64,000 nucleotides of DNA from an uncultured Chloroflexia bacterium (lineage in GTDB: Bacteria; Chloroflexota; Limnocylindria; Limnocylindrales; CSP1-4): assembly GCA_963712745.1 (NCBI GenBank), contig CAVQJC010000017.1, positions 128,001-192,000 of the forward strand, in the 5' to 3' direction. The notes beneath the pieces were generated by a model. It ran no database searches. It saw nothing but the letters and a program-made list of their open reading frames with translations, and was not told the origin of the DNA. Of this stretch, positions 1 to 64,000 are shown one piece after another (the first letter of the stretch is position 1; the number at the start of each line of letters is the position of its first letter). The position numbers and the translations under genes are program-made.

Positions 1-680
1 ACCTGGTGGCGGGCCACGTAGCGCACGCCGCCGGCGAGGCTCTTGCCGATGCCCTCAGACCGCTCGGGCTCCGGCATCGGCTTGCGTTCGATGCGCGTGA
101 CCAGCAGGACCGAGAGCCCCAGCAGCACGGCGATGGCGAAGTAGGTCGCCGGGATCCCGACGAAGGCGATGGCCAGGCCGCCGAACGCCGGCCCCACGAT
201 GGCAGCCGCGGTCCAGGCGCTGCCAGTCAGCGAGGCGCCGCGCGTGGCGTGTTCTACGGGGATGACCTGCGTCTCGAAGGCGACCAGGGCCGGTCGTTCG
301 AAGCCGGCCGCCACGCCCACCAGGAAGACGACCGCCAGGATGCCGGCGAAAGAGATGCTCTCGCCGGTGAGGGACAGCGCTGTCAGCACCAGCGCCCCGA
401 GCGTGAGCAGCACGCCTGTCAGCAGCACGATCGAGCGTCGGTCGCGCCGGTCCGCCACGTGCCCACCGAGCAGCATCAGGCCCAGTGCCGGGATGGCCTC
501 GACGAGGCCTAGGATGCCAAGCGCGAGTGGGTCGCCGGTGACCTCGTAGGTCTGGAAGGCCACGACCGTGGCGATGGCCGACATGCCCAGCGCCGCCAGG
601 CCGCGGGCTCCCAGCAACGCCCGGAACTCGGGCAGCGCCAGGAGGGCGCGCGTCTGGTCGCTCTCGGGTGTGGAGGTCAC
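1..680 (-). CDS. MFS transporter (runs off window start)
   Basis: Manual minus-strand translation from GTG 680: MTSTPESDQTRALLALPEFRALLGARGLAALGMSAIATVVAFQTYEVTGDPLALGILGLVEAIP..LLGGHVADRRDRR; MFS motif A (G..ADRxDRR). Not in the ORF track because the stop lies outside the window. Confidence 0.85.
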   Translation of the reverse strand, partial: MTSTPESDQTRALLALPEFRALLGARGLAALGMSAIATVVAFQTYEVTGDPLALGILGLVEAIPALGLMLLGGHVADRRDRRSIVLLTGVLLTLGALVLTALSLTGESISFAGILAVVFLVGVAAGFERPALVAFETQVIPVEHATRGASLTGSAWTAAAIVGPAFGGLAIAFVGIPATYFAIAVLLGLSVLLVTRIERKPMPEPERSEGIGKSLAGGVRYVARHQ

Positions 681-722
681 GCCCGGAGCCTAGACCGTGG
701 CGCGCCTCGCCAGTCGGGGCGC

Positions 723-776
723 TTGACGCACCGCCTGCCGAACCGTACCTTACGCCGTATTATTACAGCGTAAGGT
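723..776 (+). promoter_or_regulatory. sigma70-like promoter overlapped by inverted-repeat operator (TetR-type)
   Basis: TTGACG(723-728)-N17-TACCTT(746-751); inverted repeat ACCTTACGC..GCGTAAGGT at 747-776, upstream of the oxidoreductase. Confidence 0.6.
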
Positions 777-817
777 TGCCGCACGCGGCACGGACACATG
801 CGGCAGGGAGACAGGCG

Positions 818-1804
818 ATGAAGGCGATGATCCACCACGAGTTCGGCACAGCCAGCGAAGTCCTGCAGCTGGAGGACGTCACCACGCCGACGCCGGGCGA
901 GGGCGAGGTCCTGGTGCGCATCCGGGCGACCTCGGCCAATCCCTACGACTGGCACTTCATCCGCGGCGAGCCCCTCTTCATGCGGCTCGGTCCGGGCGGC
1001 CTGCGAACGCCCAAGCAGCCCATCCCAGGTGGCGACTTCGCGGGTGTGGTCGAGGCGGTCGGGGGAGGGGATGTCGGCGGGTTTGGTGTTGGGGACGAGG
1101 TCTACGGCTTCGCCCACGGTGCGTTCGCCGAGTACATCGCCGCTCCGCACGGTCGGATGGCCCGGAAGCCCGCCGGACTTACGTTCGAGGAGGCGGCGTC
1201 GCTCCCGCTGGTGGCGGCTACCGCCTGGCAGGGCCTCAAGGACGTCGGTCGCCTCGCAGCCGGCCAGAAGGCCCTCATCATCGGCGCCTCGGGCGGCATC
1301 GGCTCACTGGCAGTGCAGATGGCCAAGGCCTGGGGGGCGGAGGTCTCCGGTGTATGCAGCACCGCCAACGTCGAGCTCGTGCGTTCTCTCGGCGCCGACC
1401 ACGTCATCGACTACCGCGTCGAGGACTACACCCGCGGTGAGGCTCGGTACGACCTCGTCTTCCAGCTCGGGGGCACCATGCCGTCCGGATCGATCCGCAA
1501 CGTGATGACCAGGCAGGGCACGCTGGTGCAGTGCGCCGGCGATGGTGGGCGAGTGCTGGGGCCGCTCCCGAACATCATCAAGGCGATGGCGACGAACCCC
1601 TTCGTGAGCCAGCGGCTGGCGCTGGTGAACACGGTCGAGGACACGGCCACTTTTGACCGGATCCGCGAGATGGTGGAGGCAGGCGAGCTGCGCACGGTCA
1701 TCGACCGCACCGTCCCCTTCGAGCAGGCCGGTGCCGCGGTCGATCTCGTCGAGTCCGGCAGCCCGCGCGGCAAGGTCGTCATCAGCGGCCTTGAGTCGGC
1801 TTGA
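818..1804 (+). CDS. NAD(P)-dependent MDR-family oxidoreductase (alcohol dehydrogenase/quinone reductase-like)
   Basis: MKAM..GEVLVRIRATSANPYDW..GGDFAGVVEAVG..GASGGIG..RGKVVI; RBS GGAG before ATG 818. Confidence 0.92.
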   Translation: MKAMIHHEFGTASEVLQLEDVTTPTPGEGEVLVRIRATSANPYDWHFIRGEPLFMRLGPGGLRTPKQPIPGGDFAGVVEAVGGGDVGGFGVGDEVYGFAHGAFAEYIAAPHGRMARKPAGLTFEEAASLPLVAATAWQGLKDVGRLAAGQKALIIGASGGIGSLAVQMAKAWGAEVSGVCSTANVELVRSLGADHVIDYRVEDYTRGEARYDLVFQLGGTMPSGSIRNVMTRQGTLVQCAGDGGRVLGPLPNIIKAMATNPFVSQRLALVNTVEDTATFDRIREMVEAGELRTVIDRTVPFEQAGAAVDLVESGSPRGKVVISGLESA

Positions 1805-1974
1805 CGTGCCACCCCCCGCGTTGGGGCTGCTGCACGGTCGATGCCCGCCCCACCAGCCGGGTGCGGCGGGCGGGTCCTCCTGCTCGTGGTTTGGGGCCGT
1901 CGAGCCCTGGCCCGCCTCGACGCTCCCGCCCACGCTTGGCTTGGCATCGTGTCGACGTCGGGAGGAAGTCTGAT

Positions 1975-2088
1975 TTGGACGCACTTGCCGGACTGGGCAT
2001 CTTCTTCGCTGGTCTCGGGGTGTTCTTCGCCGGGGTCGGCGTACTCTGGGCCATCACGCTGTGGAGGGAGCGAAACCCGCGACCGTGA
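1975..2088 (+). CDS. small single-pass membrane protein (37 aa)
   Basis: GGAGG RBS at 1961, TTG start; MDALAGLGIFFAGLGVFFAGVGVLWAITLWRERNPRP has a hydrophobic helix and basic tail. Confidence 0.55.
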   Translation: MDALAGLGIFFAGLGVFFAGVGVLWAITLWRERNPRP

Positions 2089-2134
2089 TCTGGCGGCCGC
2101 GCGTAGCGAGGGCGACTTGCGGCCCGTTCGACTT

Positions 2135-2163
2135 TGAACGGTCCGACGCCTGCACTCCGTCAT
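2135..2163 (+). promoter_or_regulatory. putative ECF (autoregulatory) promoter
   Basis: TGAAC(2135-2139)-N18-CGTCAT directly upstream of the ECF sigma gene. Confidence 0.45.
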
Positions 2164-2209
2164 AGTCTGTGAGCGCGGCCGGACGGTCGTGCCACCAGCG
2201 GAGCGACCC

Positions 2210-2761
2210 GTGCAGCGTGACCTCGTCGTGGCGGCGCAAGCCGGCGACCATGATGCCTTCGAGGCCATCGCCATCTCGGAGGGGGACCGACTGTTCGCGC
2301 TTGCCCGACTCATCCTGCGCGACGCTGATCGGGCGCATGACGCGGTACAGGAGGCGCTCGTCCAGGCCTGGCGAGCACTTCCCCAGCTTCGTGACGCCGA
2401 CCGGTTCGACGCCTGGATACGACGACTGACCGTCAACGCCTGCTATGAACTGGCTCGGAGGGAGAAGCGCTGGGACGCCAAGATCAGTGCCGTCCGGCCA
2501 CCCGAGCCGGCGCCTGATGCGTCCCGAGCTGTGGCCGACCGCGACCAGCTCGAGCGTGGCTTCAGGCGCCTGAAGCCGGAGCAGCGGGCCGCGGTCGCGC
2601 TTCGCTACTACCTTGATCTCACCGTGCCGGAGGTGGCCGACGCACTCGGCATCCCCGAAGGCACCGCCAAGTCCAGGCTGCATCACGCGATGGCAGCGCT
2701 CCGAGCCGCTCTCGACGCTGATGCCAGAGTCAACCCCGACCTATCGGAGAAGACGGCATGA
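2210..2761 (+). CDS. ECF RNA polymerase sigma factor
   Basis: DAVQEALVQAWR (region 2), RLKPEQRAAVALRYYLDLTVPEVADALGIPEGTAKSRLH (region 4); GTG 2210 follows GGAG. Confidence 0.95.
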   Translation: MQRDLVVAAQAGDHDAFEAIAISEGDRLFALARLILRDADRAHDAVQEALVQAWRALPQLRDADRFDAWIRRLTVNACYELARREKRWDAKISAVRPPEPAPDASRAVADRDQLERGFRRLKPEQRAAVALRYYLDLTVPEVADALGIPEGTAKSRLHHAMAALRAALDADARVNPDLSEKTA

Positions 2762-3513
2762 ACCGCCACGACGACGCCGAGCGGCGCGTCAGCGCGTGGC
2801 TGCACGACGAGGCTCAGGGCGAGTTGCCCGACTGGGTCCTGCAGCAGACCTTCGAGCGAACACGCCACGAAGCGCAACGGCGCGGCCTCCGCGGCCGACT
2901 CACATCGATCACCGGAACCCCCACCAGCGCAGGGAGCACGACCATGTTCACGATCCCCCGGCTCGCGGCCGTCATCGCCGTGACCGCGCTCGCTACCACC
3001 GCCATCCTCAATGTCTCTCAGACCTCCAACGAGCCTGCGGGCGCAGAGGCGACCCGGGCCCCGGCGGTCGAGTTCACCGGCAAGACGCAGTTCGGCGACT
3101 GCTTCGGCCCCGACACGACCGTCCAGACCAGCCCAGGCTTCGTCAGAGAGACCGAGGAAGCAGGCTCGTACTGCGTGAACCCCACGACGGAGGCGTTCAC
3201 CGACCCGCGGCTCGGGGGTGAGTTCCGGGTCTGGGTGGGTGGGAATGACGGCTACGGCCTTGGGCCGACCATCTGGAGCAGTCGGTTCTCCATGCACGAC
3301 GAGGACGGGGCCTGGGTCCAGCGACCGGACTTGACGCTAAGCCATGCAGATGGCAGCGGGCCGAACGATGTCGTGATCATGGATGGAAGCGGCGCGTACG
3401 ACGGACTCAGCCTTATCGCCGAGGTCAGCTTCTTCGACTCGGTCTGGACCTGGCGCGGCTACATCATCGACGGTGATCTGCCGCCCACGCCTGAGGTCCG
3501 GCTACCCGAATAG
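2758..3513 (+). CDS. probable anti-sigma factor (cytoplasmic N-term, one TM, extracellular domain)
   Basis: ATGA overlap with the sigma gene; ERRVSAWLHDEA..PDWVLQQTFERTR N-terminus, TM segment LAAVIAVTALATTAIL, C-terminal domain ending GYIIDGDLPPTP. Confidence 0.75.
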   Translation: MNRHDDAERRVSAWLHDEAQGELPDWVLQQTFERTRHEAQRRGLRGRLTSITGTPTSAGSTTMFTIPRLAAVIAVTALATTAILNVSQTSNEPAGAEATRAPAVEFTGKTQFGDCFGPDTTVQTSPGFVRETEEAGSYCVNPTTEAFTDPRLGGEFRVWVGGNDGYGLGPTIWSSRFSMHDEDGAWVQRPDLTLSHADGSGPNDVVIMDGSGAYDGLSLIAEVSFFDSVWTWRGYIIDGDLPPTPEVRLPE

Positions 3514-3531
3514 CCGGCAACGCCCCCGCGG

Positions 3532-4149
3532 TCAGCCGGCCGGTTTGCGCCCGGTGAGCAGGAGAAGCGGGTAGATCCGGCCGTCCTCCCTCTCGAGCTC
3601 ATGGACGATGCGCGTCTGGGCATCCTCGAACCCGGCCGCTGTCGCCAGCGCTACCAGCGAGTCGCCCTCGAAACCGTGGTGATGGATGCCCGGCTGGTCG
3701 GGATCGTGGAAGGTCCCGTCCTCCTCGTCAAGGTCGATGAGCGCGATGTGACCACCCGCCGCCAGCGCCGCGTGGATCGAGCGTAGCGTCGCCTCGGTGT
3801 CCTCGACGTGATGGAGCACCAGCAGTGAGACGGCCAGGTCGAAGGGCGCGCCTTCGGGCGGCTCGTCCGCCGGGAAGTCGAAGACGATGGCTCGAACATC
3901 CACGATCCCTTCAGCCTCGATCCTGGTACGGGCGACCTCGATCATGCCCTCCGATGGGTCGGTCAGGACCACCGAGCCGACGTCCGCCAGCAGGTCGAGG
4001 CCCAGCAACCCGGTCCCGGCCCCGATGTCGACGACGCGCCCCTCGGCCGACAGGGGCACGTGCTCGCGGATGACCTCGGCCAGGGCATGGGCTCGCGCGC
4101 GGCGCTCGGGGGTGTCCCACTCGGCCGCCTTGGCATCGAAAACGCTCAT
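3532..4149 (-). CDS. class I SAM-dependent methyltransferase
   Basis: MSVFDAKAAEWD..VVDIGAGTG..FDLAVSLLVLHHV..HHGF. Confidence 0.9.
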   Translation of the reverse strand: MSVFDAKAAEWDTPERRARAHALAEVIREHVPLSAEGRVVDIGAGTGLLGLDLLADVGSVVLTDPSEGMIEVARTRIEAEGIVDVRAIVFDFPADEPPEGAPFDLAVSLLVLHHVEDTEATLRSIHAALAAGGHIALIDLDEEDGTFHDPDQPGIHHHGFEGDSLVALATAAGFEDAQTRIVHELEREDGRIYPLLLLTGRKPAG

Positions 4150-4174
4150 GCGCCCATCATGGCACCCTTGCCGC

Positions 4175-4606
4175 ATGCGCTTGATCACATCGGAGAACGT
4201 GGCCTCGTTCGTGGAGGACGGCGCGCTCCACGTCGAGGAGGGCTGGACCCTGGCACCGTCGGCGCTGGAGTACCTGCGTCGGAACCGCGTGCGTTTCGCA
4301 GGCGAGGAATCGCGCGCTGCGGCCGCGGCAGCAGCTGAGAACCTGGTCGTGATCACCGTCCAGGGCATCGACAGGCCGGGCATCATCGCCAGCGTCGCGG
4401 GCGAGGTCGCGCGTCAGAACGGCAACGTCACCGACCTCAGCCAGACGATCCTGGCGGGCGTGTTCGTGATGGTGCTGGTCGTGGACATGAGCGGCACGGA
4501 GGGCTACGACCCGCTGGTGGCTGGCCTTGAGAAGGTGGGTCGGGAGATCGGCATGGAAGTCTCCGTTCGCCTCTACTCCGTGTACGAAGCCATGCACCGC
4601 ATCTAG
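4175..4606 (+). CDS. ACT-domain protein (UPF0237-like) with N-terminal extension
   Basis: VITVQGIDRPGIIASVA..NVTDLSQTI..YEAMHRI; precedes the DUF711 gene as is typical. Confidence 0.85.
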   Translation: MRLITSENVASFVEDGALHVEEGWTLAPSALEYLRRNRVRFAGEESRAAAAAAAENLVVITVQGIDRPGIIASVAGEVARQNGNVTDLSQTILAGVFVMVLVVDMSGTEGYDPLVAGLEKVGREIGMEVSVRLYSVYEAMHRI

Positions 4607-4626
4607 CGGGCAGGAAGGCAGCACCG

Positions 4627-5982
4627 ATGGCGCGTGGCCCCCTGGGCATGGACGAGATCCTCGAGTCGGTGGGTATGGTCGGCCGCGACCACCTTGACAT
4701 CCGCACCGTCACGCTAGGCATCAACCTGCGTGGCTGCCGCACGCCAGAGGACGTGGTCCGGCGCATCACCACCACCGCAGGCGACCTGGTCCCCCTCACC
4801 AACGCCATCGCGGCCGAGACCGGCATCCCCATCGTCAACCGCCGCATCGCGGTCACGCCCATCGCCTGGGTGGCCGAGCGCGGGGACCGCCAGCTGCTGC
4901 TGGACCTGGCCCGGGCGCTGGACCAGGCCGCCGTCGAGGTCGGGGTCGACTTCATCGGCGGCTTCAGCGCCATGGTCGAGAAACACGCCTCGCGCATCGA
5001 CGAGGAGGTCATGGCTACGCTGCCCTACGCCTTTGCCGAGACGGGGCGGGTCTGCGGCTCGGTGAACGTGGCCACCACCGGCTCCGGCATCAACATGGAT
5101 GCCGTCCGCTTCATGGGCGAGGTCGTCAAGGAGACCGCAGCGACCACGGCTGACGAAGCCGCCATCGGCTGCGCCAAGCTCGTCGTCTTCGCCAATGCCG
5201 TGCCCGACAACCCCTTCATGGCCGGCGCCTTCCACGGGTTCGGCGAGGGCGACGCTGCCATCTCCGTAGGCATCTCCGGACCTGGCGTGGTGGCCAATGC
5301 GCTGCGCCGCCTGCCCCGGGGTGCGCCCATGCAGGAGCTGGCCGAGGAGATCAAGCGCACCGTCTTCAAGATCACGCGGGTGGGCGAGCACGTCGGTCGC
5401 GAAGTCTCCCGGCGGCTGGGTGTGGCCTTCGGCGTGGTCGACATCTCGCTGGCCCCCACCTCGACCCCCGGCGACTCGGTGGCGGAGATCCTCGAGCTCA
5501 TCGGCGTGGAGCGCGTGGGATTGCCCGGATCGACGGTGGGTCTGGCCATGCTCAACGATGCCGTGAAGAAGGGCGGGGCCATGGCCACCTCGCGGGCGGG
5601 CGGTCTGTCGGGTGCCTTCATCCCCGTCAGCGAAGACGCCAACTTCGCCTCTGCGGTGGCCGACGGGCACCTGGTGCTGGAGAAGCTGGAGGCCATGACC
5701 GCGGTCTGCTCGGTCGGTCTCGACATGATCGCCCTGCCCGGCGACACCTCGGCTCACACCATCGCGGCCATCATCGCCGACGAGGCCGCCATCGGCATCA
5801 TCAACGACAAGACCACCGCCTGCCGTCTGGTGCCGGTTCCGGGCGCGAAGCCGGGCGACTGGGTCGACTGGGGCGGGCTGCTGGGCCGAGCGCCGGTGAT
5901 GGAGGTGCGCGACCGACCGACCGTCGGCGTCATCGAGCGCGCCGGCCACATGCCGCCGCCACTGCGAGCGCTCGGGAACTGA
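4627..5982 (+). CDS. PFL/DUF711 (UPF0210) family protein
   Basis: LDIRTVTLGI, GIPIVNRRIAVTP, AKLVVFANAVPDNPFMAGAFHG, EKLEAMTAVCSVGLDM. Confidence 0.93.
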   Translation: MARGPLGMDEILESVGMVGRDHLDIRTVTLGINLRGCRTPEDVVRRITTTAGDLVPLTNAIAAETGIPIVNRRIAVTPIAWVAERGDRQLLLDLARALDQAAVEVGVDFIGGFSAMVEKHASRIDEEVMATLPYAFAETGRVCGSVNVATTGSGINMDAVRFMGEVVKETAATTADEAAIGCAKLVVFANAVPDNPFMAGAFHGFGEGDAAISVGISGPGVVANALRRLPRGAPMQELAEEIKRTVFKITRVGEHVGREVSRRLGVAFGVVDISLAPTSTPGDSVAEILELIGVERVGLPGSTVGLAMLNDAVKKGGAMATSRAGGLSGAFIPVSEDANFASAVADGHLVLEKLEAMTAVCSVGLDMIALPGDTSAHTIAAIIADEAAIGIINDKTTACRLVPVPGAKPGDWVDWGGLLGRAPVMEVRDRPTVGVIERAGHMPPPLRALGN

Positions 5983-6073
5983 GGGCCGCTACGGCCACGG
6001 CTCGAGCCGCCGTGATGGTTACTGCTCGAGCGCTGGGGAACTGAGGGCCGCTGTCGCGACGGCTCGAGCGCCG
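5961..6073. repeat. imperfect tandem duplication of the DUF711 3' end (~52 bp x2)
   Basis: ACTGCGAGCGCTCGGGAACTGAGGGCCGCT..ACGGCTCGAGCCGCCG (5961-6012) vs ACTGCTCGAGCGCTGGGGAACTGAGGGCCGCT..ACGGCTCGAGCGCCG (6021-6073). Confidence 0.7.
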
Positions 6074-6076
6074 GTC

Positions 6077-6463
6077 CTATCTGATGAGTTCGACGCGGAC
6101 GCCTGTCTCGAGATCGGCCCACGCACGGTCTGCGGTCAGCACCGGGAGTCCCCGCACCGATGCGGTCGCCAGACAGGCCCGGTCTGCGAGGCCCAGATGC
6201 CTGGCCCCACGGTGCCACAGGTCGGCAGCAGCCTCTGCCTCTTCGGTGCCGAATGGGACGAGGACCACACCCAGGCTCTGCAGGTCCTCGGCCAGGCCCT
6301 CGACACCGACCTCGTGAGCCCGGGCCTTCTGCAGGACCTCCGACCAGTTCACGGCTGAGACCAGGGCGGCAGACAGCAGCATCGCTACTGCATCGCCACC
6401 CGGCTCGCGTCCGAGCATGGCGAGGACGGCCGATGCATCGAGCACGTAACGTTCCCCGCTCAC
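6077..6463 (-). CDS. vapC: VapC/PIN-domain toxin
   Basis: YVLDASAVLA..SAVNWSEV..LGLADRACLA..VLTADRAW. Confidence 0.92.
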   Translation of the reverse strand: MSGERYVLDASAVLAMLGREPGGDAVAMLLSAALVSAVNWSEVLQKARAHEVGVEGLAEDLQSLGVVLVPFGTEEAEAAADLWHRGARHLGLADRACLATASVRGLPVLTADRAWADLETGVRVELIR

Positions 6464-6702
6464 TCGTCGCGCGCGGCCTCGGCGCGGCGATCGGCCAGCA
6501 ACTCCTCGACCAGGCTGACATCCGGATCCAACTTGTCGAAGCGTTCCTGAGCTCGACGCAGCACATCGGCTCGACGCTCCAGGACCAACCGTCCGTCCTC
6601 GACCCGTGCGACCAGCGGTTCGCCGGGTTCAGCGCCGAAGGCACGCCGCAGCTTGGCGGGAACGAGCACGCGTCCGTCAGTTTTTATAGTGACTGTCAAC
6701 AC
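6460..6702 (-). CDS. AbrB/MazE/SpoVT-family antitoxin
   Basis: VTIKTDGRVLVPAKLRRAFG..SLVEELLADRRAEA; overlaps the toxin start; TTGACA upstream. Confidence 0.85.
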   Translation of the reverse strand: MLTVTIKTDGRVLVPAKLRRAFGAEPGEPLVARVEDGRLVLERRADVLRRAQERFDKLDPDVSLVEELLADRRAEAARDE

Positions 6703-7120
6703 CCAATGAATCTGCCAGGTCAAGACTCGTGTGTCAATCACGCTGATGCGGCCCAGGGCCGGACTCGCCTGATTCGCCCGACCATCTTGCGGCCACGCGC
6801 CGCCAACCACTTGTGGACATGCGCCGCCATCACCGGAAGACCGCTCCGCCGTAACCATTCATCGACACGCGCTGCCACCACCTGTAGACCGCGCCACCGC
6901 CACCACCCTTCGTAGACACGCGTCGGTGTTGGCGACCGTAGTCGCGCTCGTAGCCACGTCGATCCGGCGATTCGGGCCGCTGGGAGCTCTCCCAGCGCTA
7001 CGCCGGGGTCAGGCGTCGCCGGGGTCGACCCCTGGCTACATCGTCGCCGGCGAGGCGCGACTACCGTCGCTCGCGCCGACCGCTGTCTATCGGGTCGGTC
7101 GCGAAGACCCGATAGCGTCG

Positions 7121-7221
7121 CCCGGGCCGACGGGTGGCTACGAGCTGCCGCGGGCCCGGGCCGACGGGTGGCTACGAGCTGCCACGGGCGCGGGCCGTCG
7201 CGTGGCTACGGAGCCGTCGCG
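7121..7221. repeat. 34-bp tandem repeat (2 near-identical + 1 degenerate) in a hairpin-rich intergenic region
   Basis: CCCGGGCCGACGGGTGGCTACGAGCTGCC(G/A)CGGG at 7121 and 7155; degenerate copy at 7189. Confidence 0.8.
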
Positions 7222-7279
7222 TCGCCAAGACGCCCTGGTGCTGCGCCGGCCGGTAGCGCCCGCTGACGCGAGCCCAATC

Positions 7280-8386
7280 CTAGCGGGCGTAGCCCTCGGC
7301 GGGATCGTCCGGGTCGGCCTCGACGGTCTCAGGTCGGGCGATCTGCGACTGCGCCACCACGGCATTCCGGCGCAGGCCGCGGAAGTCCTCCAGGTGTGTC
7401 CAGCCACGGTCTGCGTTCTGCTCGAGGAAGGCCTCCATGCCCTCGATGAGGCCGTGCACCACGTTGGGCCCGATGGCCTTGTCCAGCATGGCCGCGGTGG
7501 CGACCTGCACGGTGCCGCAGCCGAGCATGAAGTAGGAGAGGGCATCGGCCCAGGTCGAGATGCCGCCGACGCCGGAGAACTCGCGATCGGGGAATGCCTG
7601 GGTCATCTGGGCCATCTTGGCCAGCGACTGCATGAGGATGGCCGGCCCTCCGAGCCCTCCGGGCGAGGTCAGGCCATCGACGTTGACCTCGAACTCGAGC
7701 GTCACGGGGTCGATCGGCGGCAGCGAGGGGAACGTGTTGGAGGAGGTGATGGCGTCGGCTCCACCGCGGAAGGTCGCGCCGGCCTCCTCTGCGATGTCGG
7801 CCGTGGCAGGGGTGAGCTTGGCCCACACCGGCACCGTCGCGACCTCCTTCACGACCTGCGTCGTGGTCGACACCAGCCCCGCGTCCTTGCCCAGCCCTGA
7901 GCCCATGTCGTCACGGTCCATGTGCGGGCACGAGTAGTTGAGCTCGATGGCATCGACGCCTTCGTCCTGCACCGCCTTGGCCAGGGTCTGCCAGTTACGC
8001 ATCTCCTCGTCCGAGCCCGAGCCGGCCATGATGGAGGCCACCAGCACGTGCTCGGGATAGTCCCGCTTGACGGCCGACAACTTGCCGATCCACCAGTCGA
8101 GCGGCTTGTCGCTGATGAGCTCCCAGTTCCACGAGGCCATGACCGTCGAGGCGTCGCGCTTGGCCATCGACTTGCGCGACCCGCCGTCGTCGAGGCGCAG
8201 GAACTTGGTCTTGGGCCCGCGCACGTTATGCACCTGGTGCAGGCCGATGGTCTTGGTCACCACACCGCCCCAGCCCGCGTCGTAGGCGCGGCGGATGTTC
8301 GACTCCGACTCGGTCGGCGGCGCTGACGCGAGCATGAACGGGTTGGGGAACTTGATGCCGGTGAAGGTCGTCGACAGGTCGGCCAT
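7280..8386 (-). CDS. preA: dihydropyrimidine dehydrogenase subunit PreA-like (FMN barrel, no ferredoxin tail)
   Basis: NPFMLASAPP, GWGGVVTKT, NWELISD, ELNYSCPH, VPVWAKLTP, SGVGGI. Confidence 0.8.
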   Translation of the reverse strand: MADLSTTFTGIKFPNPFMLASAPPTESESNIRRAYDAGWGGVVTKTIGLHQVHNVRGPKTKFLRLDDGGSRKSMAKRDASTVMASWNWELISDKPLDWWIGKLSAVKRDYPEHVLVASIMAGSGSDEEMRNWQTLAKAVQDEGVDAIELNYSCPHMDRDDMGSGLGKDAGLVSTTTQVVKEVATVPVWAKLTPATADIAEEAGATFRGGADAITSSNTFPSLPPIDPVTLEFEVNVDGLTSPGGLGGPAILMQSLAKMAQMTQAFPDREFSGVGGISTWADALSYFMLGCGTVQVATAAMLDKAIGPNVVHGLIEGMEAFLEQNADRGWTHLEDFRGLRRNAVVAQSQIARPETVEADPDDPAEGYAR

Positions 8387-8527
8387 GGGTGTCTCCTCGC
8401 GTGTCGGGGAAGCGCGCATCGTAGACCACCTGCGCAGCATCGCCAGAGCCACTGGTCACATCGGACTCGACGAGCCGACGCCGAGACACGCCCATACTCG
8501 TGCGTCGCCTCCCGTACGATGCGAGCC

Positions 8528-9503
8528 ATGACCGAGACTCGCTCCCTTCCGCCTGGACCCCGTCCTGGTCGAGCGCCCGTGGGGAGGGACCCGGCTGGCC
8601 GGGTACGGCAAGACGCTGCCGGCAGGCGCGCGCATCGGCGAGAGCTGGGAGCTGTGCGACCTGCCGCAGCACGTGGCCCCGCACGTGGACGACCCCAGCA
8701 GCACCGTGCTCGACGGGCCCTTTGCCGGGGCCAGGCTGCGCACGGTCGTGGCCGAGGCCCGCGAGGCGCTGATGGGCCCGGTGCCGCCGACCCCGGATGC
8801 CCGCTTCCCGCTGCTGTTCAAGCTCCTCGATGCCCGCGAGCACCTCTCGGTGCAGGTCCATCCCCATGAAGCGTACGTGGCCGCCCATCCGGAGGCCCGG
8901 CTGAAGACCGAGTCGTGGTACATCATCGATGCCGACCCCGGAGCCTCGCTGTACCTCGACGTGACGCTCGAGACGACCAGGGCCGAGGTCGAGGCCGTCA
9001 TGGGCACGCCCGACATCGTGCCCCTGCTTGGTGAGCGGCCGGCCGTTCCCGGCGCCTTCCACCACGTGCCTGCCGGGCTCATCCACGCGCTCGGCGCGGG
9101 GACGTTCGTGGCCGAGGTGCAGACCCCCAGCGACACGACCTTCCGCATCTACGACTGGGCGAAGGAGTATGGGCGAGCACCCCGCCAGCTCCATCCGGCC
9201 GAGTCGTTGGGCAGCATCGTGCTCCGACCGGACGCGGCCTTCTCGCTCGATGCGATGTCGTCGACCGGCGTGCGCGAGCTCGTCCGCAACGACCACTACT
9301 GGATGCGCGAGCATCGCGTGGAGGCGGGCACAGGCGACCTCGCGCCGACGCCGGGGCCGACTATCCTCAACGTCACCCGCGGCGCGATCGTGCTCGACGA
9401 CCTCGAGCTGTCCAGGGGCACCACCGCCATCGTGCCGGCCTCGTCGAATGTCTCGACCTTCGAAGGCAGCGGCGCGGTGGTCATGGAGATGGGATTGGTA
9501 TGA
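8528..9503 (+). CDS. type I mannose-6-phosphate isomerase (one-base frameshift just after start)
   Basis: PFRLDPVLVERPWGG..GESWE..FPLLFKLLDAREHLSVQVHP..KTESW..EVQTPSDTTFRIYDW; ATG 8528 is one base out of frame with the body. Confidence 0.85.
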
Positions 9504-10810
9504 ACGACGAACCGACCACGACCGCCCTGCCCGATCACTCGGTCGTACCGGGCGTCTGGGCGCGCTTCACCGACATCGATGCCGACCACGGGCAGGGCTC
9601 ATGGCTCATCGCTCGCGATGGCACGCGCTACCTGGACTACACCAGCGGCATCGGTGTGACCAACACCGGCCATGCCCACCCGCGAGTCGTCGAGGCCATC
9701 CGCGAGCAGGCCGGCCAGCTCCTCCATGCCCAGCAGAACATCGTCTACCACGAGCCCGGGCTGCGGCTCCACGATCGTCTCGCCCGGATGCTGCCCGGGG
9801 GCCCGTGGCAGGCCTTCCTGGCCAACTCGGGTGCCGAGGCAGTGGAGGCGGCCGTGAAGCTGGCTCGAGTCAGTACCGGCCGCACGGCCGTCATCGCCTT
9901 CAGGTACGGCTTCCACGGCCGCACTGCCCAGGCCATGGCCTTGACGTCGGCCAAGCACAGCATCCGCTCGGCCAACGAGCCGGTCGCAGGCTCGGTCTAC
10001 TTCGCCGACTTCCCGTACTGCTATCGGTCGCCCGGCGGTGCCCACGATCGGGCCGAGTGCACCTGTGACTGGGAGGCGGGCCTGGAGCTGCTGTTCCACC
10101 AGCTGGTCGACCCTGACAGGGTGGCCGGAGTATTCGTGGAGCCGGTCATCGGAGAGGGTGGCTACATCGTGCCCCCACCGACGTTCCTGCCTCGCCTGCG
10201 CGAGATCACCCGGGAGCACGGCATGCTGCTCGTGGTCGACGAGGTGCAGACGGGCTTCGGGCGCACGGGCGAGATGTTCGCGCTCCAGCACACGCCCGTG
10301 GAGCCGGACATCATGATCGTGGCCAAGGGCATCGCCAGCGGCCTGCCGCTCTCAGGCATCGTGGCTCGCAGGGAGCTCATGGAGCGCTGGCCCCCGGGCA
10401 CGCACGGCGGCACATACGGCGGCAACGTCGTTTCCTGCGCGGCCGCGCTCGCGACCATCGAGGTCATCGAGCGGGAAGGCCTGGTGGCCAACGCCCGGGC
10501 CCGTGGTGCCCAGCTGCTCGAGGGCATCCGCGTGCTGCAGGGTCGCCACCCTGTCATCGGCGATGCCCGCGGGCTGGGCCTGATGGTGGCCCTGGAGATG
10601 GTGGTCCCCGGCGAGGGCGACGGACGCGTTCCGAACCCCGCCGCGCTGAAGGCCGTCCTCGCGGCTGCGCTCGAGCGCCGGCTGATGCTCTTGTCAGCCG
10701 GTCCCTACGGCAACGTCGTGCGGGTCATCCCGCCGCTGGTCACGACCGCCGACGAGGTCGATCTGGCACTGGGCGTCCTCGACGAAGCGCTCGCTGCGGC
10801 TGGGACCTGA
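9500..10810 (+). CDS. class-III PLP aminotransferase (4-aminobutyrate aminotransferase-like)
   Basis: NSGAEAVEAAVK, FHGRT, EPVIGEGG, DEVQTGFGRTG, AKGIASG, HGGTYGGN. Confidence 0.93.
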   Translation: MNDEPTTTALPDHSVVPGVWARFTDIDADHGQGSWLIARDGTRYLDYTSGIGVTNTGHAHPRVVEAIREQAGQLLHAQQNIVYHEPGLRLHDRLARMLPGGPWQAFLANSGAEAVEAAVKLARVSTGRTAVIAFRYGFHGRTAQAMALTSAKHSIRSANEPVAGSVYFADFPYCYRSPGGAHDRAECTCDWEAGLELLFHQLVDPDRVAGVFVEPVIGEGGYIVPPPTFLPRLREITREHGMLLVVDEVQTGFGRTGEMFALQHTPVEPDIMIVAKGIASGLPLSGIVARRELMERWPPGTHGGTYGGNVVSCAAALATIEVIEREGLVANARARGAQLLEGIRVLQGRHPVIGDARGLGLMVALEMVVPGEGDGRVPNPAALKAVLAAALERRLMLLSAGPYGNVVRVIPPLVTTADEVDLALGVLDEALAAAGT

Positions 10811-10817
10811 ACGTTGC

Positions 10818-11736
10818 TCAGTCGGGCTTGCCGTCCTCGTTCCGGTCGTTGGTCAGCGTCAGCGGCCCCAGACCACGCATGATCTCGCCGGCTGCGAAGC
10901 CCTCCCGGTAGGCCGGCATCGGCGGCGGCGGCGCGTCGCGGAGCTGCTGCCACATCCGGATCATCCCGTACGTCCCGTGCTGCCGGACCGCCTCGACGTG
11001 GTCCAGGTCGAGCACCTGGTTGAGGTACTCCTCTCCGCTGCCGCCGCTGGTCAGTACGTGGCCCTCGGGGTCGACCACGGTCGACCTGCCCGTGCCCATC
11101 AGCCCGCCGTAATTGGGGCTGACCACGTAGACCTGGTTGGCGATGGCATTGGCGCGTGTGAGCACGAGCTCCAGCTCGCGGTCGTTGGTGCGCGTATAGG
11201 TCGGCTGCAGGATGACCTCGGCACCCATCCAGGCGAGGTTGCGGGTCGATCTCCGGGACCCACGCGTCGAAGCAGATGATGACCCCGAAGCGACCGACGC
11301 CAGGGATATCGAAGACGGTCAACGAGTCGCCCGGCTTCGTCGTCTCGTAGGGCATCCAGGGCATGATCTTGCGGTAGGTCGCTACCAGCTCGCCCGCAGG
11401 GTCGAACACCAGCGCGGTGTTGTAGATGTCGCCACCGGCCCTCTCGTAGATCGAGCCCGGCACGATCCACTTGCCCACCGACCGGGCCAACTCGGAGATG
11501 CGCTGGGTGAGCGTCCCACCCACGGGCTCCGCCACCGACTCCACGTAGCCGTTGGGGTAGCCGTCACTCCAGCTGCCGAGAGCGGTGAGGTAGACCTCCG
11601 GGAAGACGTAGAGATCTAGGTTGGGAAAGACGGCCGCGAGCGTGCGCACGTGGTTCTCGAAGGACCGGAACGTCGCTTCCTGGTCGTAGGGAACGGGGGC
11701 GACCTGGGCCGCCACGATGCCGATGTGTCGGCTCAT
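10818..11736 (-). CDS. carbon-nitrogen hydrolase (nitrilase/amidase family), frameshift near 11247
   Basis: VFPE, YNTA, YRK, ICFD catalytic motifs; continues as TRNLAWMGAEVILQP in another frame (ORF 10818-11228). Confidence 0.88.
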
Positions 11737-12749
11737 GCGTGGACCTCCTGCTCATAGCGCTCTGCGGTCTGGTCGGCGAAGTGGCAGGCGGCTGCTCGGC
11801 CGCCGGGGGTCTCATCGGTCAGGGGGATCTCGGCCTCGCACGCCTGGGGCTGGCCCAGCCGCTCGCGCAGCCAGCACCGTGGATGGAAGGCGCAGCCCGG
11901 GGGCGGGGCGGTGGCGCTGGGGATCTCGCCGGAGAGGAGCAGCCGCGGAGGACCGTCAGCGTCGACGTCGGGGCGAGCCAGGATGAGCGCACGCGTGTAG
12001 GGGTGTCGGGCAGCCTCGAAGATCTGCTGCGCCGGTCCCTGCTCGACGATTCGCCCCAGGTACATCACGGCCACGCGTTCACAGAGGTAGCGGATCACAC
12101 CCAGGTCGTGGGAGATGAGCAGGTAGGCGAGATCGTGCTGCTCGCGCAGGCGCACCAACAGCTCCAGCACCTGCGCCTGCACCGACACGTCCAGGGCCGA
12201 AGTCGGTTCATCGAGGATGAGCAGGCGTGGCTCCAGGGAGATGGCGCGCGCGATGGCCACGCGCTGGCACTGTCCGCCCGAGAGCTCGTGTGGGCGCCGG
12301 TCGCGCAGGCCAAGCAGGAGACCGACCTCGTCGATGAGGCGTTCGACGGTGGTACGAAGCTCCCCGCGAGAAAGGCGGCGGTGCGCCCGCAGCGGCTCGG
12401 CGATGAGGTCGAACACGCTCATGCGCGGGTCCAGGGAGCCCACCGGGTCCTGGAAGACCACCTGCATCTGTGGCCGCATCTGGCGCAGGCTGCCACCGCG
12501 CAGGTGAGTGATATCTCGCCCGTCCAGCCGGATCGTCCCGGCGGTCGGCTCCAGCAGGCGCAGGATGCATCGTGCCAGCGTGGTCTTGCCCGAGCCGGAC
12601 TCTCCGACCAGGCCGACCGCCTCACCCGGCGCGATCTGCAGGTCCACGTCGGTCACGGCCTTGACCAGGCCCGCGCCTCGGTGGCCCTTGACCTCGAACT
12701 CCTTGACCAGCCCGTGCACCTGCACCAGCGGCGTCGTGGTGTCGCTCAT
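11733..12749 (-). CDS. peptide/Opp-type ABC transporter ATP-binding subunit (OppF-like)
   Basis: [36 protein letters not shown]. Confidence 0.95.
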
Positions 12750-13774
12750 GCGTCCACTCCGGCCTCGCCGGAGGCGACGTGGCAGGCGACCTGCTGTCCC
12801 GACGTCAGCACCTGCAGCTCCGGTCGCTCGGTAGCACAGCGTTCGATGGCCAGCTCGCAGCGGTCGCGGAAGGCGCAGCCCACGATCGCTCCCGGGTCGG
12901 GCGGGACCGAGCCGGGGATGGTGGCCAGCGTGCCCGCCGCTCGGTGGGTGCGTGGGACGGCGGCGATGAGGCCGCGGGTGTACGGATGCTGAGGGGCCCT
13001 GAACAGGGCTGCGGTCTCGGCCGTCTCGACCACCCGCCCGGCGTAGAGCACGGCTACCCGGCTGCAGACGCGGCGGACCACGCCGAGGTCATGGGTGATG
13101 AACAGGACGCTGAAGCCCATCTCCTGTTGGAGACCCAGGATGAGCTCCAGGATCTGGGCCGCGATGGTCACGTCCAGGGCCGTGGTGGGCTCATCGGCGA
13201 TGAGCAGCTCCGGTCGCGAGAGGAGGGCCATGGCCAACATCGCCCGCTGTAGCATGCCGCCCGAGAGCTGGTGCGGGTACGCTCCCGTCACGCGGCTCGG
13301 ATCGGGTAGTGCGCACGAGTACAAGACCTCGTGGATGCGCTCATTCGCGGCCTCTCCCTTGAGACCCTCGTGCGTGGCCAGCACGCTGCGCATCTGCGAC
13401 CCGATGGTGAACACCGGGTTGAAGCTGCTCGATGGGTTCTGGAAGACCATCGCCACGCGCGTGCCGCGGATGCGCTGGAAGTCACGCTCCGAGTAGGTCA
13501 AGAGGTCGTCGCCGAGCAATCGCATCTCGTCCGCCTCGACGCGGGCGCTGTCCGGCAGCAGACCCAGTAGAGAGAGGCCCGTCACCGTCTTGCCACAGCC
13601 GGTCTCTCCGACGATGCCCAGCACCTCACCCCGCTGGAGCTCGAGGTCCATGCCCGCGACTGCCGTGGTCTGGCGACCGGGCGTCTTGAAGGCGATGCGG
13701 AGTCCGCGCATCTGCAGGACCGGCTCCTCCCTGGCGCCCGCCTCCGGCAGTCGGTCTGGCTGTTGCCCGGTCAT
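12746..13774 (-). CDS. peptide/Opp-type ABC transporter ATP-binding subunit (OppD-like)
   Basis: [30 protein letters not shown]. Confidence 0.95.
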
Positions 13775-14663
13775 GGATCCTGCCTTGGGTCGAGCAGGCG
13801 CAGGAGCAGGTCACCCACGAGATTGAAAGCCAGCACCGCGACGAAGATGGCCAGCCCTGGGAAGGTGGCGATCCACCACTGCTCGAGGATGTACTGCATG
13901 CCCTCGAACACCATCAGGCCCCAATCGGGTGCGGGCGGCCGAGCGCCCAGCCCCAGGAAGGCCAGGATCCAGCGGCCAGGATGACCGTGCCGATGTCGAT
14001 CGTTGCCTGTACCACGATGGGTCCGGCCGAGTTGGGGATGACGTGACGGAGCACGATGGCACGGTCACGGATGCCCATCGAGCGGGCGGCGTCGATGAAT
14101 GGCCACTCCCGCAGCGAGACCGCCAGCCCACGAGCGATGCGGGCGTACCACGGCCACCACGAGATGACCAGGGCGAACGTCGCGTGCTGCAGGCCTGGTC
14201 CCAGGGCAGCCACGATGGCCATCGCCAGCAGCAGCGGCGGGAAAGCCAGGAACAGGTCGGTGATGCGCATGATCAGGCCATCCACTCGACCGCCCCAGTA
14301 GCCTGCGAAGGCCCCCAGCGGGACTCCCAGCAGCACCGCCAGCGCTACTACGGTGAGGGAGACCTGGAGGGCGATGCGGGCGCCGAGGATGACGCGACTG
14401 AAGACATCACGGCCAAGCCAGTCCGTTCCAAAGAGGTGCGCCTGGCTCGGTGCCTGCAGACGCGCTTCGACGTTGATGGTGCCCGAACCCGGCCCTGGAT
14501 CGGGTGCCAGCCACGGCCCGAAGATGGCCGCGATCACGAGCAGGGTGATCACGATCAGCCCGAACATGGCCAAGGGATCATGGAGGATGGCCCGCCCCGC
14601 ACGTCGCCAGAAGCCCGGCCGCTCTGCCACCACCGTGGGCAGCTGCGTGTACGTCGCGGCCAT
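13771..14663 (-). CDS. ABC permease (OppC-like), frameshift near 13965
   Basis: HLFGTDWLGRDVFSRVILGAR, RHVIPN; continues LAFLGLG..PDWG..FPGLAI..NLVGD..LDPR in a shifted frame to TGA overlapping the oppD ATG. Confidence 0.9.
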
Positions 14664-15679
14664 CAGGTCAGCCGGATGCGTGGGTCGACCCAGGCCTGGG
14701 CCAGGTCGACGGCGAGATTGATGAACACGTATGCCGCTGCGCCGAGCAGGGCGATGCCCATGATGGCCGGGTAGTCGGTAGCGAGGATGGCTTTGACCGA
14801 GAACGTGCCCAGGCCCGGCCAGTTGAAGATGTACTCGACGAAGAAGGTGCCTGTGATCAGGTAGGCCAGGGTCAGGCCGATGATGGTCAACACGGGTCCG
14901 AGTGCGTTGCGCAGCGCCAGCCGGCTCACGATGTAGCGCTCCCGCAGGCCGAAGGCCCGGGCCGTGCGGATGTAGTCACGACCCAGCGACTCCAGCATCG
15001 CTGAGCGCGTCATGCGCGAGATGAGCCCGATGGGATACGCCGCCAGCGTCAGAGCAGGCAGGATGATGTGCCAGGTCACGTCGACGAGTGCGACCCAGTT
15101 GCCGGTGATCAGCGAGTCCAGGAAGAAGACGCCGGTGACCTCCGCGATGGGGCTGGTGAAGCGCAGGTCGGAGTCCACGCGGCCAGCCAGCGGTAGCAGG
15201 TCGAGCGATCGGAAGAACAGCATCTGCAGCAGGAGGCCCAGGAAGAAGGCCGGCACCGAGACGCCGATGATCGAGACGAAGCGAACCCCCACATCGACGG
15301 GGCGACCCTGCCAGCGCGCGGAGAGCATGCCCAGAGCCAGTCCCAGCGGCAGCGCGATGAGCATGGCCGCGAGGATCAGTTCCAGCGATGCCGGAAGGCG
15401 CAGCAGGATCTCGTCGAGGACCGGACGCTTGGTGGCGATGGACGTGCCCCAATCGCCTTGCAGCAGGTCGCGCAGGTAGACCAGGTACTGGGTGACGACG
15501 TCCTTGTCGAGCCCCAGCTGGATACGCACGGCCTCGATCGATTCCGGGCGGGCGCGGGGCCCGATGTACATGGCTGCGACATCGGCCGGGATGAAGCGCG
15601 CCAGGGCGAAGGTGATGACCGAGACACCTGCGAGCACGAAGACGGAGGACCCGAGGCGACGCAGCAGGAAACGGATCAC
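14663..15679 (-). CDS. ABC permease (OppB-like)
   Basis: GDWGTS, DYIRTARAFGL, EYIFNWPGLG, DPRIRL. Confidence 0.95.
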   Translation of the reverse strand: MIRFLLRRLGSSVFVLAGVSVITFALARFIPADVAAMYIGPRARPESIEAVRIQLGLDKDVVTQYLVYLRDLLQGDWGTSIATKRPVLDEILLRLPASLELILAAMLIALPLGLALGMLSARWQGRPVDVGVRFVSIIGVSVPAFFLGLLLQMLFFRSLDLLPLAGRVDSDLRFTSPIAEVTGVFFLDSLITGNWVALVDVTWHIILPALTLAAYPIGLISRMTRSAMLESLGRDYIRTARAFGLRERYIVSRLALRNALGPVLTIIGLTLAYLITGTFFVEYIFNWPGLGTFSVKAILATDYPAIMGIALLGAAAYVFINLAVDLAQAWVDPRIRLT

Positions 15680-15715
15680 GGTCGGTGCGTCCCTGAGAAG
15701 TGATGCACAGAGATA

Positions 15716-15749
15716 GGCGCGTGAGTGCCTCCTTCAGCACTCACGCGCC
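15716..15749 (-). terminator. stem-loop after the substrate-binding gene (mRNA stabiliser/partial terminator)
   Basis: GGCGCGTGAGTGC-N8-GCACTCACGCGCC, perfect 13-bp stem. Confidence 0.65.
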
Positions 15750-15764
15750 CGATCGCGCTGGGGC

Positions 15765-17381
15765 CTACTCGGCCGGATGCATGGGGTAGAAGAACTGCGA
15801 GAAGGGATAGTTCAGGTTGTACTCGTAGCCGGCGATGTAGTTGGGGACCGGGACCGTCGACATCCTGTCGAAGAAGAAGATGCCCGGCGACTCCTCGACC
15901 AGCAGGTTCATCGCCTCGGTGTACTTGGCCTGGGCTGCATCGCGGTCAGTGCCGGTCAGCCCGATGGCCTCGTTGATGAGCGTGTCGAACTCGTCATTGA
16001 CCCAGTAGCTGAGGTTGAAGTAGGGAGCCTCGCTGGACTTGAACAGCGAGGCCAGGTTGTCCGAACCGGCGTCGGAATAGGTCGGCCAGTAGAGCACCAC
16101 GAACATGTCCTGGCGGCCCTCCGGCTCACCCTTGGCACGGTCCCATTGCTGGCCCCACGGCATGGGGGTCAGTTCGACGTTGCCACCGATCTCGCTGTAG
16201 GCCGCCTGCAGAAGAGGTGCGAAAGCCTGCTCGTGCGTGTTCTCGGCCGTGTAGGCGATCTCCATGTCGAAGCTGTCGACGCCGGCCTCGGCCATCAGCT
16301 CCTTGGCCTTCTCGATGTTGGTCTCGTACATTGCCACGCTCTCGTCGTAGGGGAACACGCCGATGGGCACGGCCGCCCGAGACTGGTTGCCGTTACCCTG
16401 GACGGCGACCTCGATGATGTCGTCGTACGGGGTCGCATAGGCGATGGCCTGACGCACCCGCGGGTCGTCGAATGGCGGACGCTGCGTGTTCAGCAGCCCG
16501 ACATAGTTGAGCAGTGACGCATCACGCATGACCGTGAAGTCCGGGTTGGAGTCGTACTCGTTCATGGACTCTTCGGGCACGCGCAGGGCCAGGTCGACCT
16601 GGCCGCCATCGAGCGCCTGCTGTTGCACTGCGGCATCGCCGATGATGCTCAGCACGACCTTCTCGAAGTGGTCGACATCCTCCCAGCCGCCTCGATAGTC
16701 GGGGAACTGCGTGAGTACGACCTCTGCGTCAGGCGTGTACGCCTCGAGCATGTAGGGCCCAGTGCCATAGCTGGCGCCGGCGCTCTCGAAGAACTCCGGG
16801 TCCGCCGCGGCGGCTTCGAGTGCCTTGGGGCTGACCATCCAGGCCGCGTATGTCGAGGCCGCGACCAGGTCCAGGGCGGCCGGCGCAGTCAGGTTGACAA
16901 CGAGCGTTTGCTCATCGGGCGTCTCGATCGATTCGATGCCTGGCCAGATCCACCAGGCGCCGGCCCGGCCACCCTCGGAGGTCGGCAGGCTGGCTGCCTC
17001 GATAGCGGCCTTGGCAGCCTCGGCGTTGAAGGGCTCGCCATCGTGGAAGGTGACGCCTTCCTGGAGCTGGAAGGTCCAGGTGAGCCCGTCGTCGCTGACC
17101 GACCAGTCCTCGGCCAGCCCGGGAGCGAATGCTTCCTCGGAGCCTGCAGGCGTCGCGTACAACAGCGGTTCGTACATGTTGGCCATGTACAGCGCCTCGG
17201 TGGAGAAGGAGGCGACCGGATCCCACGTGGTGATCGTCGCGGTCGTCGCTACGTTGAGGATGTCCAGGTCTTCGTCCTGGGCGCTGACAGCGCTGGTAGA
17301 GCCGACGACAGCCAGGCTCAACGCGGCTGTCACGGCCAGCGCGCCAGTGACGCGACGGTGTTGGGGAGTGGTTCCTAGCAT
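15765..17381 (-). CDS. ABC substrate-binding protein, family 5 (OppA/DppA-like)
   Basis: Signal peptide, LAEDWSVSDDGLTWTFQL..FHDG, GTGPY, PFDDPRVRQAI; GGAGGA RBS. Confidence 0.93.
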   Translation of the reverse strand: MLGTTPQHRRVTGALAVTAALSLAVVGSTSAVSAQDEDLDILNVATTATITTWDPVASFSTEALYMANMYEPLLYATPAGSEEAFAPGLAEDWSVSDDGLTWTFQLQEGVTFHDGEPFNAEAAKAAIEAASLPTSEGGRAGAWWIWPGIESIETPDEQTLVVNLTAPAALDLVAASTYAAWMVSPKALEAAAADPEFFESAGASYGTGPYMLEAYTPDAEVVLTQFPDYRGGWEDVDHFEKVVLSIIGDAAVQQQALDGGQVDLALRVPEESMNEYDSNPDFTVMRDASLLNYVGLLNTQRPPFDDPRVRQAIAYATPYDDIIEVAVQGNGNQSRAAVPIGVFPYDESVAMYETNIEKAKELMAEAGVDSFDMEIAYTAENTHEQAFAPLLQAAYSEIGGNVELTPMPWGQQWDRAKGEPEGRQDMFVVLYWPTYSDAGSDNLASLFKSSEAPYFNLSYWVNDEFDTLINEAIGLTGTDRDAAQAKYTEAMNLLVEESPGIFFFDRMSTVPVPNYIAGYEYNLNYPFSQFFYPMHPAE

Positions 17382-17494
17382 GGGTCCTCCTCGAGTGGAC
17401 ATGGGTGGGTCCCGACCGGCGGGTATCCCTCCGCTCCGATCGGCACAGTGTTGCGGGCCTTCACCATTCCGTCTAATACTTGGAACGGTCAGTA

Positions 17495-17515
17495 ATCATA
17501 CCTAGGAGGCATGAT
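17495..17515. promoter_or_regulatory. LysR-type dyad operator
   Basis: ATCATACC-TAGGA-GGCATGAT dyad at the lysR start, between divergent genes. Confidence 0.4.
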
Positions 17516-18416
17516 GGAGCTACGGCACCTGCGGTACTTCGTGGCGGTCGCCGACGCCGGCTCCATCACGCGCGCCGCCACGGTGGTACGGGTCGCCCAG
17601 CCCTCGCTGTCGAGGCAACTCCGCCAGCTGGAGCAGGAGGTGGGTGAACCGCTCTTCGATCGCAGTGGCCGCCGCGCACGGCTGACCGCGGCCGGCGAGG
17701 TGTTCCTCCCGCTTGCGCGCGACCTGGTCGGCCGCGCCGACCGCGCGGTGGCGCTGATGCATGGCCTCGCCGCCTCGGCCCGAGTGGCACTGCGGATAGC
17801 CGCGCCCGAGACCACGGTGGCCGACGTCATCGCCCCGTTCCTGGCCACCCTGCCGCCCGAGGCCCCCATGATCGACGTTCGCGAGGCGCTGCCGGCGAGC
17901 GTCCACGCCGAGGTCCTGGCCGGCACCGCCGACGTGGGCGTGTCCTCGGTACCCCCGCCGCGCGAGCTGACCAGCCGGCTGCTGGTGCACTTCCCCATCT
18001 GGGCCTACGTGCCGCCCGACCACCGCTGGTCCCGCCGGCGCAGCATCACCATCCGCGAGCTGGCCCGTGAGCGCCTGCTGGTGCTCGGACCCGACCATGG
18101 CTCACGGCGCCAGTTGGAGGCGGCCATGTCCGATGCCGGCGTCTCCTATCAGCTCGCGGCGGAGACCAACGTGCCCGGTGTCGCCCAGGCGCTGGCGGCG
18201 GCCGGCCGGGGCGTGGCGGTCGTCTCCGACGACGCTCGCTACGGACTCCGTGGCGTGCGCATCCGTCCCTCGGGCGGGCCCATCGAGCTGCGGGTGCCAC
18301 TGTTCGGAGCGTGGGAGGCCAGCCACTATGCCTCGGACGTGATCGCCGAGCTGGTAGACGGTTTCGCTGACTACGTGCAGGGCCGCTACGCCGGCAGGGG
18401 TGCAGCTGCGCCCTGA
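17511..18416 (+). CDS. LysR-family transcriptional regulator
   Basis: MELRHLRYFVAVADAGSITRAA..QPSLSRQLRQLE..LFDR..LTAAG. Confidence 0.96.
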   Translation: MMELRHLRYFVAVADAGSITRAATVVRVAQPSLSRQLRQLEQEVGEPLFDRSGRRARLTAAGEVFLPLARDLVGRADRAVALMHGLAASARVALRIAAPETTVADVIAPFLATLPPEAPMIDVREALPASVHAEVLAGTADVGVSSVPPPRELTSRLLVHFPIWAYVPPDHRWSRRRSITIRELARERLLVLGPDHGSRRQLEAAMSDAGVSYQLAAETNVPGVAQALAAAGRGVAVVSDDARYGLRGVRIRPSGGPIELRVPLFGAWEASHYASDVIAELVDGFADYVQGRYAGRGAAAP

Positions 18417-19538
18417 TCAGTCGACCTCGGCAGTGCCCTCGCTGACCAGGCCCTCGATCTCCGCGGCATCCATCTCGCCGGCCTCGAACGCGTCCACGCG
18501 CTCACGTACGCGCATGACCATGGCCACTGCCGGAGCGGAGAGCGTGGCCCCGAGGATGCCGAAGAGCACCGAGCCCACGATGGTCGAGCCGAAGCCGACG
18601 ATCGGGTGCAGGTCCAAGGCGTTGCGCTCGAGTTGCCGCTGGACGATGGGCTGGACCACGTTCTGGGCCACGAGGATGACCACCAGCATGATCAGCGCGG
18701 GCACGATGCCGCCCGAGCCGAAGGCGATGAGCAGGGCGAAGACCGACGAGATCAGCGCCCCCAGGTAGGGCACGTAGGACGTCACGAAGGTGACGAGCGC
18801 GATGGTGAACCCCAGGGGCACGCCCATGATCACCGCGGCCAGCCAGACCATCACCACCACCGGCAGGCTGGAGATGGTGAGTACGTAGAAGTAATCGCGG
18901 AACGAGCGCGTGGCATCCAGCACGATGCCGGCACCAAGGTCAGCCGGGACACCCAGGTGCGAGCCGACCCAGCCGGCGAGCGTGTCCCACTCGGCCAGGA
19001 CGAAGTAGAGGATGAAGAGGGCGATGAAGGTGCTGACCAGGAAGCTGCTGATGCCCGAGAACGCGCTGGGCACATAGGAGAGCAGGCCCGGAAGCGCATC
19101 GTCGAGGAAGCTCGATAGCTGGTCGCGCACGTCGTCGATGGCGGCGATGGTGACGCCCTGGTCGCCGAGCCAGTCGCGGCCGAGGTCGATGGCGGCCTGT
19201 GTCTGGTTCACGATCTCGGGCCCCTGGTCGATGACGCCGATGGCCACGACCCCGACGATCACGATGGCCAGCACGAAGATGCCGACCAGTACCAGCAGTG
19301 AGGCCAGCTGGCGAGGCATCACCCGGGCCAGCAACGAGGCTACGGGCTGGAAGACCATGCCCAGGACCACGGCCACGATGAGCGGGATGATGAAGCTGCT
19401 GAACGTCGAGAAGCCCATGTACAGCAGCACTGTCAGCGCCAGGATGCCCACGATCGACCAGGCGCGGATGCCGGCCGCCCGCAGCTGCCGGTCACGTCGG
19501 GGGTCGAAGAGGATGGAGCCGCGGTGGCGCTGGCTCAT
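18417..19538 (-). CDS. AI-2E family transporter
   Basis: Multi-TM; SYVPYLGA, QNVVQP, LHP..GATLSAP. Confidence 0.88.
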   Translation of the reverse strand: MSQRHRGSILFDPRRDRQLRAAGIRAWSIVGILALTVLLYMGFSTFSSFIIPLIVAVVLGMVFQPVASLLARVMPRQLASLLVLVGIFVLAIVIVGVVAIGVIDQGPEIVNQTQAAIDLGRDWLGDQGVTIAAIDDVRDQLSSFLDDALPGLLSYVPSAFSGISSFLVSTFIALFILYFVLAEWDTLAGWVGSHLGVPADLGAGIVLDATRSFRDYFYVLTISSLPVVVMVWLAAVIMGVPLGFTIALVTFVTSYVPYLGALISSVFALLIAFGSGGIVPALIMLVVILVAQNVVQPIVQRQLERNALDLHPIVGFGSTIVGSVLFGILGATLSAPAVAMVMRVRERVDAFEAGEMDAAEIEGLVSEGTAEVD

Positions 19539-20002
19539 CAGGACTCCTCCGGCTGGGGGGACGCGGCCATCGTGACCGATGAAGGAGCCGCCTGCGCGAC
19601 CGGGATGCGGTAGAGGAACACCCCGAGGATGATCGCGATGGCCACCAGCGCTGCACGCAGTGCCAGTGCGTCCACGACGATGATCGAGATCGCGAAGGTG
19701 GCGGCCACCACCAGGATCGCGCGCGTCTTCACGCCCGGCGGCAGGGACCGCGAGCGCCGCCACTCGGCGACGATCGGACCCAGGGCGGGCTGTCCCAGCA
19801 GCCACGCGTACAGGCGCGCCGAGGCACGGGCATAGCAGGCGGCGGTCACCAGCAGGAACGGAGTGGTGGGCAGGACGGGCAGGAAGATGCCCATGACCCC
19901 GAGCGCGAGGGCGACCGTGCCCACCACTATCAGCACCGCCCGCAGCAGCGGCGAGGTGGCGGCTGGCATCGGAACGGCCGTAGGCGGGTCAGGCTGGGTC
20001 AT
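19538..20002 (-). CDS. YbaN/DUF454 membrane protein
   Basis: LGVMGIFLPVLPTTPFLLVTAACYARAS. Confidence 0.9.
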   Translation of the reverse strand: MTQPDPPTAVPMPAATSPLLRAVLIVVGTVALALGVMGIFLPVLPTTPFLLVTAACYARASARLYAWLLGQPALGPIVAEWRRSRSLPPGVKTRAILVVAATFAISIIVVDALALRAALVAIAIILGVFLYRIPVAQAAPSSVTMAASPQPEES

Positions 20003-20075
20003 CGGTCCAATGATGCCCGCCAACCGCCCTGTGTGCCATCCTGTCCAGCCGGAGCGTGCCGCGTCATCGACCTGG

Positions 20076-21128
20076 CTAGCGCTCCGTCTGCGCGCTGCCG
20101 CGTGAGATCCCGCGCAGCAGCCGCCCGAGGATGTCCGCCCCTGTGACGATGCGGCGCTGGGGGCCCCACAGGAGCACGACATCATCATCGATGACGTCAT
20201 CCTCGCTGCGCACGCCACCCGCCTGCAGCCGACCGATGATGCGGCCCAGTGGCATGGCCGGGTCGAGGACGATGACCGGTCGGTGGCAGTGCGGTGCCAC
20301 GACCGCCCCGTCGCCGTGGGTCAGCACGTCTCGCAGGAAGCCGTCGGCGTCGAGCGCCATGCGCGGTTCGCCTGCCGGGTCGGTCAGGATCACCCACTTG
20401 TGTCCGGACTCGTTCACCCGGCGCACGAAGGGATCGTCGCGCCCTCCGTGGATCTGGGGCAGCTGCAGCGTCGAGCCACCGTCGTCGCGCAGCGGCAGGG
20501 CCAATACGCTGCCGGCATCGAGCTCCTCTCCTTCGTCCTGCACCTGGACATCGTCGAGGGCCAGGAAGTTCAGTGCACCCATGGCTTCGACACGGTCGAC
20601 CTCGTGCGCGTCCGGGGCATCCATATGCGCGCGGATGAGCTCGCGCAGCTCATGCTCGCGAAAGTAGACGGTGCGCTCGCGGCCAAGCAGCGCGTCGAGC
20701 ATCCGCGCGGAAGGCAGTGCCACCGGCGCCAGCAGGAACTGCCACACGCGCAGCAGCGGCGCCAGCAGCGAGGCCGTCTTGAGCGCATTGCGCGAGAAGT
20801 AGGCTTGCGGCAGGATCTCGCCGCCGAAGGTGATGATGACCGTGCTGAAGACGAAGGCCAGCAGGCCCACGAGGACCGATCCCACGAGCAGCGTGAGTGT
20901 CACGTTGATGGCCACGTTGCCCCATAGGATGGTCGTCAGCAGCCAGCTGGAGTCCTCGCGCATGGCCAGCACACGCTCGGCCCGGTGATCGCCTGAATCG
21001 AGGGCTACCTTCAGCTCCAGGCGGCTGAGGCTGAAGAAGGCCAGGTTCAGGCCGGAGAACATGGCCGACTGGCTGACGCAGAACAGCACACCGATCCACA
21101 CGAGCGCGTTGGCCAGCGTGTCGTCCAC
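20076..21128 (-). CDS. DUF21/CNNM-domain membrane protein
   Basis: SAMFSGLNLAFFSL, LLTTILWGNV, GEILPQA. Confidence 0.88.
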   Translation of the reverse strand: MDDTLANALVWIGVLFCVSQSAMFSGLNLAFFSLSRLELKVALDSGDHRAERVLAMREDSSWLLTTILWGNVAINVTLTLLVGSVLVGLLAFVFSTVIITFGGEILPQAYFSRNALKTASLLAPLLRVWQFLLAPVALPSARMLDALLGRERTVYFREHELRELIRAHMDAPDAHEVDRVEAMGALNFLALDDVQVQDEGEELDAGSVLALPLRDDGGSTLQLPQIHGGRDDPFVRRVNESGHKWVILTDPAGEPRMALDADGFLRDVLTHGDGAVVAPHCHRPVIVLDPAMPLGRIIGRLQAGGVRSEDDVIDDDVVLLWGPQRRIVTGADILGRLLRGISRGSAQTER

Positions 21129-21204
21129 TTCTTCCCGGTGCCTCCCTGACTGCGGGGTTCGCGGTGCTGCCGGAGGGCCCGCCGGCCGCGATGCTATCGT
21201 CGCC

Positions 21205-21699
21205 ATGATGAGCGACAGTGAGAGCGAACGCATCCGCCGCGTGTCGGGTGAGCTCGATGCCCTGCCCGTCGAGACCCGCCGGTTCGTGTCCGTCTACGCC
21301 TATGTCCTGGCCCGGGTGGTGCGCACCGATCCGGGCTTCAGCGATGCGGAGCGCTTGGCCGTGGAGGGCGCCGTCATCGAGGCAGCCGGGCTCTCGGAGG
21401 GCCAGGCTGCGCTGATCGTCCAGACGGCGCACAGCATGGGTTCGCTGTACGGCGCGACGGAGGACTACGTCCTCACTCGTGAGTTCGCGCGCGTGGCGAC
21501 GCGCGCGCAGTGCGAGGCCTTGCTGCGAACGGGATTCGCGGTCAGCGCAGCCGACGATTACGTCAGCCAATCCGAGTTGTCGGAGATCCGCGAGATCGGC
21601 GCCGAGCTCGGTTTCGGCGCGGAGGAGGTCGAGGCCATCCGGCGCGAGGCGCTGGCCCAGCTGGGCCTCACGAGCGAGGGCCCGGGCGAGGGCGACTGA
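21205..21699 (+). CDS. TerB-family protein
   Basis: AYVLARVVRTD..FSDAE..GATEDYVLTREF..FAVSAAD..E..EIREIGAELG. Confidence 0.75.
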   Translation: MMSDSESERIRRVSGELDALPVETRRFVSVYAYVLARVVRTDPGFSDAERLAVEGAVIEAAGLSEGQAALIVQTAHSMGSLYGATEDYVLTREFARVATRAQCEALLRTGFAVSAADDYVSQSELSEIREIGAELGFGAEEVEAIRREALAQLGLTSEGPGEGD

Positions 21700-21710
21700 C
21701 CGCCGCCGGT

Positions 21711-22757
21711 TCAGGCGGGCGGCACGTCCGCGGGCGCGTGATCTCGCGCGTAGTCCACCAGCGCCCGCAGGTTCTGTGGTGGCGTCTCCGGCGCGACCTC
21801 GCAGCCGGTGCCCACGACGTGGTTGGGACCGGCGATGCGATGGCACCGCGCAGCCGCCGCATACACGTCCTCGGGCGTGCCCCTGAGCATCTCCTCGACC
21901 GTGTTGACGTTGCCCAGGATGACCTTATCCGGGCCCAGTACCTCGCGGGCGTGGACCAGGTCCACGGGGAAGTCGAGCTCGAAGATATCCACCGGCAGCT
22001 CGCGCATGGTGGGCAGCAGGTCGTCGGTGCGGCCGCACATGTGCAGGCGCACGATGACATCCGGGCGGATCGCCTTGATGTCCTCCACCACGCGTCGCTG
22101 GGCGGGGTAGATGAAGCGCTGGTAGTGGGCTGGGCTCATCATCGAAGCTGCCGCGTCGCTCATGCCGATGGTGTCCGCGCCGGCCTCGACTTGCGGTTTC
22201 CAGTAGGCCCGGCCGACCTGTGAGGTGAAGTCCAGCAGCTCGTCGACGAAGGCCTCGTCCTCGTAGATATCCATCATCAGGGCCGACAGGCCGCGCATCT
22301 CGGCGCCCAGGGCCAGTGGTCCCTCGACCCAGCCGACGATCGACACGCCGGGCCCGGCCGTCTCGCGCATCAGGCCGATCGACTCGACACGGTCGCGCAT
22401 GCGGCCGGGAGCCAGGGGATCGGGCACACGCAGTCCCGCCAGCCTGCCCTTGTCACGCACCAGTGCCCTGGACTCGACGATGGCCGGACCACTGTCGGCC
22501 CATTCCACGCTGCTGTCGTCCCCGCCGGCGATATCGATGAGCTCGCGCGCCGGGTCGGAGCACTGCATCAGGCAGTCGATGCCGTAGTCCTCGGCCATCG
22601 ACATCTGGGCCTCGGCCAGGCGCCGGCCGTCGGTGACGTAGTCGTTGTAGTGGATACCCACGTGCCGCGCGGCGAACTGCATGATCAGCGGCTGGACGGG
22701 CAAGTGGTCGACGCGTTCGCCTGCGATGATCCCGCGGATGCGCTGGAGGCTGTCCAT
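21711..22757 (-). CDS. uroporphyrinogen decarboxylase-fold protein (MtaA/CmuA methyltransferase-like)
   Basis: GWVEGP, GADTIGMSDAAAS, LHMCG, LGNV, GTGCEV. Confidence 0.85.
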   Translation of the reverse strand: MDSLQRIRGIIAGERVDHLPVQPLIMQFAARHVGIHYNDYVTDGRRLAEAQMSMAEDYGIDCLMQCSDPARELIDIAGGDDSSVEWADSGPAIVESRALVRDKGRLAGLRVPDPLAPGRMRDRVESIGLMRETAGPGVSIVGWVEGPLALGAEMRGLSALMMDIYEDEAFVDELLDFTSQVGRAYWKPQVEAGADTIGMSDAAASMMSPAHYQRFIYPAQRRVVEDIKAIRPDVIVRLHMCGRTDDLLPTMRELPVDIFELDFPVDLVHAREVLGPDKVILGNVNTVEEMLRGTPEDVYAAAARCHRIAGPNHVVGTGCEVAPETPPQNLRALVDYARDHAPADVPPA

Positions 22758-22826
22758 GACCCTACTGTGGTCTGGCCCGACGCCGGGGTGCAGGGCGGTT
22801 CGGACCGCTTCGGGCCTGCCGGACGG

Positions 22827-23624
22827 TCAACGGATGCGCAATCCGCCCCGCAGCTCGACGCCTCTGAGCACGAATTGGTCGACCGATGCATCCACGGTCA
22901 GGGCCACGCCGCGCCGGGGTGCGCTGATAGATGGCCGCGGCTTGTCGGTCGCGACACGTACTCCGTAGATGCCCAGATCGTCGTGGACGTGTGAGGCACG
23001 GCGGCACCGCCCGAGCAGCATCAGGCGGTCGCCGGCAGACGCTTCGCGGACGGCCGGCGGAAGCGCGCCATAGCTCTGGATGGTCCCGACGTTCATGACC
23101 CGGCAGGAGCTGCGGCGAAGCGGCGGGACGGAGCCGGAAGGTGCTGCCCACCAGGCCGGTGCCCATGCGCCTGCATCTCCCACCACGAGCCCCGGGCGGA
23201 CCACGACCCGCTTGGCGATGCGCAGGCCATCGACGCGTGGTTCGATGATCAGGGCCGGCCGCCGGCTGCCGCTCTTGAGGGTCGGCGGACCGGAGTCGCG
23301 GACGCCCGTGCGCCGGCAGCCGTTCTGGTCGCAGACCATGCTCGAGCTGGCGATACGCCGGCCGCCGATGGTGACGTCCCTGTCGATGATGGTCGTGCCG
23401 GTGCAGGTTCCCTGCACCACCAGGCGGTCACCAGGGGAGGCGGCGCGGATGGCTCGTTGCAGGTTGCCGCGGACCGCCCCGGTCGCCGTGTTGGTGACCT
23501 TGCAGGCGGCGGCTGAGGTGGCACTGGAGGCAGCGGGTACGCCCGACACCAGCATCGCCGCCGCCGCGGCGATGGCGAACACTCGGCCCAGGTGGCGGAT
23601 GGGATGCGTCCTGGTCATGCCCAC
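22827..23624 (-). CDS. secreted hypothetical protein with internal repeat
   Basis: Signal peptide; C.V.N....LQRAIRAASPGDRLVVQGTC repeated as C.V.N...AVREASAGDRLMLLGRC. Confidence 0.6.
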   Translation of the reverse strand: MGMTRTHPIRHLGRVFAIAAAAAMLVSGVPAASSATSAAACKVTNTATGAVRGNLQRAIRAASPGDRLVVQGTCTGTTIIDRDVTIGGRRIASSSMVCDQNGCRRTGVRDSGPPTLKSGSRRPALIIEPRVDGLRIAKRVVVRPGLVVGDAGAWAPAWWAAPSGSVPPLRRSSCRVMNVGTIQSYGALPPAVREASAGDRLMLLGRCRRASHVHDDLGIYGVRVATDKPRPSISAPRRGVALTVDASVDQFVLRGVELRGGLRIR

Positions 23625-23804
23625 ATCCTGTCCTATCAGAAGTACCAGTCGGTCACTGGTACCTGAATCCTGGTGTCGTCGGACACCACGTCGTCGGCCG
23701 CGTCGCTCAGGAGAACCAGAAGCCCGCGTCGATCCATCAGCGCACGCTGGTGACCATCGGCACGACCGTGGCTGTCGGCTTGTCCGCGCGGATAGGATTG
23801 GAGC

Positions 23805-24161
23805 ATGGGCACGTCCCGAGCGGCGCCGGGGGGCCGGATCGCCCCGGTGCTCGAAACGATCCTGCCGCTCTTCGCGGCCGCCGTCTTCGTCATCGTCTGG
23901 GCCTACGTCGCAGTCACCGCCTTGACCGAAAGCTCGCTCGCGGCAGACACCTGGGCCTGGCTGAGCGGCCTCGACACGATCCCGGCCGTCATCGCCTGGC
24001 TGGCCATGCTGCCTCTGGGCTTCTTCCTGTGGGCCTGGCAGGCGGACCTCGAGCCACTCCTCATGGGCGTGGTCATGCTCGGCCTCCTGGCCTGGACCTG
24101 GGTTGCCTGGGCGGGGCTCGTCCGTGCCACGCGGCGCCGCCGCGGGGCCGCTAGCCGGTAG
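23805..24161 (+). CDS. small membrane protein
   Basis: Three Trp-rich hydrophobic segments; start uncertain. Confidence 0.6.
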   Translation: MGTSRAAPGGRIAPVLETILPLFAAAVFVIVWAYVAVTALTESSLAADTWAWLSGLDTIPAVIAWLAMLPLGFFLWAWQADLEPLLMGVVMLGLLAWTWVAWAGLVRATRRRRGAASR

Positions 24162-25008
24162 GCGCTCGAACCGCCACCGCGAACTCGGGCAGCGATGGAT
24201 CGAAGGGTTCGCCCGCGACGTCGCCGTAGACCTCGTCCACGACCAGGCCGGCTGCCTCGACCTCCGCCGTCAGCGATTCCAGCGAGTAGTGCTGGAACCA
24301 GTTGAAGTACTCGGTCTCGCGGTCGCGTTCGACGATGAGGTACCTCTCCAGCACGACCTTGTCATCGTCGTATCTGAACGTGTTCTGGAAGCCGAAGTAC
24401 GGCTGTGACGACCAGAAGCCGTCCATCATGCCCTCGCCATAGGCGGCCATCTCCTCCCAGGTCTCGTAGTAGGCCAGCGAGTAGACGTCGAACAGGAACG
24501 CGCCCCCGGGTGCGAGCAGGTCGCCCACGCGGCGCAGGAGCCGGCCACGCTGTTCGGGGGAGAGGGCGCAGTAGTCGCACATGATCATCGTGGCCAGGTC
24601 GTAGCCCGGCTCGATGTCGAGCGTGAGGTAGTCGCCCAGCCGGTAGTCGATCCCCAGTCCATCCTGCGCTGCCTGCTGGCGGGCGTACTCGATCGACCGC
24701 GGCGAGATGTCCACCCCGGTCACGGCCGCGCCGCGACGGGCGAGACGGTTGGCGTAGAGGCCCGGCCCGCAGCCCAGGTCGATCAGCCGTGAGCCCTCAC
24801 CCAGCCCGAAGGTCGCGCTGATCCAGTCGACCGAGGCTTCGATGAACTCCGTGCGCCGCGAGGCCAGGTCGACGTCGCCGTCGAGGTGGTAGCGCAGCAT
24901 CATCTCGGAGATGTCCGGTGACGACCACAGTGCGTCGGTGGTGTAGCGCGAGTAGACGTCGGGGCGCCGGCCGATGCGCTCGAGGGTCTCGAAGAGGGTC
25001 TCGCTCAT
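24151..25008 (-). CDS. class I SAM-dependent methyltransferase
   Basis: LIDLGCGPGLY..VTGVDISPRSI..GGAFLFDV. Confidence 0.9.
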   Translation of the reverse strand: MSETLFETLERIGRRPDVYSRYTTDALWSSPDISEMMLRYHLDGDVDLASRRTEFIEASVDWISATFGLGEGSRLIDLGCGPGLYANRLARRGAAVTGVDISPRSIEYARQQAAQDGLGIDYRLGDYLTLDIEPGYDLATMIMCDYCALSPEQRGRLLRRVGDLLAPGGAFLFDVYSLAYYETWEEMAAYGEGMMDGFWSSQPYFGFQNTFRYDDDKVVLERYLIVERDRETEYFNWFQHYSLESLTAEVEAAGLVVDEVYGDVAGEPFDPSLPEFAVAVRAPTG

Positions 25009-25928
25009 GTCGTCTCCAGAGTCTCGAACGGTCGTTTCTGCTTGAAGCGGTGCTCGGGGATGGGGGCACCGGTCCGCTCGAGGGCGATGCGCCAACGCGG
25101 TGACGCACCCAGTGCCCAGCGCATGGCCAGCATGGAGCCTCGGCCGACCGCGTGCGCGCCGGGGCGGGGCTTGAGCCCGAGAGCACGTCGGATGCGCCGC
25201 GGGATGGTGGTCACAGCAGCGCTCGCCAGCAGTTGGTAGGCGAAGGTCACGAACGGGTCGAGTGGTGGCTCACGCAGGAAGTCGACCGCGTCACGCATGC
25301 CCGGTGACGGCGCCACGGCGGGGTGCTGGGCCACCCAGCGTGAGAGCTGCTCGGCGGTCTCAGGGATGGGGTCGGCATCGAGCAGGCGCCCGATGCGAGC
25401 CTGCTCGGCCACGAAGCGATCGGCCTCATCGTCGTCGAGGTGACGAGCGCCGAACTCCTGGAACGCGCTCAGGAAGGAGTCGGTCAGGGAGTTGTGGACC
25501 CAGGCGGCGAGCGCCGGGGCATCGGCCGAATAGGGCAGCCCCCGGTGCGACGTGCCCTGCACCGGCCGGTGCGCGCGACGGACGATGGCCACGGCGGCCT
25601 CGACCTCAGGCATGGCGCCGAACGACGTGGCGGTGACGTAGGCCGATGTCCGTGACAGTCGACCCAGCGGATCCTCGCGATAGCGGGAGTGGTCCGCGAC
25701 CCCGGCGACCACCTCGGGGTGCGCCGCCTGGATGAGCAGGGCACGGATACCGGCGATGAAGCCCGAGACGTCGCCCATGACCTCCCAGCTGACCGAGTCC
25801 GGCCCGAAGAGGCCCGGGTCGCCGGCGTAGTCGAGCGTGTGCTCCATGGGGTCCCCCGCATGCGCGAAGAGGCTCACGGTGCGGCTGACGACGGTGATGC
25901 GCAGACGTTCGATCGGTGAGGTGGTCAT
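25005..25928 (-). CDS. oxygenase MpaB/DUF2236 family protein
   Basis: GLFGPDSVSWEV, LLIQAAHP, DPLGRL, YSADAP..WVH. Confidence 0.88.
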   Translation of the reverse strand: MTTSPIERLRITVVSRTVSLFAHAGDPMEHTLDYAGDPGLFGPDSVSWEVMGDVSGFIAGIRALLIQAAHPEVVAGVADHSRYREDPLGRLSRTSAYVTATSFGAMPEVEAAVAIVRRAHRPVQGTSHRGLPYSADAPALAAWVHNSLTDSFLSAFQEFGARHLDDDEADRFVAEQARIGRLLDADPIPETAEQLSRWVAQHPAVAPSPGMRDAVDFLREPPLDPFVTFAYQLLASAAVTTIPRRIRRALGLKPRPGAHAVGRGSMLAMRWALGASPRWRIALERTGAPIPEHRFKQKRPFETLETT

Positions 25929-25970
25929 CTCGCTGCCCACTGTAGACCGCATGCCCGGCATACTCGACCC

Positions 25971-26173
25971 ATGCTGGCAGGAGTGGATTGGGGCGGAACG
26001 AAGATGGAAGTCGTGGCCATGTCCCCCGATGGTGTCGAGCACTTCCGCGAGCGCGAGGATACGCCGCGAGGGGACTACGACGCCTGCCTGGCCGTCATCG
26101 CTTCGCTGGTCGAGCGCGCACAGGCAAGGGTCGGTCGCTGCGAGGCGCGGCCTGGCCGTGGGCGGAGGCATGA
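25971..26173 (+). pseudogene. ROK-family (fructokinase Mak-like) remnant with internal deletion
   Basis: GVDWGGTKMEV..R..TPRGDY N-terminus is joined to RGAAWPW-stop, a Mak-like C-terminus, overlapping the next ATG. Confidence 0.7.
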
Positions 26174-26970
26174 CCGTGGCTGACCTGCTGGCCGAGCGCT
26201 ACGACTTCGGAGCGAGCTTGATCGTCGAGGCGGCTACCCTGGCGCAGCGCTACTACGAGTCCCAGGACTCGCTCACCGTGCGCTCCAAGGGCACCCAGGA
26301 CGTGGTCAGCGAGGCTGACGTCGAGGTCGAGAAGCTCATCCGCGGGGCCATCGAGGCGCGCTACCCCCGAGACGCGTTCTTCGGCGAGGAGTTCGGCCAC
26401 AACGATGTCGAGGGTGCTGAATCGATTTGGATCGTCGACCCCATCGATGGCACGCAGCCCTTCCTGAGCGAGCTTTCCTCGTGGTGCGTCTCCATCGGCT
26501 TCGCCCATCAGGGCCGGCTGGAGATGGGCTTCCTGGCGGCCCCCGCGCGCGACGAGATCTTCATCGGCCGGGTCGGCCACGGTGCCACGCTCAACGGACG
26601 ACCCATCCATGTGTCCGACTCGACCAGCCTCGACGACGGGCTGCTTTCGATCGGCATGTCGCCCAGGATCGGGCCCGAGGAGATCCTGCCCATGTTCGAT
26701 CGATTGCTGCGGCAGGGCGTCGTCTACTACCGCGAGGGCTCGGGCGCGTTGTCGCTGGCGTACGTGGCTGCCGGGCGATTGATCGGCTACATCGAGTCGC
26801 ATCTCAACTCGTGGGACGGCGCCGCCGGCGTGGCCATCGTCCAGGCTGCCGGCGGCCGCGTGAACGACTTCCTGACCCCCGAGTCGCTCTTCCACGGCGC
26901 GCCCATCATCGCCACCAACGAGGCGCTCTACCCCGCCCTCGAGGCGGTCCTGCCCGACCACCTGCGCTAG
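26170..26970 (+). CDS. inositol monophosphatase family protein
   Basis: DVVSEAD, GEE, WIVDPIDGT, WDGAAG. Confidence 0.93.
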   Translation: MTVADLLAERYDFGASLIVEAATLAQRYYESQDSLTVRSKGTQDVVSEADVEVEKLIRGAIEARYPRDAFFGEEFGHNDVEGAESIWIVDPIDGTQPFLSELSSWCVSIGFAHQGRLEMGFLAAPARDEIFIGRVGHGATLNGRPIHVSDSTSLDDGLLSIGMSPRIGPEEILPMFDRLLRQGVVYYREGSGALSLAYVAAGRLIGYIESHLNSWDGAAGVAIVQAAGGRVNDFLTPESLFHGAPIIATNEALYPALEAVLPDHLR

Positions 26971-26978
26971 GCGGCTCG

Positions 26979-27323
26979 TCAGCCGAAGAAGGCGACCAGG
27001 GCGCCCCGGCCGCCGCGTGCACGAAGTCGGAGCTCCGAACCAAGCCCCAGGAGGGCAAGCACCACGGCCATCGGCATGAGGAGCAGGCCGCTGCCATCCC
27101 CGGTGATGACGACGCTCGCGACGGCGCCGAGACCGATCAGCCAGGCCTCGTTCACGCAGGCCTGGTCGTGGCACGGGAAGAAGCCACCCTGGCTGATGCC
27201 GTTGCTGGCCATGGCCAGCCACAGCAAGGCCACGGCCGGAGCCCCGAGTGCCACGACTGTTCCTGCCAGACCCGCCAGCCAGGTGACCCACAGGCCCGGC
27301 CAACTCCGCCCATCGTTCGTCAT
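26979..27323 (-). CDS. small membrane protein (CHDQACV motif)
   Basis: GGGAGG RBS; hydrophobic; shares CHDQACV with the upstream gene. Confidence 0.6.
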   Translation of the reverse strand: MTNDGRSWPGLWVTWLAGLAGTVVALGAPAVALLWLAMASNGISQGGFFPCHDQACVNEAWLIGLGAVASVVITGDGSGLLLMPMAVVLALLGLGSELRLRARGGRGALVAFFG

Positions 27324-27802
27324 GTCTCCACCTCCCTGTTCGGCCCGAACCTGGCCCAGAGCCGCAGCGTCGTGCCGAGCGCCAGGGCCGCGGCGATGCC
27401 TGCGACCAGCAACAACAACTCCCGCGGCTCCCAGCTCAGTCGGCCGGTCGCGTCCAGGATGGCCAGGCAGCTGAACCACGCGGCCGTGACCAGGCTCGCG
27501 CCCAGTGCCACCAGGAGCGCCCTGGTCGTCGACCACGTCGCCAGCACGATGAGCACCATGGTGGTGGCGACGAACACCAGGGTCATGAGGCCGATGCTCC
27601 GGTACTGATCGACGCACGCCTGGTCGTGGCAGGCCAGCCCTGCTCCCTGCTGGACGCTCGCTTCGGCGAAGCCCCACGCCAGGCAGCCCCCGAGCATCAC
27701 CGGCACCGCGATGAGCACACCGGCGATTCCCGCGATCCAGGTCAGGACCAGGCCGGCCCAGTTCAGGATCTGCCAACGCCGTGGCTTCTCGGTCTCGGTC
27801 AT
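27320..27802 (-). CDS. membrane protein (CHDQACV motif)
   Basis: 4 TM segments; ATGA-coupled to the downstream paralog. Confidence 0.65.
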   Translation of the reverse strand: MTETEKPRRWQILNWAGLVLTWIAGIAGVLIAVPVMLGGCLAWGFAEASVQQGAGLACHDQACVDQYRSIGLMTLVFVATTMVLIVLATWSTTRALLVALGASLVTAAWFSCLAILDATGRLSWEPRELLLLVAGIAAALALGTTLRLWARFGPNREVET

Positions 27803-27886
27803 GCCCTGACCATCAGCCTGAGGACTCCCCCGCGCATCAGGTCCCGCCTCAGTCCGGCCCTCATTCCCCCGTGATCGCCCCTGACG

Positions 27887-27917
27887 GCCGTTATCCTACC
27901 AATGGTAGGATAACGGC
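27887..27917. promoter_or_regulatory. perfect palindromic TA operator containing -10 TAGGAT
   Basis: GCCGTTATCCTACC-AAT-GGTAGGATAACGGC abuts the antitoxin ATG (leaderless-like). Confidence 0.75.
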
Positions 27918-28151
27918 ATGGCCATGAAGAAGGTCTCGGTCACGCTCGACGCAGACCTGGTAGCAGAGATCAAGGCCGAGGTCGGGGAGCGCGGCTTCTC
28001 GCGCTACCTCAACGAGGCGCTGGCGCGGCGGCGTCAACGTGAGCGGCTCGAGCAGCTCGAGCGTGAGCTGGCCGACGAGTTTGGGCCGATTCCTGATGAG
28101 GCCAGACGGTGGGCCGAGTCCCTCGATTGGCCGGAGGAGCGGGACGCTTGA
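27918..28151 (+). CDS. ribbon-helix-helix antitoxin
   Basis: KKVSVTLDADLV..FSRYLNEAL..EFGPI. Confidence 0.85.
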   Translation: MAMKKVSVTLDADLVAEIKAEVGERGFSRYLNEALARRRQRERLEQLERELADEFGPIPDEARRWAESLDWPEERDA

Positions 28152-28543
28152 GGCGGAGACTCGTTCTGGACGCGGGGGCGCTGATCGCCCTGTCTCGCGG
28201 CGACATCAAGGTGCGGGCCGCGCTGGCCTCGGCGCTCGTTCGTGGATACGAAGTCATCGTGCCCACGCCTGTCGTGGCCCAGGTCCACCGAGGAGGGCCC
28301 GACCGCGCGCGTACTGATCGTGTGCTCGGCGAGGTCAATTCATTCTTGCCCACCAGCCTTGAGTCGGCACTGCATGCCGGGGAGCTGTTGGCCCGGGCCA
28401 GGATGTCGGACGCAGTCGATGCCATCGTCGCTGCGGAGGCGCTAGCCGATGAGCCATCGATGGTCCTCACGAGTGACTTCCACGACCTGGCCCGCCTCGT
28501 GGAGGCGGGCCATCGATCGCGAGTTGAGGTCGTCGGTATCTAG
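28148..28543 (+). CDS. PIN-domain toxin
   Basis: LVLDAGALIAL..VPTPVVAQV..DAVDAIV..VLTSD; TTG start overlaps the antitoxin stop. Confidence 0.85.
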   Translation: MRRRLVLDAGALIALSRGDIKVRAALASALVRGYEVIVPTPVVAQVHRGGPDRARTDRVLGEVNSFLPTSLESALHAGELLARARMSDAVDAIVAAEALADEPSMVLTSDFHDLARLVEAGHRSRVEVVGI

Positions 28544-28547
28544 CGCG

Positions 28548-29711
28548 TCAGTCGACGAGATACTCGTAAGTGATGATCATCTCGTCGCCGGGCTCGACCG
28601 AGATCGGCCAGCGCATGATGTTGCCGGCCTCGAGCTGCGGCTGGATGGAGGCCTGCAGCTCCTCTGCCTGCGGCGGCAGGAAGTCGACGACGTCCATGTG
28701 CACCGTGGTCGGGGTGAAGTTCTCGATGGTCAGCGTGACCTCGTACTGGTAGTCGAAGCGGCCCATGTCGACCGCCTGCTGGGTCTGCTCACGCTTGACG
28801 CGCACGTCCTGCAGGTGGCCGATGGTCACGCTGCCCTCGCCGCCGACCGGCGTGAGTTCGATGAAGTCACTGCCGATGAAGAGGCCGTCCTGGTAGTTGC
28901 GCACGACGCCCTCGCTGAAGGGCTGGTCGCTCTCGTTCTTGACCTTGTAGATGACGGTGACCTGCTCGTCGGTAGGGGCGTTCCAGATGTGCAGCCGACG
29001 CGCCGGCAGCTCCTGTCCCACCAGCTGGGCGTAGATGGTGTCGCCGGGCTCCGCGGTCAACTGCCCGATGTCATAGGTGTGCTGGATGTCGACCTGCCCC
29101 ACGGGTGCGGAGACGGACAGTGTGTCCGCCATCTCGAAGCCGGCCAGCTTCTGGTTCAGCGACAGCTCAGCGGCAGGGGCGATGGGGCTGCTCAGATCGA
29201 CCATGCCGGCGACCAGCTGGGTCTCGACGTCGTCGAGCTCCAGAGCGTTGTCGCTGATCTCTGCGAAGTAGTCGAGCTCGACCGTCTCGTCGGTGTCGGC
29301 CCCGACCCACATGTCGTAGGTGGGCCGCCAGCTCACGCCACCAAGGAGGTACTCCATGGAGATGTCGCGCAGCTCGGAGTCGGTGGCGGACTGCCACTTT
29401 ATCGTGGGCTGTCCGGTGCGGTGGTCGAGACGGTAGTTGGCCACCCGCTGGCCGTTCTCGCGCAGCACGAGCGTGTCCGCGTAGACCGTCGGCGGCAGCA
29501 CGATGCGCACGTCGACGCCGCCGGGGAGTGCTACCTCGTCGCGGGCGTAGGCCACGTTGTTGAGGAACACCGCGACCCGGTCGGGGGCGCTGGTGTAGCT
29601 GATCTGGTCGTCGACCTTGGCGGCCGCAGCGCCGGCCGTGGCGCCCACGAGGACGCTGGCGGTGATGGCGACGGTGACCGGGGTGCGGAGTGGTGCTGAT
29701 AGCGCACGCAT
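28548..29711 (-). CDS. DUF4139-like secreted protein
   Basis: Signal peptide; VAVFLNNVAYARD, YLLGGVSWRPTY, LVAG, C-terminal W.I.V.PG....ITYEY. Confidence 0.7.
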   Translation of the reverse strand: MRALSAPLRTPVTVAITASVLVGATAGAAAAKVDDQISYTSAPDRVAVFLNNVAYARDEVALPGGVDVRIVLPPTVYADTLVLRENGQRVANYRLDHRTGQPTIKWQSATDSELRDISMEYLLGGVSWRPTYDMWVGADTDETVELDYFAEISDNALELDDVETQLVAGMVDLSSPIAPAAELSLNQKLAGFEMADTLSVSAPVGQVDIQHTYDIGQLTAEPGDTIYAQLVGQELPARRLHIWNAPTDEQVTVIYKVKNESDQPFSEGVVRNYQDGLFIGSDFIELTPVGGEGSVTIGHLQDVRVKREQTQQAVDMGRFDYQYEVTLTIENFTPTTVHMDVVDFLPPQAEELQASIQPQLEAGNIMRWPISVEPGDEMIITYEYLVD

Positions 29712-29764
29712 GGTGGGCTCCCTTCGTTGGGCGCGCCGGTCCAGCGTGGCGCGCGCTCAGACCA

Positions 29765-29792
29765 AAGACGACGGCGCAGGCAGACGAGTTCC
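29765..29792 (-). promoter_or_regulatory. putative ECF promoter for the DUF4139-like gene
   Basis: Minus strand GGAAC-N17-CGTCTT. Confidence 0.4.
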
Positions 29793-29967
29793 GTCGCGTG
29801 GTGGCGCAACGCACCGCACCCCCTCTGAGGAGAGCCGGGGGATCGGCCACGACGTTGGACGCAGTACCGCATCTCGCTCGAGACGCCCGAGTAGCCCCCG
29901 CCGACTCGGCCGCCTGCGGCGCTTGCTGATCAACGGGGTGAGGGCCCGATAGCCCGGCTTGCGCGCA

Positions 29968-30010
29968 GCCATGGCGGCGACGACCGGACATCAGCCGTTC
30001 ATGGCGGTTC
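29968..30010 (+). repeat. array core element copy 1 (degenerate)
   Basis: GCCATGGCGGCGACGACCGGACATCAGCCGTTCATGGCGGTTC. Confidence 0.75.
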
Positions 30011-30090
30011 GGGTCGTCCTGGGCTAGTCCGGCCAGCCCACGTTCGAGCCACGCGGCTGGGCATACGTCGGACCGGCCGGGCCCTCTACG

Positions 30091-30411
30091 CTATGCGCCG
30101 GGTGCGCGGAAGCTCGGCGACAGCTTGGCGGCGTCGTCGATCTCCTCGGGCGTGAGGAGCACCGTCGTGCGAACTCCCATGGCACCTGACGCCGAAGCCG
30201 TCATGGCACCGGCCGCCGCTGCCGCGTGGTCGGGCAGGTCCGCGATCAGGTAGAAGTCGTCACTACCGAACCCGAAGTAATACGCCTCGACGGTGCCGCC
30301 GAGCGACGTGATGATCTGTTCGGCCACCTCACGGCGGCGCGTGCCTCCCTCGGCAAGGACGCCGCGTGCACCCTCGGATGTGTAGCTGCCCGTGAACAGG
30401 AACTTCGCCAT
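30091..30411 (-). CDS. GYD-domain protein
   Basis: MAKFLFTGSYTSEG..GGTVEAYYFGFGSDD..TTVLLTPEEID. Confidence 0.85.
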   Translation of the reverse strand: MAKFLFTGSYTSEGARGVLAEGGTRRREVAEQIITSLGGTVEAYYFGFGSDDFYLIADLPDHAAAAAGAMTASASGAMGVRTTVLLTPEEIDDAAKLSPSFRAPGA

Positions 30412-30693
30412 TTCTGCCTCCTACCGCGTGGTGTCCGTGCGGACACGCAGACGTCGCGGCGAAGTCAGAGTAGGGCCCGCGTGGATGATGTCAACGACGG
30501 GCGGACGCCCGGGACCATCAGTGAACGCGATGGCATGTACATCGCAGCCCGTCCCCGTCCCTCTTGCGCCGGTGCTGACGCAGAACGGCCGACGCTCAGA
30601 CCGACACGTCCCGGTCCGCGTCGATGCCCAGGGCCAACGCCCCCTGCCGGTAGCCCAGCGCCTCGGGGGCCGGACGGCCCGGACGCGTGCATT

Positions 30694-30738
30694 GCCATGG
30701 CGGTGACGACCAGACATCACCCGCTTCACGTGGCGATT
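30694..30738 (+). repeat. array core element copy 2
   Basis: GCCATGGCGGTGACGACCAGACATCACCCGCTTCACGTGGCGATT. Confidence 0.85.
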
Positions 30739-30786
30739 TGGCGGCATCGTCTGCGAGTGCCGTAGACGCCCGCGAGAGAATCGTGT

Positions 30787-30867
30787 GCAGCGGGAGGCTG
30801 TGAAGTCCGGCTCGCGTACGTTGACCCGCCTGAGTCGCTTCGAGCCACTGGCGAACCCGACCCGCGC
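30787..30867 (+). ncRNA. c-di-GMP-II-like riboswitch (copy 1)
   Basis: GCGGGAGGC-TGTGAA..CCGCCTG..GAGCCACTGGCGAACCCGACCCGC; P1 GCGGG/CCCGC, pseudoknot CGCC/GGCG; 15 nt before ATG. Confidence 0.7.
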
Positions 30868-30881
30868 AGGAGGGGGAGGCC

Positions 30882-31739
30882 ATGCGATCCATGAGGTGGG
30901 TGCTGGCGGCGGTCGTAGCGCTGCTACTGACCGCGTCGTCCGTGCCCGGCCAGGCCGACGGCAACGAGGTCGAGTCCGGGGTCGAGCACGACCCGTTGTA
31001 CGAGGCGCTGGACGCCGAGTGCGCCAGGATCGCGAGACTCCCCTCTGGAAGGGCAGTCCAGGATGAAGGATTCCATCTGCTGGAGGGGCTGGACGCTGAG
31101 CGGAGTCACCTCGAGTGGCAGCTGGAGGGAGCCCGGAAGGCCCTTGCGGCGACGGGGCCAAGCGATGGTCAGCTTACCCCGTGGCAACGCACGGTGACCG
31201 AGGAGATCGAGGACTTCGAACAGCAGCTGGCGTTCATCCGGCTATCGCGCACGGTGATCGATGAATGCCTCGCAGGTCGCTACCAGGAGCTCGTTCGCCT
31301 TTGGGGCGCGGAGACCGAGCCGGGTACCCTTCGCGCTAGCTGGGACAAGGCCACCTGCACGGACACGCCCGGAGTCGAAGTGGCCAGGGCGGGCGCCCTG
31401 GACCTGACTCTCGGAGATGGCGGGGTTTCCGGGATCGTCCGCTGGATCTCGAAGCCAGAGCAGTCGGAGGAGGAAGCGGGCGCAGGGACCGCGGGCAGGG
31501 AGATCACCCTCGACGTCAGGGGGGCGTACGAGCATGATGGGACTATCCAGCTCATGCTGGCGAGACCCGAAGCACTGGACGAGTTCCGTTTGCGCGGGGA
31601 GGTCGAGTTCACTCCGATGGGCCTCAGGGGGAGTGGCGAGATCCGGTACGGGATCACGTTGGAAGGCTGCAACATCGGTCCGGACCCGGACGTGTGCGTG
31701 CACCAGGTCAGTTGTTCCGGACGGTGGACGAGTCAGTAG
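30882..31739 (+). CDS. secreted hypothetical protein
   Basis: GGAGG RBS, signal peptide MRWVLAAVVALLLTASS, several Cys. Confidence 0.7.
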   Translation: MRSMRWVLAAVVALLLTASSVPGQADGNEVESGVEHDPLYEALDAECARIARLPSGRAVQDEGFHLLEGLDAERSHLEWQLEGARKALAATGPSDGQLTPWQRTVTEEIEDFEQQLAFIRLSRTVIDECLAGRYQELVRLWGAETEPGTLRASWDKATCTDTPGVEVARAGALDLTLGDGGVSGIVRWISKPEQSEEEAGAGTAGREITLDVRGAYEHDGTIQLMLARPEALDEFRLRGEVEFTPMGLRGSGEIRYGITLEGCNIGPDPDVCVHQVSCSGRWTSQ

Positions 31740-31815
31740 CGGATGCTCCGCATGCCCGCGCTGCGCCTGTCGAGAGGCTGGCCGCAGCTCCGCGCCCCGG
31801 TCCCCAAGGAACATG

Positions 31816-31860
31816 GCCATGGCGGCGCCGACAAGAGATCTCCCTCTATTCATGGCGGTT
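31816..31860 (+). repeat. array core element copy 3 (degenerate)
   Basis: GCCATGGCGGCGCCGACAAGAGATCTCCCTCTATTCATGGCGGTT. Confidence 0.8.
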
Positions 31861-31901
31861 TGGCATCGCGGGTTGATGGACAGCCGCGAGAGAATCATGG
31901 G

Positions 31902-31979
31902 TAGCGGGAGGCAGCGAGACGCGGTCCACACCCTGGCCGCCTGGACCGCGCCGAGCCACTGGCGAACCCGGCCCGCCTA
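31902..31979 (+). ncRNA. c-di-GMP-II-like riboswitch (copy 2)
   Basis: GCGGGAGGCAGCGAGA-CGCGGTCC..GGCCGCCT-GGACCGCG-CCGAGCCACTGGCGAACCCGGCCCGC; perfect inner stem. Confidence 0.75.
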
Positions 31980-31995
31980 GCAGAGGGGGTAGGCG

Positions 31996-32442
31996 ATGCA
32001 GCACATGCGTGAAGAGGTACGAGTGGAGGCACCCGTCGAGCACGTCTGGAAGTTCTACTGCGACACATCGAACTGGCCTGACTTCATGCCACGGGCCAAG
32101 TGTTCGGATTTCAGCGGGCCGCTGGACAAGGTCGGGACGACGTACGTCGGGGGCATGCGGCTGATGGGCTACGAGTTCAAGACGACCTACGAGATAGTCG
32201 AGGTCGAGCCGCAGCGGCTCATCCACGAACACACCGACGACGGTCCCATGGACAACTACTGGCGGTTCGACTCCGACGGCGATGCGACCAAGGTCGTCAT
32301 CGAGTCCGACTACGAGATGCCGGGCAAGGTGCCGGGCTTCATCAAGGACCTCATGAGCAAAGCCTGGATCGAGCGGAACATGCGCCAGTCGCTGGCCGAC
32401 TTCAAGGCCCTCGCCGAGGCGAAGGTCCCGGCGCACGCCTAG
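31996..32442 (+). CDS. SRPBCC/polyketide cyclase-family protein
   Basis: VEAPVEHVWKF..NWPDFMP..LADFKALAE. Confidence 0.85.
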   Translation: MQHMREEVRVEAPVEHVWKFYCDTSNWPDFMPRAKCSDFSGPLDKVGTTYVGGMRLMGYEFKTTYEIVEVEPQRLIHEHTDDGPMDNYWRFDSDGDATKVVIESDYEMPGKVPGFIKDLMSKAWIERNMRQSLADFKALAEAKVPAHA

Positions 32443-32555
32443 CCTAGCCGCGGCTGCATGAGGCCCATCCATGAGGATGGGCCTCCCCTCGCACATGGGG
32501 GCGCGCGAGCGCCCCCGCCGGGCTCAGTCTTCGAGGCCGGAGGCTCAGCGGCGAT

Positions 32556-32600
32556 GCCATGGCTGCGACGACCAGACATCGCCCTCAATGCGTGGCGGTT
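32556..32600 (+). repeat. array core element copy 4 (degenerate)
   Basis: GCCATGGCTGCGACGACCAGACATCGCCCTCAATGCGTGGCGGTT. Confidence 0.8.
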
Positions 32601-32603
32601 CGG

Positions 32604-32750
32604 CTACTCCTCCTCGAACAGGAACACGATCGTCTCGGCGATGGTCAGCCAGTCATCGGCGGGCGGGCCGCCTGTCGTGCTGCACCAGAGCCACGTCGAT
32701 GACAGCACAGACGAAGTCGCCGTCGTACAGGTAGATCAGGGCGTCCGAAG
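32604..32750 (-). pseudogene. 3' remnant of a family-II cassette gene
   Basis: Translates WLWCSTTGGPPADDWLTIAETIVFLFEEE*; no start found. Confidence 0.65.
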
Positions 32751-32770
32751 TCGGCCCGCAGAGGGTCTGG

Positions 32771-33763
32771 TCACTCGATCGGGATCGAGAGGGGGGCGCC
32801 TTCCGCGTACAGCGTCGCCGCGAGGATCACCACCTCATCGTCGGTCGTGTTCGCCCCGAAGTGCTGAAGGTCTGGGTTCTCGACGATGCTGTCGCCGGTC
32901 TTGAGCGTGTACGTGGCCGGGCCGACGGGTTCGCTGGAGCCATCTGCGTGGATGATCGTGCCCTCACCCGAGATGATCGTGTACTCGAGCGCTCCGCGGA
33001 CGATGCGTGCGATCTGCCAGCCGGCATGCGTGTGCGGGGCCAGCTCCGCGCCGGCAGGGATGCGGTACTGCCACAGCCCCAGCTCCTCACCCGGGGCCGA
33101 GCTCGGTCGTGCGAGTCCCAGATCGGTGCGGGTGATACCGACCTCCTCGATGGCGGGTCCACCGGTCTCCACGACGGCCACGCCGGGTTCCGCATCGGAT
33201 CTCTTGCTGCTCTTGTCCTTCGTGTCCTTCTTGTCGAGCTTGATCTTCTTGCCATCAGAGAAGTAGAGCGCGTGCACCCAACTGTCGTCTGCGAGGTGCT
33301 CTGTCACAGCCGAGCCCGTGGCGCCGTAGAACTTGCCCGATCCGCCCAGGATCGGCCGAGTCGTGACGTTGCCGGTGGCGATGGTGGGGCCCTGGGCCGG
33401 GTAGAGGGCGCTGCCACCGACCACGACCTGATCCACGTCGCCATCGCCGAACGAGAAGACGAGGGTGCTGATGCGGATCTCGTCGCCTTGCGCCGGCACA
33501 TCCACCGCGGTCGTCGTCAGTGTCGCGTCGAGGCGGCCGATCACCTGGCCGTCCTCAGCGGTCGTCTCGGTCGAGGTGACCCGGAGGTCCCCCAACTGGT
33601 GACCATCAGACGCGGCATTCGTGAGCGTGACGACGACCGCGTCGTGGTAGACAGAGAGCGATTCCTTCTCACGTGCCGCGCTCACCGGGGCGGCCAGGAC
33701 GACGAGCAGCAGTAGGCTGGTCAGGAGCGCGGTGAAGTACAGAGGCTGGAAACGGCTGTGCAC
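32771..33763 (-). CDS. secreted two-domain protein (dirigent/AOC-like barrel + cupin)
   Basis: Signal peptide; GHQLGD..PILGGSGKFYGATG; Lys-rich linker; cupin PHTHAG..G....H. Confidence 0.7.
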   Translation of the reverse strand: MHSRFQPLYFTALLTSLLLLVVLAAPVSAAREKESLSVYHDAVVVTLTNAASDGHQLGDLRVTSTETTAEDGQVIGRLDATLTTTAVDVPAQGDEIRISTLVFSFGDGDVDQVVVGGSALYPAQGPTIATGNVTTRPILGGSGKFYGATGSAVTEHLADDSWVHALYFSDGKKIKLDKKDTKDKSSKRSDAEPGVAVVETGGPAIEEVGITRTDLGLARPSSAPGEELGLWQYRIPAGAELAPHTHAGWQIARIVRGALEYTIISGEGTIIHADGSSEPVGPATYTLKTGDSIVENPDLQHFGANTTDDEVVILAATLYAEGAPLSIPIE

Positions 33764-33937
33764 TGGCTGATCTCCGAAGTCGGTTGGATGACGGAGTGGC
33801 AATCATCGGGCAGCGACGGCCAGCGGGCAAGTCGCCGGGATAGGCTCGGAGTCCCCCGACCCGATGCCTCCTCGGTCTTCACCCTCCTCTCACGACCCAG
33901 CGGGTCGAGTGCCCCGCACATCGCCGGGACCCGCCCC

Positions 33938-35617
33938 CTACGCCCTGGCCAGCTTCTTGTAGCGGATGCGGTGCGGCTGGTCGGCCGCTGTCCCCAACTC
34001 CTTGCGCCGGAAGGCCTCGTAGTCGCTCACGTTCCCCTCGAAGAAGCGCACTTGGGAATCGCCCTCGAAGGCGAGGATGTGGGTCGCGATCCGGTCGAGG
34101 AACCAGCGGTCGTGGGAGATGACCACGACGCAGCCCGGGAACGACTCCAGGCCGGCCTCGAGCGCTCGCAGCGTGTCCACGTCGAGGTCGTTGGTCGGTT
34201 CGTCGAGCAGCAGCACGTTGCCACCCGTCTGCAGCAGCTTGGCGAGGTGCACCCGGTTCCGCTCGCCACCCGACAGTTGGCCGACGAGCTTCTGCTGGTC
34301 GGTGCCACGGAAGTTGAACGATGAGACATAGGCGCGGGCCGGGACCTCGCGTGCCCCGGTCTTGATGAACTCGGCACCCTGGGTGATCTCCCCGAATACC
34401 GTCTTGTCGGCGGCCAGGTCGTCGCGCTCCTGGTCGACATAGCTCAGCGCGACGGTGTCACCGATCGCGATCGACCCGGCGTCGGGTGCCTCCTGCCCGA
34501 CGAGCATCCGGAACAGCGTCGTCTTGCCGGCGCCGTTGGGTCCGATGATCCCGACGATGCCGGCCCGCGGCAGCGAGAACGTCAGGTCCTCGATGAGCAG
34601 CTTCTCGCGGTAGCCCTTGCGCAGGCCGGCGACATCGATGACCTTGTCACCGAGCCGCGGCCCCGGGGGGATGGCGATCTCGAGCTCGCGGGCGCTGGCC
34701 TTGTCGTCGTTCGCCTCGGCCAGGAGTCGCTCGTAGGCTGACAGTCGAGCCTTGCCCTTGGCCTGACGCGCCTTCGCACCCATGCGCACCCATTCGAGCT
34801 CGCGCGCGAGCGTCCGCTGCCGGGCATCGACCTGCTTCTGCTCGGTCGCCAGCCGCGCGAGCTTCTGCTCGAGCCAGCTCGAGTAGTTGCCACTGAACGG
34901 GATGCCGCGGCCCCGGTCGAGCTCAAGGATCCACTTGGCCACGTTGTCGAGGAAGTATCGATCATGGGTGATGGCGACGACGGTACCGGCGTATTCGGAC
35001 AGGAAGCGCTCCAGCCATTCGACCGACTCGGCATCGAGGTGGTTCGTCGGTTCGTCGAGCAGCAGCAGGTCCGGGTGGCGCATGAGCAGTCGTGCGAGCG
35101 CCACGCGGCGCTTCTCGCCGCCGGAGAGCGTCCTGACGTCGGCGTCGTCGGGCGGGCAACGGAGCGCGTCCATCGCGATGTCGACGTTGCGCTCGAGGTT
35201 CCACGCGTCCGCGGCTTCGATGCGGTCCTCGAGGACCGCCTGCTCGGCGCCGATCGCGTCGTAGTCGGCGTCGGGATCGGACCAGCGGGCCATGACCGCG
35301 TTGTACTGGTCGATGAGCGACTGGACCTCGCGGACGCCGTCGAGCACGTTGCCCTTGACGTCCTTCGCGGAGTCGAGCCCGGGCTCCTGCTCGAGGTATC
35401 CGACGGTGAAGCCCGGGGTCAGCCGAGCCTCGCCGTTGTAGCCGTCGTCGAGCCCGGCCATGATCTTGAGCAGGCTCGACTTGCCGGCGCCGTTGGGCCC
35501 GATGACCCCGATCTTGGCGCCGGGATAGAAGGACAGCGAGATGTCCTCCAGCACGGTCCGGTCGGGCGGATAGTGCCGGGCGAGCTTGTACGCGGTGTAG
35601 ATGAATTCGGCTGGCAT
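33938..35617 (-). CDS. ettA: energy-dependent translational throttle ABC-F protein EttA
   Basis: ISLSFYPGAKIGVIGPNGAGKS, ELEWVR..KARQAKGKARL, LSGGERNRVHLAK, PHRIRYKKL. Confidence 0.96.
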   Translation of the reverse strand: MPAEFIYTAYKLARHYPPDRTVLEDISLSFYPGAKIGVIGPNGAGKSSLLKIMAGLDDGYNGEARLTPGFTVGYLEQEPGLDSAKDVKGNVLDGVREVQSLIDQYNAVMARWSDPDADYDAIGAEQAVLEDRIEAADAWNLERNVDIAMDALRCPPDDADVRTLSGGEKRRVALARLLMRHPDLLLLDEPTNHLDAESVEWLERFLSEYAGTVVAITHDRYFLDNVAKWILELDRGRGIPFSGNYSSWLEQKLARLATEQKQVDARQRTLARELEWVRMGAKARQAKGKARLSAYERLLAEANDDKASARELEIAIPPGPRLGDKVIDVAGLRKGYREKLLIEDLTFSLPRAGIVGIIGPNGAGKTTLFRMLVGQEAPDAGSIAIGDTVALSYVDQERDDLAADKTVFGEITQGAEFIKTGAREVPARAYVSSFNFRGTDQQKLVGQLSGGERNRVHLAKLLQTGGNVLLLDEPTNDLDVDTLRALEAGLESFPGCVVVISHDRWFLDRIATHILAFEGDSQVRFFEGNVSDYEAFRRKELGTAADQPHRIRYKKLARA

Positions 35618-35699
35618 GAGGCTAGGGTAGCGACCCTCCGCGGGGCAGCGCCTCGGGCTCGGTCGACACGGACCGTGCGCGTCCTCAGCCCGCCTGGCT

Positions 35700-35739
35700 C
35701 ATCCTCCGCGCCCCGGCCATCGGGTCAAGCGCCGGACGG
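35700..35739 (-). promoter_or_regulatory. conserved minus-strand promoter module (upstream of ettA)
   Basis: TTGACC-N16-GAGGAT on the minus strand. Confidence 0.5.
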
Positions 35740-35755
35740 ACCTGGGTCCCGCCTG

Positions 35756-35800
35756 GCCATGGCGGCGACGACCAGACCAAACCCGCTATTCATTATGTTT
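35756..35800 (+). repeat. array core element copy 5 (right end diverged)
   Basis: GCCATGGCGGCGACGACCAGACCAAACCCGCTATTCATTATGTTT. Confidence 0.85.
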
Positions 35801-35840
35801 GCTGAAGCCAGCCGACCCCTGTGCTAGTCCTCGCTCGCGC

Positions 35841-36473
35841 CTACCCCTCGACGGGCAGGAACTCGAAGGTCTCGGCGATGGAGAGCCAGTCGGGGTTGGG
35901 AGCCTCCTCGCCACCACACGTGATGCCGTAGATCGTCGAGTCGTCCTGCAGCAGGAACTGCGTGCCCGCGAACGGTGTGGGTCAGTCTGGATCGACGAAG
36001 GTGTGATCGATGCGAACCGCCTCGCCCGCTGGAAGCGTCACGACGGTAACCGTCGCGCCGCCAGGGTATCGATCGTCGGCCTGGAGGCGGGCGACGTGCT
36101 CTGCCACCAGTGAGTCGAGTGGGACGATCGCAGCCATGACCTCGACCCCGCAGTAGCCTGGGACTTCCTGGGGGCCCACGTACGGCATCGCCAGGACGGG
36201 TGACTCCTCGCTGACGGCCTCGTAGAGCCAGCTGAGATCAGCGGCATAGGTCGAGTCGGTCACGTTGCTGAGCATCTCGCCTAGCGAGCCGGCATCGAGC
36301 CCAGACCGGCGGACCCAAGCCCAATCATCGGGAAACGCCAGCGCGAAGCCAGCACCGGGCACCTCCACTCGACCACCCAGGCCAACCGGTCCGGGCGACG
36401 GTTCCCGTGCCACCACCCCAGTCCCTAGTACTAGGACCAGCAGCCCTGCCAGCAGTCCGACTCGCTTGCCCAC
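35841..36473 (-). pseudogene. family-II secreted protein with in-frame TGA at 35982
   Basis: GKRVGLLAGLLVLVLG..GGRVEVPGAGFALAFPDDW..LPAGEAVR..DPD*PTPF..ITC..PDWLSIAETFEFLPVEG*, same frame on both sides of the stop. Confidence 0.75.
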
Positions 36474-36499
36474 CACGTCCCCCATCCTGCTTGTCGTCA

Positions 36500-36549
36500 C
36501 ATCCTCTGCACCCCGCTCAGCGGGTCAAGGGCCGGACGGCCCGGCGGCG
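36500..36549 (-). promoter_or_regulatory. conserved minus-strand promoter module
   Basis: CATCCTCTGCACCCCGCTCAGCGGGTCAAGGGCCGGACGGCCCGGCGGC. Confidence 0.55.
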
Positions 36550-36568
36550 TGACGGAGCTGGAGCGCGA

Positions 36569-36863
36569 TCAGTCCGGATCGAACGAAGCGGCGAGCGTCT
36601 GGAGCGCGGTTACCGCATCAGGGGCGTTGGAGGCCCGCCGATCACCGGACGGCCCCGAGGCCACGGCCTGCCACTCGCCGGATGGACGATCTCCCGAGCC
36701 ATCGGACGAGACGTAGTGCACGCCGGAACAGCACCCACCCATCAGGCAGCCGGTCCTCTGTTGCCAGCCAGGCGCTCGTCAGCCGATCGGGAACGGTCCC
36801 GTCTCGTCGGACCGTGGTCTGGCCGAACGCCGTCGCGACCGTCGCCAACTTCGCCCATACCAT
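36569..36863 (-). CDS. hypothetical protein (probable frameshift ~36725)
   Basis: MVWAKL..AWLATEDRLPDGWVL / GVHYVS..EWQAVASGPSG..ALQTLAASFDPD*; lies behind a promoter module. Confidence 0.35.
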
Positions 36864-36908
36864 CACGTCACCCCTGCCCGAGCGACCGGCACTCCCGGTC
36901 AGTACTCC

Positions 36909-36957
36909 CATAGTCCGCGCCTCGGTCAGCGGGTCAAGGGCCGGACGGCCCGGCGGC
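36909..36957 (-). promoter_or_regulatory. conserved minus-strand promoter module
   Basis: TTGACC-N16-GACTAT variant. Confidence 0.55.
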
Positions 36958-36964
36958 ATGCGTG

Positions 36965-37009
36965 GCCATGGCGGCGACGACGAGACCAAACCCGCTATAC
37001 ATGGCGATT
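36965..37009 (+). repeat. array core element copy 6
   Basis: GCCATGGCGGCGACGACGAGACCAAACCCGCTATACATGGCGATT. Confidence 0.9.
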
Positions 37010-37057
37010 CCGTGCGGCCCACTGGAGCTTCGTGGACGCCCGCGAGAGAATCGTCGT

Positions 37058-37134
37058 AGCGGGAGGCAATGACGCGCGGCCCCAGCCCTGGCCGCCTGGA
37101 CCGTGCCGAGTCACTGGCGGACCCGACCCGCGCT
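37058..37134 (+). ncRNA. c-di-GMP-II-like riboswitch (copy 3)
   Basis: GCGGGAGGCAATGA..GGCCGCCTGGACCGTGCCGAGTCACTGGCGGACCCGACCCGC. Confidence 0.75.
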
Positions 37135-37149
37135 TGTGAGGGGGATGTC

Positions 37150-38031
37150 ATGCGTACGTTGCGGCTGTCCCTGGTCGGGACGGTCATCGTGATGCTGCTC
37201 GGCGGGCTGGGCAGCACGGTGCTCGCGCACGATGAGATGCCTGGCGTCGGCGTCGAGGTCTTGGGCGACCTCGGCGCCATCCCAGGCGAGGCCATCCCCG
37301 AGGACGCCGTCCGTGTCGCGTTCGCTCGGACTAGCATCGAGCCGGGCGTGACCGGCGAGGTCGGCTCGGCCCAGCCCCATGAATGGGCCAGCCTGGAATG
37401 CGTCCAGCACGGTTCGCTCACGTTCACGGACAGCGACCGGACAGTGATCTGGCGGGTGGGCGAAACGACCGAGGACCTCCCCGCTGGGACGACCGCCAGC
37501 GTGAACACCGGGGATCTCGTGCTCTTCTATGACGGCGGGGCCGGGAGGAGTTTCGCGAACGCGGGGCCCGAGACGTACGTGACGTACTCCGTGGCGGTCG
37601 GCGACAGTGATGACCCGGCGGAGCCACCGGTCCTGCCCCCCGGCGTCTCCTGGCGGCTCCTCGTCTTCGACGTGCTGGCACCCGAGACCGTGGATCTCTG
37701 GTTCACGACACCGGTCGCGGTGGCGTTCGAGCGACTCGCGTTCTACCCCGGCGGCCAGCTCGTGCTTGGGTCTGACGAGGCCGGGTTGCTGCGCCTCCTG
37801 GCGCTCGAAGAAGGTCGCCTGGAGAGCGGCTTCGCGGCCCCATCCGAGGTCGCCGGGGCGCTGACCGACTCGGTCAGGTTCATCGCGCCCGACGCCGACA
37901 TTCTCACGTCGGGATCATTCGCGGACGACACGGTCTACGTGATCCGAAACGAGTCGGACGAGCCTGCGATTGTCCTGAGCGCCACGCTGACGCATGTTGA
38001 TGGGACCACGGAGGCCAAGCCCGCCGAGTAA
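37150..38031 (+). CDS. secreted protein, probable bicupin fold
   Basis: Signal peptide MRTLRLSLVGTVIVMLLGGL; two cupin-like halves (RTSIEPG..VQHGSLTF..N.GPE; RLAFYPG..EEGRL..RNESDEPA). Confidence 0.7.
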   Translation: MRTLRLSLVGTVIVMLLGGLGSTVLAHDEMPGVGVEVLGDLGAIPGEAIPEDAVRVAFARTSIEPGVTGEVGSAQPHEWASLECVQHGSLTFTDSDRTVIWRVGETTEDLPAGTTASVNTGDLVLFYDGGAGRSFANAGPETYVTYSVAVGDSDDPAEPPVLPPGVSWRLLVFDVLAPETVDLWFTTPVAVAFERLAFYPGGQLVLGSDEAGLLRLLALEEGRLESGFAAPSEVAGALTDSVRFIAPDADILTSGSFADDTVYVIRNESDEPAIVLSATLTHVDGTTEAKPAE

Positions 38032-38068
38032 CCCCATCGCGCCGCCTCGGCTGCCTGCCGCCCTGCCC

Positions 38069-38107
38069 CATCCTCCGCGCCCCGCTCAGCCGGTCAAGGG
38101 CCGGACT
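38069..38107 (-). promoter_or_regulatory. conserved minus-strand promoter module (orphan, faces the end of a + gene)
   Basis: CATCCTCCGCGCCCCGCTCAGCCGGTCAAGGGCCGGAC. Confidence 0.5.
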
Positions 38108-38201
38108 GACTGGTGGCATGGGTGGCGGCAGGCTACCCGGCATCACGTGGTCCCTTCGGCACTGTCGGTCCGAGTGGACACCTCGGTATCGTCGAGCCGC
38201 C

Positions 38202-38516
38202 ATGGCGGACCCGCTGGAGCCTGACACGCGGCCGGACGAGCCGCACATCACAAACCCATCGATGCGCGAGGCGGAAGAGCCGGACCTAGCGCGCGTGGCC
38301 GAGGAGTGGAGGCGAGAGACACGCCAAGCGAAGGACCAGCGGAACGCCGAAACCGAGGAGTGGCTGAAGGCGTTCGAGGCCAAGCATGAGAACCCGAGGG
38401 ACACCTTCCTCGGGCTGCTACTGCATGGTTGCTGTTGGTGGTCCCTCATGAGAATGGCGTGCGCCACCCTGCTGGTCGTGTTCGTCGCAGCTTGGGCCCG
38501 GCGTGCGAGGGGGTAG
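38202..38516 (+). CDS. small hypothetical protein with C-terminal TM
   Basis: Charged N-terminus, hydrophobic C-terminus; ends just before core copy 7. Confidence 0.45.
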   Translation: MADPLEPDTRPDEPHITNPSMREAEEPDLARVAEEWRRETRQAKDQRNAETEEWLKAFEAKHENPRDTFLGLLLHGCCWWSLMRMACATLLVVFVAAWARRARG

Positions 38517-38545
38517 CACCTCATCGCGCCGCCTCGGCTACCTGC

Positions 38546-38590
38546 GCCATGGCGGCGATGACCAGACATAACCCGCTATTCATGGCGATT
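38546..38590 (+). repeat. array core element copy 7
   Basis: GCCATGGCGGCGATGACCAGACATAACCCGCTATTCATGGCGATT. Confidence 0.92.
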
Positions 38591-38609
38591 CTGGAGTAGT
38601 GGTCAGTGG

Positions 38610-39791
38610 CTAGCCCGCCTCGGCGGGCAGGAACTCGAACGAGTCGGCGATGGAGAGCCAGCGGTCGTCGAAGCCGTGGTAGCCAAAGCAGCCAATCAGA
38701 GCTTCGGGGCCGTCGGTAGCGAGAGCGGTCTCGAAATCGATCAAGAACGTCGAGTTGTACGTCGCCCTGCCGGTGTCCGCTCGGGTGACGTAGTCGATGC
38801 GGTGAGACGGGCCGGCCGGCAGCATCAGCTCCGACACGGTCGGCCCCTCGGCCAGCCCAGGGTCGCCTCTCGCGTGATCGAGTGCGCCGGCGAGGACGTC
38901 ATCGAGCGAGCTGCCGACGGGCAGATCCGTGGATTGGACCAGGCACGTCGTGGCCGGCCACCCATCGGGCTCGACCGGTCCGAACACCAGGGCGTGGAAC
39001 GCGTACCCCTGGTCCGACAGCGCGCTCAGTTGCTCCAGCATCGTCGCGGTCGTATCGACCCAGCGCGGATGTGTCTGACGGACGAGGTCAAGGTTCTCCT
39101 CCGCGCTTGCCTCGTTCGGGTCAAGGATGACCCAGTCGTCCGGAAAGGTCAGTGCAAATCCTGGAGCGATAGCCTCCAGGCGACCGCCCATGCCGGCCGT
39201 GTCGCGGGGGCGGAGCCACTCGAGTGACTCGGCGATAGCGCGCCACCTATCCGGGGTCGGATGCGGACCTTCACACGTGAGGATGACGCTCCAGGCATCA
39301 CCGCCGATCATGAAGCCCTCGCGGTAGAGCGCCACCTCGTCCGTGTCTGGCGGCACGACCTGCCATCGATAAGTGACGGCGGGGCCGGCCGGGAGCTCGG
39401 TCTGCGAAATGCCCTCGTACGCATGGACACTGGGCTCTGCCCTGATGGCCGCATCCAGCCCTCCGTAGAACCCCGGGTCGAGGACCTCTTCTCCGTCCCA
39501 CGGGACCACGTCCAGATCGCAAGCGTCGCCCGATGGCGACATCAGGAAGAGTTCTGACTCAGTCTCCTCATCGAGCAGGCCGACCTGCGCGCCGGCGGCC
39601 TGCAACTGGGCGTCGAGTTCCACGGTGAGGTCGAAGGCGATCCAATCGGTCGGGATCGATACGGCGATGCCGTGCCTGGGCATCTCCACGCGCCCACCGA
39701 ACCACGGTGGAGGCTGCGACTCTGACGCCACCACCCCAGACCCCAACGACAGAACCATCAGTAGCGCCAGCAACCCGACTCGCCTGCCCAT
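38610..39791 (-). CDS. family-II secreted protein, tandem domain
   Basis: Signal peptide; GGRVE..P.DW..LPAGP..LTC..DRW..IAES twice; ends DRWLSIADSFEFLPAEAG. Confidence 0.8.
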   Translation of the reverse strand: MGRRVGLLALLMVLSLGSGVVASESQPPPWFGGRVEMPRHGIAVSIPTDWIAFDLTVELDAQLQAAGAQVGLLDEETESELFLMSPSGDACDLDVVPWDGEEVLDPGFYGGLDAAIRAEPSVHAYEGISQTELPAGPAVTYRWQVVPPDTDEVALYREGFMIGGDAWSVILTCEGPHPTPDRWRAIAESLEWLRPRDTAGMGGRLEAIAPGFALTFPDDWVILDPNEASAEENLDLVRQTHPRWVDTTATMLEQLSALSDQGYAFHALVFGPVEPDGWPATTCLVQSTDLPVGSSLDDVLAGALDHARGDPGLAEGPTVSELMLPAGPSHRIDYVTRADTGRATYNSTFLIDFETALATDGPEALIGCFGYHGFDDRWLSIADSFEFLPAEAG

Positions 39792-39799
39792 AACGTCTC

Positions 39800-39846
39800 C
39801 ATCCTCCGCGCCCCGCGCCGCGGGTCAAGGGCCGGACGGCCCGACG
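39800..39846 (-). promoter_or_regulatory. conserved minus-strand promoter module
   Basis: TTGACC-N16-GAGGAT a few nt before ATG 39791. Confidence 0.55.
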
Positions 39847-39891
39847 GCCATGGCGGCGACGACCAGACCAAACCCGCTATTCATGGCGATT
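39847..39891 (+). repeat. array core element copy 8
   Basis: GCCATGGCGGCGACGACCAGACCAAACCCGCTATTCATGGCGATT. Confidence 0.92.
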
Positions 39892-39960
39892 TCGGAGTCG
39901 CGTTCGCGCCAGCGTGCTGACTGCGTTGGTGACCCCTCACGCTTGGCCTGATGCCCGCGC

Positions 39961-40350
39961 TCAGCGGTAGCCGAGGACGAGCGTTAAGAACAACAACAGG
40001 ATGACGAAGAAGCTCACGGCGGCGAGGACGAAGCTCACGAGACCGACGATCAACCACGCCCCGAGGCCATGGAGCCCCATTCGACGACCGGTCCCGAGGA
40101 TCACCAGCGGGACCAGGATCAGCCCAAGTAGCCCCAACCCGAGCCCGAGGTCGATACCTGCCGCTGAGTCCACCACGGCACCGACTCCGGAGAGCAGGAA
40201 CCAGGCGCCGATGAGCGTAGCCGTGGCCAGGACAGTGGTCGCCGATGCTGCCTTGGAGCGGTCCCGGAGCGCGTTGTACAGCCCCTCGCCCACCCAGCCG
40301 TACAGCCTCAAGTCATCACTCACGGCACCGCTCCCCGCGATGGTCTGCAT
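39961..40350 (-). CDS. small membrane protein (3 TM)
   Basis: Hydrophobic ORF between core copies, behind a promoter module. Confidence 0.6.
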   Translation of the reverse strand: MQTIAGSGAVSDDLRLYGWVGEGLYNALRDRSKAASATTVLATATLIGAWFLLSGVGAVVDSAAGIDLGLGLGLLGLILVPLVILGTGRRMGLHGLGAWLIVGLVSFVLAAVSFFVILLLFLTLVLGYR

Positions 40351-40380
40351 CGCGATCAGGTTTGTGCCCGACCATCCGCC

Positions 40381-40420
40381 CATCCTCCGCGCACCGGCCA
40401 GTGGGTCAAGGGCCGGACGG
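40381..40420 (-). promoter_or_regulatory. conserved minus-strand promoter module
   Basis: CATCCTCCGCGCACCGGCCAGTGGGTCAAGGGCCGGACGG. Confidence 0.55.
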
Positions 40421-40428
40421 CATGCATC

Positions 40429-40473
40429 GCCATGGCGGCGACGATCAGACATAATCAGCTGTACATGGCGATT
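40429..40473 (+). repeat. array core element copy 9
   Basis: GCCATGGCGGCGACGATCAGACATAATCAGCTGTACATGGCGATT. Confidence 0.9.
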
Positions 40474-40522
40474 CTCGATTGGCGCTCGAGAGCCGATGGA
40501 CGCCCGCGAGAGAATCGCAGGT

Positions 40523-40593
40523 AGCGGGAGGCGATGAGACGCGGCCGAGCAATGTCCGCCTGGACCGCCCGAGCCACTGGCCAACCCGGCCCG
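40523..40593 (+). ncRNA. c-di-GMP-II-like riboswitch (copy 4, partly degenerate)
   Basis: GCGGGAGGCGATGA..CCGCCTGGACCGCCCGAGCCACTGGCCAACCCGGCCCG; one pseudoknot pair broken. Confidence 0.6.
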
Positions 40594-40613
40594 AGGATGA
40601 GAGGGGGGACTTC

Positions 40614-41150
40614 ATGCGCACGTTGCGGCCGTCACTGGCGGCGATCATCATCTTGGTGCTGGCCATGACATCGGGCAGCGCGGTCTTGGCCCAGTCGGAC
40701 GACGCGCCTGCCGCCTGGGTCGAAGCGACGAGCATCGCGCATCCCTGCGTCGGACTCGGGGAACCCGAGGAGTACATCGAGGAGACGCACGTGACCCGTC
40801 TCCGAGGCTCGGCTCTCGACTGCAGCATGGACCTTGGCGACGCCCGCCTGAAGGGCACTGCGGATATGAGCTGGAACTACGACTGCTACGACGCGGTCGG
40901 GGCCGGCTGCGTGCGTTGGGGCTCCGTGGTGCTGACTGGGCCCGATGGCACATGGGAGGGTACGTTCAGCGGCGTAGAGAGCCCCGCAGGGTCCGGTGCT
41001 TCCTTCTCTGCTGAGTACATCGAGCTCGCGGGCAGGGGTGCCTACGATGGGCTTGCGTACGTGGGTCAGGCAGCCAACCAGTTCAGCACTTCTGGACGGT
41101 GGTTCGGCATCGTGTACGAAGGCGAGTTGCCGTCTCCGTCCGCCGAGTAG
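40614..41150 (+). CDS. family-I secreted protein
   Basis: MRTLRPSL signal peptide; DARLKG..G.W.G..LAGRGAYDGL..GIVYEGELP. Confidence 0.8.
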   Translation: MRTLRPSLAAIIILVLAMTSGSAVLAQSDDAPAAWVEATSIAHPCVGLGEPEEYIEETHVTRLRGSALDCSMDLGDARLKGTADMSWNYDCYDAVGAGCVRWGSVVLTGPDGTWEGTFSGVESPAGSGASFSAEYIELAGRGAYDGLAYVGQAANQFSTSGRWFGIVYEGELPSPSAE

Positions 41151-41198
41151 TCGCATCGCGTCGCCTCGGCTGCTTGCGGCTCAGGATCGGCGTGCATA

Positions 41199-41243
41199 GC
41201 CACGGCGGCGACGACCAGACCAAACCCGCTATACATGGCGATT
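41199..41243 (+). repeat. array core element copy 10
   Basis: GCCACGGCGGCGACGACCAGACCAAACCCGCTATACATGGCGATT. Confidence 0.92.
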
Positions 41244-41260
41244 CCTGTTAGCGAGTCGGG

Positions 41261-42394
41261 TCAGGTCGGCAGTTCGGCCAGCACGTCCTCGATGGCCATC
41301 CCACCGCTGCCACTGACGATGAACAGGACACCGCGAACGGTATACATGAACGACCACGTCGAACCGTCATCCGCCTCCTCCGCGTCATCCGTCCAGACGG
41401 TACGTTCACCGTAGGTCCGAGTCGGCCACTCCGAGAGCGGCGGGGTCACAGAGGTGCCCATCTCGCTGCGCATGATCTGTACCAGTTGCTCCATCACGAC
41501 TACGGGCGGGACTCCAGCAACTCGGATGGCCTCAACGACGTACTGCTCCGGCACCGACCGGTCAGCCGTACGCGCATGTGCCACCTGCAGGTCCCTGAAC
41601 TCCTGTCCGAGGTCGGAGATCAAGCGTCGGAACAACCGGCGAGCGTCTTCCTCGGTCAGCACCAGAGACGAGCTGCTCTCGACGGACAGCGGAGTATCGC
41701 CGATCACGTGCGGCAGCAGGGAGATCACCTGGTCGGACGGGAGCGGCAGGGTCTCGACGGTCTCGGCGATGGAGAGCCAGTCGTCGTCGGGGCGTTGGAA
41801 AGCTGAGCACGTCATCGTCAAGATGTCGCCGCCGACGTCGATCAGATACATCGTGACGGGGCCCCAGACGTCACGGTCGTAGGCATTCTGGGCGGTCGCT
41901 CGAAGTACCAGACCGGGACCGGTCGGCACGTCCACCGGCATCGGCGGGTCGGCATCCACCATCGACTCCGCGTCCACCATCGTCTGGTACAGACCTTCGG
42001 CGAAGGCATCGAGCCGCCAGCCTTCCCCGAGCCTTGGATAGAACAAGCAGCTCTCCGTCTCCGCGAGGGAGCACACTGAGGACGAGAGGTCCATACCCAA
42101 TAGCGGGAAGGATCCCTCAGCGGCCAAGAGCGAGAGGTTCATGTGCAGGCACGAGAGCCCAGCTGCAGTCAGTCCACCATCAGGCGAGTCCATGGCGCGG
42201 ACCTGTGAGTCGATGTCGGCGCCAGGGTCGAACGCCACCCAGCCCTCGGGGAGGGTGACCGCGAAGCCGTACTCAGCGATCTCCACGCGCCCGCCCATCC
42301 ACGGCGGAGGCGAGGCATCCTCCGCCCGCGCGGACCCGAATACAGTCGCCAGCAGACTGACCACAAGCAGCGCCACGCTCGCCAGCTGTCGCAT
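41261..42394 (-). CDS. secreted fusion protein: family-II + family-III domains
   Basis: GGRVE..GFAVTLPEGW..DDWLSIAETVE then LLPHVIGD..EAIRVAG..IEDVLAELP. Confidence 0.8.
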   Translation of the reverse strand: MRQLASVALLVVSLLATVFGSARAEDASPPPWMGGRVEIAEYGFAVTLPEGWVAFDPGADIDSQVRAMDSPDGGLTAAGLSCLHMNLSLLAAEGSFPLLGMDLSSSVCSLAETESCLFYPRLGEGWRLDAFAEGLYQTMVDAESMVDADPPMPVDVPTGPGLVLRATAQNAYDRDVWGPVTMYLIDVGGDILTMTCSAFQRPDDDWLSIAETVETLPLPSDQVISLLPHVIGDTPLSVESSSSLVLTEEDARRLFRRLISDLGQEFRDLQVAHARTADRSVPEQYVVEAIRVAGVPPVVVMEQLVQIMRSEMGTSVTPPLSEWPTRTYGERTVWTDDAEEADDGSTWSFMYTVRGVLFIVSGSGGMAIEDVLAELPT

Positions 42395-42417
42395 TCTCGT
42401 ACCTGTGCGGATGCCCT

Positions 42418-42464
42418 CATCCTCCGCGCCCCGCTCAGCGGGTCAAGGGCCGGACGGCCCGGCG
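42418..42464 (-). promoter_or_regulatory. conserved minus-strand promoter module
   Basis: CATCCTCCGCGCCCCGCTCAGCGGGTCAAGGGCCGGACGGCCCGGCG. Confidence 0.55.
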
Positions 42465-42509
42465 TCCATGGCGGCGACGACCAGACATAACCCGCTATAC
42501 ATGGCGATT
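42465..42509 (+). repeat. array core element copy 11
   Basis: TCCATGGCGGCGACGACCAGACATAACCCGCTATACATGGCGATT. Confidence 0.92.
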
Positions 42510-42530
42510 CGTACCGTCCGCTCGGCCGAG

Positions 42531-43136
42531 CTACGCTCCGGCGGGCAGGAACTCGAAGGTCGCGGCGATGGACAGCCAGTCATCCTCGGGTGCTCCTCGC
42601 GAACAGCCGAGGAAGTACCACCGGTGTCCATCACCGAAGAGGTACATAGCGTATCGGTCAGCGGTCTCCAGCGACGCCCAGTCGGGGTACCCGCCGGGCT
42701 CGCCCCAGAAGTTCGCGTCTGAGGGCACCAGGTCCATGGTGACCCGTCCGACGCGTCCAGCCGGCAGGTCGATGACCGCGCCGGTGACGTTCCTGGCGGC
42801 GAGACTGTCGTCCCATCGCGAGACCAACGCATCGAGCCAGTCGTCAATCGACTCGACCGGCAGGACCGGCTCAACGACGGACGAGTCAAAGACCTCACAG
42901 TAGCCACCCGGCCCCGAGGAGGTCAGGCCCGGCAAGTACGGGGGGTGATCCAGCATCCCAATGACCTCCCACCCGTCGGGGAAGGCGATGGCGATTCCCA
43001 GATCCGGGAAGGTCCGGATGGTGGCGGCAGGCTGCCCCGTCACCTCCGGGCTCGCCGACGGTGACTGCGCCGTGATGGCGCTCGACGTCGTGGCTAGGAG
43101 ACACGCCACCGCAACCGAGATGATGAGCCGTCGCAT
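42531..43136 (-). CDS. family-II secreted protein
   Basis: Signal peptide; GIAIAFPDGW..LPAGRVGR..LGC..DDWLSIAATFEFLPAGA. Confidence 0.8.
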   Translation of the reverse strand: MRRLIISVAVACLLATTSSAITAQSPSASPEVTGQPAATIRTFPDLGIAIAFPDGWEVIGMLDHPPYLPGLTSSGPGGYCEVFDSSVVEPVLPVESIDDWLDALVSRWDDSLAARNVTGAVIDLPAGRVGRVTMDLVPSDANFWGEPGGYPDWASLETADRYAMYLFGDGHRWYFLGCSRGAPEDDWLSIAATFEFLPAGA

Positions 43137-43161
43137 GATCGACTCCCGTGCGCGATGCCCC

Positions 43162-43210
43162 CATCCTCTCCGCCCCGCTCAGTGGGTCAAGGGCCGGACG
43201 GCCCGGCGGC
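43162..43210 (-). promoter_or_regulatory. conserved minus-strand promoter module
   Basis: CATCCTCTCCGCCCCGCTCAGTGGGTCAAGGGCCGGACGGCCCGGCGGC. Confidence 0.55.
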
Positions 43211-43218
43211 GTGCCATC

Positions 43219-43265
43219 GCCATGTACGGGCGATGACCAGACCAAACCCGCTATTCATGGCGATT
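43219..43265 (+). repeat. array core element copy 12
   Basis: GCCATGTACGGGCGATGACCAGACCAAACCCGCTATTCATGGCGATT. Confidence 0.9.
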
Positions 43266-43377
43266 CTCGCTTGGGGCGGAGTTCGCAGCAACGGCTCGTG
43301 GGACGCCTGCGCCTCGAGAATCGTCTACCTGGTACAGGCGGGATCGACTCGTCAGCGTGAGAATCGAGGGAGAGACC

Positions 43378-43899
43378 ATGGGAACGATCAGGATCGGCAT
43401 CATCACGCTCCTCACCATCGGCCAGCTGGCGGGCTCAGCGGTCAGTGTCGCAGCGCAGGACGATGAAGCCGTCGTCGTGAGCGGGGGCATGAGTCCGATT
43501 GGCGGCGCGAGCGTGCCGTGCGAGCTGGAGGAGGATTTCACCGAACTCGACGACGGCACGGCCAGCTGGACCTGGTGCTTCGGTCTCGTGATGGACGATC
43601 CACGGCTCACCGGCGACGGCTCCGTCGTCATGGCTGAGCGGGCGTACGACGGCTTCGGCCTGATCTCCTCGAGGGTGGAGATAGCCAACGAAGGAGGGTC
43701 GTGGTCGGGCAACGGCACCAGGGTCTTCATCGACGGAGATCCGGGGATCGATATCGAGCAACTCGTACTCACCGGGGCCGGTGGATATGGCGGCCTGACG
43801 GCCATCCTCTATGCCGATCCGGAGTTCGGCTTCCGCGGATTGGACTCGTGGAACGGCGTCATCATCTCGGGCGAGATGCCAGGACTACCTGCCGAGTAG
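43378..43899 (+). CDS. family-I secreted protein
   Basis: Signal peptide; DDPRLTG..GGSWSG..LTGAGGYGGL..GVIISGEMP. Confidence 0.8.
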   Translation: MGTIRIGIITLLTIGQLAGSAVSVAAQDDEAVVVSGGMSPIGGASVPCELEEDFTELDDGTASWTWCFGLVMDDPRLTGDGSVVMAERAYDGFGLISSRVEIANEGGSWSGNGTRVFIDGDPGIDIEQLVLTGAGGYGGLTAILYADPEFGFRGLDSWNGVIISGEMPGLPAE

Positions 43900-43905
43900 A
43901 CCCCT

Positions 43906-43957
43906 CGCGCCACCTCCGCCTCGGCGGGCAGGAACTCGAAGGTCTCGGCGATGGAGG
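43906..43957 (-). pseudogene. short 3'-end remnant of a family-II gene
   Basis: Encodes SIAETFEFLPAE immediately after the stop codon of the 43958 gene. Confidence 0.6.
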
Positions 43958-44557
43958 CTATGGCAGTTCGGCCAGCACGTCCTCGATGGTCGGTTCGGTC
44001 GGTGCGTCGGGGTCAGAGCCAACGCGACCAAGCCGCACTCTGAACAGGACCTCGCCCTTCGGGTAGAGGTACTCGATGAAGCGGTCGTCGGCGCCATCGA
44101 AGGTAACGACCACGACGCGGCGGTCACCGATGTCCTGCCAGTCCATAGCGGCCACTGGCAGTTGGTCGGCGACAGCTTGGGACTCGCGTCGCAACCCCTC
44201 GAACACGCCTGCCCAGAAGTCTGCCGCCTGAGCACCCACGATGCGTGTCGCCTCGATACTCAGGAACCGGTCTCCTTCCGGGTGAACTCCATAGCCGCCT
44301 GCGGCTCTGACATCCTCCGGCTCCAGTCCGAGTGGCACCAAGACATCACGCCAGCCTGCGGTCCACTCCGCATCGGCGGAAGAGACAGCCGAGAAGTCCA
44401 GGATGGACAGGTCGATGTCCCCGACCTGTGACGGGATGATGGACGCCAAGTCATCGGGTGCGAACGGCGGCGTGGCCTCCGCTGACGGCGACTGAGCCAA
44501 CGCCCCAGACCCCAGCGACAGAACCATCAGCCCTGCCAATAGCCCGGCTCGCTTCAC
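43958..44557 (-). CDS. family-III secreted protein
   Basis: KRAGLLAGLMVLSLGSG signal peptide; IIPSQVGD..EATRIVG..IEDVLAELP. Confidence 0.78.
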   Translation of the reverse strand: MKRAGLLAGLMVLSLGSGALAQSPSAEATPPFAPDDLASIIPSQVGDIDLSILDFSAVSSADAEWTAGWRDVLVPLGLEPEDVRAAGGYGVHPEGDRFLSIEATRIVGAQAADFWAGVFEGLRRESQAVADQLPVAAMDWQDIGDRRVVVVTFDGADDRFIEYLYPKGEVLFRVRLGRVGSDPDAPTEPTIEDVLAELP

Positions 44558-44584
44558 GGCTCCACCCCTCCTGCGGATGCCGCT

Positions 44585-44633
44585 CATCCTCCGCGCCCCG
44601 AGCCCCGGGTCAAGGGCCGGACGGCCCGGCGGC
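44585..44633 (-). promoter_or_regulatory. conserved minus-strand promoter module
   Basis: CATCCTCCGCGCCCCGAGCCCCGGGTCAAGGGCCGGACGGCCCGGCGGC. Confidence 0.55.
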
Positions 44634-44640
44634 ACGCTCA

Positions 44641-44685
44641 GCCCTGGCGGCGACGACCAGACATAACCCGGTATTCATGGCGATT
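44641..44685 (+). repeat. array core element copy 13
   Basis: GCCCTGGCGGCGACGACCAGACATAACCCGGTATTCATGGCGATT. Confidence 0.9.
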
Positions 44686-44733
44686 CCGTGCGGCCCACTG
44701 GAGCCTCGTGGACGCCCGCGAGAGAATCGTCGT

Positions 44734-44810
44734 AGCGGGAGGCAAAGACGCGCGGCCCCAGCCCTGGCCGCCTGGACCGTGCCGAGTCACTGGCGGACCC
44801 GACCCGCGCT
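44734..44810 (+). ncRNA. c-di-GMP-II-like riboswitch (copy 5)
   Basis: Identical to copy 3 except AATGA>AAAGA. Confidence 0.7.
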
Positions 44811-44825
44811 TGTGAGGGGGATGTC

Positions 44826-45359
44826 ATGCGTACGTTGCGGCTGTCCCTGGTCGGGACGGTCATCGTGATGCTGCTCGGCGGGCTGGCTGGAGCGGTGCTT
44901 GGCGCAGGACGAGGAGGAAGCGCCCGTATGGGTGACCCTCCTCGCGCAGGAGAACTGCCGGATGGAGGCGGACCCCGGCACCTACGAGCCAGGCGCAGGA
45001 CGCGCCAAGAAGATCCGCGACCTGCCCCTCGCTTGCGACCTCACCTACAGCGATGCCCGCCTTAGCGGGCCGAGCCACATGCTCTACAACGAGGACTGCT
45101 TCGAGTCGGGCATCTGCGTCGGGTGGGGGACCATCGGATCGACGGCTCCGACGGATCGTGGACCGGGTGGTGGCACGAGATCGACGACGAGGACGACGAT
45201 ACGAGCTTCCACATCGTGCTGACCGGCGACGGCGGTTACGAGGGACTCACCGCCATCATCTACTCACTCGGGGTCTGGGAAACGTTCCCCGACGAGTACG
45301 GTGTCATCTACCGGGGCGATCCGCCGCCAGGTCCCGAGGTGCTGTTGACTGCTGAGTAG
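44826..45359 (+). CDS. family-I secreted protein with two compensating frameshifts (~44900, ~45131)
   Basis: MRTLRLSLVG.. / AQDEE..SDARLSG..YNEDC / DGSWTG..LTGDGGYEGL..GVIYRGDPP. Confidence 0.7.
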
Positions 45360-45586
45360 CAGATCACCAGGCGACCGCGCCACGCTCACCGCCGCGAGCG
45401 AGATCCATACAGGGATAGACACCGATACGACGGTCATCTACCCCTGCTCGAGCTGAGCCGCACCGACATCGACCCCACGGCGCCCTGAGAACAGCACCGC
45501 CACCCTGGAGCAGCACTTCCCGCTGCCGCGTTCATGACCTCCGCCTCTTGAACCGAGCGGTACTGCTGTGGCCTCATACCCATCTG

Positions 45587-45663
45587 AGCGGGAGGCGATG
45601 AGGCACGGCCCACACCCTGGCCGCTGGGACCGCGTCCGAGCCACTGGCGAAACCGGCCCGCGC
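45587..45663 (+). ncRNA. c-di-GMP-II-like riboswitch (copy 6)
   Basis: GCGGGAGGCGATGA..GGCCGCTGGGACCGCGTCCGAGCCACTGGCGAAACCGGCCCGC. Confidence 0.7.
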
Positions 45664-45679
45664 AGCAAAGGGGGATGTC

Positions 45680-46579
45680 ATGCGGACGTTGCGACTGTCC
45701 CTGTCGGTGACGGTCATCTTGGCACTGCTGAGCGGACTGGGCAGTGCGGTCGTGGCTCAGTCGGAGGAGCCGAACCAACAGAGCGCGTGGCCGAGCCTCA
45801 CGACGTCCCTCGAGTACGGCGAAGACCCAAAGCAGGTTATCCATGCCTACGAGCCAGAGCCTCGGACCGCGCCACGGCCCGCCGTCGTCTTCTTCTCCGG
45901 CGGCGGATACGACATCGGGGATCCGCTGTGGGTCCTCGACTCTGCACGCCAGATGGCCGAGGCTGGCTACGTGGCCTTTGCGGCGGGCTACCGCCTCCAC
46001 GATCCGTCGACGGGCACGAACCCATGGCCGGCACAACTCGAGGATGCCCAGGCAGCGGTCCGCTGGATCCGCGCTCACGCGGCGGACTACGGCGTCGACC
46101 CCGACCGGATCTGCGCCCTCGGCCATTCCTCCGGTGGCCACCTCGCGTCGCTGGTCGGCATGACCGATGCCCGCGACACGAGTGACCCTGACATGGCGGG
46201 CATCTCGAGCCGCGTCACCTGCGTCGTCAGCGTCTCGGGCGACGTCGACCTCACGATCGGCAACCCGTACCCGGAGCAGACGGCGGTCTACGAGAGCCTG
46301 CTGGGCGCCAGCTACGAGGATGACCCCGCCGCGTGGCGTGCGGTCTCGCCCGCCTACCTCGTCGATGCGGAGACCGTGCCCATCCTCATCATCCACGGCA
46401 CCCGCGACACCAACGTCGACGTTCAGGCGTCCCGGAACCTGGCGGCAGCCCTCGCCGAGGTCGACCGGGAGTTCGTCTACGCCGAGATAGACGCCGACCA
46501 CTTCGACATCTTCGAGCAGCCCCCGACCCTGCCGCTCACCGAGACGTTCCTCGTCTACCAACTCCATCCAGAGGAGTGA
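45680..46579 (+). CDS. secreted alpha/beta hydrolase (esterase/lipase)
   Basis: MRTLRLSL signal peptide; SGGGY, WPAQLED, GHSSGG nucleophile, HGTRD, H. Confidence 0.9.
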   Translation: MRTLRLSLSVTVILALLSGLGSAVVAQSEEPNQQSAWPSLTTSLEYGEDPKQVIHAYEPEPRTAPRPAVVFFSGGGYDIGDPLWVLDSARQMAEAGYVAFAAGYRLHDPSTGTNPWPAQLEDAQAAVRWIRAHAADYGVDPDRICALGHSSGGHLASLVGMTDARDTSDPDMAGISSRVTCVVSVSGDVDLTIGNPYPEQTAVYESLLGASYEDDPAAWRAVSPAYLVDAETVPILIIHGTRDTNVDVQASRNLAAALAEVDREFVYAEIDADHFDIFEQPPTLPLTETFLVYQLHPEE

Positions 46580-46762
46580 TGACCGACCGGTCGATGGCGG
46601 CTCGATGGACGGCGAACCCAGAGCGAGTTGAAGAGATACGCGGCGCCAGCGCAAGCGCACCCGGCTGGAGCGTGGGCCGAGACCAAGGAGTAGGCGAGAG
46701 CTAGGAGTCGGCGACCAGCCGTGCCCACCGGCTGATTCGCTCGCGCCGCCTCGGCTGCCTGC

Positions 46763-46829
46763 GCCATGGCGACGACGACCAGACGTCGTACGCGTGGCGA
46801 CCAGACCAAGCCCGCTATACATGGCGATA
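46763..46829 (+). repeat. array core element copy 14 (internally duplicated)
   Basis: GCCATGGCGACGACGACCAGACGTCGTACGCGTGGCGACCAGACCAAGCCCGCTATACATGGCGAT. Confidence 0.85.
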
Positions 46830-46865
46830 CGCCGGGTCGGCAGGTCAAGCGCGATACGGCCGCGC

Positions 46866-47840
46866 CTACTCCTCGGCGGGTCGGAACTCGAACGTCTCGG
46901 CGATGGACTGCCAACGATCCTGAGGGGCTGCAACCCCGAAGCAAGTAAGGGAGTAGTAGGACGTCCCGTCGGTCACGAGGTAGGCGCTCCTCTCGAGGTT
47001 CGCGCCCTCATCCACGTCATCGATGCGGACAGCCGAACCGCTGGGCAACTCGATGGCGGTCGTGGCTAGCGTCGCAGGCGCCGACCGGAACATGGCGATG
47101 AACGCCTCCACGAAGCCCTCGAGGTCGCTCCACGCCACGTCGGCGTGGCGTCCGTGGGGCCAGTACCAAGCACGGCAGGTGTCCTCGCCCGGCATGAACG
47201 CCAGCATCACCATCTGGCCCGTGGTGGTCGGCCTGTCTTCCCGCGTGAATACGACTGACCAGTCCTCGGGGAGGGTGAGCGCGAAGCCCGCTTCGGGCAC
47301 CCAGCCTCGCAAGCGACGTTCCAGGTTCGTCGGCTGGTCCTGCCGAAGCGGGTCGATAGCGATCGAGTTCGCGATAGACAGCCAGCGATCGGTCGGCGGG
47401 TCGGTGCTGGTGCAGGTCAGCACGCGATAGGACGAGCCGACCTCCCAGTAGTAGCTCGTCACCAGGTACACACCATCGGGCCCATAGTCCTGCCACGCCT
47501 CGGTGCGAAGGGCCGCTCCCTGCGGGGTCGCGACTGTCACGGCGGAGGCGGCGGCAGGACCGCCTCCTTGCTCGACCAACGCGGCCAGGCAAAGGGTCTC
47601 ATCGGTGTCGTACAGCGTGAGCAATGGCGTCACATCGCCTCGCGTGGTCAACTCGTACGGATCGCCGGGCGTGGCCTCCCAGAGGTGCGGCGGGACGACC
47701 CAGAGCCCGGAGCCCAGGCTCTCGACACGACCTGCGGACCAGAACGTCGCTTCGGTCGTTGGTGTCGGCGACTGCGCGGCCACACCATTCGCAACCATCG
47801 CGAGGGTCAGCCCGGCCAGCATTCCAGATCGTCTGCGCAT
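46866..47840 (-). CDS. family-II secreted protein, tandem domain
   Basis: Signal peptide; LTC..DRWLSIANS then GFALTLPEDW..LPSGSAVR..LTC..DRWQSIAETFEFRPAEE. Confidence 0.8.
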   Translation of the reverse strand: MRRRSGMLAGLTLAMVANGVAAQSPTPTTEATFWSAGRVESLGSGLWVVPPHLWEATPGDPYELTTRGDVTPLLTLYDTDETLCLAALVEQGGGPAAASAVTVATPQGAALRTEAWQDYGPDGVYLVTSYYWEVGSSYRVLTCTSTDPPTDRWLSIANSIAIDPLRQDQPTNLERRLRGWVPEAGFALTLPEDWSVVFTREDRPTTTGQMVMLAFMPGEDTCRAWYWPHGRHADVAWSDLEGFVEAFIAMFRSAPATLATTAIELPSGSAVRIDDVDEGANLERSAYLVTDGTSYYSLTCFGVAAPQDRWQSIAETFEFRPAEE

Positions 47841-47849
47841 CACTTGCCC

Positions 47850-47898
47850 CATCCTCGCCTGCCGGCTCAGTCGGTCAAGGGCCGGACAGCCCGGCGGC
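47850..47898 (-). promoter_or_regulatory. conserved minus-strand promoter module
   Basis: CATCCTCGCCTGCCGGCTCAGTCGGTCAAGGGCCGGACAGCCCGGCGGC. Confidence 0.55.
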
Positions 47899-47905
47899 AT
47901 GCATC

Positions 47906-47945
47906 GCCATGGTGCCGACGACCAGACGGCGTACGCCTGGCGAGT
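47906..47945 (+). repeat. array core element copy 15 (short terminal variant)
   Basis: GCCATGGTGCCGACGACCAGACGGCGTACGCCTGGCGA. Confidence 0.75.
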
Positions 47946-48020
47946 GGAGGAGCTCGAGACGCGAAGACGCGGCACCCCTCCACGGAATGCCGCGCCGTCG
48001 TCCGCGAGTGACTGCCGGAA

Positions 48021-48998
48021 TCAGCCCATGGTCAGGGCCATCACCGCCTTCTGCGCGTGGAGCCGGTTCTCTGCCTCGTCGAAGGCCGCCGACTTGGGCC
48101 CGTCGATGACCGCGTCGGTCACCTCCACGCCACGGTCCGCCGGCAGCGGATGCATCCAGATGGCGTCGTCCGCGGTCATGGCCATGCGACGCTCGTCTGA
48201 GATCCAGTCGGTGTACTTGGACGCGATCTTGGCGCCCTCCTCGTCGGAGACTCCCAGCATGTGAGCACCCCACGACTTGGCGTACACGATGTCGGCGCCG
48301 TCGAAGCCGGCGTCGAAGTCGTCCAGCTTCTCGAACGCCCCGCCGGCCCGGGCCGCGTTGGCCTCGGCCTCAGCCATGATGTCCGGCATCAGCTCGAACT
48401 CGGGCGGATGCACGAGCTTGACGTCCATGCCGAAGCGGGTCGCGGCCAGCAACAGCGACTGCGGCACCGAGATGGGCTTCTGGTAGCTCGAGGCGTAGGC
48501 CCAACTGATGGTGATCGACTGGCCCTTGAGGCGGCCCTTCTTCTCGATGATGGTCATCAGGTCCGCGAGGATCTGGAAGGGGTGGTAGATCTCGCACTGC
48601 ATGTTGAGCACAGGCACGCGGGATGCCTCCGCCACGTCGCGGATGTACTGGTTGCCCTCACCGAAGGTGACGTGCCGGATGGCGATGCCGTCGTTGTAGC
48701 GGCCCAGGATCTCGCCGATCTCCGTGGCCGTGTCGCCGTGCGCGATCTGCGTGGTGCGGCTCTCCATGAACATGCCGTGCCCGCCGAGCTGGGCCATGCC
48801 CGCCTCGAACGAGGCACGCGTGCGTGTGCTGGAGAAGAAGAAGAGCATGGCCAGCGTCTTGTCCAGCAGGTAGGCGTGGCGCTCGCCCAGGGCACGCTTG
48901 CGCTTGAGCTCGAAGGCCACGTCCAGCGCGGTCTCGATCTCCTCGTTGGTCCAGTCCGACAGCGCGATGAGGTCGCGGCCACGGAGTCCGGTCTGCAT
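48021..48998 (-). CDS. carbamoyltransferase, YgeW/knotted-OTC-like
   Basis: SSTRTR, HPFQ, SWAYASSYQKPISVPQS (YgeW-type loop), HPLPAD, EAENRLH. Confidence 0.8.
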   Translation of the reverse strand: MQTGLRGRDLIALSDWTNEEIETALDVAFELKRKRALGERHAYLLDKTLAMLFFFSSTRTRASFEAGMAQLGGHGMFMESRTTQIAHGDTATEIGEILGRYNDGIAIRHVTFGEGNQYIRDVAEASRVPVLNMQCEIYHPFQILADLMTIIEKKGRLKGQSITISWAYASSYQKPISVPQSLLLAATRFGMDVKLVHPPEFELMPDIMAEAEANAARAGGAFEKLDDFDAGFDGADIVYAKSWGAHMLGVSDEEGAKIASKYTDWISDERRMAMTADDAIWMHPLPADRGVEVTDAVIDGPKSAAFDEAENRLHAQKAVMALTMG

Positions 48999-49008
48999 GA
49001 TGCGCCCC

Positions 49009-49965
49009 TTACTCGGCCTTGCCCAGGATGAGGGTCAGCAGCGCCATGCGCATGACCACGCCGTTGAAGGCCTCGACCCAGTAGCGGCCGAAACGCGTCT
49101 CGTCGACGTCGGGAGTCAGCTCGTCCATGCGCGGCAGGCTGTGCAGCACGAAGGCATCACGCTTGGCCTTCTCATGGAGCAGCTGCAAGTTGACGCGGTA
49201 CTCGACCGGCGTCAGGCCCTTCTCGACATCCTTCTCGTCCACGCGGCCCTTGGTGTAGTCGGCCTGCACCACCGGCTCCATGTAGATGACGTCGGCCTCG
49301 CCGATGACGTCGCGGATGTCGCCGACCTCACGGTAGTAGGTGGAGCGCTCGTCGAGCTCGGCCTTGAACTCGGGCAGCAGGCTCATCTCCTCTGGGCCGA
49401 TGATGATGGCTTCCATGTCGAATCGGGACATGGCGTAGAGGATCGAGTGCATGGTGCGCATGCGCATGTCGCCAACCAGGATGAGCTTGAGCCCGTCGAG
49501 CGTGCCCTTCTCCTTCCAGATGGTGTAGAGGTCGGTCAGCACCTGGGTGGGATGCTCGCCCCAGCCGTCGCCGCAGTTGATGACGGGCACTGACGACCAC
49601 TTGGCAGCCTCGTGCGGCGCACCCTGCATGTAGTGCCGGATGGCGATGACGTCGCCGTAGTACTCCAGCATGTGGAAGGTGTCCTTGATCGACTCCATGT
49701 AGAAGTCGCCGGCGCGGGTCATCTTGGCGTCACTGAAGCCGAGTACGTGGCCACCGAGCCGGTGCATGGCGGCCTCGGTCGAGAGGCGCGTGCGCGTGGA
49801 CGGCTGGTAGAAGGCGGTCAGCAGTGTCTTGTCGGAGAGCAGGTCGGTATTGCGGCGATCGCGCGCGATGGGAGCGAGGTCGTCACAGACCTGGAAGATG
49901 CGCAGATACTCGTCGCGGGTCATGTCCTTGAGCGACAGGATGTCGCGGCCCTTGAAGCTTCTCAT
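49009..49965 (-). CDS. aspartate carbamoyltransferase-like enzyme
   Basis: FYQPSTRTRLS, PVINCGDGWGEHPTQ, LHSLPR, NGVVMRMALL. Confidence 0.82.
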   Translation of the reverse strand: MRSFKGRDILSLKDMTRDEYLRIFQVCDDLAPIARDRRNTDLLSDKTLLTAFYQPSTRTRLSTEAAMHRLGGHVLGFSDAKMTRAGDFYMESIKDTFHMLEYYGDVIAIRHYMQGAPHEAAKWSSVPVINCGDGWGEHPTQVLTDLYTIWKEKGTLDGLKLILVGDMRMRTMHSILYAMSRFDMEAIIIGPEEMSLLPEFKAELDERSTYYREVGDIRDVIGEADVIYMEPVVQADYTKGRVDEKDVEKGLTPVEYRVNLQLLHEKAKRDAFVLHSLPRMDELTPDVDETRFGRYWVEAFNGVVMRMALLTLILGKAE

Positions 49966-49985
49966 CGGGGGTTCTCTTCCTCCTG

Positions 49986-51409
49986 CTAGTGGGGACTGGG
50001 GGCGTCAGCGTGCCGTCGGGCGCCGCTGAAGATCACTGCCACGGTCTCGTCAGGGCGGACGATCGCGTCGCGGGTGAGCTGGATGAGGCCGGCGAGGCCG
50101 GCGGTTCCGGTGTGGTCGGCGTCGATCCCGAGGTCGGGGCGAGCCAGGGCATTGGCAGCTTCGAGCGTAGCCTCGTCGACCACGACCGAGCGGCCGCCGG
50201 TCACGAGCATGGCCCGGACGACGGCCAGCCAATCGTACGTCTCATCGTCGAGGATGCCGTGGGCGACCGATACCGGCTCGGTCTCCCAGGCCCACATGAA
50301 GTCGGAGCGGTGCCGGGCGATGACCTCCAGGCCGTGCTCCGCGGCCTCGGCCGGGATGGGCACACCCTCGATGGCGCCGAGCTGGCCGAGCACGCGCTCG
50401 TAGGCACGCGCCAGCGGGTATCCACCCTCTGTCTGGACGGTGTCGATGACGGGCATGCGCTCGAGCTGGCCGAAGGCGACTGCCTCGTCGAGCGCCTGCG
50501 CTGTGGCGGAGGCGAAGGCCCCGCCCCCGACGTGGATGACCAGTCGGTCGAGCGCGGAGGCGTCGTCGGGCAGTTGGTCGATGAGCTCCCAGCCCAGGGT
50601 CTGACCGCCCTCGATGACGAGCCCGTTGAGATTGCCCTGCACGGTGAAGGGCACGGCTCCCGCACCGATGGCCTCCATCAGGCGATGCACGGTGGGGTCA
50701 CCCGGGTCCCCGGCCTGTCGCTGGCAGACCTCGATCTCGGCCTTGAGGGCGCGCAGACGATCGACCACGGCCGGCTCTGCCGATGTGGGTACGAACACCA
50801 GCAAGCGCCGCCGCGCGGCGCGGGCCACGACCGCCGCAGCCAGGGCGGCGTTGCCGCAGGAGGCGATGGCCAGCGGCGCGTCGGGATCGGCCTGCCCCAG
50901 TGCCTCGGCCACGTTGAGCGCAAGCATCACGCCCATGAGGTGGCGCGCCTTGTGCGATCCCGAGACATTGCCGGTCTCGTCCTTGACCCACACGCCAGCA
51001 CCGTGTGTGAAGCCGAGCTCCGTGTCCAGACTGGTCGAGCGCACGATGGGCGTGGCTCGGAAGCCGCGGCCGTCGACCTGCGCGATGGCCTCGTCGAGGC
51101 CGCACACGAGGTCGAGGTAGCGCCGGTCACTCCAGCCCGCGGCGCGGGCCACGTGGTAGCTGTGGAAGCGGCGCCGGTAGCGCACGAAGGGGTTGGCCGA
51201 TGGCTCCTCGTCGGGCTCCGCGGTCGCAGCGGCCACGGCGGCCGCATCGAGCACCCGTCGCAGGACGTGGTCGGTGTCATCGTCGGTCCCGGCCTTGGGG
51301 CAGACCCAGGCGACGGGTCGCTCGAGAGGCACCTGCGCCCCGCAGCCGGCACAGACGAGCCGGCTGGCGCCGAGCGTGGCTGCCTCCGCGGGCCGCGGAC
51401 CGGTCACCG

Positions 51410-51413
<4 letters not shown>
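49986..51413 (-). CDS. PLP-dependent fold-II enzyme (threonine synthase-like)
   Basis: CAGCG..CP, VKDETGNVSGSHKAR, ASCGNAA, HVGGG. Confidence 0.8.
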
Positions 51414-52897
<1,484 letters not shown>

Positions 52898-53085
52898 CGT
52901 CGCCTCCGTTGTCTTCGTCTTCAGCCGTCGCCATAGAAGGCAGCTCGCCTCGTCTGTGCGACGGATGGCCGACCGTGGCCGTGCCTGCGGGATGGGCGGC
53001 ATCAGCTTGTCGGTTGCGCCTAGCCTAACGGTGTCTGTTGAAGGTAGGGTGGTGCTAGGGCCACATGGCCCCGCGTCACGCACGA

Positions 53086-55707
53086 ATGGCAGGACACGTG
53101 GACATCACCCTCAACGGCCGGCCCCGCTCGGTCGATCCCGCTCCCGGAACATCCCTCCTCCAGCTGCTTCGCGGCGACCTCGGGCTGCGCTCGATGAAGG
53201 ATGGCTGCGCGCCCGAAGGCTCCTGCGGCGCCTGCACCGTCATCGTCGACGGCCGTCCGGTCGTTTCCTGCGCCCAGCCGGCCGAGCGCTTCGAGGGCAA
53301 GGACATCGAGACGCTGGAGGGCCTGCCCGACGATTCCCGCGAGCTGTGGGCCGACGCCTTCAGTGCCACCGGTGCCTCCCAGTGCGGCTACTGCACGCCG
53401 GGCATCGTGATGAAGGCGGAAGCGCTGCTGCGGCGCGAGCCGGATCCGGGTCGGGAGGTCATCACCAAGGCGCTGGCGGGCAACCTCTGTCGTTGCACCG
53501 GCTATCTCTCCATCATCGATGCCATCGGGCAGGTGGCGGATGCTCGCAACGGCGGGCCCCGGCCGGTACCGCACCCCGGAGCTGCGATAGGCGACCCCGC
53601 GCCCAAGTACCGCTCGCGCGAGCAGGTGCTGGGCATGCAGGAGTACGTGGCCGACCATGTCGTGCCGGGCATGCTCCACGGCGCCCTGCGCTTCTCCGAC
53701 CATCCGCGGGCGGTGGTCAGGGCCATCGATACCTCCGCTGCCGAGGCCGCGCCCGGCGTGGTCGCCGTCATCACCGCCGCGGACGTTCCCGGCAAGCGCA
53801 ACCAGGGCCTCATCAAGGACGACTGGCGGCAGCTGGTCGCGGTCGGTGAGACCACGCGCTACGTGGGTGACGTGCTGGCTGCGGTCGCGGCCGAGACCCG
53901 GGCCCAGGCTCGCGCGGCGGCGGAGCTCATCGAGGTCGAGTACGAGGTGCTCACTCCTGTCACCGACCCCTTCGAGGCCATGGTCGAAGGAGCGCCTCAG
54001 GTCGCGCCCGGCGGCAACGTGCTCTCGAACTCGGCCTACACGCGTGGCGACGTGGAGGCTGCCTTCGCGGACTCGGCTCACGTCGTCTCCGAGTCGTTCA
54101 GGACCGCCGGCATCGAGCACGCCTATCTCGAGCCCGAGTCGAGCCTGGCCGTGCCGCAGACCGGCGAGGGGGCGCGCATGCTCGTGCTCTCGCAGGGCCA
54201 GGGCGCCTGGGAGGACCGACGCCAGATCGCCTCCCTGCTGGGCTGGGAACCGACCGACGTGCTGGTCACGCAAGTCGCCACCGGCGGCGCCTTCGGCGGC
54301 AAGGAGGACCTCAACGTGCAGGGCCACGCCGCGCTGCTCGCTCTCAAGACCGATCGGCCGGTGCTGCTGGCGCTGTCGCGCGCCGACTCCCTGCGTTTCT
54401 CCATCAAGCGCCACCGCTTCTGGATGGAGTACACGGTGGCCTGCGACGCCGAGGGCATCCTCACCGGCGTCAGGGCCCGCTTCATCGGCGACAACGGCGG
54501 TTACGCCAGCGTCGGGGCCAAGGTCCTCGAGCGCGCGGCCGGACATGCCTGCAGCGCCTACAAGGTGCCCAACGTCGACGTCCAGGCCAACGCCATCCTG
54601 ACCAACAACCCGCCCTGCGGTGCCATGCGCGGCTTTGGTGCCAACCAGGCCAACTTCGGCATGGAGACGCTGCTCGACCGGCTCGCGGAGCAGGTCGGCA
54701 TCGACGGCTGGGAGATCCGCTGGCGCAACGCGCTCGCGGAGGGCGACCGCTTCGGCACCGGCCAGAAGCTAGGCCCGGGTGTCGGGCTCAAGGACACGCT
54801 GCTGGCGGTCAAGGACCAGTACCGGAACGCCAGGTACGCGGGCATCGCCTGCGGCGCCAAGAACACCGGCATCGGCAACGGCATGAAGGAGTTCGGCCGG
54901 GCCGTGGTGCGGCCCGAGGGTGACGGCAGGCTCACCGTCTTCCACAGCTGGACCGAGATGGGCCAGGGCACCCATACGGTCATGCGCCAGATCGCCAGCG
55001 ACGAGCTGGACCTGGCGCCAGAGGTCATCAGCGTCGTGGTCGACACCAGCCACGAGCTCGACACCGGCATCACCACTGCCTCTCGCGCCACGATGCTCGG
55101 CGGGCGGGCCGTGCTGCAGGCCTGTCAGGACCTGCGCCGCGAGATGGTCAAGCGACGCTGCCGGCTCGACGACCTGGCCGGCGAGGAGTTCCCGGCCGAG
55201 ATCCTGGTCGACTGGACCACGCCGCTCGGCGCCGACGTGGAGGAGCCCATCACTCACTTCGGCTACGGCTGGGCGACCCAGGTCTGCATCCTCGACGACG
55301 AGGGCCGCATCGAGAAGTTCATCGCCGCCCATGACGTGGGCAAGGCTCTCGATCCACTGATGCTCGAAGGCCAGGTCGTAGGCGGCGTGCACATGGGCCT
55401 GGGCCACACGCTCAGCGAGACCTTCGAGACCGAGGGCGGCTTCCCGGTCACCGACACCATCAAGTCGCTCAACATCATCCCCGCTTCGGGCATGCCGCCG
55501 GTCGAGACCATCCTCATCGAGGAGCACCAGCCCGAGGGTCCGTACGGTGCCAAGGGCATGGGTGAGGCGGTGCTGGTGCCCACGGCTGCGGCGGTAGCCG
55601 GCGCGCTCTATGCCTTCGACGGCGTGCGGCGGACCGATCTGCCGATGCGCGACTCGCCGGCCGCACTGGCGGCCGTGCCCAAGCTGCGCCGGCGCAAGGG
55701 AGGTTGA
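53086..55707 (+). CDS. xdh: selenium-dependent xanthine dehydrogenase-type molybdenum hydroxylase (fused 2Fe-2S + Moco)
   Basis: KDGCAPEGSCGAC, QCGYCTPG, NLCRCTGY, GGAFGGKED, GAMRGFG, GAKGMGE. Confidence 0.88.
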   Translation: MAGHVDITLNGRPRSVDPAPGTSLLQLLRGDLGLRSMKDGCAPEGSCGACTVIVDGRPVVSCAQPAERFEGKDIETLEGLPDDSRELWADAFSATGASQCGYCTPGIVMKAEALLRREPDPGREVITKALAGNLCRCTGYLSIIDAIGQVADARNGGPRPVPHPGAAIGDPAPKYRSREQVLGMQEYVADHVVPGMLHGALRFSDHPRAVVRAIDTSAAEAAPGVVAVITAADVPGKRNQGLIKDDWRQLVAVGETTRYVGDVLAAVAAETRAQARAAAELIEVEYEVLTPVTDPFEAMVEGAPQVAPGGNVLSNSAYTRGDVEAAFADSAHVVSESFRTAGIEHAYLEPESSLAVPQTGEGARMLVLSQGQGAWEDRRQIASLLGWEPTDVLVTQVATGGAFGGKEDLNVQGHAALLALKTDRPVLLALSRADSLRFSIKRHRFWMEYTVACDAEGILTGVRARFIGDNGGYASVGAKVLERAAGHACSAYKVPNVDVQANAILTNNPPCGAMRGFGANQANFGMETLLDRLAEQVGIDGWEIRWRNALAEGDRFGTGQKLGPGVGLKDTLLAVKDQYRNARYAGIACGAKNTGIGNGMKEFGRAVVRPEGDGRLTVFHSWTEMGQGTHTVMRQIASDELDLAPEVISVVVDTSHELDTGITTASRATMLGGRAVLQACQDLRREMVKRRCRLDDLAGEEFPAEILVDWTTPLGADVEEPITHFGYGWATQVCILDDEGRIEKFIAAHDVGKALDPLMLEGQVVGGVHMGLGHTLSETFETEGGFPVTDTIKSLNIIPASGMPPVETILIEEHQPEGPYGAKGMGEAVLVPTAAAVAGALYAFDGVRRTDLPMRDSPAALAAVPKLRRRKGG

Positions 55708-55709
55708 CC

Positions 55710-57062
55710 ATGAGCCTGCTCATCGCGAACGGAACCGTCGTCACCTCGCTCGACCCCATCGCGGTCGAGCAGGCGGACGTGCTCATCGGCGGTGGCCATA
55801 TCGTCGGGCTGGGGAGCCCCGAACAGGAGGAGCCGGCCGAACGCGTGGTGCAGGAGTGCATCGACGCCTCGGGCTGCCTGGTCATCCCCGGCAACGTCAA
55901 CGCTCACATGCACCTCTACTCGGCGCTGGCCCGGGGCATGCCCTATCACCTGGAGCCGCCGACCAACTTCCTGCAGATCCTGCAGCGCGTGTGGTGGCGC
56001 CTGGACCGTGCCCTCGATGACGAGTCGGTGCGGGCCTCGGTGCTGCTGGGCGGGATGGAGGCGCTGCTGGCAGGGACGACCACGCTCGTCGACCACCACG
56101 CCTCGCCCAACGCCATCGAGGGCACGCTCGACGTGGTGGCCGAGGCACTCTCGTCGCTCGGGCTGCGCTCGGTCTGCTGCTACGAGGTCTCTGACCGAGA
56201 TGGTCCCGAGCGGGCCCGGGCCGGCCTCGACGAGAGTCGCCGTTTCGCGGCCCGCTGTGCGACCGGCGAACTGCCGCTGGCGCGGGCCATGGTCGGCGCG
56301 CACGCGTCGTTCACGTTGTCCGACGGAACGCTGGACGAGTGTGTCGACATCGCGCAGGACGCGGGAGTGGGCATCCATATCCATGCCGCCGAGGACGCTG
56401 CCGACGAGGTCGATGCCGAGCGGCGCTACGGGAAGCGGGTGGCCGCGCGCCTGGCCGACGCGGGTGCTCTCGACGAGCGCACCCTGCTGGCCCACGGCGT
56501 CCATCTCGACGACGACGAGGTACGGCTGGTGCGGGCCGCGGGCTCGACGCTGGCGCACAACGCCCGCTCGAACATGAACAACAACGTGGGGCGCACGCCG
56601 CTGGCAGGTCTCGGCGAGCGCGTCGCACTGGGCACCGACGGCATCGGCTCGGATATGTTCACCGAGTCCCAGGCTGCCTTCTTCCGGCTGATGGAGGATG
56701 GCGGCGCCGGCTACGACTGGCCGCTGGCGCGGCTGTCGGTGAGCGCCTCGGTGGCGGGATCCGCCTTCGGCGAGCCGGCCCTCGGGCGCATCGAGCCGGG
56801 GGCTCCGGCCGACATCACCATCCTCGACTACGACGCGCCCACGCCCATGGACGCGGGCACGCTGGCCGGCCACTGGCTCTTCGGCCTGGGCTCGCGGCAC
56901 GTGCGCGACGTGGTCGTGGCCGGCCGCGCGGTCGTGCGCGACCGTCGCCTGACACTCGTCGACCAGGACGAGATCGTGGCCAGCGCCCGCAGCGAGGCAG
57001 CCAGGCTGTGGGGCATCCTCGATACCATCGATGCTCACCCGTACGACCCCGCGGAGGCGTGA
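55710..57062 (+). CDS. ssnA: SsnA-type amidohydrolase
   Basis: HMHLYSALARG, WWRLDRALD, DHHASP, GAHASFT, HIHAAE, SNMNN. Confidence 0.88.
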   Translation: MSLLIANGTVVTSLDPIAVEQADVLIGGGHIVGLGSPEQEEPAERVVQECIDASGCLVIPGNVNAHMHLYSALARGMPYHLEPPTNFLQILQRVWWRLDRALDDESVRASVLLGGMEALLAGTTTLVDHHASPNAIEGTLDVVAEALSSLGLRSVCCYEVSDRDGPERARAGLDESRRFAARCATGELPLARAMVGAHASFTLSDGTLDECVDIAQDAGVGIHIHAAEDAADEVDAERRYGKRVAARLADAGALDERTLLAHGVHLDDDEVRLVRAAGSTLAHNARSNMNNNVGRTPLAGLGERVALGTDGIGSDMFTESQAAFFRLMEDGGAGYDWPLARLSVSASVAGSAFGEPALGRIEPGAPADITILDYDAPTPMDAGTLAGHWLFGLGSRHVRDVVVAGRAVVRDRRLTLVDQDEIVASARSEAARLWGILDTIDAHPYDPAEA

Positions 57063-57092
57063 GGCGGGCCGCGGACCAGGGGGAGACAGGGC

Positions 57093-60000
57093 ATGAGTGA
57101 CCGCTTCCATCCCATCTCGATGGAACAACTGACCGACTGGGTCTTCGACGAGCTGGAACTGAGGGACTCGCTCTTCGGCATACCTCGCTCGGCCTTCTTC
57201 GTGCCCGGCGAGGCCGACCGCTTGCGCGTGGCGGTCTACGGCCAGACGCTGGAGACGCCGTTCGGGGTAGCCGCCGGCCCGCACACCCAGATGGCCCAGA
57301 ACATCATCGTGTCCTGGCTGGTGGGGGCTCGCTTCATCGAGCTCAAGACGGTCCAGACGCTCGATGAGCTGGAGGTCGCCAAGCCCTGTATCGACGTCGA
57401 GGACGAGGGCTACAACGTCGAGTGGAGCCAGGAGCTCAAGATCTTCGAGTCGTTCGACGAGTACCTCCGCGCCTGGGTGCTCATCCACGCGCTGCACCAC
57501 CGGCTCGGCTTCCCCGGCGACCGGCCCGGGATGATCTTCAACATGAGCGTGGGCTACAACCTGGAGGGCATCCAGAAGCCCAACGTGCAGTGGTACCTGG
57601 ACACCATGGCCGACGCCTCGGCCTACCTGCCGGCCTACCTCGATATCGTCGCCCGCCGCTACCCACAGGTCCGCGAGCTGGAGATCCCGGCTTGCGTGTC
57701 TGACACCATGACGCTCTCCACCATGCACGGCTGTCCGCCCGAGGAGATCGAGCGCATCTCCCTCTACCTACTCGAGGAGCGGGGGCTGCACACGTCGGTC
57801 AAGTGCAACCCCACCCTGCTGGGAGCCGACCGCGTCCGCCGCATCATCAACGAGGATCTCGCCTTCGTCGACGTGCCCGTTCCGGACGAGGCCTTCGGCC
57901 ACGACCTCAAGTACGAGGACGCGGTGCCCATGTTCCACAACCTGCGCCGGGTCGCGGCGGCACAGGGGCTCGAGTTCGGGCTCAAGCTCTCGAACACGCT
58001 CGAGGTCGAGAACTGGCGCACCCGCTTCGACGGGGACGGGATGATGTACCTCTCCGGCCGGGCCCTGCACCCGGTGACCACCAACCTCGCGGCGCGCCTG
58101 TCGGAGGACTTCCGCGGCGGCCTGATGCTCTCGTACGCCGGTGGTGCCGACTGCTACAACGTGGCCGAGCTGCTGGCTGCCGGCATGAAGACCGTGACGG
58201 TCTGCTCCGACCTGCTCAAGACCGGCGGCTACCTGCGCATGTCGCAGTACACCGAGAACCTGGCCGCGGCCATGGCGGAGACCGGCGCGGTCGACCTGGC
58301 CGACCTGGTCGCCCGTCGGGCCATCGCGAGCGATGGTTTCGGGGAGTTCGTGCCGCTGCTGAAGTGGTCGGCGCTGTCCGACAGCGGCCTGGCCCTGGGT
58401 GACGACGACTGCGAAGCGTTGGCCGCCTCGCTCGCCGAGGGCGAGGAGCCGGTGGTCGACCGCGTGGCGGCCTGGGCCACCGGCATCGGTTTCGACGAGA
58501 CTCGTTCGGCCGCCTTGCGTGGCCTGGTGGCCAGGGTGCTGGCCCGCATCAACCTCCGCTCATATGCCCAGGCCGTGCGCTCGGACTGGCGCTATCACAA
58601 GCGGTCGCTCCGCACCGACCGCTCCAAGACGACGCGGGAACTGGGGCTCTTCGACTGCATCGAGGCGCCCTGCACCGACGAATGCCCGGTCGACCAGAAG
58701 GTGCCCCAGTACATGGACGCGGTGCGCCGGGGTGACTTCGCCCAGGCCGTGCGCATCACCCGCGAGGACAACCCGCTGCCCTCCATCCTGGGCCAGGTCT
58801 GCGACCACCTCTGCGAGAACACCTGCATCCGCACCCACCTCGACCAGCCGCTGGCCATCCGCCACATCAAGCGCTTCATCATGGAGCAGGAGCAGCCCAT
58901 CGAGCTGGGGCCCAAGCCGCGCAGCGGGCCCAGGGTGGCCATCATCGGTGCCGGCCCCGCGGGCCTGGCGGCCGCGCAGGAGCTGGGCTTCGCCGGCTTC
59001 GCGGTGACCATCTTCGAGTCCCACCCCTACGCCGGCGGCATGGTCGGCGGCGCCATCCCCGAGTACCGGCTGCCCCAGGCCAAGATCGACCAGGACCTGG
59101 CGTTGCTCGAGCGGCTGGGCGTGGAGATCAGCTACGGTCAGACGGCCGGGGTGGACGTCACCCTCGATGGCTTGCGCTCGGACGGGTTCGAGGCCATCTT
59201 CGTGGCCATCGGCGCGCAGCGGGCCAAGCACCTCGGCCTCGAAGGCGAGGATGCCGAGGGTGTGATGGACGCCCTGCACTTCCTGCGCAGCGTGCGCGAG
59301 GGTGATCCCGTGCCCATCGGGGCCCGGGTCGGCGTCATCGGGGCAGGGGACACGGCCATGGACGCGGTCCGCTCCGCGTTGCGGGTGGGCGCCCGGGAGG
59401 CCCTGCTCGTCTATCGCCGCACCGTCGACCAGATGCCGGCCGATCCCGAGGAGATCCACGCCTGTCGCGAGGAGGGCGTAGGGATCGTGGAGCTGGCCAA
59501 GCCTGCGTCTCTGCATGTCGAGGACGGCAAGCTGGTGGGGCTGATCTGCAGGCGCATGGAGTACCGGGGTGACCGCGACGCCGGAGGTCGGAAGGTCCCC
59601 CACGAGGTCCCGGGATCCGAGTTCGAGATCCCGCTCGACACGCTCATCCTGGCTATCAGCCAGCACTCGGAGCTGGACCTCTTCGGGGCCGAACAGCCGG
59701 CTCTGACCGAGCGCGGCTACATCGACGTCGATCCGTTCACGTTCGAGACCTCCATCCCCGGGGTCTACGCCGGCGGCGACGTGGCGGCAGACGGACCCTC
59801 GTCCATCGTCAAGGCGGCCGCGGAGGGCAAGGCCGTGGCGGCGGCCATCATGGCCGCGCAGGGTGGGGCGCCGGAGGCTGCGGAGGTCGCTGCCGAGCAG
59901 GTCGACCTCCACGAGATGATCGTTCGGCGTGCGCGCCGCGAGTACCGCACGCCCATCCGCTTCACTCCGCTCGAGGCACGCGGCGGGTTCGAGCAGACGG

Positions 60001-60656
60001 TCGTGGGCTATACGCCCCAGCAGGCCCAGGCGGAGGCGGGGCGCTGCCTCGACTGCCACGAGATGTGCAGCCTGTGCGTGGGCGTCTGCCCCAACATGGC
60101 GCTGATGACGTACGCGTCCGAGCCGTTCACCGCGGCGCTGCCGGAGCTGCGAGTGCAGGGTGGCGCAGTGGTAGCCGGAGAGCGGCACGCCTACCGCGCA
60201 CAGCAGACGCTCCAGATCGCGGTGCTGACCGACTTCTGCAACGAATGCGGCAACTGCACCACGGCCTGCCCCACGTCCGGCGATCCCTACCGCGACAAGC
60301 CGCGGCTCTACCTGGATCGGTCCGATTTCGAGGAGCAGGCGGACAATGCCTTCATGCTCCTGGACGACGGCACGATCGAGGCTCGCGTGGGCGGTCGGAC
60401 GCACCGGCTCACCATCAACGGCGCGATCGAGTACCACGCGCCGTCACTCGAGGCCCGACTCGACCCCGAGACTTTCGCGCTCCGGGAAGTCACCGCTCGT
60501 CCCACGGCGACCGAGGGTGAGGCGCTCTCGCTCGAGCCGGCCGCGGACATGTACGTCCTGCTGCGCGGGCTCCAGGGGTCGATGGCGCATCTGCCCACGG
60601 TAGCCGTCGGCGGCGAGGGGGGGACCCGCGTGGCGCACCCCGGCTACGCCGGCTAG
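57093..60656 (+). CDS. ygfK: YgfK-type Fe-S flavoprotein oxidoreductase
   Basis: GVAAGPHTQMAQNI, KPCID..EGYNVEWS, FGLKLSNT, GAGPAG, CNECGNC..CP. Confidence 0.92.
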   Translation: MSDRFHPISMEQLTDWVFDELELRDSLFGIPRSAFFVPGEADRLRVAVYGQTLETPFGVAAGPHTQMAQNIIVSWLVGARFIELKTVQTLDELEVAKPCIDVEDEGYNVEWSQELKIFESFDEYLRAWVLIHALHHRLGFPGDRPGMIFNMSVGYNLEGIQKPNVQWYLDTMADASAYLPAYLDIVARRYPQVRELEIPACVSDTMTLSTMHGCPPEEIERISLYLLEERGLHTSVKCNPTLLGADRVRRIINEDLAFVDVPVPDEAFGHDLKYEDAVPMFHNLRRVAAAQGLEFGLKLSNTLEVENWRTRFDGDGMMYLSGRALHPVTTNLAARLSEDFRGGLMLSYAGGADCYNVAELLAAGMKTVTVCSDLLKTGGYLRMSQYTENLAAAMAETGAVDLADLVARRAIASDGFGEFVPLLKWSALSDSGLALGDDDCEALAASLAEGEEPVVDRVAAWATGIGFDETRSAALRGLVARVLARINLRSYAQAVRSDWRYHKRSLRTDRSKTTRELGLFDCIEAPCTDECPVDQKVPQYMDAVRRGDFAQAVRITREDNPLPSILGQVCDHLCENTCIRTHLDQPLAIRHIKRFIMEQEQPIELGPKPRSGPRVAIIGAGPAGLAAAQELGFAGFAVTIFESHPYAGGMVGGAIPEYRLPQAKIDQDLALLERLGVEISYGQTAGVDVTLDGLRSDGFEAIFVAIGAQRAKHLGLEGEDAEGVMDALHFLRSVREGDPVPIGARVGVIGAGDTAMDAVRSALRVGAREALLVYRRTVDQMPADPEEIHACREEGVGIVELAKPASLHVEDGKLVGLICRRMEYRGDRDAGGRKVPHEVPGSEFEIPLDTLILAISQHSELDLFGAEQPALTERGYIDVDPFTFETSIPGVYAGGDVAADGPSSIVKAAAEGKAVAAAIMAAQGGAPEAAEVAAEQVDLHEMIVRRARREYRTPIRFTPLEARGGFEQTVVGYTPQQAQAEAGRCLDCHEMCSLCVGVCPNMALMTYASEPFTAALPELRVQGGAVVAGERHAYRAQQTLQIAVLTDFCNECGNCTTACPTSGDPYRDKPRLYLDRSDFEEQADNAFMLLDDGTIEARVGGRTHRLTINGAIEYHAPSLEARLDPETFALREVTARPTATEGEALSLEPAADMYVLLRGLQGSMAHLPTVAVGGEGGTRVAHPGYAG

Positions 60657-60806
60657 CAGCGGAGTCTCGCCCTGGCCTTCACCGCTCGAAACTCACCCTT
60701 CGGTCGAGCCGCGCGTCGGGGGCGCGGCCGGCCTCCTGGCCAGCCGCACCGCGACCCGGAGGAGGACGCGTCTACGCAGGAGCGCGGATTCGCGCGCCTG
60801 ACTGGC

Positions 60807-62582
60807 GTGCCCTGGAGCCGACTGCTCGGCTACCTGCGGCCACAGCTGAAGCTCTTTGCGCTGGCGGTGGTGGCGCTGCTCATCTCCACCGGTTCAGGCC
60901 TGCTCCTTCCGCTCGTCATCGGTGGCCTCGTCAACGAGGTGGTTAGCGCCGGCGACGCGGCCGGCCTCGACCAGCTGCTGCTCGCACTGGTCGGCATCAC
61001 GCTCGTGCTGGCGGTGACCGGGTTCGTGCAGACATGGTCGCTGGGCGTCATCGGCGAGCGCATCGTGGCTCGTCTGCGGGCCCAGGTCTTCGACCGGCTG
61101 GTTACGCTGGAGCTCGACTTCTACGTGCGGCGCCGCGTAGGCGAGCTCATCTCGCGGCTCTCGAGCGACGTGACCCAGGTGCGCACGATGTTGACCCAGA
61201 CGCTGACCGCGCTGCTGTCGTCGCTGCTGGGGCTCATCGGTTCGATCGTGGTGCTCTTCCTGCTCAGTCCCGGCCTGCTCGTGGTGATCCTCGTGCTGGC
61301 GCCGGCTATCGTCATCATCGCCGTCGTCTTCGCCCGGCCGCTGCGCCAGCTATCGACCCGGGTGCAGGACGCTATCGCCGCTTCCACCACCACGGCCGAG
61401 GAGGCGCTGAGCGGGATCCGGGTGGTCAAGTCCTTTGGGCGCGAGGAGTGGGAGCGACATCGCTACGGCGAGGATCTGCGAGGTGTCGTGGGCATGGCCA
61501 CGCGGCTGGTGACCTGGCGCGGCCTCTTCGGCTCCATGATGACGGTGCTCGGCTTCGGCACGCTCATCATCCTGCTCTGGTTCACCGGACACCAGGTCAT
61601 CGAGGGCACCATCACCCTGGGCGCGCTCACGAGCTTCCTGCTCTACGGCATCACCATCGGCACCAGCCTCTCGTCGATCGCCGGCATCTACGGCCAATTC
61701 CAGGAGGGTGCCGGCGCCGTGGCCAGGGTCTTCGAGATCATCGACGAGCGCCCCACCATCCGTGAGGACGCTTCGGCCGCGCCCCTGGAGGCGGTATCGG
61801 GACGGGTCATCTTCGAGGGCGTCACCTTCGGCTACGGCGACGAACGCGCCGTGCTCCGTGACATCTCACTGGACATCGCGCCCGGCGAAGTGCTCGCGGT
61901 GGTCGGTCCGTCGGGCGCGGGCAAGACGACTTTCTGCAATCTCATCCCCCGGCTGTGGGACGTGTCGGAGGGCCGCGTGCTCGTCGACGGTCTTGATGTC
62001 CGCGATGTGCGTCTGCGCAGCCTGCGCGGTGCGGTCTCGCTGGTGCCCCAGGACGCGACCATCTTCGGCGGCACGGTCGAGGAGAACATCCGTTACGGCC
62101 GGCTGGACGCGACCGAAGAAGAGCTGGTGGCGGCGGCACAGGCGGCCAATGCCCACGACTTCATCAGCGCCCTGCCGCAGGGCTACGGGACGGTGGTGGG
62201 AGACCGTGGCACCAGGCTATCCGGCGGTCAGCGCCAGCGCGTGGCCATCGCCCGGGCCATCCTCAAGGACGCGCCCATCCTCATACTCGATGAGGCCACC
62301 TCCTCGCTGGACAATGAGTCCGAACGGTTGGTGCAGGAGGCGCTGGCGCGGCTCATGGTCGGGCGCACCACGGTGGTGGTGGCGCACCGGCTCTCCACTA
62401 TCCGGGCCGCCGATCGCATCGCGGTGCTCGACGATGGCTGGCTGCTGGAGCTAGGCACGCACGAAGAGCTGCTGGCGAAGGACGGGCTCTACGCTCACCT
62501 CTGGCGGCTGCAGGCGTCCGAGCGCCCGGCTACGTCGGAGGACGCCGGACTCACGGCGGAGGCAGCGACTCCGGCCGCGTGA
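60807..62582 (+). CDS. ABC exporter, fused permease-ATPase (MsbA-like)
   Basis: 6 TM + GPSGAGKT, LSGGQRQR, DEATSSLD, AHRLST. Confidence 0.93.
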   Translation: MPWSRLLGYLRPQLKLFALAVVALLISTGSGLLLPLVIGGLVNEVVSAGDAAGLDQLLLALVGITLVLAVTGFVQTWSLGVIGERIVARLRAQVFDRLVTLELDFYVRRRVGELISRLSSDVTQVRTMLTQTLTALLSSLLGLIGSIVVLFLLSPGLLVVILVLAPAIVIIAVVFARPLRQLSTRVQDAIAASTTTAEEALSGIRVVKSFGREEWERHRYGEDLRGVVGMATRLVTWRGLFGSMMTVLGFGTLIILLWFTGHQVIEGTITLGALTSFLLYGITIGTSLSSIAGIYGQFQEGAGAVARVFEIIDERPTIREDASAAPLEAVSGRVIFEGVTFGYGDERAVLRDISLDIAPGEVLAVVGPSGAGKTTFCNLIPRLWDVSEGRVLVDGLDVRDVRLRSLRGAVSLVPQDATIFGGTVEENIRYGRLDATEEELVAAAQAANAHDFISALPQGYGTVVGDRGTRLSGGQRQRVAIARAILKDAPILILDEATSSLDNESERLVQEALARLMVGRTTVVVAHRLSTIRAADRIAVLDDGWLLELGTHEELLAKDGLYAHLWRLQASERPATSEDAGLTAEAATPAA

Positions 62583-62997
62583 CGAACGGGTCGACGACCT
62601 CGACGCCGTCGAGATCTTGGCCATGCTGCAGATCCCCGGACAGCAGATACCGACAGCCTGCGGCGCGAGCCGCCGCCACGATCTGGGCGTCCCAGAAGTG
62701 CAGTCCGTAGCGGCCCTCGATGCGCCACGCGTCGTCCAACAGTGGCCCGTCCACGCGGACCGGCCGCCACGCCATCAGGTCGCGCACGTCGGCCTGGGCC
62801 GTGTCGCGGTCGAGCCCCGGAACGAGCTTGCGAGTCAGCCCGACGTAGTACTCGTGAAGCACCTGGAAGCTGAGCCGGGCTCTTCGCGTTTGCCACAGGC
62901 TGTCGACCCACGCCTGAGCCAGCGGTTGCCTGCGGGTCTCCGAGGCATCGCGGGCATAGAGCAGGACGTTGGTGTCAACGAAGACCGTCGCGGTCAT
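62551..62997 (-). CDS. PIN-domain toxin
   Basis: FVDTNVLLYA..QVLHE..FWDAQIVAAA..LSGDLQHG. Confidence 0.92.
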   Translation of the reverse strand: MTATVFVDTNVLLYARDASETRRQPLAQAWVDSLWQTRRARLSFQVLHEYYVGLTRKLVPGLDRDTAQADVRDLMAWRPVRVDGPLLDDAWRIEGRYGLHFWDAQIVAAARAAGCRYLLSGDLQHGQDLDGVEVVDPFVTRPESLPPP

Positions 62998-63214
62998 GGA
63001 GCTCCTCTCGCGACGGATATCGGCCAGATGTCTTCAGCACAGCTGTCGATCTTGCCTGGTAGCGAGCCATGGCCTCCGGGTATGACTCGTGTGCCGCCAT
63101 CGCACGCTCGAGCATCTCCCGCAGGAACGCGGACATGCTGACATCGTTTCGAGCAGCTTCGACACGAGCCCACCGTGCGGTCTTCTCGTCGAGTGTGACG
63201 GTCACGTTCTTCAT
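62975..63214 (-). CDS. antitoxin (RHH/DUF6364-like)
   Basis: MKNVTVTLDE..ARVEAAR..SMSAFL..SREELHDR. Confidence 0.85.
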   Translation of the reverse strand: MKNVTVTLDEKTARWARVEAARNDVSMSAFLREMLERAMAAHESYPEAMARYQARSTAVLKTSGRYPSREELHDRDGLR

Positions 63215-63250
63215 GACACGAATCTCGTGGAACACGAAGATCGTGTCAAG
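63215..63250 (-). promoter_or_regulatory. TA promoter with two tandem palindromic operators
   Basis: CACGAATCTCGTG and CACGAAGATCGTG; TTGACA on the minus strand at 63245-63250. Confidence 0.65.
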
Positions 63251-63381
63251 CCCCATCCGAGCGACGCCTCCTGGTTCCGATCTCGGCCTCCCTCGAGCTG
63301 GATCTCTTGCGCCGATCCCCCAGGGCGCGCCATGCCGCCCCGCCGCCGGTCTACGATGGAGATGTGACCTCCCCGAGGACG

Positions 63382-64000
63382 ATGCCGCGTTCATCCCTGC
63401 CTGCCACCGCGTCGGGCACGAATGTCCATGCCTACACGCCGGGCGACTGGGGTCTGCTGGTCGCCATCGCGCTCATCTGGGGCTCGTCGTTCCTGTTCAT
63501 GGAGATCGGCCTGCGCGCGTTCGAACCGGGAGTCATCACCCTCGCGCGTGTCGGGCTGGGAGCAGCCACGCTCGCGCTGTTCGCGAGGGCGAGGACGCCT
63601 GTCGAGCGGGCGGACTGGCCGCGGATCGCTGTCCTTGGGGTCGTCTGGATCGCGGTCCCCCTGACGATCTTTCCGCTCGCCCAGCAGTGGACGACCTCGA
63701 GCGTGGCCGGGATGATCAACGGGGCCATGCCGGTGTTCACCGTGCTGTGGGCCACCTACCTCATGCGCAGACTGCCCGGCTGGCGGCAGTTGCTGGGCAT
63801 CGGGCTGGGCTTCGTGGGCATGTTGCTGGTGTTCGTGCCCGAGCTGGAGGCCGGCCCGGACGAGATCCTGGGCGCACTGCTGGTCGTGGTGGCGGTCGCC
63901 TTCTACGGGCTGGCGGCCAACCTCTCGGTGCCGCTATCCCAGCGGTATGGCTCGCTGCCGGTGGTCTTCCGGGCGCAGCTCGTGGCGCTCGTCTTCGTGG
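63382..64000 (+). CDS. DMT/EamA-family transporter (runs off window end)
   Basis: Manual translation: LLVAIALIWGSSFLF..ARVGLGA..SSVAGMINGAMPVF..LGIGLGFVG. Confidence 0.88.
   Translation, partial: MPRSSLPATASGTNVHAYTPGDWGLLVAIALIWGSSFLFMEIGLRAFEPGVITLARVGLGAATLALFARARTPVERADWPRIAVLGVVWIAVPLTIFPLAQQWTTSSVAGMINGAMPVFTVLWATYLMRRLPGWRQLLGIGLGFVGMLLVFVPELEAGPDEILGALLVVVAVAFYGLAANLSVPLSQRYGSLPVVFRAQLVALVFV

Follow-up and report, generated by a model that had tools for sequence, protein, structure and literature searches.

Short DNA sites that delimit genes are best known from integrons, in which the attC sites are imperfect hairpins with R'' and R' boxes (RYYYAAC and GTTRRRY) that are conserved in structure and variable in sequence. 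The gene for the IntI integrase lies beside the array, and the mostly promoterless cassettes are read from a common promoter. Sedentary chromosomal integrons carry near-identical repeats, such as the VCRs of Vibrio, and clusters of attC sites that lack an integrase are termed CALINs. The pdif modules of Acinetobacter plasmids are bounded by 28-bp sites that consist of a XerC arm, a 6-bp spacer and a XerD arm and that alternate in orientation, and IMEX are elements integrated at dif by Xer recombinases. Among repeats of other kinds, REP/BIME sequences are palindromes scattered genome-wide together with a Y1 (RAYT) transposase, and MITEs are short non-coding elements with terminal inverted repeats and target-site duplications around them.

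The window described here is a 64,000-nt stretch (positions 128001-192000 of contig CAVQJC010000017.1, herein C17, of assembly GCA_963712745.1) from an uncultured soil Chloroflexota bacterium. An earlier note on this DNA had reported 15 co-oriented, always intergenic sites about 0.6-3.2 kb apart. In agreement with this description, the array contains 13 full 45-nt copies of an element designated EL, one composite site and one terminal variant, T; they share one strand, and each lies between ORFs selected by GC3. A repeat search returned a 15-row family on the plus strand (29964-47954, spacing 582-3200 nt), two rows of which are the halves of the one composite site; the copy at 43221 falls in family D5 instead. 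In addition, a pattern search allowing up to 3 mismatches gave 6 matches in the window versus 0 in 100 shuffles. A cassette, which runs from one EL to the following one, spans 0.6-3.2 kb and holds 1-3 genes, mostly for secreted proteins, and these gene arrays look like a gene-cassette system unlike integrons. The sites, scored with nhmmer, are as follows.

29968..30010, plus strand: EL copy 1, the array's first site; degenerate, with a 3-nt deletion (30.6 bits and alignment)
30694..30739, plus strand: EL copy 2 (49.6 bits), with a weak riboswitch copy and then a plus-strand gene to its right
31816..31861, plus strand: EL copy 3, preceding the 31898 riboswitch and the SRPBCC gene
32556..32601, plus strand: EL copy 4, convergent junction, adjoining a gene-end remnant
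35756..35800, plus strand: EL copy 5, with an altered right end and a D3 leader in front
36965..37010, plus strand: EL copy 6, divergent junction with D3 left and riboswitch right
38546..38591, plus strand: EL copy 7, top score (60.9 bits), no D3 leader or riboswitch adjoining
39847..39892, plus strand: EL copy 8, with minus-strand genes on both sides, D3 left and gene 3' end right
40429..40474, plus strand: EL copy 9, divergent junction (also from the junction map)
41199..41244, plus strand: EL copy 10, convergent junction (plus gene ends at 41150, minus gene at 41261)
42465..42510, plus strand: EL copy 11, flanked by two minus-strand genes
43221..43266, plus strand: EL copy 12, first 8 nt altered
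44641..44686, plus strand: EL copy 13, divergent junction
46763..46828, plus strand: composite site, a T-type site (left arm, CCAGAC and GTCGTACGCGTGGCGA) fused to CCAGAC and the EL right half
47906..47943, plus strand: terminal site T, the EL left arm, CCAGAC and a right arm nearly complementary to the left one

The best-scoring copy, copy 7, has on its left only a doubtful plus-strand ORF (38118-38516, no Pfam match) and on its right the 3' end of the minus-strand gene 38610-39791. As had been noticed from the sequence, the centre and right copies are the best conserved (48-61 bits versus 30.6-50 bits on the left; Spearman rho of 0.55 within this array). The most invariant stretch of EL is ACCAGAC, which is present in 95-103 of 104 copies. 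EL is conserved as sequence and not as a fold: over 10 candidate base pairs, 1 compensatory change is set against about 60 broken cells, folding is no better than that of shuffles (z of −0.4 to −1.6), and terminator-like calls amount to one chance-level match. Stretches of 37 nt of EL are identical between species in which the flanking coding DNA is only ~80-85% identical, which argues that selection acts on the EL sequence itself. As a candidate attC, EL was rejected, in line with the earlier reading that a canonical attC is lacking: neither GTTRRRY nor RYYYAAC occurs on either strand of the consensus and no covariation or hairpin was found, these being the checks made.

Riboswitch or D3 leaders precede most of the genes, which lie on both strands; genes on the EL strand are led by a c-di-GMP-II-GCG/GAG riboswitch and those on the opposite strand by D3. 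The presence of riboswitches in the cassettes, also proposed previously, is borne out by four leaders that reach or exceed the Rfam gathering score across the whole model (three RF03170, one RF03169) and by weaker copies. The likeness to these two families concerns the cassette leaders, not EL itself.

30784..30871, plus strand: weak c-di-GMP-II-GCG-like copy (38.6 bits, below the gathering score)
31898..31982, plus strand: c-di-GMP-II-GCG aptamer (Rfam 64.4 bits, gathering 47.9)
37053..37137, plus strand: c-di-GMP-II-GCG aptamer (Rfam 58.2 bits, gathering 47.9)
40518..40600, plus strand: weak c-di-GMP-II-GCG-like copy (35.6 bits)
44729..44813, plus strand: c-di-GMP-II-GCG aptamer (Rfam 57.0 bits, gathering 47.9)
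45582..45667, plus strand: c-di-GMP-II-GAG aptamer (Rfam 56.1 bits, gathering 40), no EL upstream
35698..47901, minus strand: ten ~54-nt D3 leaders of minus-strand genes (repeat families D3 and D11), starting at 35698, 36498, 36907, 38067, 39799, 40379, 42416, 43160, 44583 and 47848

Eight of the ten D3 copies adjoin the left edge of EL or T, the exceptions being those at 36498 and 38067. By eye, D3 can be read as a promoter (TTGACC-N16-GAGGAT), a call that the consensus scan does not make. The genes in and beside the array, in which M-family denotes minus-strand secreted proteins, are listed below.

30091..30411, minus strand: GYD-domain protein gene (Pfam PF08734, 6.6e-24)
30882..31739, plus strand: secreted protein gene, no Pfam family
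31996..32442, plus strand: riboswitch-led SRPBCC (Polyketide_cyc2) gene (Pfam)
32771..33802, minus strand: secreted cupin-domain protein gene (Pfam)
33938..35617, minus strand: housekeeping-type ABC-F ATPase gene inside the array (GC3 0.91; Pfam)
35982..36500, minus strand: M-family gene, 172 aa
37150..38031, plus strand: riboswitch-led P-type secreted protein gene, no Pfam family
38610..39791, minus strand: M-family gene, 393 aa, two domain repeats ending ...W(L/R)(A/S)IAES(L/F)E(W/F)L
39961..40383, minus strand: small membrane protein gene
40614..41150, plus strand: P-type secreted protein gene
41261..42394, minus strand: M-family gene, 377 aa
42531..43136, minus strand: M-family gene, 201 aa, PsbP-like according to a language-model lead
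43357..43899, plus strand: secreted protein gene that lacks a riboswitch and has a 98.4% identical counterpart in array C7
43958..44587, minus strand: secreted protein gene in the same EL-bounded interval as 43357..43899
44826..45359, plus strand: frameshifted P-type gene remnant
45680..46579, plus strand: secreted BD-FAE esterase gene (Pfam)
46866..47843, minus strand: M-family gene between the composite site and T
48021..49965, minus strand: conserved right flank, two carbamoyltransferase genes (Pfam), 3' end facing T

An ortholog of the ABC-F ATPase flanks the array of G014. Gene remnants lie beside the sites, as the earlier note had stated: the C-terminus of a minus-strand gene family at 32604-32667, next to EL copy 4 (repeat family D6), the orphan D3 leader at 38067 and the frameshifted gene at 44826-45359.

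The position of EL relative to these leaders bears on the somewhat unlikely alternative that EL binds a regulatory or architectural protein (an activator, silencer or boundary/insulator factor) and was co-duplicated with the gene units. The arrays would then be paralogous clusters that arose by ordinary duplication and deletion, with T as a palindromic high-affinity or terminator version at the edge. Conservation as sequence in blocks resembles that of binding sites, and the distances from EL to its neighbours are fixed: D3 lies 0-14 nt away, and spacing to the riboswitch core falls into two classes, 49-52 nt (~30 copies) and 40-42 nt (~8 copies), that differ by ~10 nt, or one helical turn. 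In a census of 102 ELs in 10 arrays, EL occurred at all types of gene junction, including D3/minus-gene end (22), plus-end/minus-end (15), plus-end/riboswitch (12) and D3/riboswitch (12), so that 24 of the 102 ELs in two main classes lie directly upstream of a riboswitch, and more than 45 adjoin D3. That no recombinase was found, and that T, a strong hairpin, lies at the 3' ends of converging genes, would also fit such a site. However, the 15 ELs at convergent junctions, which have gene 3' ends on both sides and no promoter on which to act, are as well conserved as other copies; median scores are similar across junction types (45.2-47.2 bits), and EL conservation is thus independent of a neighbouring gene start. 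The orientation of EL stays constant while genes flip, and EL itself is neither a hairpin nor, beyond the chance-level match, terminator-like. Riboswitches are unusually numerous in this genome, with 47 matches in the Rfam count, and 35 of 51 copies have no EL, including some with the same promoter-proximal motif. A protein-binding site also leaves unpredicted the T-last rule, the CCAGAC half-sites, the breaks in synteny at T's first base and the polarity, which are described below. The operator alternative of the earlier note is weakened but retains some probability; the two spacing classes would also fit a DNA-binding regulator.

In contrast to EL, T is a palindromic variant, with arms of 9-13 nt around CAGAC and a predicted fold of −29 kcal/mol (z of about −4). 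It is found at five places in one genome and lies in tail-to-tail intergenic regions beside housekeeping genes. T is the last site of the window array, and the same holds for all 19 records in which EL and T occur together, 10 of them arrays in genomes and 9 metagenome contigs. It is also where synteny with G009 and G053 begins: the carbamoyltransferases share 94-97% amino-acid identity with those of both genomes, and homology of the window with G009, which carries a solitary T there, sets in at 47905, T's first base. In G021, G022 and G005, flank homology likewise begins at T. Across arrays, the EL score climbs toward T, with a weighted Spearman sum reached by 4 of 5000 permutations; the sign is positive in 6 of 9 arrays and reversed in 3. 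Because the arrays are related to one another, counts across them are not independent. Half-sites break on both sides of CCAGAC: T retains the left arm and CCAGAC, and three copies retain CCAGAC and the right half only, with unrelated sequence in front.

Based on these features, EL and T are proposed to be att-type recombination sites that bound shufflable cassettes, which accumulate at T, a reading to which we assign a probability of roughly 45%. The cassette picture gains support from the T-last rule, the solitary T in G009, the polarity and the half-sites that break beside CCAGAC. EL and T would be recognised as DNA sequence and would mark cassette boundaries, with T as the primary chromosomal site. 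A cassette carrying an EL-type site would recombine with T within or beside CCAGAC, leaving a full EL before the new cassette and regenerating T behind it; arrays would thus grow at the T end while older sites decay at the far end. The same sites would serve exchange between arrays, and catalysis may be due to a Xer-like tyrosine recombinase of the host or to a protein not yet recognised. The crossover point, a circular intermediate and the enzyme are what we infer from this scheme. A fuller and more tentative version is a capture platform unrelated to integrons, in which the palindromic T might serially acquire self-regulated cassettes at a CCAGAC core, leaving a 45-nt hybrid EL before each, with catalysis by a housekeeping or unrecognised recombinase. 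If true, a Limnocylindrales (Chloroflexota) genus would possess a capture platform whose cassettes are often riboswitch-controlled and encode secreted proteins.

Several observations count against att-type sites: no recombinase was found, EL is one-armed, some breakpoints lie off EL, 3 of 9 arrays show reversed polarity, and G024_C5 has four ELs and no T. T was not found at the array-free hisA locus either, so it does not pre-exist at all array loci. A tyrosine-recombinase core site would be expected to have a second inverted arm, which is missing from EL. Pfam scans of the arrays examined and their flanks detected no recombinase genes. The window contains no tyrosine recombinase, as the earlier note had remarked, and the genome's four PF00589 matches (two on C4, one on C12 and one at C17:376381) reflect a family with no association with arrays. 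Of the 49 genomes of the genus, 1 (G061) gave a match above the curated cut-off of the integron integrase model TIGR02249; the present genome (G000, 84.6% complete) gave none. Serine recombinases are sporadic in occurrence, and none of 5 genomes searched gave a match to the Y1 transposase (PF01797); the suggested check for co-occurring recombinases thus came out negative. The capture or shuffling system proposed in that note is thus partly supported, by the cassette layout, the T-last rule and breakpoints at sites; no recombinase is linked to the arrays, and the enzymatic part is conjectural.

The genome (4.2 Mb) contains three co-oriented EL arrays and two isolated copies, and the same layout recurs in 40 metagenome contigs and in 12 or more other species-level MAGs from a single Candidatus Limnocylindrales genus. 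In all 53 site-bearing records, the sites lie on a single strand. As in integrons, co-oriented sites delimit short gene units, a given locus is hypervariable in its content, a single distinct site marks one array end, site conservation is polar, and an adjacent integrase can be lacking. In contrast to integrons, this genome has no IntI, only the array-end T is palindromic whereas the many attC sites are hairpins, and the cassettes (0.6-3.2 kb) carry genes in either orientation with their own riboswitch or leader instead of a common promoter. Like pdif and IMEX modules, the units are bounded by short conserved sites and have no recombinase gene of their own close by; a further feature in common with IMEX arrays is the intact palindromic site at one end, with hybrid sites between the units. 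However, EL and T do not resemble the 28-bp XerC-spacer-XerD site, T shows no likeness to dif, the sites are 45 nt and co-oriented rather than alternating, and T occurs at five places rather than once at the terminus.

T does resemble REP/BIME sequences in being a short, GC-rich, intergenic palindrome of REP-like size, often between converging genes. That EL and T are selfish REP/MITE-like repeats spreading into intergenic DNA, as the earlier note had also considered, is nevertheless very improbable: copies are confined to three arrays and two single sites, clustered and co-oriented without scatter across the genome, EL is non-palindromic, the Y1/RAYT transposase was not found in the five genomes, and viral contigs gave no matches. 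EL was also rejected as a MITE, having no terminal inverted repeats past 6-nt CCATGG-type ends and no flank duplications.

Comparison with relatives, as called for previously, shows that gene order is not conserved and that breakpoints fall at the sites, some recent ones lying outside EL. Between the same two genes, array-free G001, G009 and G010 have 1.1-2.2 kb versus 23.9 kb in G000. Arrays at the same locus differ in content (C7 of G000 versus C8 of G056; the window versus C7 of G053), with cassette proteins sharing 36-54% identity or none versus 72-97% for the flanking genes. One cassette, 99.6% identical over 456 nt in L074 and G005, has unrelated left neighbours, with the break at EL. 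A segment shared by arrays C7 and C17 at 98.4% identity begins inside the EL left arm. Conserved gene order, random scatter and an attC match, which the earlier note would have held against itself, were all absent. No excision junctions were seen in reads; the contigs compared were short, with joint sides below 36 nt.

Other exchanges suggest the quite unlikely alternative that no dedicated machinery exists and that EL is a conserved duplication-unit edge kept alike by gene conversion, serving as a homology patch for RecA-type unequal crossing-over within and between arrays. Besides the lack of an array-linked recombinase, a 300-nt tract (36909-37208 versus 44585-44884, 94% identical, repeat family D7) crosses an EL uninterrupted, as would result from gene conversion. 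The 98.4% identical segment common to arrays C7 and C17, which covers EL copy 12 from position 9 on and the following gene, ends 20 nt past a stop codon, not at EL. The esterase gene, its riboswitch and T match the end of array C7 at 99.0% identity over 1215 nt (the T that closes C7 is 99% identical to the T part of the composite site), and this segment begins at the riboswitch, not at EL. Simple internal deletions leave D3 and gene-end remnants, slippage between 8-nt repeats explains a 22-nt tandem triplication at C1:113276, and shared 5' modules (riboswitch and signal peptide) and 3' ends (repeat families D9, D14 and D15) supply further homology. However, 45 nt is short for efficient homologous exchange, the 37-nt identity across species points to selection on the sequence itself, and the units are filled by unrelated protein families. 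Finally, a distinct terminal variant is kept at several loci in many species, which is unexpected from passive decay.

The gene units of the window form a cassette array whose architecture is conserved, specific to one lineage and marked by a terminal site of a distinct type. A repeat search of the window returned the 45-nt site that separates the units (EL) as a family of 15 rows on the plus strand at 29964-47954. On alignment, 13 of the window sites are full or nearly full EL copies, one is a composite (46763-46828) and one is a variant (47906). The recurrence described in the earlier note was borne out, with six matches to its consensus at ≤3 mismatches and none in 100 shuffles. Likewise, every window site lies between ORFs (picked by third-position GC), as had been claimed, and the single orientation held in 53 of 53 records with sites, all on one strand though the genes are on both. 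In the 4.2-Mb, 20-contig assembly of the host genome (G000), a search with a profile made from EL copies gave three arrays, each co-oriented, on contigs C17 (the window), C7 and C10, as well as isolated copies on C1 and C4; the C7 array extends to the contig end.

Ten arrays were mapped for EL, the D3 leader of minus-strand genes, the riboswitch of plus-strand genes and ORFs, and they share a repeated EL-unit-EL-unit layout. When the gene lies on the EL strand, EL precedes a stretch of ~45 nt, in which a TGGACGCCCGCGAGAGAATC-like motif is conserved, and then come the riboswitch and the gene. When it lies on the opposite strand, EL is followed by the 3′ end of the gene, the gene and its D3 leader, which the next EL adjoins.

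Leaders, and genes with a shared C-terminal motif, in the window array
31898, 37053 and 44729: c-di-GMP-II-GCG aptamers (Rfam)
45582: c-di-GMP-II-GAG aptamer (Rfam)
30784 and 40518: weaker riboswitch copies
38610-39791, 41261-42394, 42531-43136 and 46866-47843, minus strand: genes with C-terminal (F/L)LPAE/PAE
37150-38031, 40614-41150 and 43357-43899, plus strand: genes with C-terminal (F/L)LPAE/PAE

Array genes recognized by Pfam encode SRPBCC, SnoaL, rhodanese, META, SecDF-P1-like, VanZ/RDD, GNAT, GYD, GDSL and metallo-beta-lactamase-fold proteins, BD-FAE esterases, Kelch proteins, a TAP hydrolase with PDZ and ECF sigma factors; many other array-encoded proteins have a signal peptide and no Pfam family. 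Secreted proteins of both strands share a C-terminal (F/L)LPAE or PAE motif, 0-3 residues from the stop. That the motif is retained whichever way the gene points suggests a tag at the protein level rather than a boundary in the DNA. For the minus-strand secreted family, a language model gave a weak lead to PsbP-like domains (scores of 0.90-0.92). Ahead of two different genes, the 300-nt tracts 36909-37208 and 44585-44884, each spanning a D3 leader, EL, riboswitch and signal-peptide codons, share 94% identity, which suggests that an entire 5′ control module was copied from cassette to cassette. An ABC-F ATPase gene (33938-35617) with a flank-like codon bias (GC3 of 0.91) lies inside the window array; in the relative G014, it lies outside the array, to the right. 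The window array may therefore be two arrays, one on each side of this gene.

The variant site, T, consists of the EL left arm, CCAGAC and then (G/A)TCGTACGCCTGGCGA. The right arm nearly complements the left one, and T is accordingly predicted to form a strong hairpin (−29 kcal/mol, z of about −4). T is the last site in each of the 19 records with both EL and T (10 genome arrays and 9 metagenome contigs). An additional internal T is present in two records (the window composite and L081), and a T-gene-T arrangement ends the array in two others (G000_C10 and G013_C9); G024_C5 has four ELs and no T. Beyond T, the mapped arrays have a housekeeping-type gene with its 3′ end towards T (for example hisA, carbamoyltransferase or ABC-F), the exception being L061, in which T is followed by a co-oriented DUF4139 gene. 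A decayed mini-array at C1:113047-113358 of the host genome comprises a degenerate EL, a gene-end remnant, D3 and a T whose 22-nt right part is present in three tandem copies. T-pattern matches with 3 mismatches in 12 genomes were rejected as coding sequence of a UvrD-type helicase; the stretch at G001:C4:261971-262002 (L089:1972-2003) is identical to T at 29 of 32 bases, and this T-like stretch falls in the N-terminal helicase domain and is found at single places in 11 other genomes. T may have originated from coding DNA of this kind, or the resemblance may be due to chance.

The 37-nt EL core (≤3 mismatches) is present in 9 of 41 genomes searched, including 8 of the 24 other species of the host genus, and in none of 16 genomes of a sister family, which are 1.1 Mb in size. 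Across the genus, T or EL is present in about 14 of 49 genomes. One genome from each of 185,579 species was scanned for exact matches, which gave 16 stretches; the MAGs that hold them all have titles naming uncultured Chloroflexia, Candidatus Limnocylindrales or Chloroflexota. EL was found in 40 metagenome contigs, mostly of 1-3 kb, and in none of the viral contigs searched. Literature searches on the c-di-GMP-II-GCG/GAG riboswitches, and on Limnocylindrales together with integrons, riboswitches, gene cassettes and repeats, gave no publication on the element; the papers from the riboswitch search, including PMC12452182, do not deal with these arrays.

A comparison of gene content between relatives, of the kind that the earlier note had proposed for close strains, shows different cassettes at common loci. 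In G009, T stands alone at the window locus, with an NRPS-like gene on one side and the carbamoyltransferase genes of the window flank on the other, and homology with the window starts at 47905, the first base of T; in G053, this locus holds a different array. Flank homology among G021, G022 and G005 likewise starts at T. At the hisA locus, the distance from an EF-G-like gene to hisA is 1.1-2.2 kb in the array-free genomes G001, G009 and G010, where neither EL nor T is present, and 23.9 kb in G000. The hisA-locus arrays of G000 and G021 have two cassettes in common, both in parts distant from T. At the locus common to G056_C8 and G000_C7, the cassette proteins are only 36-54% identical, as compared to 72-82% for the flanking genes. 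EL conservation increases towards T: the weighted Spearman sum was matched in 4 of 5000 permutations, with six of nine arrays positive and three negative, in a test whose arrays are mutually related and whose profile derives from the window copies.

Some recent rearrangements also have boundaries at these sites. Metagenome contig L074 and G005 share a cassette at 99.6% identity over 456 nt; the identity begins at the first bases of EL, and the left neighbors are unrelated. In G000, the C7 and C17 arrays share a 691-nt segment (98.4% identity) that starts at EL position 9 and has different left neighbors, as well as a 1215-nt riboswitch-esterase-T segment (99.0% identity) that ends at the last T base. 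In the window, this last base is joined to CCAGAC and the right half of EL, a half-site that occurs alone behind unrelated DNA in three other copies. Of the mechanisms considered, recombination at EL and T has the best support; new cassettes would be added to an array at its T end. We infer the enzyme, the intermediate and the precise point of crossover. Plain homologous exchange as the force shaping the arrays is a serious rival. Against purely site-specific exchange, the esterase segment begins at the riboswitch rather than at EL, the 98.4% segment ends 20 nt beyond a stop codon, at a point where an internal deletion in C7 has left a remnant of D3, and the 94% identical tract crosses an EL. 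The 22-nt triplication at C1:113276 is also counted here, as slippage accounts for it. Joints in short contigs from four public DNA read runs have sides of only 21-36 nt and fall at repeats or in relatives, and they bear neither on excision nor on alternative gene order.

A second serious rival to recombination is that EL is a DNA-binding regulatory or insulator site, a reading consistent with its position, always upstream of D3 or the riboswitch where either occurs, and with an EL-to-riboswitch-core distance that falls into two classes ~10 nt apart. However, 35 of the 51 riboswitch copies in G000 lack EL, some of them with the same promoter-proximal motif, and EL copies at convergent junctions are not relaxed.

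Main junction classes among 102 ELs (left; right; copies)
D3 leader; 3′ end of minus-strand gene; 22
3′ end of plus-strand gene; 3′ end of minus-strand gene (convergent); 15
3′ end of plus-strand gene; riboswitch; 12
D3 leader; riboswitch; 12

The median EL profile score is 45.2-47.2 bits across these classes, and EL does not depend on junction type. Clear convergent junctions in the window are at 41199 and 32556, and the best-scoring window EL (38546) has neither a D3 leader nor a riboswitch adjacent. Whether EL has CA or AT at positions 23-24 does not correlate with the type of neighbor on either side (Fisher p = 1.0 left and right). It is the sequence of EL that is conserved, with a nearly invariant ACCAGAC. 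A possible hairpin has one compensatory change against ~60 broken cells, the fold is no better than that of shuffles, and an Rfam search of 36400-43400, a stretch with seven ELs, matched no family to EL or D3 (E ≤ 1). A coding EL was rejected, as the variable positions (23-26, 35 and 43) follow no 3-nt codon period and the sole ORF-like frame of one common variant contains a stop. A consensus scan for promoters in EL or D3 gave one promoter-like site versus 1.1 expected; at this chance level, the reading of D3 as TTGACC-N16-GAGGAT is without tool support.

In line with the earlier note, no recombinase domain was found in a Pfam scan of 21 + 91 + 14 array and flank proteins. Tyrosine recombinases are present in 49 of 49 genomes of the genus, and in G000 they comprise two Xer-like genes (C4:215177 and C4:255936), a further gene at C12:6776 and a fragment at C17:376381. 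Only G061 among these 49 genomes has an integron integrase above the cut-off, a full-length protein at G061:C10:96075-97019 (L039, 483.7 bits). Y1 transposases were found in none of five genomes searched, and resolvases are sporadic among the genomes searched. The integron analogy holds for the cassette layout and fails for integron or CALIN identity, given the lack of an array-linked integrase and of covariation in the possible EL hairpin. The proposed REP alternative has little support; by defining features, the arrays match none of integrons, CALINs, pdif sets and REP families. The defining features of integrons are IntI and attC, whereas here the same layout is built around a different site, with a control element in each cassette and no integrase seen. 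To our knowledge, integrons are alone among well-understood systems in storing genes as cassettes bounded by sites. If the recombination reading is true, genome plasticity based on cassettes would have a second and independent route, in an uncultured lineage of soil and sediment. The arrays would then also serve as a natural collection of secreted proteins, every one paired with an orphan riboswitch variant, which might aid the search for the riboswitch ligand. If EL is instead a regulator or insulator site, it would still mark out a large regulon specific to the lineage, unusual in its strictly oriented layout.

Matches to the c-di-GMP-II-GCG model number 47 in G000 and 23 in G021, both array-bearing, versus 6, 2 and 4 in the array-free G001, G010 and G009. 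Many copies in G000 are in other clusters without EL, for example at C5:76792-112590, C2:106763-108458, C4:294836-297036, C10:168118-176392, C15:161380-167655 and C20:4101-50890. Ahead of many riboswitch copies is a second promoter type, in which an inverted repeat, GTGAC-N4-GTCAC, overlaps a TTGAC(C) box (G000 C2:108454, C4:295721, C15:164934, C15:167570 and C20:23804; window 45500-45581). This repeat looks like the operator of a different regulator.

Follow-up and report, generated by a model that had tools for sequence, protein, structure and literature searches.

The window, that is, the entire 64-kb stretch of DNA analysed here, contains an island of about 18 kb in which six plus-strand leaders precede small genes of diverse kinds. 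These leaders are copies of a known riboswitch fold, a relative of the class II c-di-GMP sensor. The features are listed below in order of position; "own model" refers to our own covariance model, and copies are referred to by number or start coordinate.

29926..47948, + strand: island with all six leaders; repeat families D1-D5 and D7, with nhmmer matches confined to it
30763..30783, + strand: promoter-like motif (T/A)GAC-7 nt-GAGAAT, ending just before copy 1 in the leader alignment
30784..30871, + strand: aptamer copy 1; RF03169, 36.1 bits (E 8e-4, below the cut-off of 40); own model, 64.1 bits
30882..31739, + strand: cargo 1, 285 aa, signal-peptide-like N-terminus, no family match
31877-31895, 37034-37053, 40498-40517 and 44710-44729, + strand: exact matches to the same promoter-like motif
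31898..31982, + strand: aptamer copy 2; RF03170, 64.4 bits; own model, 86 bits
31996..32442, + strand: cargo 2, 148-aa SRPBCC protein (Polyketide_cyc2; Pfam PF10604, E 4.6e-17), no signal peptide
37053..37137, + strand: aptamer copy 3; RF03170, 58.2 bits; own model, 84.1 bits
37150..38031, + strand: cargo 3, 293-aa secreted protein, cupin-like as a lead only, no Pfam or NCBIfam match
40518..40600, + strand: aptamer copy 4; RF03170, 35.6 bits (E 4e-3, below the cut-off of 47.9); own model, 61.9 bits
40614..41150, + strand: cargo 4, 178 aa, secreted, belonging to an unnamed protein family
44729..44813, + strand: aptamer copy 5; RF03170, 57.0 bits; near-identical duplicate of copy 3
44826..45360, + strand: cargo 5, gene of the cargo 4 family with the signal peptide of cargo 3 (three-frame translation, pairwise alignment)
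45548..45577, + strand: sigma-70-like promoter candidate TTGAAC-~18 nt-CCTCAT, before copy 6
45582..45667, + strand: aptamer copy 6; RF03169, 56.1 bits; own model, 82.5 bits
45680..46579, + strand: cargo 6, 299-aa secreted esterase (BD-FAE/alpha-beta hydrolase; Pfam PF20434, E 1.4e-41)

An earlier note on this DNA had proposed six such leaders, and both the Rfam scan and our own covariance model place them on the plus strand, about 5 nt or less from the starts given there. A search with the variant models, which the note had suggested as a check, matches each of the six leaders to a variant family of clan CL00127, and four scores exceed the curated gathering cut-offs of 47.9 bits for RF03170 (c-di-GMP-II-GCG) and 40 bits for RF03169 (c-di-GMP-II-GAG). 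The former is reached by copies 31898, 37053 and 44729 and missed by copy 40518; the latter is reached by copy 45582 and missed by copy 30784. A scan at the gathering cut-off therefore lists four of the six leaders, with the other two just under. Our own model, run with filters off on both strands of all 64 kb, yields six matches of 61.9-86 bits and a runner-up of 15 bits (E 0.34). This gap of more than 45 bits between the six copies and the rest of the window means that there are exactly six copies, far above chance. The consensus string of the note is a fair description only as an approximation: its (A/G)TGA element reads AGCGA in copy 31898 and AAAGA in copy 44729, copy 40518 has GGCC for GGCG, and copy 45582 has CCGCTGG and AAACCG.

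The structure was assessed in 135 aligned copies, in an alignment fitted to the model and thus biased in its favour. With this bias, 83% of the paired cells can pair, compared with 79% in shuffles and 29-46% with a slid partner. Double changes occur at 16 of the 26 pairs (8 of 8 in P3, 8 of 11 in P1), so that in this model-fitted alignment covariation supports the P1-P2-P3 junction of the c-di-GMP-II fold (clan CL00127). P2 displays no covariation among the 135 copies. The four pseudoknot pairs, which would join the P3 loop to the 3′ tail, are able to form in 98.3% of cells and never covary. They had been described as covaried, but within the family each is invariant in 129-134 of the 135 copies and thus provides no covariation evidence; P2 and the pseudoknot are without such support because they never vary. 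In the outer part of P1 about half of the cells are unpaired, and in the window copies P1 has only 5 bp. Compensatory changes in P3 distinguish the six window copies from each other. The P3 loop of copy 30784 is longer, and in copy 40518 a C replaces G67, breaking one pseudoknot pair, and one P3 pair is missing. Given the broken pseudoknot pair, this copy may be impaired.

In the parent structure, A69 reads one guanine, G73 reads the other and A70 intercalates; the ceiling is the adenine following the last P2 nucleotide and the side wall is the first P2 pair (PMC13715770). We mapped the window copies onto this pocket by spacing from the last P2 nucleotide rather than by alignment to the parent. 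Counted in this way, positions +1 and +9 are A and position +13 is G in all six copies, whereas position +10 is C in five and A in one. In the alignment, copies 30784, 31898, 37053, 40518 and 44729 have the pocket A69-C70-G73 (copy 37053 also reads G68), and copy 45582 has A69-A70-G73, so that the three reading nucleotides of the parent are all present in it. In place of the parent's A-U, G-C forms the first P2 pair of 6/6 window copies and of 129/135 family copies. The parent pocket as a whole is thus not reproduced: 6/6 copies have the ceiling A, A69 and G73, but A70 occurs in 1/6 and the A-U pair in 0/6.

Across the 135 copies, A61 is invariant (135/135) and G73 nearly so (133/135), while positions 69 and 70 read GA in 68, AC in 40, AA in 15, GC in 10 and other combinations in 2. 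Our own reading of the family names, derived from the consensus and the parent numbering in PMC13715770, is that GCG and GAG denote nucleotides 69, 70 and 73. If so, these two named states account for 78 of the 135 sampled copies, and the window copies have neither: the four copies matched best by RF03170 read A69, C70, G73, whereas of the RF03169 matches copy 45582 reads A-A-G and copy 30784 A-C-G. Consistent with this, the cmscan midline is blank at the nucleotide 69 column in every window copy. A tree-aware test of nucleotide 69 against a P3-loop nucleotide was uninformative, with only one independent pair on the supported branches of an 85-nt tree.

RF03170 and RF03169 are the covariance models that the six leaders match best, along the whole model length, and with these families they share the helices, the predicted CGCC/GGCG pseudoknot, the conserved joining strands and, judging by the Chloroflexota MAG titles of other copies, the kind of host; they differ in having A rather than G at position 69 in all six copies and in two copies falling below the cut-off. 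With the c-di-GMP-II parent (3Q3Z, described in PMC13715770) they have in common the three-helix junction with a predicted pseudoknot, the ceiling adenine after P2, A69 and G73 and, in copy 45582, A70. Unlike the parent, they have a G-C first P2 pair, C70 in five copies, a different pseudoknot sequence, a host from another phylum with high G+C, and no terminator platform.

Beyond the window the family is abundant in Chloroflexota MAGs, with at least 141 further copies in 106 scanned stretches; one related MAG has at least 12 copies across four stretches of 8 kb each. Every copy is in the correct place and orientation ahead of an ORF. Among 130 downstream ORFs sampled, there are 8 SRPBCC proteins, 6 methyltransferases, 5 SnoaL-like proteins and 2 BD-FAE esterases, as well as collagen-like and beta-helix proteins; the majority belong to no family. 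Homologous genes are headed by leaders with either A69 or G69 and with either A70 or C70.

The immediate surroundings of the leaders bear on how they may work. The (T/A)GAC-7 nt-GAGAAT motif, a putative promoter, ends about 8 nt 5′ of the conserved AGCGGGAGGC in the leader alignment, and it precedes many A69-type copies in other genomes as well. The upstream block of copy 45582, with its sigma-70-like candidate, is common to leaders at eight other loci (L053, L041, L024, L043, L083, L012, L055 and L001). On the 3′ side come a G-rich ribosome site and then the ATG, which lies 10-13 nt past the model end (about 18 nt past the CCCGC of P1). None of the leaders has a terminator-like site; three such sites were found in 18 kb, compared with 4.0 expected, and we rejected transcription termination as the platform. 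With the ATG close on the 3′ side and no terminator, control is probably exerted at the level of translation. Folding, both plain and constrained, revealed no clear alternative structure and a weak signal on switch direction: among 107 leaders folded with constraints, the ribosome site in the aptamer-folded state was more open in 34, less open in 11 and little changed in 62.

The proteins encoded behind the leaders are diverse and largely secreted, as would be expected of a response to a signal rather than to a metabolite; the SRPBCC protein (cargo 2) is cytoplasmic. Cargo 3 has an Atlas feature score of 0.94 to clusters carrying Cupin_2, which is a lead only. Homologues of cargo 4 stand behind aptamers at six other loci (L044, L029, L047, L055, L020 and L043). 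Cargo 5 is related to cargo 4 (44899-45222, 30% over 87 aa by blastp), but its reading frame is continuous only with two frame changes and hence represents either a pseudogene or an assembly error. "Family-I" proteins had also been counted among the cargo. If this name refers to the large paralogous family of the island, it does not belong there, as those genes lie on the minus strand and have no aptamer. The same minus-strand family has a PsbP-like Atlas lead, which is a lead only (fewer than 170 shared features).

The proposal of a portable leader is supported by the sequences. The esterase (cargo 6) and the cupin-like protein (cargo 3) are similar only in their first 32 residues. The unit at 44729 is a 99% copy of that at 37053 (about 212 nt with 2 mismatches); the copied stretch begins 5′ of the promoter-like motif and extends through the last signal-peptide codon, whereas the gene bodies differ. 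Repeat D6 (36909-37208 versus 44585-44884) is 94% identical. Cargo genes that are unrelated to each other have thus received copies of one promoter-aptamer-signal peptide block.

The island that houses these blocks also contains a 110-nt repeat made of two parts, a left half (L) and a right half (R), which occurs 17 times in complete or incomplete form. All copies have one orientation (nhmmer matches on the plus strand only), are spaced 0.6-3.3 kb apart and lie between small, diverse, mostly unnamed genes of both strands; the order of units varies among related genomes. One-orientation repeats between small diverse genes and a unit order changing among relatives are reminiscent of integron cassette arrays. 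Unlike such arrays, however, the island has genes on both strands, and its repeat splits into two halves that are also found alone. We rejected the 110-nt repeat as an attC site: a scan of 52 window ORFs revealed neither an integrase nor any other recombinase, the repeats contain 0 inverted repeats, and as single strands they fold no more stably than shuffled sequences (z-scores between −0.34 and +1.43). We also rejected it as a structured RNA, there being no Rfam match apart from a spurious one to an miRNA (E 3.2). The L and R halves can form a 7-bp pairing with a single compensatory change, but several copies disrupt it and lone halves lack it.

How might these leaders function? With moderate confidence, we favour a class II-fold aptamer that would lie at the extreme 5′ end of its own short transcript, sense a ligand and control the translation start of the next gene, ligand binding probably switching the gene on. 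The ligand would most likely be c-di-GMP or a close cyclic-dinucleotide relative, and recombination would move promoter, aptamer, ribosome site and signal peptide as one unit between the cargo genes of the island. In C. difficile, class II c-di-GMP riboswitches are on-switches ahead of surface proteins. Among the window ORFs scanned there is no GGDEF, EAL, HD-GYP or CD-NTase gene. It is possible, if on balance unlikely, that the fold and the switch logic are as described and the ligand is something other than the cyclic dinucleotides that this fold is known to bind. Candidates would be another signal derived from a nucleotide, or a dinucleotide, linear or with a different linkage, that is specific to this Chloroflexota lineage. 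The variants were reportedly set apart because their ligand may have changed, and other signalling molecules are said to have been proposed by the authors of these families. An altered ligand would also fit the better scores of the variant models (in the clan-filtered scan the parent model is never the best match for a window copy) and the literature searched, which names no ligand for RF03169 or RF03170. It would likewise fit the G-C side wall and C70, the latter present in five of the six window copies and in 50/135 overall, but an engineered relative with the side wall changed from A-U to G-C kept nanomolar binding of both cGAMP isomers (PMC13715770). Moreover, the ligand-reading A61, A69 and G73 of the parent are kept in 6/6 window copies, and the occurrence of A69 or G69 and A70 or C70 leaders on homologous genes fits one shared physiology.

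We consider it improbable that the leader senses no small molecule at all and acts instead as a protein-binding site, a stabiliser or a translation enhancer for mRNAs of secreted proteins. Its joint inheritance with the start of signal-peptide coding and the absence of a clear alternative structure in folding would suit such a role. Nevertheless, the leaders are clearly homologous to a fold known solely as a ligand sensor, the parent-pocket nucleotides A61 and G73 are near-invariant, and cargo devoid of a signal peptide (SRPBCC, methyltransferase, SnoaL) is served as well. Least credible of all, and in our view highly improbable, is that the six copies are functionless, passive by-products of recent duplication in a repeat-rich island. 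The compensatory P3 changes distinguishing the copies, the structure kept in the further copies elsewhere and the correct placement of all of them argue against this idea, even though copy 5 is almost the same as copy 3, one cargo gene is disrupted and copy 40518 is degenerate.

Returning to cyclic-dinucleotide sensing, a rather speculative and, to us, doubtful extension would be that the Chloroflexota branch comprises at least four pocket states (G69-A70, G69-C70, A69-C70 and A69-A70) that replace one another in the leaders heading homologous genes and maybe read more than one cyclic dinucleotide. In this island, the promoter-aptamer-signal peptide block would then, by recombining, wire fast-evolving secreted proteins to those signals, and the window would hold one parent-type sensor (45582) and five sensors of the A69-C70 type. 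Whatever the ligand, the window and its relatives are natural material for finding that of two Rfam variant families: near-isogenic leaders on homologous genes differ at two pocket positions, and one of them restores the parent triplet. If it is c-di-GMP, these genes would offer a first view of its targets in a widespread lineage of uncultured soil and freshwater bacteria, whose name we did not find linked with "riboswitch" in the literature searched. The density of copies, six in 15 kb, is also unusual; in C. difficile 630, 16 c-di-GMP riboswitches genome-wide were termed exceptional.

A cmscan search of the whole window with Rfam yielded four matches at the curated cut-offs (47.9 bits for RF03170 and 40 bits for RF03169), every one of them on the + strand; two further leaders, 30784 and 40518, lie below these cut-offs and were seen with an E-value threshold over 28-48 kb.

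Aptamers in the window and the gene directly behind each
30784-30870, +, RF03169, 36.1 bits, E 8e-4, below cut-off; 285-aa secreted protein without a family
31898-31982, +, RF03170 c-di-GMP-II-GCG, 64.4 bits; SRPBCC protein
37053-37137, +, RF03170 c-di-GMP-II-GCG, 58.2 bits; 293-aa secreted protein, cupin-like by an Atlas lead (0.94)
40518-40600, +, RF03170, 35.6 bits, E 4e-3, below cut-off; gene 40614, 178-aa secreted protein
44729-44813, +, RF03170 c-di-GMP-II-GCG, 57.0 bits; 44826-45360, broken member of the 40614 family, frame changes near 44900 and 45150
45582-45667, +, RF03169 c-di-GMP-II-GAG, 56.1 bits; BD-FAE esterase

Our own covariance model, built from the six window copies and ten copies of other genomes and run over both strands of the 64 kb with filters off, returned only the same six (61.9-86 bits), the next-best match scoring 15 bits. 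The earlier note had proposed six c-di-GMP-II-like leaders in this region; all were recovered by both Rfam and our model at coordinates agreeing within about 5 nt, and the name holds too, the Rfam GCG and GAG variant models matching all six, four of them above cut-off. The six-leader finding is thus real and correctly named, and its kind is already known and ligand-orphan. Both families were already in Rfam and, in the literature searched, are named by three papers, in lists of models only; the same search found no report of a ligand for either variant and no paper linking this Chloroflexota lineage with riboswitches. The paper defining the GCG and GAG variants reportedly proposed other signalling molecules as ligands. 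What the window adds to the known family is a set of A69 pocket states, a copied leader block and a repeat island.

The aptamers are far from confined to this window, which has a G+C content of 68%. One scan of species-representative genomes, using a degenerate pattern derived from the two best-conserved blocks, gave at least 106 stretches (L001-L106). Among the stretches listed, titles mark 100 of 106 as Chloroflexota MAGs (Chloroflexia, Chloroflexi/Chloroflexota, Candidatus Limnocylindria/-ales and one Dehalococcoidia), and the six with other phylum names may be binning errors; the closest nucleotide match to the window is 89% over 347 nt. Our model found at least 129 copies in L001-L099 (135 matches with the window's six) and at least 12 in L100-L106, hence at least 141 outside the window, all of these being lower bounds from a pattern-seeded sample and not frequencies. 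Clustering is usual among the matches listed, with five copies in 8 kb in L030 and four in L103, and a single assembly (L020, L030, L033 and L103) carries at least 12 copies.

The 135 copies from L001-L099 and the window were fitted to the covariance model as alignment A3, in which 83.0% of the cells pair, against 79.0% in shuffles (none of 500 reached 83.0%) and only 29-46% when partners were slid. Both-sided changes occur at 16 of the 26 pairs, including all eight of P3. P1 has five conserved inner pairs and six outer ones that lack pairing in about half of the cells; the window copies have P1 reduced to GCGGG/CCCGC. Since P2 (three pairs) and the pseudoknot (four pairs, CGCC with GGCG) are invariant across the alignment, covariation speaks neither for nor against them. 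Columns 33 and 64, within the covarying P3, hold a C-A mismatch in 75 of the 135 copies and U-A or C-G in most others; this conserved mismatch may be a tertiary contact.

In the parent c-di-GMP-II pocket (numbered as in 3Q3Z), A14-U60, the first pair of P2, rests against the backbone of the ligand, one guanine is read by the sugar edge of A69, A70 stacks between the two bases, and the other guanine is read by G73 (PMC13715770). From the numbering offset in that paper, the parent ceiling would be A61, the adenine directly after U60. The cmscan alignments likewise have an A directly after the last P2 nucleotide, and counting on from it gives positions 69, 70 and 73, at which the Rfam consensus reads G-C-G in RF03170 and G-A-G in RF03169, the same as the family names; the mapping onto the parent is a probable one, drawn from spacing and family names and not from a parent alignment. 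On this numbering, all six window copies have A69, where the cmscan midline is blank in each, and all keep G73 and the ceiling A; position 70 is C in five and A in 45582, which therefore carries the parent's triplet, A69-A70-G73, within the variant scaffold. P2 opens with a G-C pair in every window copy and in 129 of the 135 copies of the alignment. Among these 135 copies, positions 69/70 read GA in 68, AC in 40, AA in 15, GC in 10, and TA and AG in one each, so that the A69 states form a large, unnamed share of this branch. Nucleotide 69, which defines the variants, also correlates in a Watson-Crick-like manner with a P3-loop nucleotide (columns 89 and 49: A-U 49, G-C 46, G-U 17, other 23; n=135); this pair of nucleotides is out of register with the pseudoknot helix. 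A tree-aware look at this link left only one independent pair on supported branches, and shared ancestry may lie behind the correlation.

The earlier note had also regarded the leader as portable, and here the window itself offers direct evidence. From the R-repeat end through promoter, aptamer and signal peptide, the 44729 and 37053 units differ by two mismatches in about 212 nt; beyond the signal peptide they diverge completely, the 44729 body (44826-45360, a pseudogene or an assembly error) belonging to the 40614 family. Near-identity followed by unrelated bodies shows that a promoter-aptamer-signal-peptide block was copied onto other cargo. The esterase and the cupin-like protein have only residues 1-32 in common, at 66% identity. 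Across genomes, the downstream ORFs (n=130, among the matches listed) form a diverse set in which most lack a family; a crude test gave signal-peptide-like starts in 71 of the 130, part of the ORF calls being wrong.

Homologous genes can stand behind different pocket states. The SRPBCC gene of the window has an A-C leader, and its homologues in L047 (66% protein identity) and L003 (58%) have A-A and G-A leaders, respectively; the window's esterase has an A-A leader and its L030 homologue (50%) an A-C one. Among the matches listed, SRPBCC genes stand behind all four states and methyltransferases behind G-A and A-C. Such differences between homologous genes fit one shared physiology, which does not imply the same ligand. 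Downstream signals do differ among the matches listed: GTCCC occurs within 30 nt downstream of 25 of 66 G-A, 4 of 15 A-A and none of 40 A-C copies, and a GGGGG ribosome site within 30 nt downstream of 18 of the 40 A-C copies. The GTCCC of G-A leaders sits directly before a GGAGG ribosome site and can pair with GGGAGGC on the 5' side of the aptamer; the G-A and A-C groups may therefore differ in expression platform.

Upstream, five of the six window leaders share the block (T/A)GAC-7 nt-GAGAAT, whose 3' end lies about 8 nt upstream of the conserved AGCGGGAGGC. That of 45582 differs (TTGAAC, about 18 nt, CCTCAT) and is common to leaders in eight other loci among the matches listed. Before the G-A copies of other genomes, TCGCCA-17 nt-TACGGT is frequent. 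These blocks are putative promoters, which would place the transcript start at the P1 foot. In the window leaders GGGGG follows 1-8 nt past P1 and the ATG 10-13 nt past the model end, and no terminator-like site was found behind any of them, which makes the translation start the most likely control point. Thermodynamic folding of the leaders gave no clear switch. In constrained folding, mean ribosome-site openness with the aptamer enforced versus the 5' half blocked was 0.50 versus 0.44 for A-C, 0.46 versus 0.40 for A-A, 0.43 versus 0.38 for G-A and 0.35 versus 0.37 for G-C; changes larger than 0.1 were upward in 34 of 107 leaders and downward in 11. This slightly higher average openness is a weak hint at an on-switch. 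The hint agrees with the class II c-di-GMP riboswitches of C. difficile, which are described as on-switches, and is no evidence by itself.

All six leaders lie within an island at 29926-47948. A 110-nt repeat occurs there in 17 full or partial copies, every one on the + strand, the rest of the window having none. The repeat consists of a left half, L, and a right half, R, with a spacer between them that varies in length; L and R are also found on their own. Whichever strand its gene lies on, each unit has R at its left edge; at the right edge is L or a 22-nt block behind the stop codon of + genes. Among the matches listed, the repeat also occurs in L029, L030, L044 and L056; in L030 the order seen in the window is reversed, with the esterase unit upstream of the cupin-like one. 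The repeat had no Rfam match. By the tests made, the island is not an integron: the repeat forms no hairpin, and no recombinase was found in the 52 ORFs of the window that were scanned. We regard the island as a recombining paralogue island. It also contains a paralogous secreted family of six minus-strand genes without aptamers.

Minus-strand secreted family
35982-36500, -, family member
38610-39791, -, family member
41261-42394, -, family member
42531-43136, -, family member
43958-44635, -, family member
46866-47975, -, family member

Its members have conserved N- and C-terminal ends and internal repeats; Pfam and NCBIfam searches gave zero matches, and an Atlas lead points weakly to PsbP-like proteins. 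A short remnant of the family C-terminus lies at 32603-32663. The R half holds the word CATGGCG twice in direct orientation, about 33 nt apart. Between two repeat copies within the island, 32771-35617 (-) carries a gene with a cupin domain and one for an ABC-F type double ATPase, and the right edge of the island is directly adjoined by two neighbouring genes of the aspartate/ornithine carbamoyltransferase family, 48021-48998 and 49009-49965 (-).

Follow-up and report, generated by a model that had tools for sequence, protein, structure and literature searches.

Two near-identical segments that head unrelated genes within the window, a 64,000-nucleotide stretch of DNA from an uncultured Chloroflexia bacterium, are most readily explained as a recent gene-conversion tract between paralogous leaders, a reading that, on sequence comparison, is given a probability of about 0.8. 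The copies, A (37000-37210) and B (44676-44886), are direct repeats offset by 7,676 bases and share 209 of 211 bases in an ungapped alignment, with mismatches at 37029/44705 (T/C) and 37070/44746 (T/A) and a longest exact run of 139 nt. The initial annotation had counted two differences over about 210 bp and had placed the onset of identity within a core element and its abrupt end inside a signal peptide, all of which agrees with the alignment: in the core element immediately upstream only 76 of 95 bases match (36905-36999 against the B counterpart, ~80%), and beyond 37210/44886, where codon 21 begins, only 10 of the next 30 bases match (~33%). Signal-peptide likeness is still recognisable for ~27 nt 3' of the block and then disappears. 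The core element is itself repeated in intergenic DNA, with families D1 and D2 represented by 10 and 11 copies in a repeat search of positions 34000-50000. Each block comprises a conserved motif 5' of an aptamer, the aptamer, a ribosome-binding site, and signal-peptide codons 1-20, which encode MRTLRLSLVGTVIVMLLGGL from start codons at 37150 and 44826 (Table 1).

Table 1. Features of the two leader blocks, their cargo genes and neighbouring leaders, in window positions.
Feature	Position	Strand	Evidence
Core-element copy upstream of gene A	36907..36999	.	Repeat families D1/D2/D3
Block copy A, proposed conversion tract	37000..37210	+	209/211 vs copy B
18-nt motif GGACGCCCGCGAGAGAAT just 5' of aptamer	37034..37051	+	Alignment of core-type leaders
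c-di-GMP-II-GCG-type aptamer, copy A	37053..37137	+	RF03170 58.2 bits, E 5e-08
Ribosome-binding site GAGGGGGA	37138..37145	+	Sequence; adjoins 3' strand of aptamer P1, 4 nt before ATG
Gene A, 293-aa bicupin-like protein, predicted secreted	37150..38031	+	ORF; codons 1-20 in block
Sub-threshold aptamer, same type, before barrel-family gene 40614-41150 (MRTLRPSL...)	40518..40600	+	RF03170 35.6 bits, E 0.0028
Core-element copy upstream of gene B	44583..44675	.	Repeat families D1/D2/D3
Block copy B	44676..44886	+	209/211 vs copy A
c-di-GMP-II-GCG-type aptamer, copy B	44729..44813	+	RF03170 57.0 bits
Gene B, ~175-aa beta-barrel family, predicted secreted	44826..45359	+	Three frame pieces
c-di-GMP-II-GAG-type aptamer before gene 45680-46579 (MRTLRLSLSV...)	45582..45667	+	RF03169 56.1 bits
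Second recent duplicate	45587..46800	+	99.0% identical to C7:68310-67097; 5' breakpoint inside aptamer

The riboswitch proposed for the block is borne out by the Rfam models RF03170 (c-di-GMP-II-GCG) and RF03169 (c-di-GMP-II-GAG) of clan CL00127, which were applied with their curated gathering scores. Both aptamers span positions 1-85 of the 85 in RF03170 and exceed its gathering score of 47.9, whereas the canonical c-di-GMP-II model RF01786 scores them at 38.8 (A) and 37.1 bits (B), below its cut-off of 53.5 bits, which is reached by none of its 37 matches in the genome. The GCG and GAG variants are defined by altered binding-site bases, and we know of no validated ligand for this variant class. 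Each aptamer lies in the 5' UTR on the same strand as its gene; a gap of 12 nt, which includes the G-rich ribosome-binding site GAGGGGGA, separates it from the ATG, and this order of aptamer P1, ribosome-binding site and ATG recurs in most copies. In their full-length matches above the cut-offs, their 5' UTR position and the lack of any spacer between aptamer and ribosome-binding site, these leaders resemble RF03170/RF03169 variants elsewhere. Ligand-dependent folding beside the ribosome-binding site is the most likely way in which each leader would control the start of translation. The 18-nt motif GGACGCCCGCGAGAGAAT is identical in copy B (44710-44727) and present in other core-type leaders, and is a candidate -10 region. 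The initial annotation had also assigned a promoter to the block, but a sigma-70 scan of 36600-38200 returned 0 sites.

The signal peptide of the block, putatively of Sec type, consists of MRTLR, LSLVGTVIVMLLGGLGSTVLA and HDE, with a 12-residue Kyte-Doolittle mean of 2.7; neither a lipobox cysteine nor a twin-arginine motif is seen in its sequence. The MRTLR signal peptides previously noticed at 40614 and 45680 agree with the ORF translations. The gene at 45680-46579 encodes a BD-FAE/alpha-beta-hydrolase (Pfam PF20434, E 1.4e-41).

Behind the shared segment, the mature domains of A and B are unrelated, as initially described. The AlphaFold model of gene A (pLDDT 75, pTM 0.78) is all-beta in two halves, and all its top Foldseek matches listed are bicupins (MncA, vicilins, oxalate decarboxylase), the best being 2vqa_A (E 3.5e-08); 232 matches reach E<=0.001, although with TM of only 0.25-0.38. 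Gene A matches 0 Pfam families and carries no Pfam cupin signature, and its paralog at C10:172687-173535 scores 25.5 bits for Cupin_2, under the cut-off of 27.2. The bicupin-like character proposed for gene A is supported at the level of the predicted fold. Its protein is 77% identical to that of C7:73231-74031, the nearest, and 39% identical to that of C10:172765-173535. Only 2 of the 41 genomes searched have any member of this family, and no pre-event ortholog of A was found in the metagenome or genome collections searched.

Gene B had been annotated as a family-I protein; the family assignment stands, shared with 40614-41150 and 43378-43899 and nearest to barrel genes on C4 and C7, but the reading frame is broken twice as assembled. 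The ATG frame runs to ~44898, the +1 frame from 44899 to ~45135, and the ATG frame again from ~45135 to a stop at 45357-45359, owing to insertion of a T at 44899/44900 and loss of one base near 45131-45136. The first break lies 13 bases past the block edge and the second indel 240 bases further; read in the ATG frame alone, the gene stops at 45063-45065. The +1 frame has the higher GC3 (0.83, against 0.59 in the ATG frame). As assembled, gene B looks like a pseudogene. The family fold was approached through a model of the 40614 gene (pLDDT 75.9), which yields no structure match at E<=0.001; its best matches are DUF3224/allene-oxide-cyclase-like barrels (2q03_A, TMt 0.74, and 2ooj; E 3e-3 to 4e-3), in contrast to the bicupins matched by A. 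No relation between cargo A and the B family is detectable (hhalign probability 0.43%; BLASTP E 0.022 over 36 aa).

The genome is a 4.2-Mb metagenome-assembled draft of 20 contigs (84.55% complete, 5.03% contamination). A conserved gene near the leaders has its best match, at 76%, in an Acidimicrobiaceae MAG. A genome-wide search for such leaders and their cargos, a check suggested with the initial annotation, recovered 48 aptamers of this type at E<=0.01 and 44 at E<=1e-4 (~45), in front of cargos of unrelated folds. Signal-peptide-like N-termini follow 32 of the 48, and many share one signal-peptide type. The folds comprise bicupin, beta-barrel, alpha/beta hydrolase, periplasmic binding protein, rhodanese and META, and the cargos also include an esterase, SRPBCC proteins and methyltransferases. 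The highest count in any other genome searched within the class is 30, and a copy number so far above it distinguishes this genome from RF03170/RF03169 variants elsewhere.

Among the 496 pairs formed by the 32 signal-peptide-type leaders, identity has a median of 61% and reaches 85% at the 99th percentile, whereas the A and B leaders are 99.4% identical and are exceeded only by C2_108374/C20_4101, a whole-gene duplicate pair. Even with 85% taken as background identity, the probability of at least 209 of 211 identical bases is 9e-13, which excludes chance as the source of the identity. A and B would instead remain identical with no recent exchange if riboswitch, ribosome-binding site and signal peptide were all under strong purifying selection, and conservation among paralogs and species of the genus is indeed observed for much of the aptamer and for the initial ~25 nt that encode the signal peptide. 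However, other leaders work at the 61% median identity, and the match between A and B takes in 52 nt on the 5' side of the aptamer that fail to align among most leader copies. Between the start of the aptamer and codon 20 the alignment has 158 columns; at 83 of these the remaining 30 leaders are variable (consensus <80%), and A and B agree at every one of the 83. Constraint therefore fails to explain the identity, and is a very improbable account of it.

Gene conversion would account for both the tract and the genealogies. The tract is more similar than flanks that are themselves homologous (209/211 against 76/95 upstream), and the A and B leaders form a clade with support of 99/98, placed in a polytomy, whereas cargo A is nearest to C7 and cargo B to C4/C7. 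Past the junction, A tracks paralog A2 and B tracks paralog B2. A 99% tract between 80% and ~33% flanks, together with this incongruence between leader and cargo, supports the recent gene conversion or swap first proposed from the sequence. Leader homology in front of unrelated genes would offer stretches for recombination; an exchange between the leaders of B (beta-barrel) and A (bicupin) would, non-reciprocally, have overwritten one with the other from the edge of the shared core element to signal-peptide codon 20, near the end of homology. After such an event, A and B would be regulated in the same way and carry a common export signal.

The initial annotation had further proposed that a module moved onto new cargo, but the closest paralogs of A and of B all have homologous riboswitch-plus-signal-peptide leaders. 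As judged from the alignments, the event is one that homogenised two existing homologous leaders and created no new fusion. Insertion of a leader copy before a leaderless gene, by duplication and illegitimate fusion, is accordingly improbable: the same leader heads unrelated folds family-wide, so fusions must have occurred at some time, but both flanks of the A/B pair keep weaker homology (80% in the core element and the short signal-peptide likeness downstream), and the paralogs of A (C7_74114, C10_172588) and of B (C4_294836, C8:47) already possess homologous leaders and signal peptides. An artefact of assembly or polishing, whereby the leaders differ more in reality or copy B is chimeric at the repeat, is also quite unlikely. 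Independent sequence agrees with copy A at both edges with 0 differences, through Logan contigs X1 record 1 (36943-37158) and X2 record 10 (37140-37480), the latter bridging the A junction; among the matches listed from the Logan contigs, at very low depth, none bridges the B junction at 44886, leaving the assembly as the sole source for copy B. The draft metagenome assembly, the several contig ends that fall in riboswitch clusters and the long exact run would all suit such an artefact, and the two indels in gene B, so close to the tract, may be a polishing or assembly fault at the repeat edge. However, A and B retain two differences and so are not simply collapsed, a wrong turn at a two-copy direct repeat would be expected to drop the middle rather than exchange cargos, and neither rpoB (1160 aa) nor rpoC (1535 aa) has a frame break, which indicates a low general rate of indel error.

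Within the gene-conversion reading, the barrel-gene lineage was probably the donor and the bicupin gene A the recipient, given that other barrel-family genes carry signal peptides of the kind encoded in the block. The 61 nt that encode this peptide in the block show 2 differences from the barrel paralog C4_294836, against at least 6 differences and a 9-nt gap from the bicupin paralog C7_74114, and are also similar to the barrel-family genes C8_11898 and C8:47, the latter intact and carrying MRTLRLSLVGTAILMLLGGLAGA..., while lying far from the bicupin paralogs. The aptamer part is about equally distant from both lineages, at 16-19 differences by hand count. The same conversion may, less probably, be read in reverse, with the decaying barrel gene B receiving its leader from the bicupin gene. 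The leader tree leaves the A+B clade unplaced, the T in GAGTCACTGG is an aptamer base specific to A and B and found in no other copy, and gene A is intact while gene B is broken, suggesting that the leader of A is the one under selection; the fit of the signal-peptide part to barrel leaders argues against this direction. Since the genome is 84.55% complete, an unassembled third donor is possible.

The mechanism proposed for A and B is ordinary gene conversion, and the event, so read, illustrates clearly how a regulatory RNA can travel together with an export signal from one gene to another, unrelated one. Its context outweighs the event itself: ~45 c-di-GMP-II-variant aptamers in one 4.2-Mb draft genome would form a large, well-defined regulon that could guide the search for the ligand and for surface remodelling by these bacteria. 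In Geobacter and clostridia, many genes for extracellular proteins are preceded by GEMM-I (c-di-GMP/cGAMP) riboswitches, and the present family is likewise one second-messenger-type aptamer class multiplied mostly before genes for predicted exported proteins. It differs in that nucleotide conservation links the aptamer to one type of signal peptide over the latter's initial ~20 codons, and in that the pair appears to recombine as a unit or within itself. In Borrelia, unrelated lipoprotein genes share conserved 5' 'upstream homology' regions, comprising promoter and leader peptide, and bacterial multigene families undergo concerted evolution and gene conversion. Like these, the present family combines a conserved regulatory-plus-export 5' segment with divergent mature regions, shows sharp-edged near-identical tracts, and includes apparent pseudogenes among intact copies; unlike in Borrelia, the shared segment has a riboswitch and nothing suggests antigenic variation.

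A broader possibility, put forward tentatively, is that the leader, repeated before dozens of unrelated genes for secreted proteins, is a portable homology cassette: recombination within it would time and again shuffle cargos between expression sites and make their regulation uniform, with decayed copies such as B as donors and the whole set forming the regulon of a ligand of the c-di-GMP-II-GCG/GAG variant class. Breakpoints fall in three places, namely the core element, the interior of the aptamer and the interior of the signal peptide. By sequence identity, the same process appears to recur in the window at 45587-46800 (99.0%), where the breakpoint lies inside the aptamer, and at 43229-43919, which is 98.4% identical to a stretch of C7.

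Two genes in the window are headed by a near-identical block that includes a c-di-GMP-II-GCG-type aptamer, a ribosome-binding site and signal-peptide codons 1-20: copy A (37000-37210) heads gene A, which encodes a bicupin-like protein, and copy B (44676-44886) heads gene B, which belongs to a beta-barrel family. The copies are identical at 209 of 211 ungapped positions, confirming the two differences read in the initial annotation, and the mismatches (A/B) are T/C at 37029/44705 and T/A at 37070/44746. Identity is 76/95 in the upstream flank (36905-36999 vs 44581-44675) and 10/30 in the downstream flank (37211-37240 vs 44887-44916), and the pair was returned by a repeat search as family D4 (300 nt, 94%). 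As initially described, identity sets in within an intergenic core element that recurs in the region (families D1 and D2, with 10 and 11 copies in 34000-50000) and stops inside the signal peptide; counted from the start codons at 37150 (A) and 44826 (B), its last position is the first base of codon 21, giving MRTLRLSLVGTVIVMLLGGL as the shared peptide. An exact 35-mer of the block had no match in the metagenome contig collection.

Coordinates of riboswitch, gene and repeat features (window positions unless a contig, C, is named)
Feature	Position	Strand	Details
RF03170 (c-di-GMP-II-GCG) aptamer	31898-31982		64.4 bits, above gathering score
RF03170 aptamer, copy A	37053-37137		58.2 bits, above gathering score
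RF03170 aptamer, copy B	44729-44813		57.0 bits, above gathering score
RF03169 (c-di-GMP-II-GAG) aptamer	45582-45667		56.1 bits, above gathering score
RF03170 match	40518-40600		35.6 bits, sub-threshold
Gene A	37150-38031		293 aa, no Pfam family
Core element copies	about 35698, 36498, 36907, 38067, 39798, 40371, 42416, 43160, 44583, 47848		
Second secreted-protein family	35982-36500, 38610-39791, 41261-42394, 42531-43136, 43958-44569, 46866-47840	minus	
Signal-peptide-type genes that look frame-broken	C4:294934-296301, C10:43061-43174, C10:175135-175335, C20:286993-287325, C15:161485-161760, window 44826-45359		

Four aptamers in the window exceed their Rfam gathering scores; the GCG and GAG variants were reportedly defined in a PNAS paper of 2017. 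The ATG follows the block aptamer after 12 nt, with GAGGGGGA in this interval, and the simplest reading of this spacing is that the riboswitch would act on translation. An 18-nt motif (37034-37051) lies directly 5' of the aptamer, is the same in both copies, recurs in other leaders adjoining a core element and may form part of a candidate promoter. A consensus promoter and terminator scan of 36600-38200 returned no sites, so that of the promoter, riboswitch and signal peptide originally assigned to the block, the riboswitch was confirmed by its Rfam match, the signal peptide is a predicted one and the promoter is unproven. A hairpin in codons 6-11 (37167-37181) was considered as the cause of nucleotide conservation into the signal peptide and was not supported across 24 leaders: paired cells amount to 84.2% vs 80.9% in shuffles, with 23/500 shuffles reaching the observed value, and the covariation score was reached by 50/500 shuffles. 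Single-sequence folding was uninformative, with z-scores of 0.44 for 37053-37215 and -0.50 for 37125-37215. The barrel-family gene at 43378-43899 (region 43160-43899) has a core element upstream and, unlike its neighbours, lacks an aptamer match at any E up to 10.

Thirty-two signal-peptide-type leaders were compared from aptamer start to codon 20 (496 pairs). Copies A and B share 99.4% identity, against a median of 61% and a 99th percentile of 85% for all pairs, and the only pair above them, C2_108374/C20_4101 (leaders on contigs C2 and C20), is a whole-gene duplicate. For a background identity of 85%, at least 209 matches in 211 positions would arise with a probability of 9e-13. Of the 158 columns, the 83 that vary among the other 30 leaders are all identical between A and B. 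A maximum-likelihood leader tree unites A and B in a clade (99/98 support) that has no placement among the rest. Neither the three bicupin leaders nor the barrel leaders cluster according to cargo, though few of the other forks are well supported, with 19 of 28 inner branches open. Past the junction, A tracks a bicupin paralog on C7 and B a barrel paralog on C4. These data support recent gene conversion, as first proposed, rather than constraint as the source of the identity. Similarity between genes A and B continues for about 27 nt past the right edge of the tract before running out altogether, and on the left the tract stops where the core element, only 80% identical between copies, begins; such edges would be expected if the reach of homology set the length of a conversion tract.

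A competing explanation is that the identity was created during assembly of the genome under study (G000), a draft of 4.22 Mb in 20 contigs (84.55% complete, 5.03% contaminated) in which the window is C17:128001-192000. Among the sequencing runs listed by a search, none contains more than 21% of sampled words and none is an RNA run, and the reads spanning both copies originally called for were sought in four runs as Logan contigs of low depth. X2 record 10 covers 37140-37480 with no differences and bridges the A-side junction, and X1 record 1 covers 36943-37158 with no differences; the B junction at 44886 and the two indels of gene B are uncovered by any record listed. An assembler that mis-joined the two copies of a direct repeat would be expected to lose the 7.7-kb middle rather than to exchange cargos, and an assembly artefact is very unlikely to explain the block. 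Under gene conversion, its direction was probably from the barrel gene to the bicupin gene: the signal-peptide coding of the block (61 nt) has 2 differences from barrel paralog C4_294836, whereas bicupin paralog C7_74114 differs from it at 6 or more sites and by a 9-nt gap. Contig C8 begins with an intact barrel gene that closely resembles the block in its signal peptide and gene B past the junction. The aptamer part is about equally distant from both lineages. The proposal that a module had moved onto new cargo was not upheld, since homologous leaders were already in place ahead of both genes. The conversion mechanism is an ordinary one here, and a literature search by titles and abstracts found no related paper on gene conversion of riboswitch and signal-peptide leaders among paralogs.

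The A and B families are unrelated to each other, as the initial annotation had held of their mature domains, with a BLASTP E of 0.022 over 36 residues and an hhalign probability of 0.43% (E 0.14). An AlphaFold model of gene A from a three-sequence alignment is all-beta (pLDDT 75.0, pTM 0.78), and its Foldseek top matches listed are bicupins (MncA 2vqa_A, E 3.5e-08; vicilins; oxalate decarboxylases) among 232 matches at E<=0.001 with TM-scores of only 0.25-0.38, in line with the bicupin-like label. A more distant paralog matches Cupin_2 at 25.5 bits, below the 27.2 cut-off. No relatives of the A family were found in the metagenome contig and genome contig collections searched; among 41 genomes compared, the sole relative outside the genome under study, L022 (G008:C3:2018755-2019599, in another genome; 44% aa), likewise has an RF03170 aptamer ahead of it, together with an MRTLRLSL start. 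A 1-nt gap breaks its signal-peptide frame, and its match falls into two pieces. The B family comprises secreted proteins of ~170-190 aa, including 40614-41150, 43378-43899 and copies on C4, C7, C8, C15 and C2. The model of the 40614 gene (pLDDT 75.9) is an eight-stranded barrel, matched best by DUF3224 proteins (2q03_A, TMt 0.74, E 4e-3), followed by allene oxide cyclases, dirigent proteins and AbyU-type cyclases, none at E<=0.001.

The ATG frame of gene B encodes the signal peptide and then runs to a stop at 45063-45065, while family-like sequence occupies the +1 frame from 44899 to ~45135 and then the ATG frame to a stop at 45357-45359. Relative to paralogs, there is one extra T at 44899/44900 and one base missing near 45131-45136. 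GC3 is 0.59 in the ATG-frame ORF vs 0.83 in the +1 piece and 0.80-0.88 in intact family genes. Both rpoB (1160 codons) and rpoC (1535 codons) read through in a single frame, so the assembly does not commonly carry indel errors; the evidence leans towards gene B being a pseudogene, and a local polishing error at the repeat edge is possible. A frame-broken appearance, with a short low-GC3 ORF in the ATG frame and a higher-GC3 continuation in another, is found in 7/32 signal-peptide-type genes, and the shift lies just 3' of the signal peptide in at least gene B and C4_295717. Either a birth-and-death family or local errors of assembly at the edges of repeats would account for this pattern.

Two further segments are duplicated on contig C7: 45587-46800 (aptamer and esterase gene) is 99.0% identical to C7:68310-67097, and 43229-43919 is 98.4% identical to C7:69143-68454. 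They are 144 nt apart in C7 and 1667 nt apart in the window, where gene B and its divergent neighbour lie between. Within the esterase pair, most differences fall in the aptamer's first half, and the sequence 5' of the aptamer is a core-type leader in the C7 copy and an unrelated one in the window copy, which places one breakpoint inside the aptamer. Both duplicates suggest that leaders act repeatedly as recombination substrates. A riboswitch-led gene (441 aa, no Pfam family) occurs twice, at G000:C2:107034-108458 and G000:C20:2761-4185 (98.4% over 1591 nt), one copy near a contig start, and several contig ends fall within riboswitch clusters, at C8:3, C4:296977, C7:76076, C10:175348 and C2:231719.

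The core element is ~90-105 nt long and intergenic, with 10-11 copies in a 12-kb cluster (35698-47952). BLAST finds 48 matches to it across the genome, most of them separating divergently transcribed genes for secreted proteins, and it contains the palindrome GGGCCGGACGGCCC. Its minus strand holds a 19-22-codon ORF (M-N/Y-S-G-F/L-G/C-L-V-V-A-A-M...G-P-S-G-P), whose start in copy A is the reverse complement of 37000-37002. This ORF was considered as a gene and is not convincingly coding: it is kept in only some of the 48 matches, several copies are cut short or run on, and changes are non-synonymous. A second secreted-protein family with no Pfam match, all on the minus strand, alternates with the riboswitch-led plus-strand genes and carries PPPW.GGRVE near the N-terminus or D.W.SIAE.FE.LP near the C-terminus; its 393- and 377-aa members appear by look to have internal duplications.

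More interesting than the conversion is a very large c-di-GMP-II variant regulon tied to one signal-peptide type. At E<=0.01 the genome has 48 RF03170 matches, of which 32 score above the cut-off; 37 of the 48 places are also hit by the canonical c-di-GMP-II model (RF01786), always below its own cut-off. A start codon and a G-rich ribosome-binding site are in reach of 43/48 matches, and 32 of these 43 products have a strongly hydrophobic, signal-peptide-like or anchor-like N-terminus; at least 12 of the 43, counted from the start list, begin with MRTLR or MRTLC. Pfam matches include BD-FAE esterase, Peripla_BP_4, rhodanese, META, BNR/sortilin and DUF4886, together with cytoplasmic SRPBCC (3), Methyltransf_11 (5), a GNAT and a Fer4, and many products have no Pfam family. 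The regulon is not purely secretory, given the five aptamers ahead of Methyltransf_11 proteins and the three ahead of cytoplasmic SRPBCC/polyketide-cyclase-like proteins of 147-148 aa (window 31898-32439, C20:43232-43778, C17:38397-38951). Eight GGDEF domains indicate that c-di-GMP signalling is present.

The aptamer is found in 23/24 other genomes of the genus (1-30 copies each) and in 0/16 genomes of a small-genome sister family. Among class genomes drawn, it is present in 47/151 (the genome under study included), all in two families (f1, 24/44; f4, 22/50); these tallies include two unpublished genomes, G158 and G132, and per-genome copy counts there have a ceiling set by the 27 candidates scored. 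In PMC12452182, a c-di-GMP-II variant name appears once, within a list of riboswitch classes. The host is probably an uncultured bacterium of the Acidimicrobiia: the neighbouring conserved gene at 33938-35617 has its best similarity (76%) to an Acidimicrobiaceae MAG.
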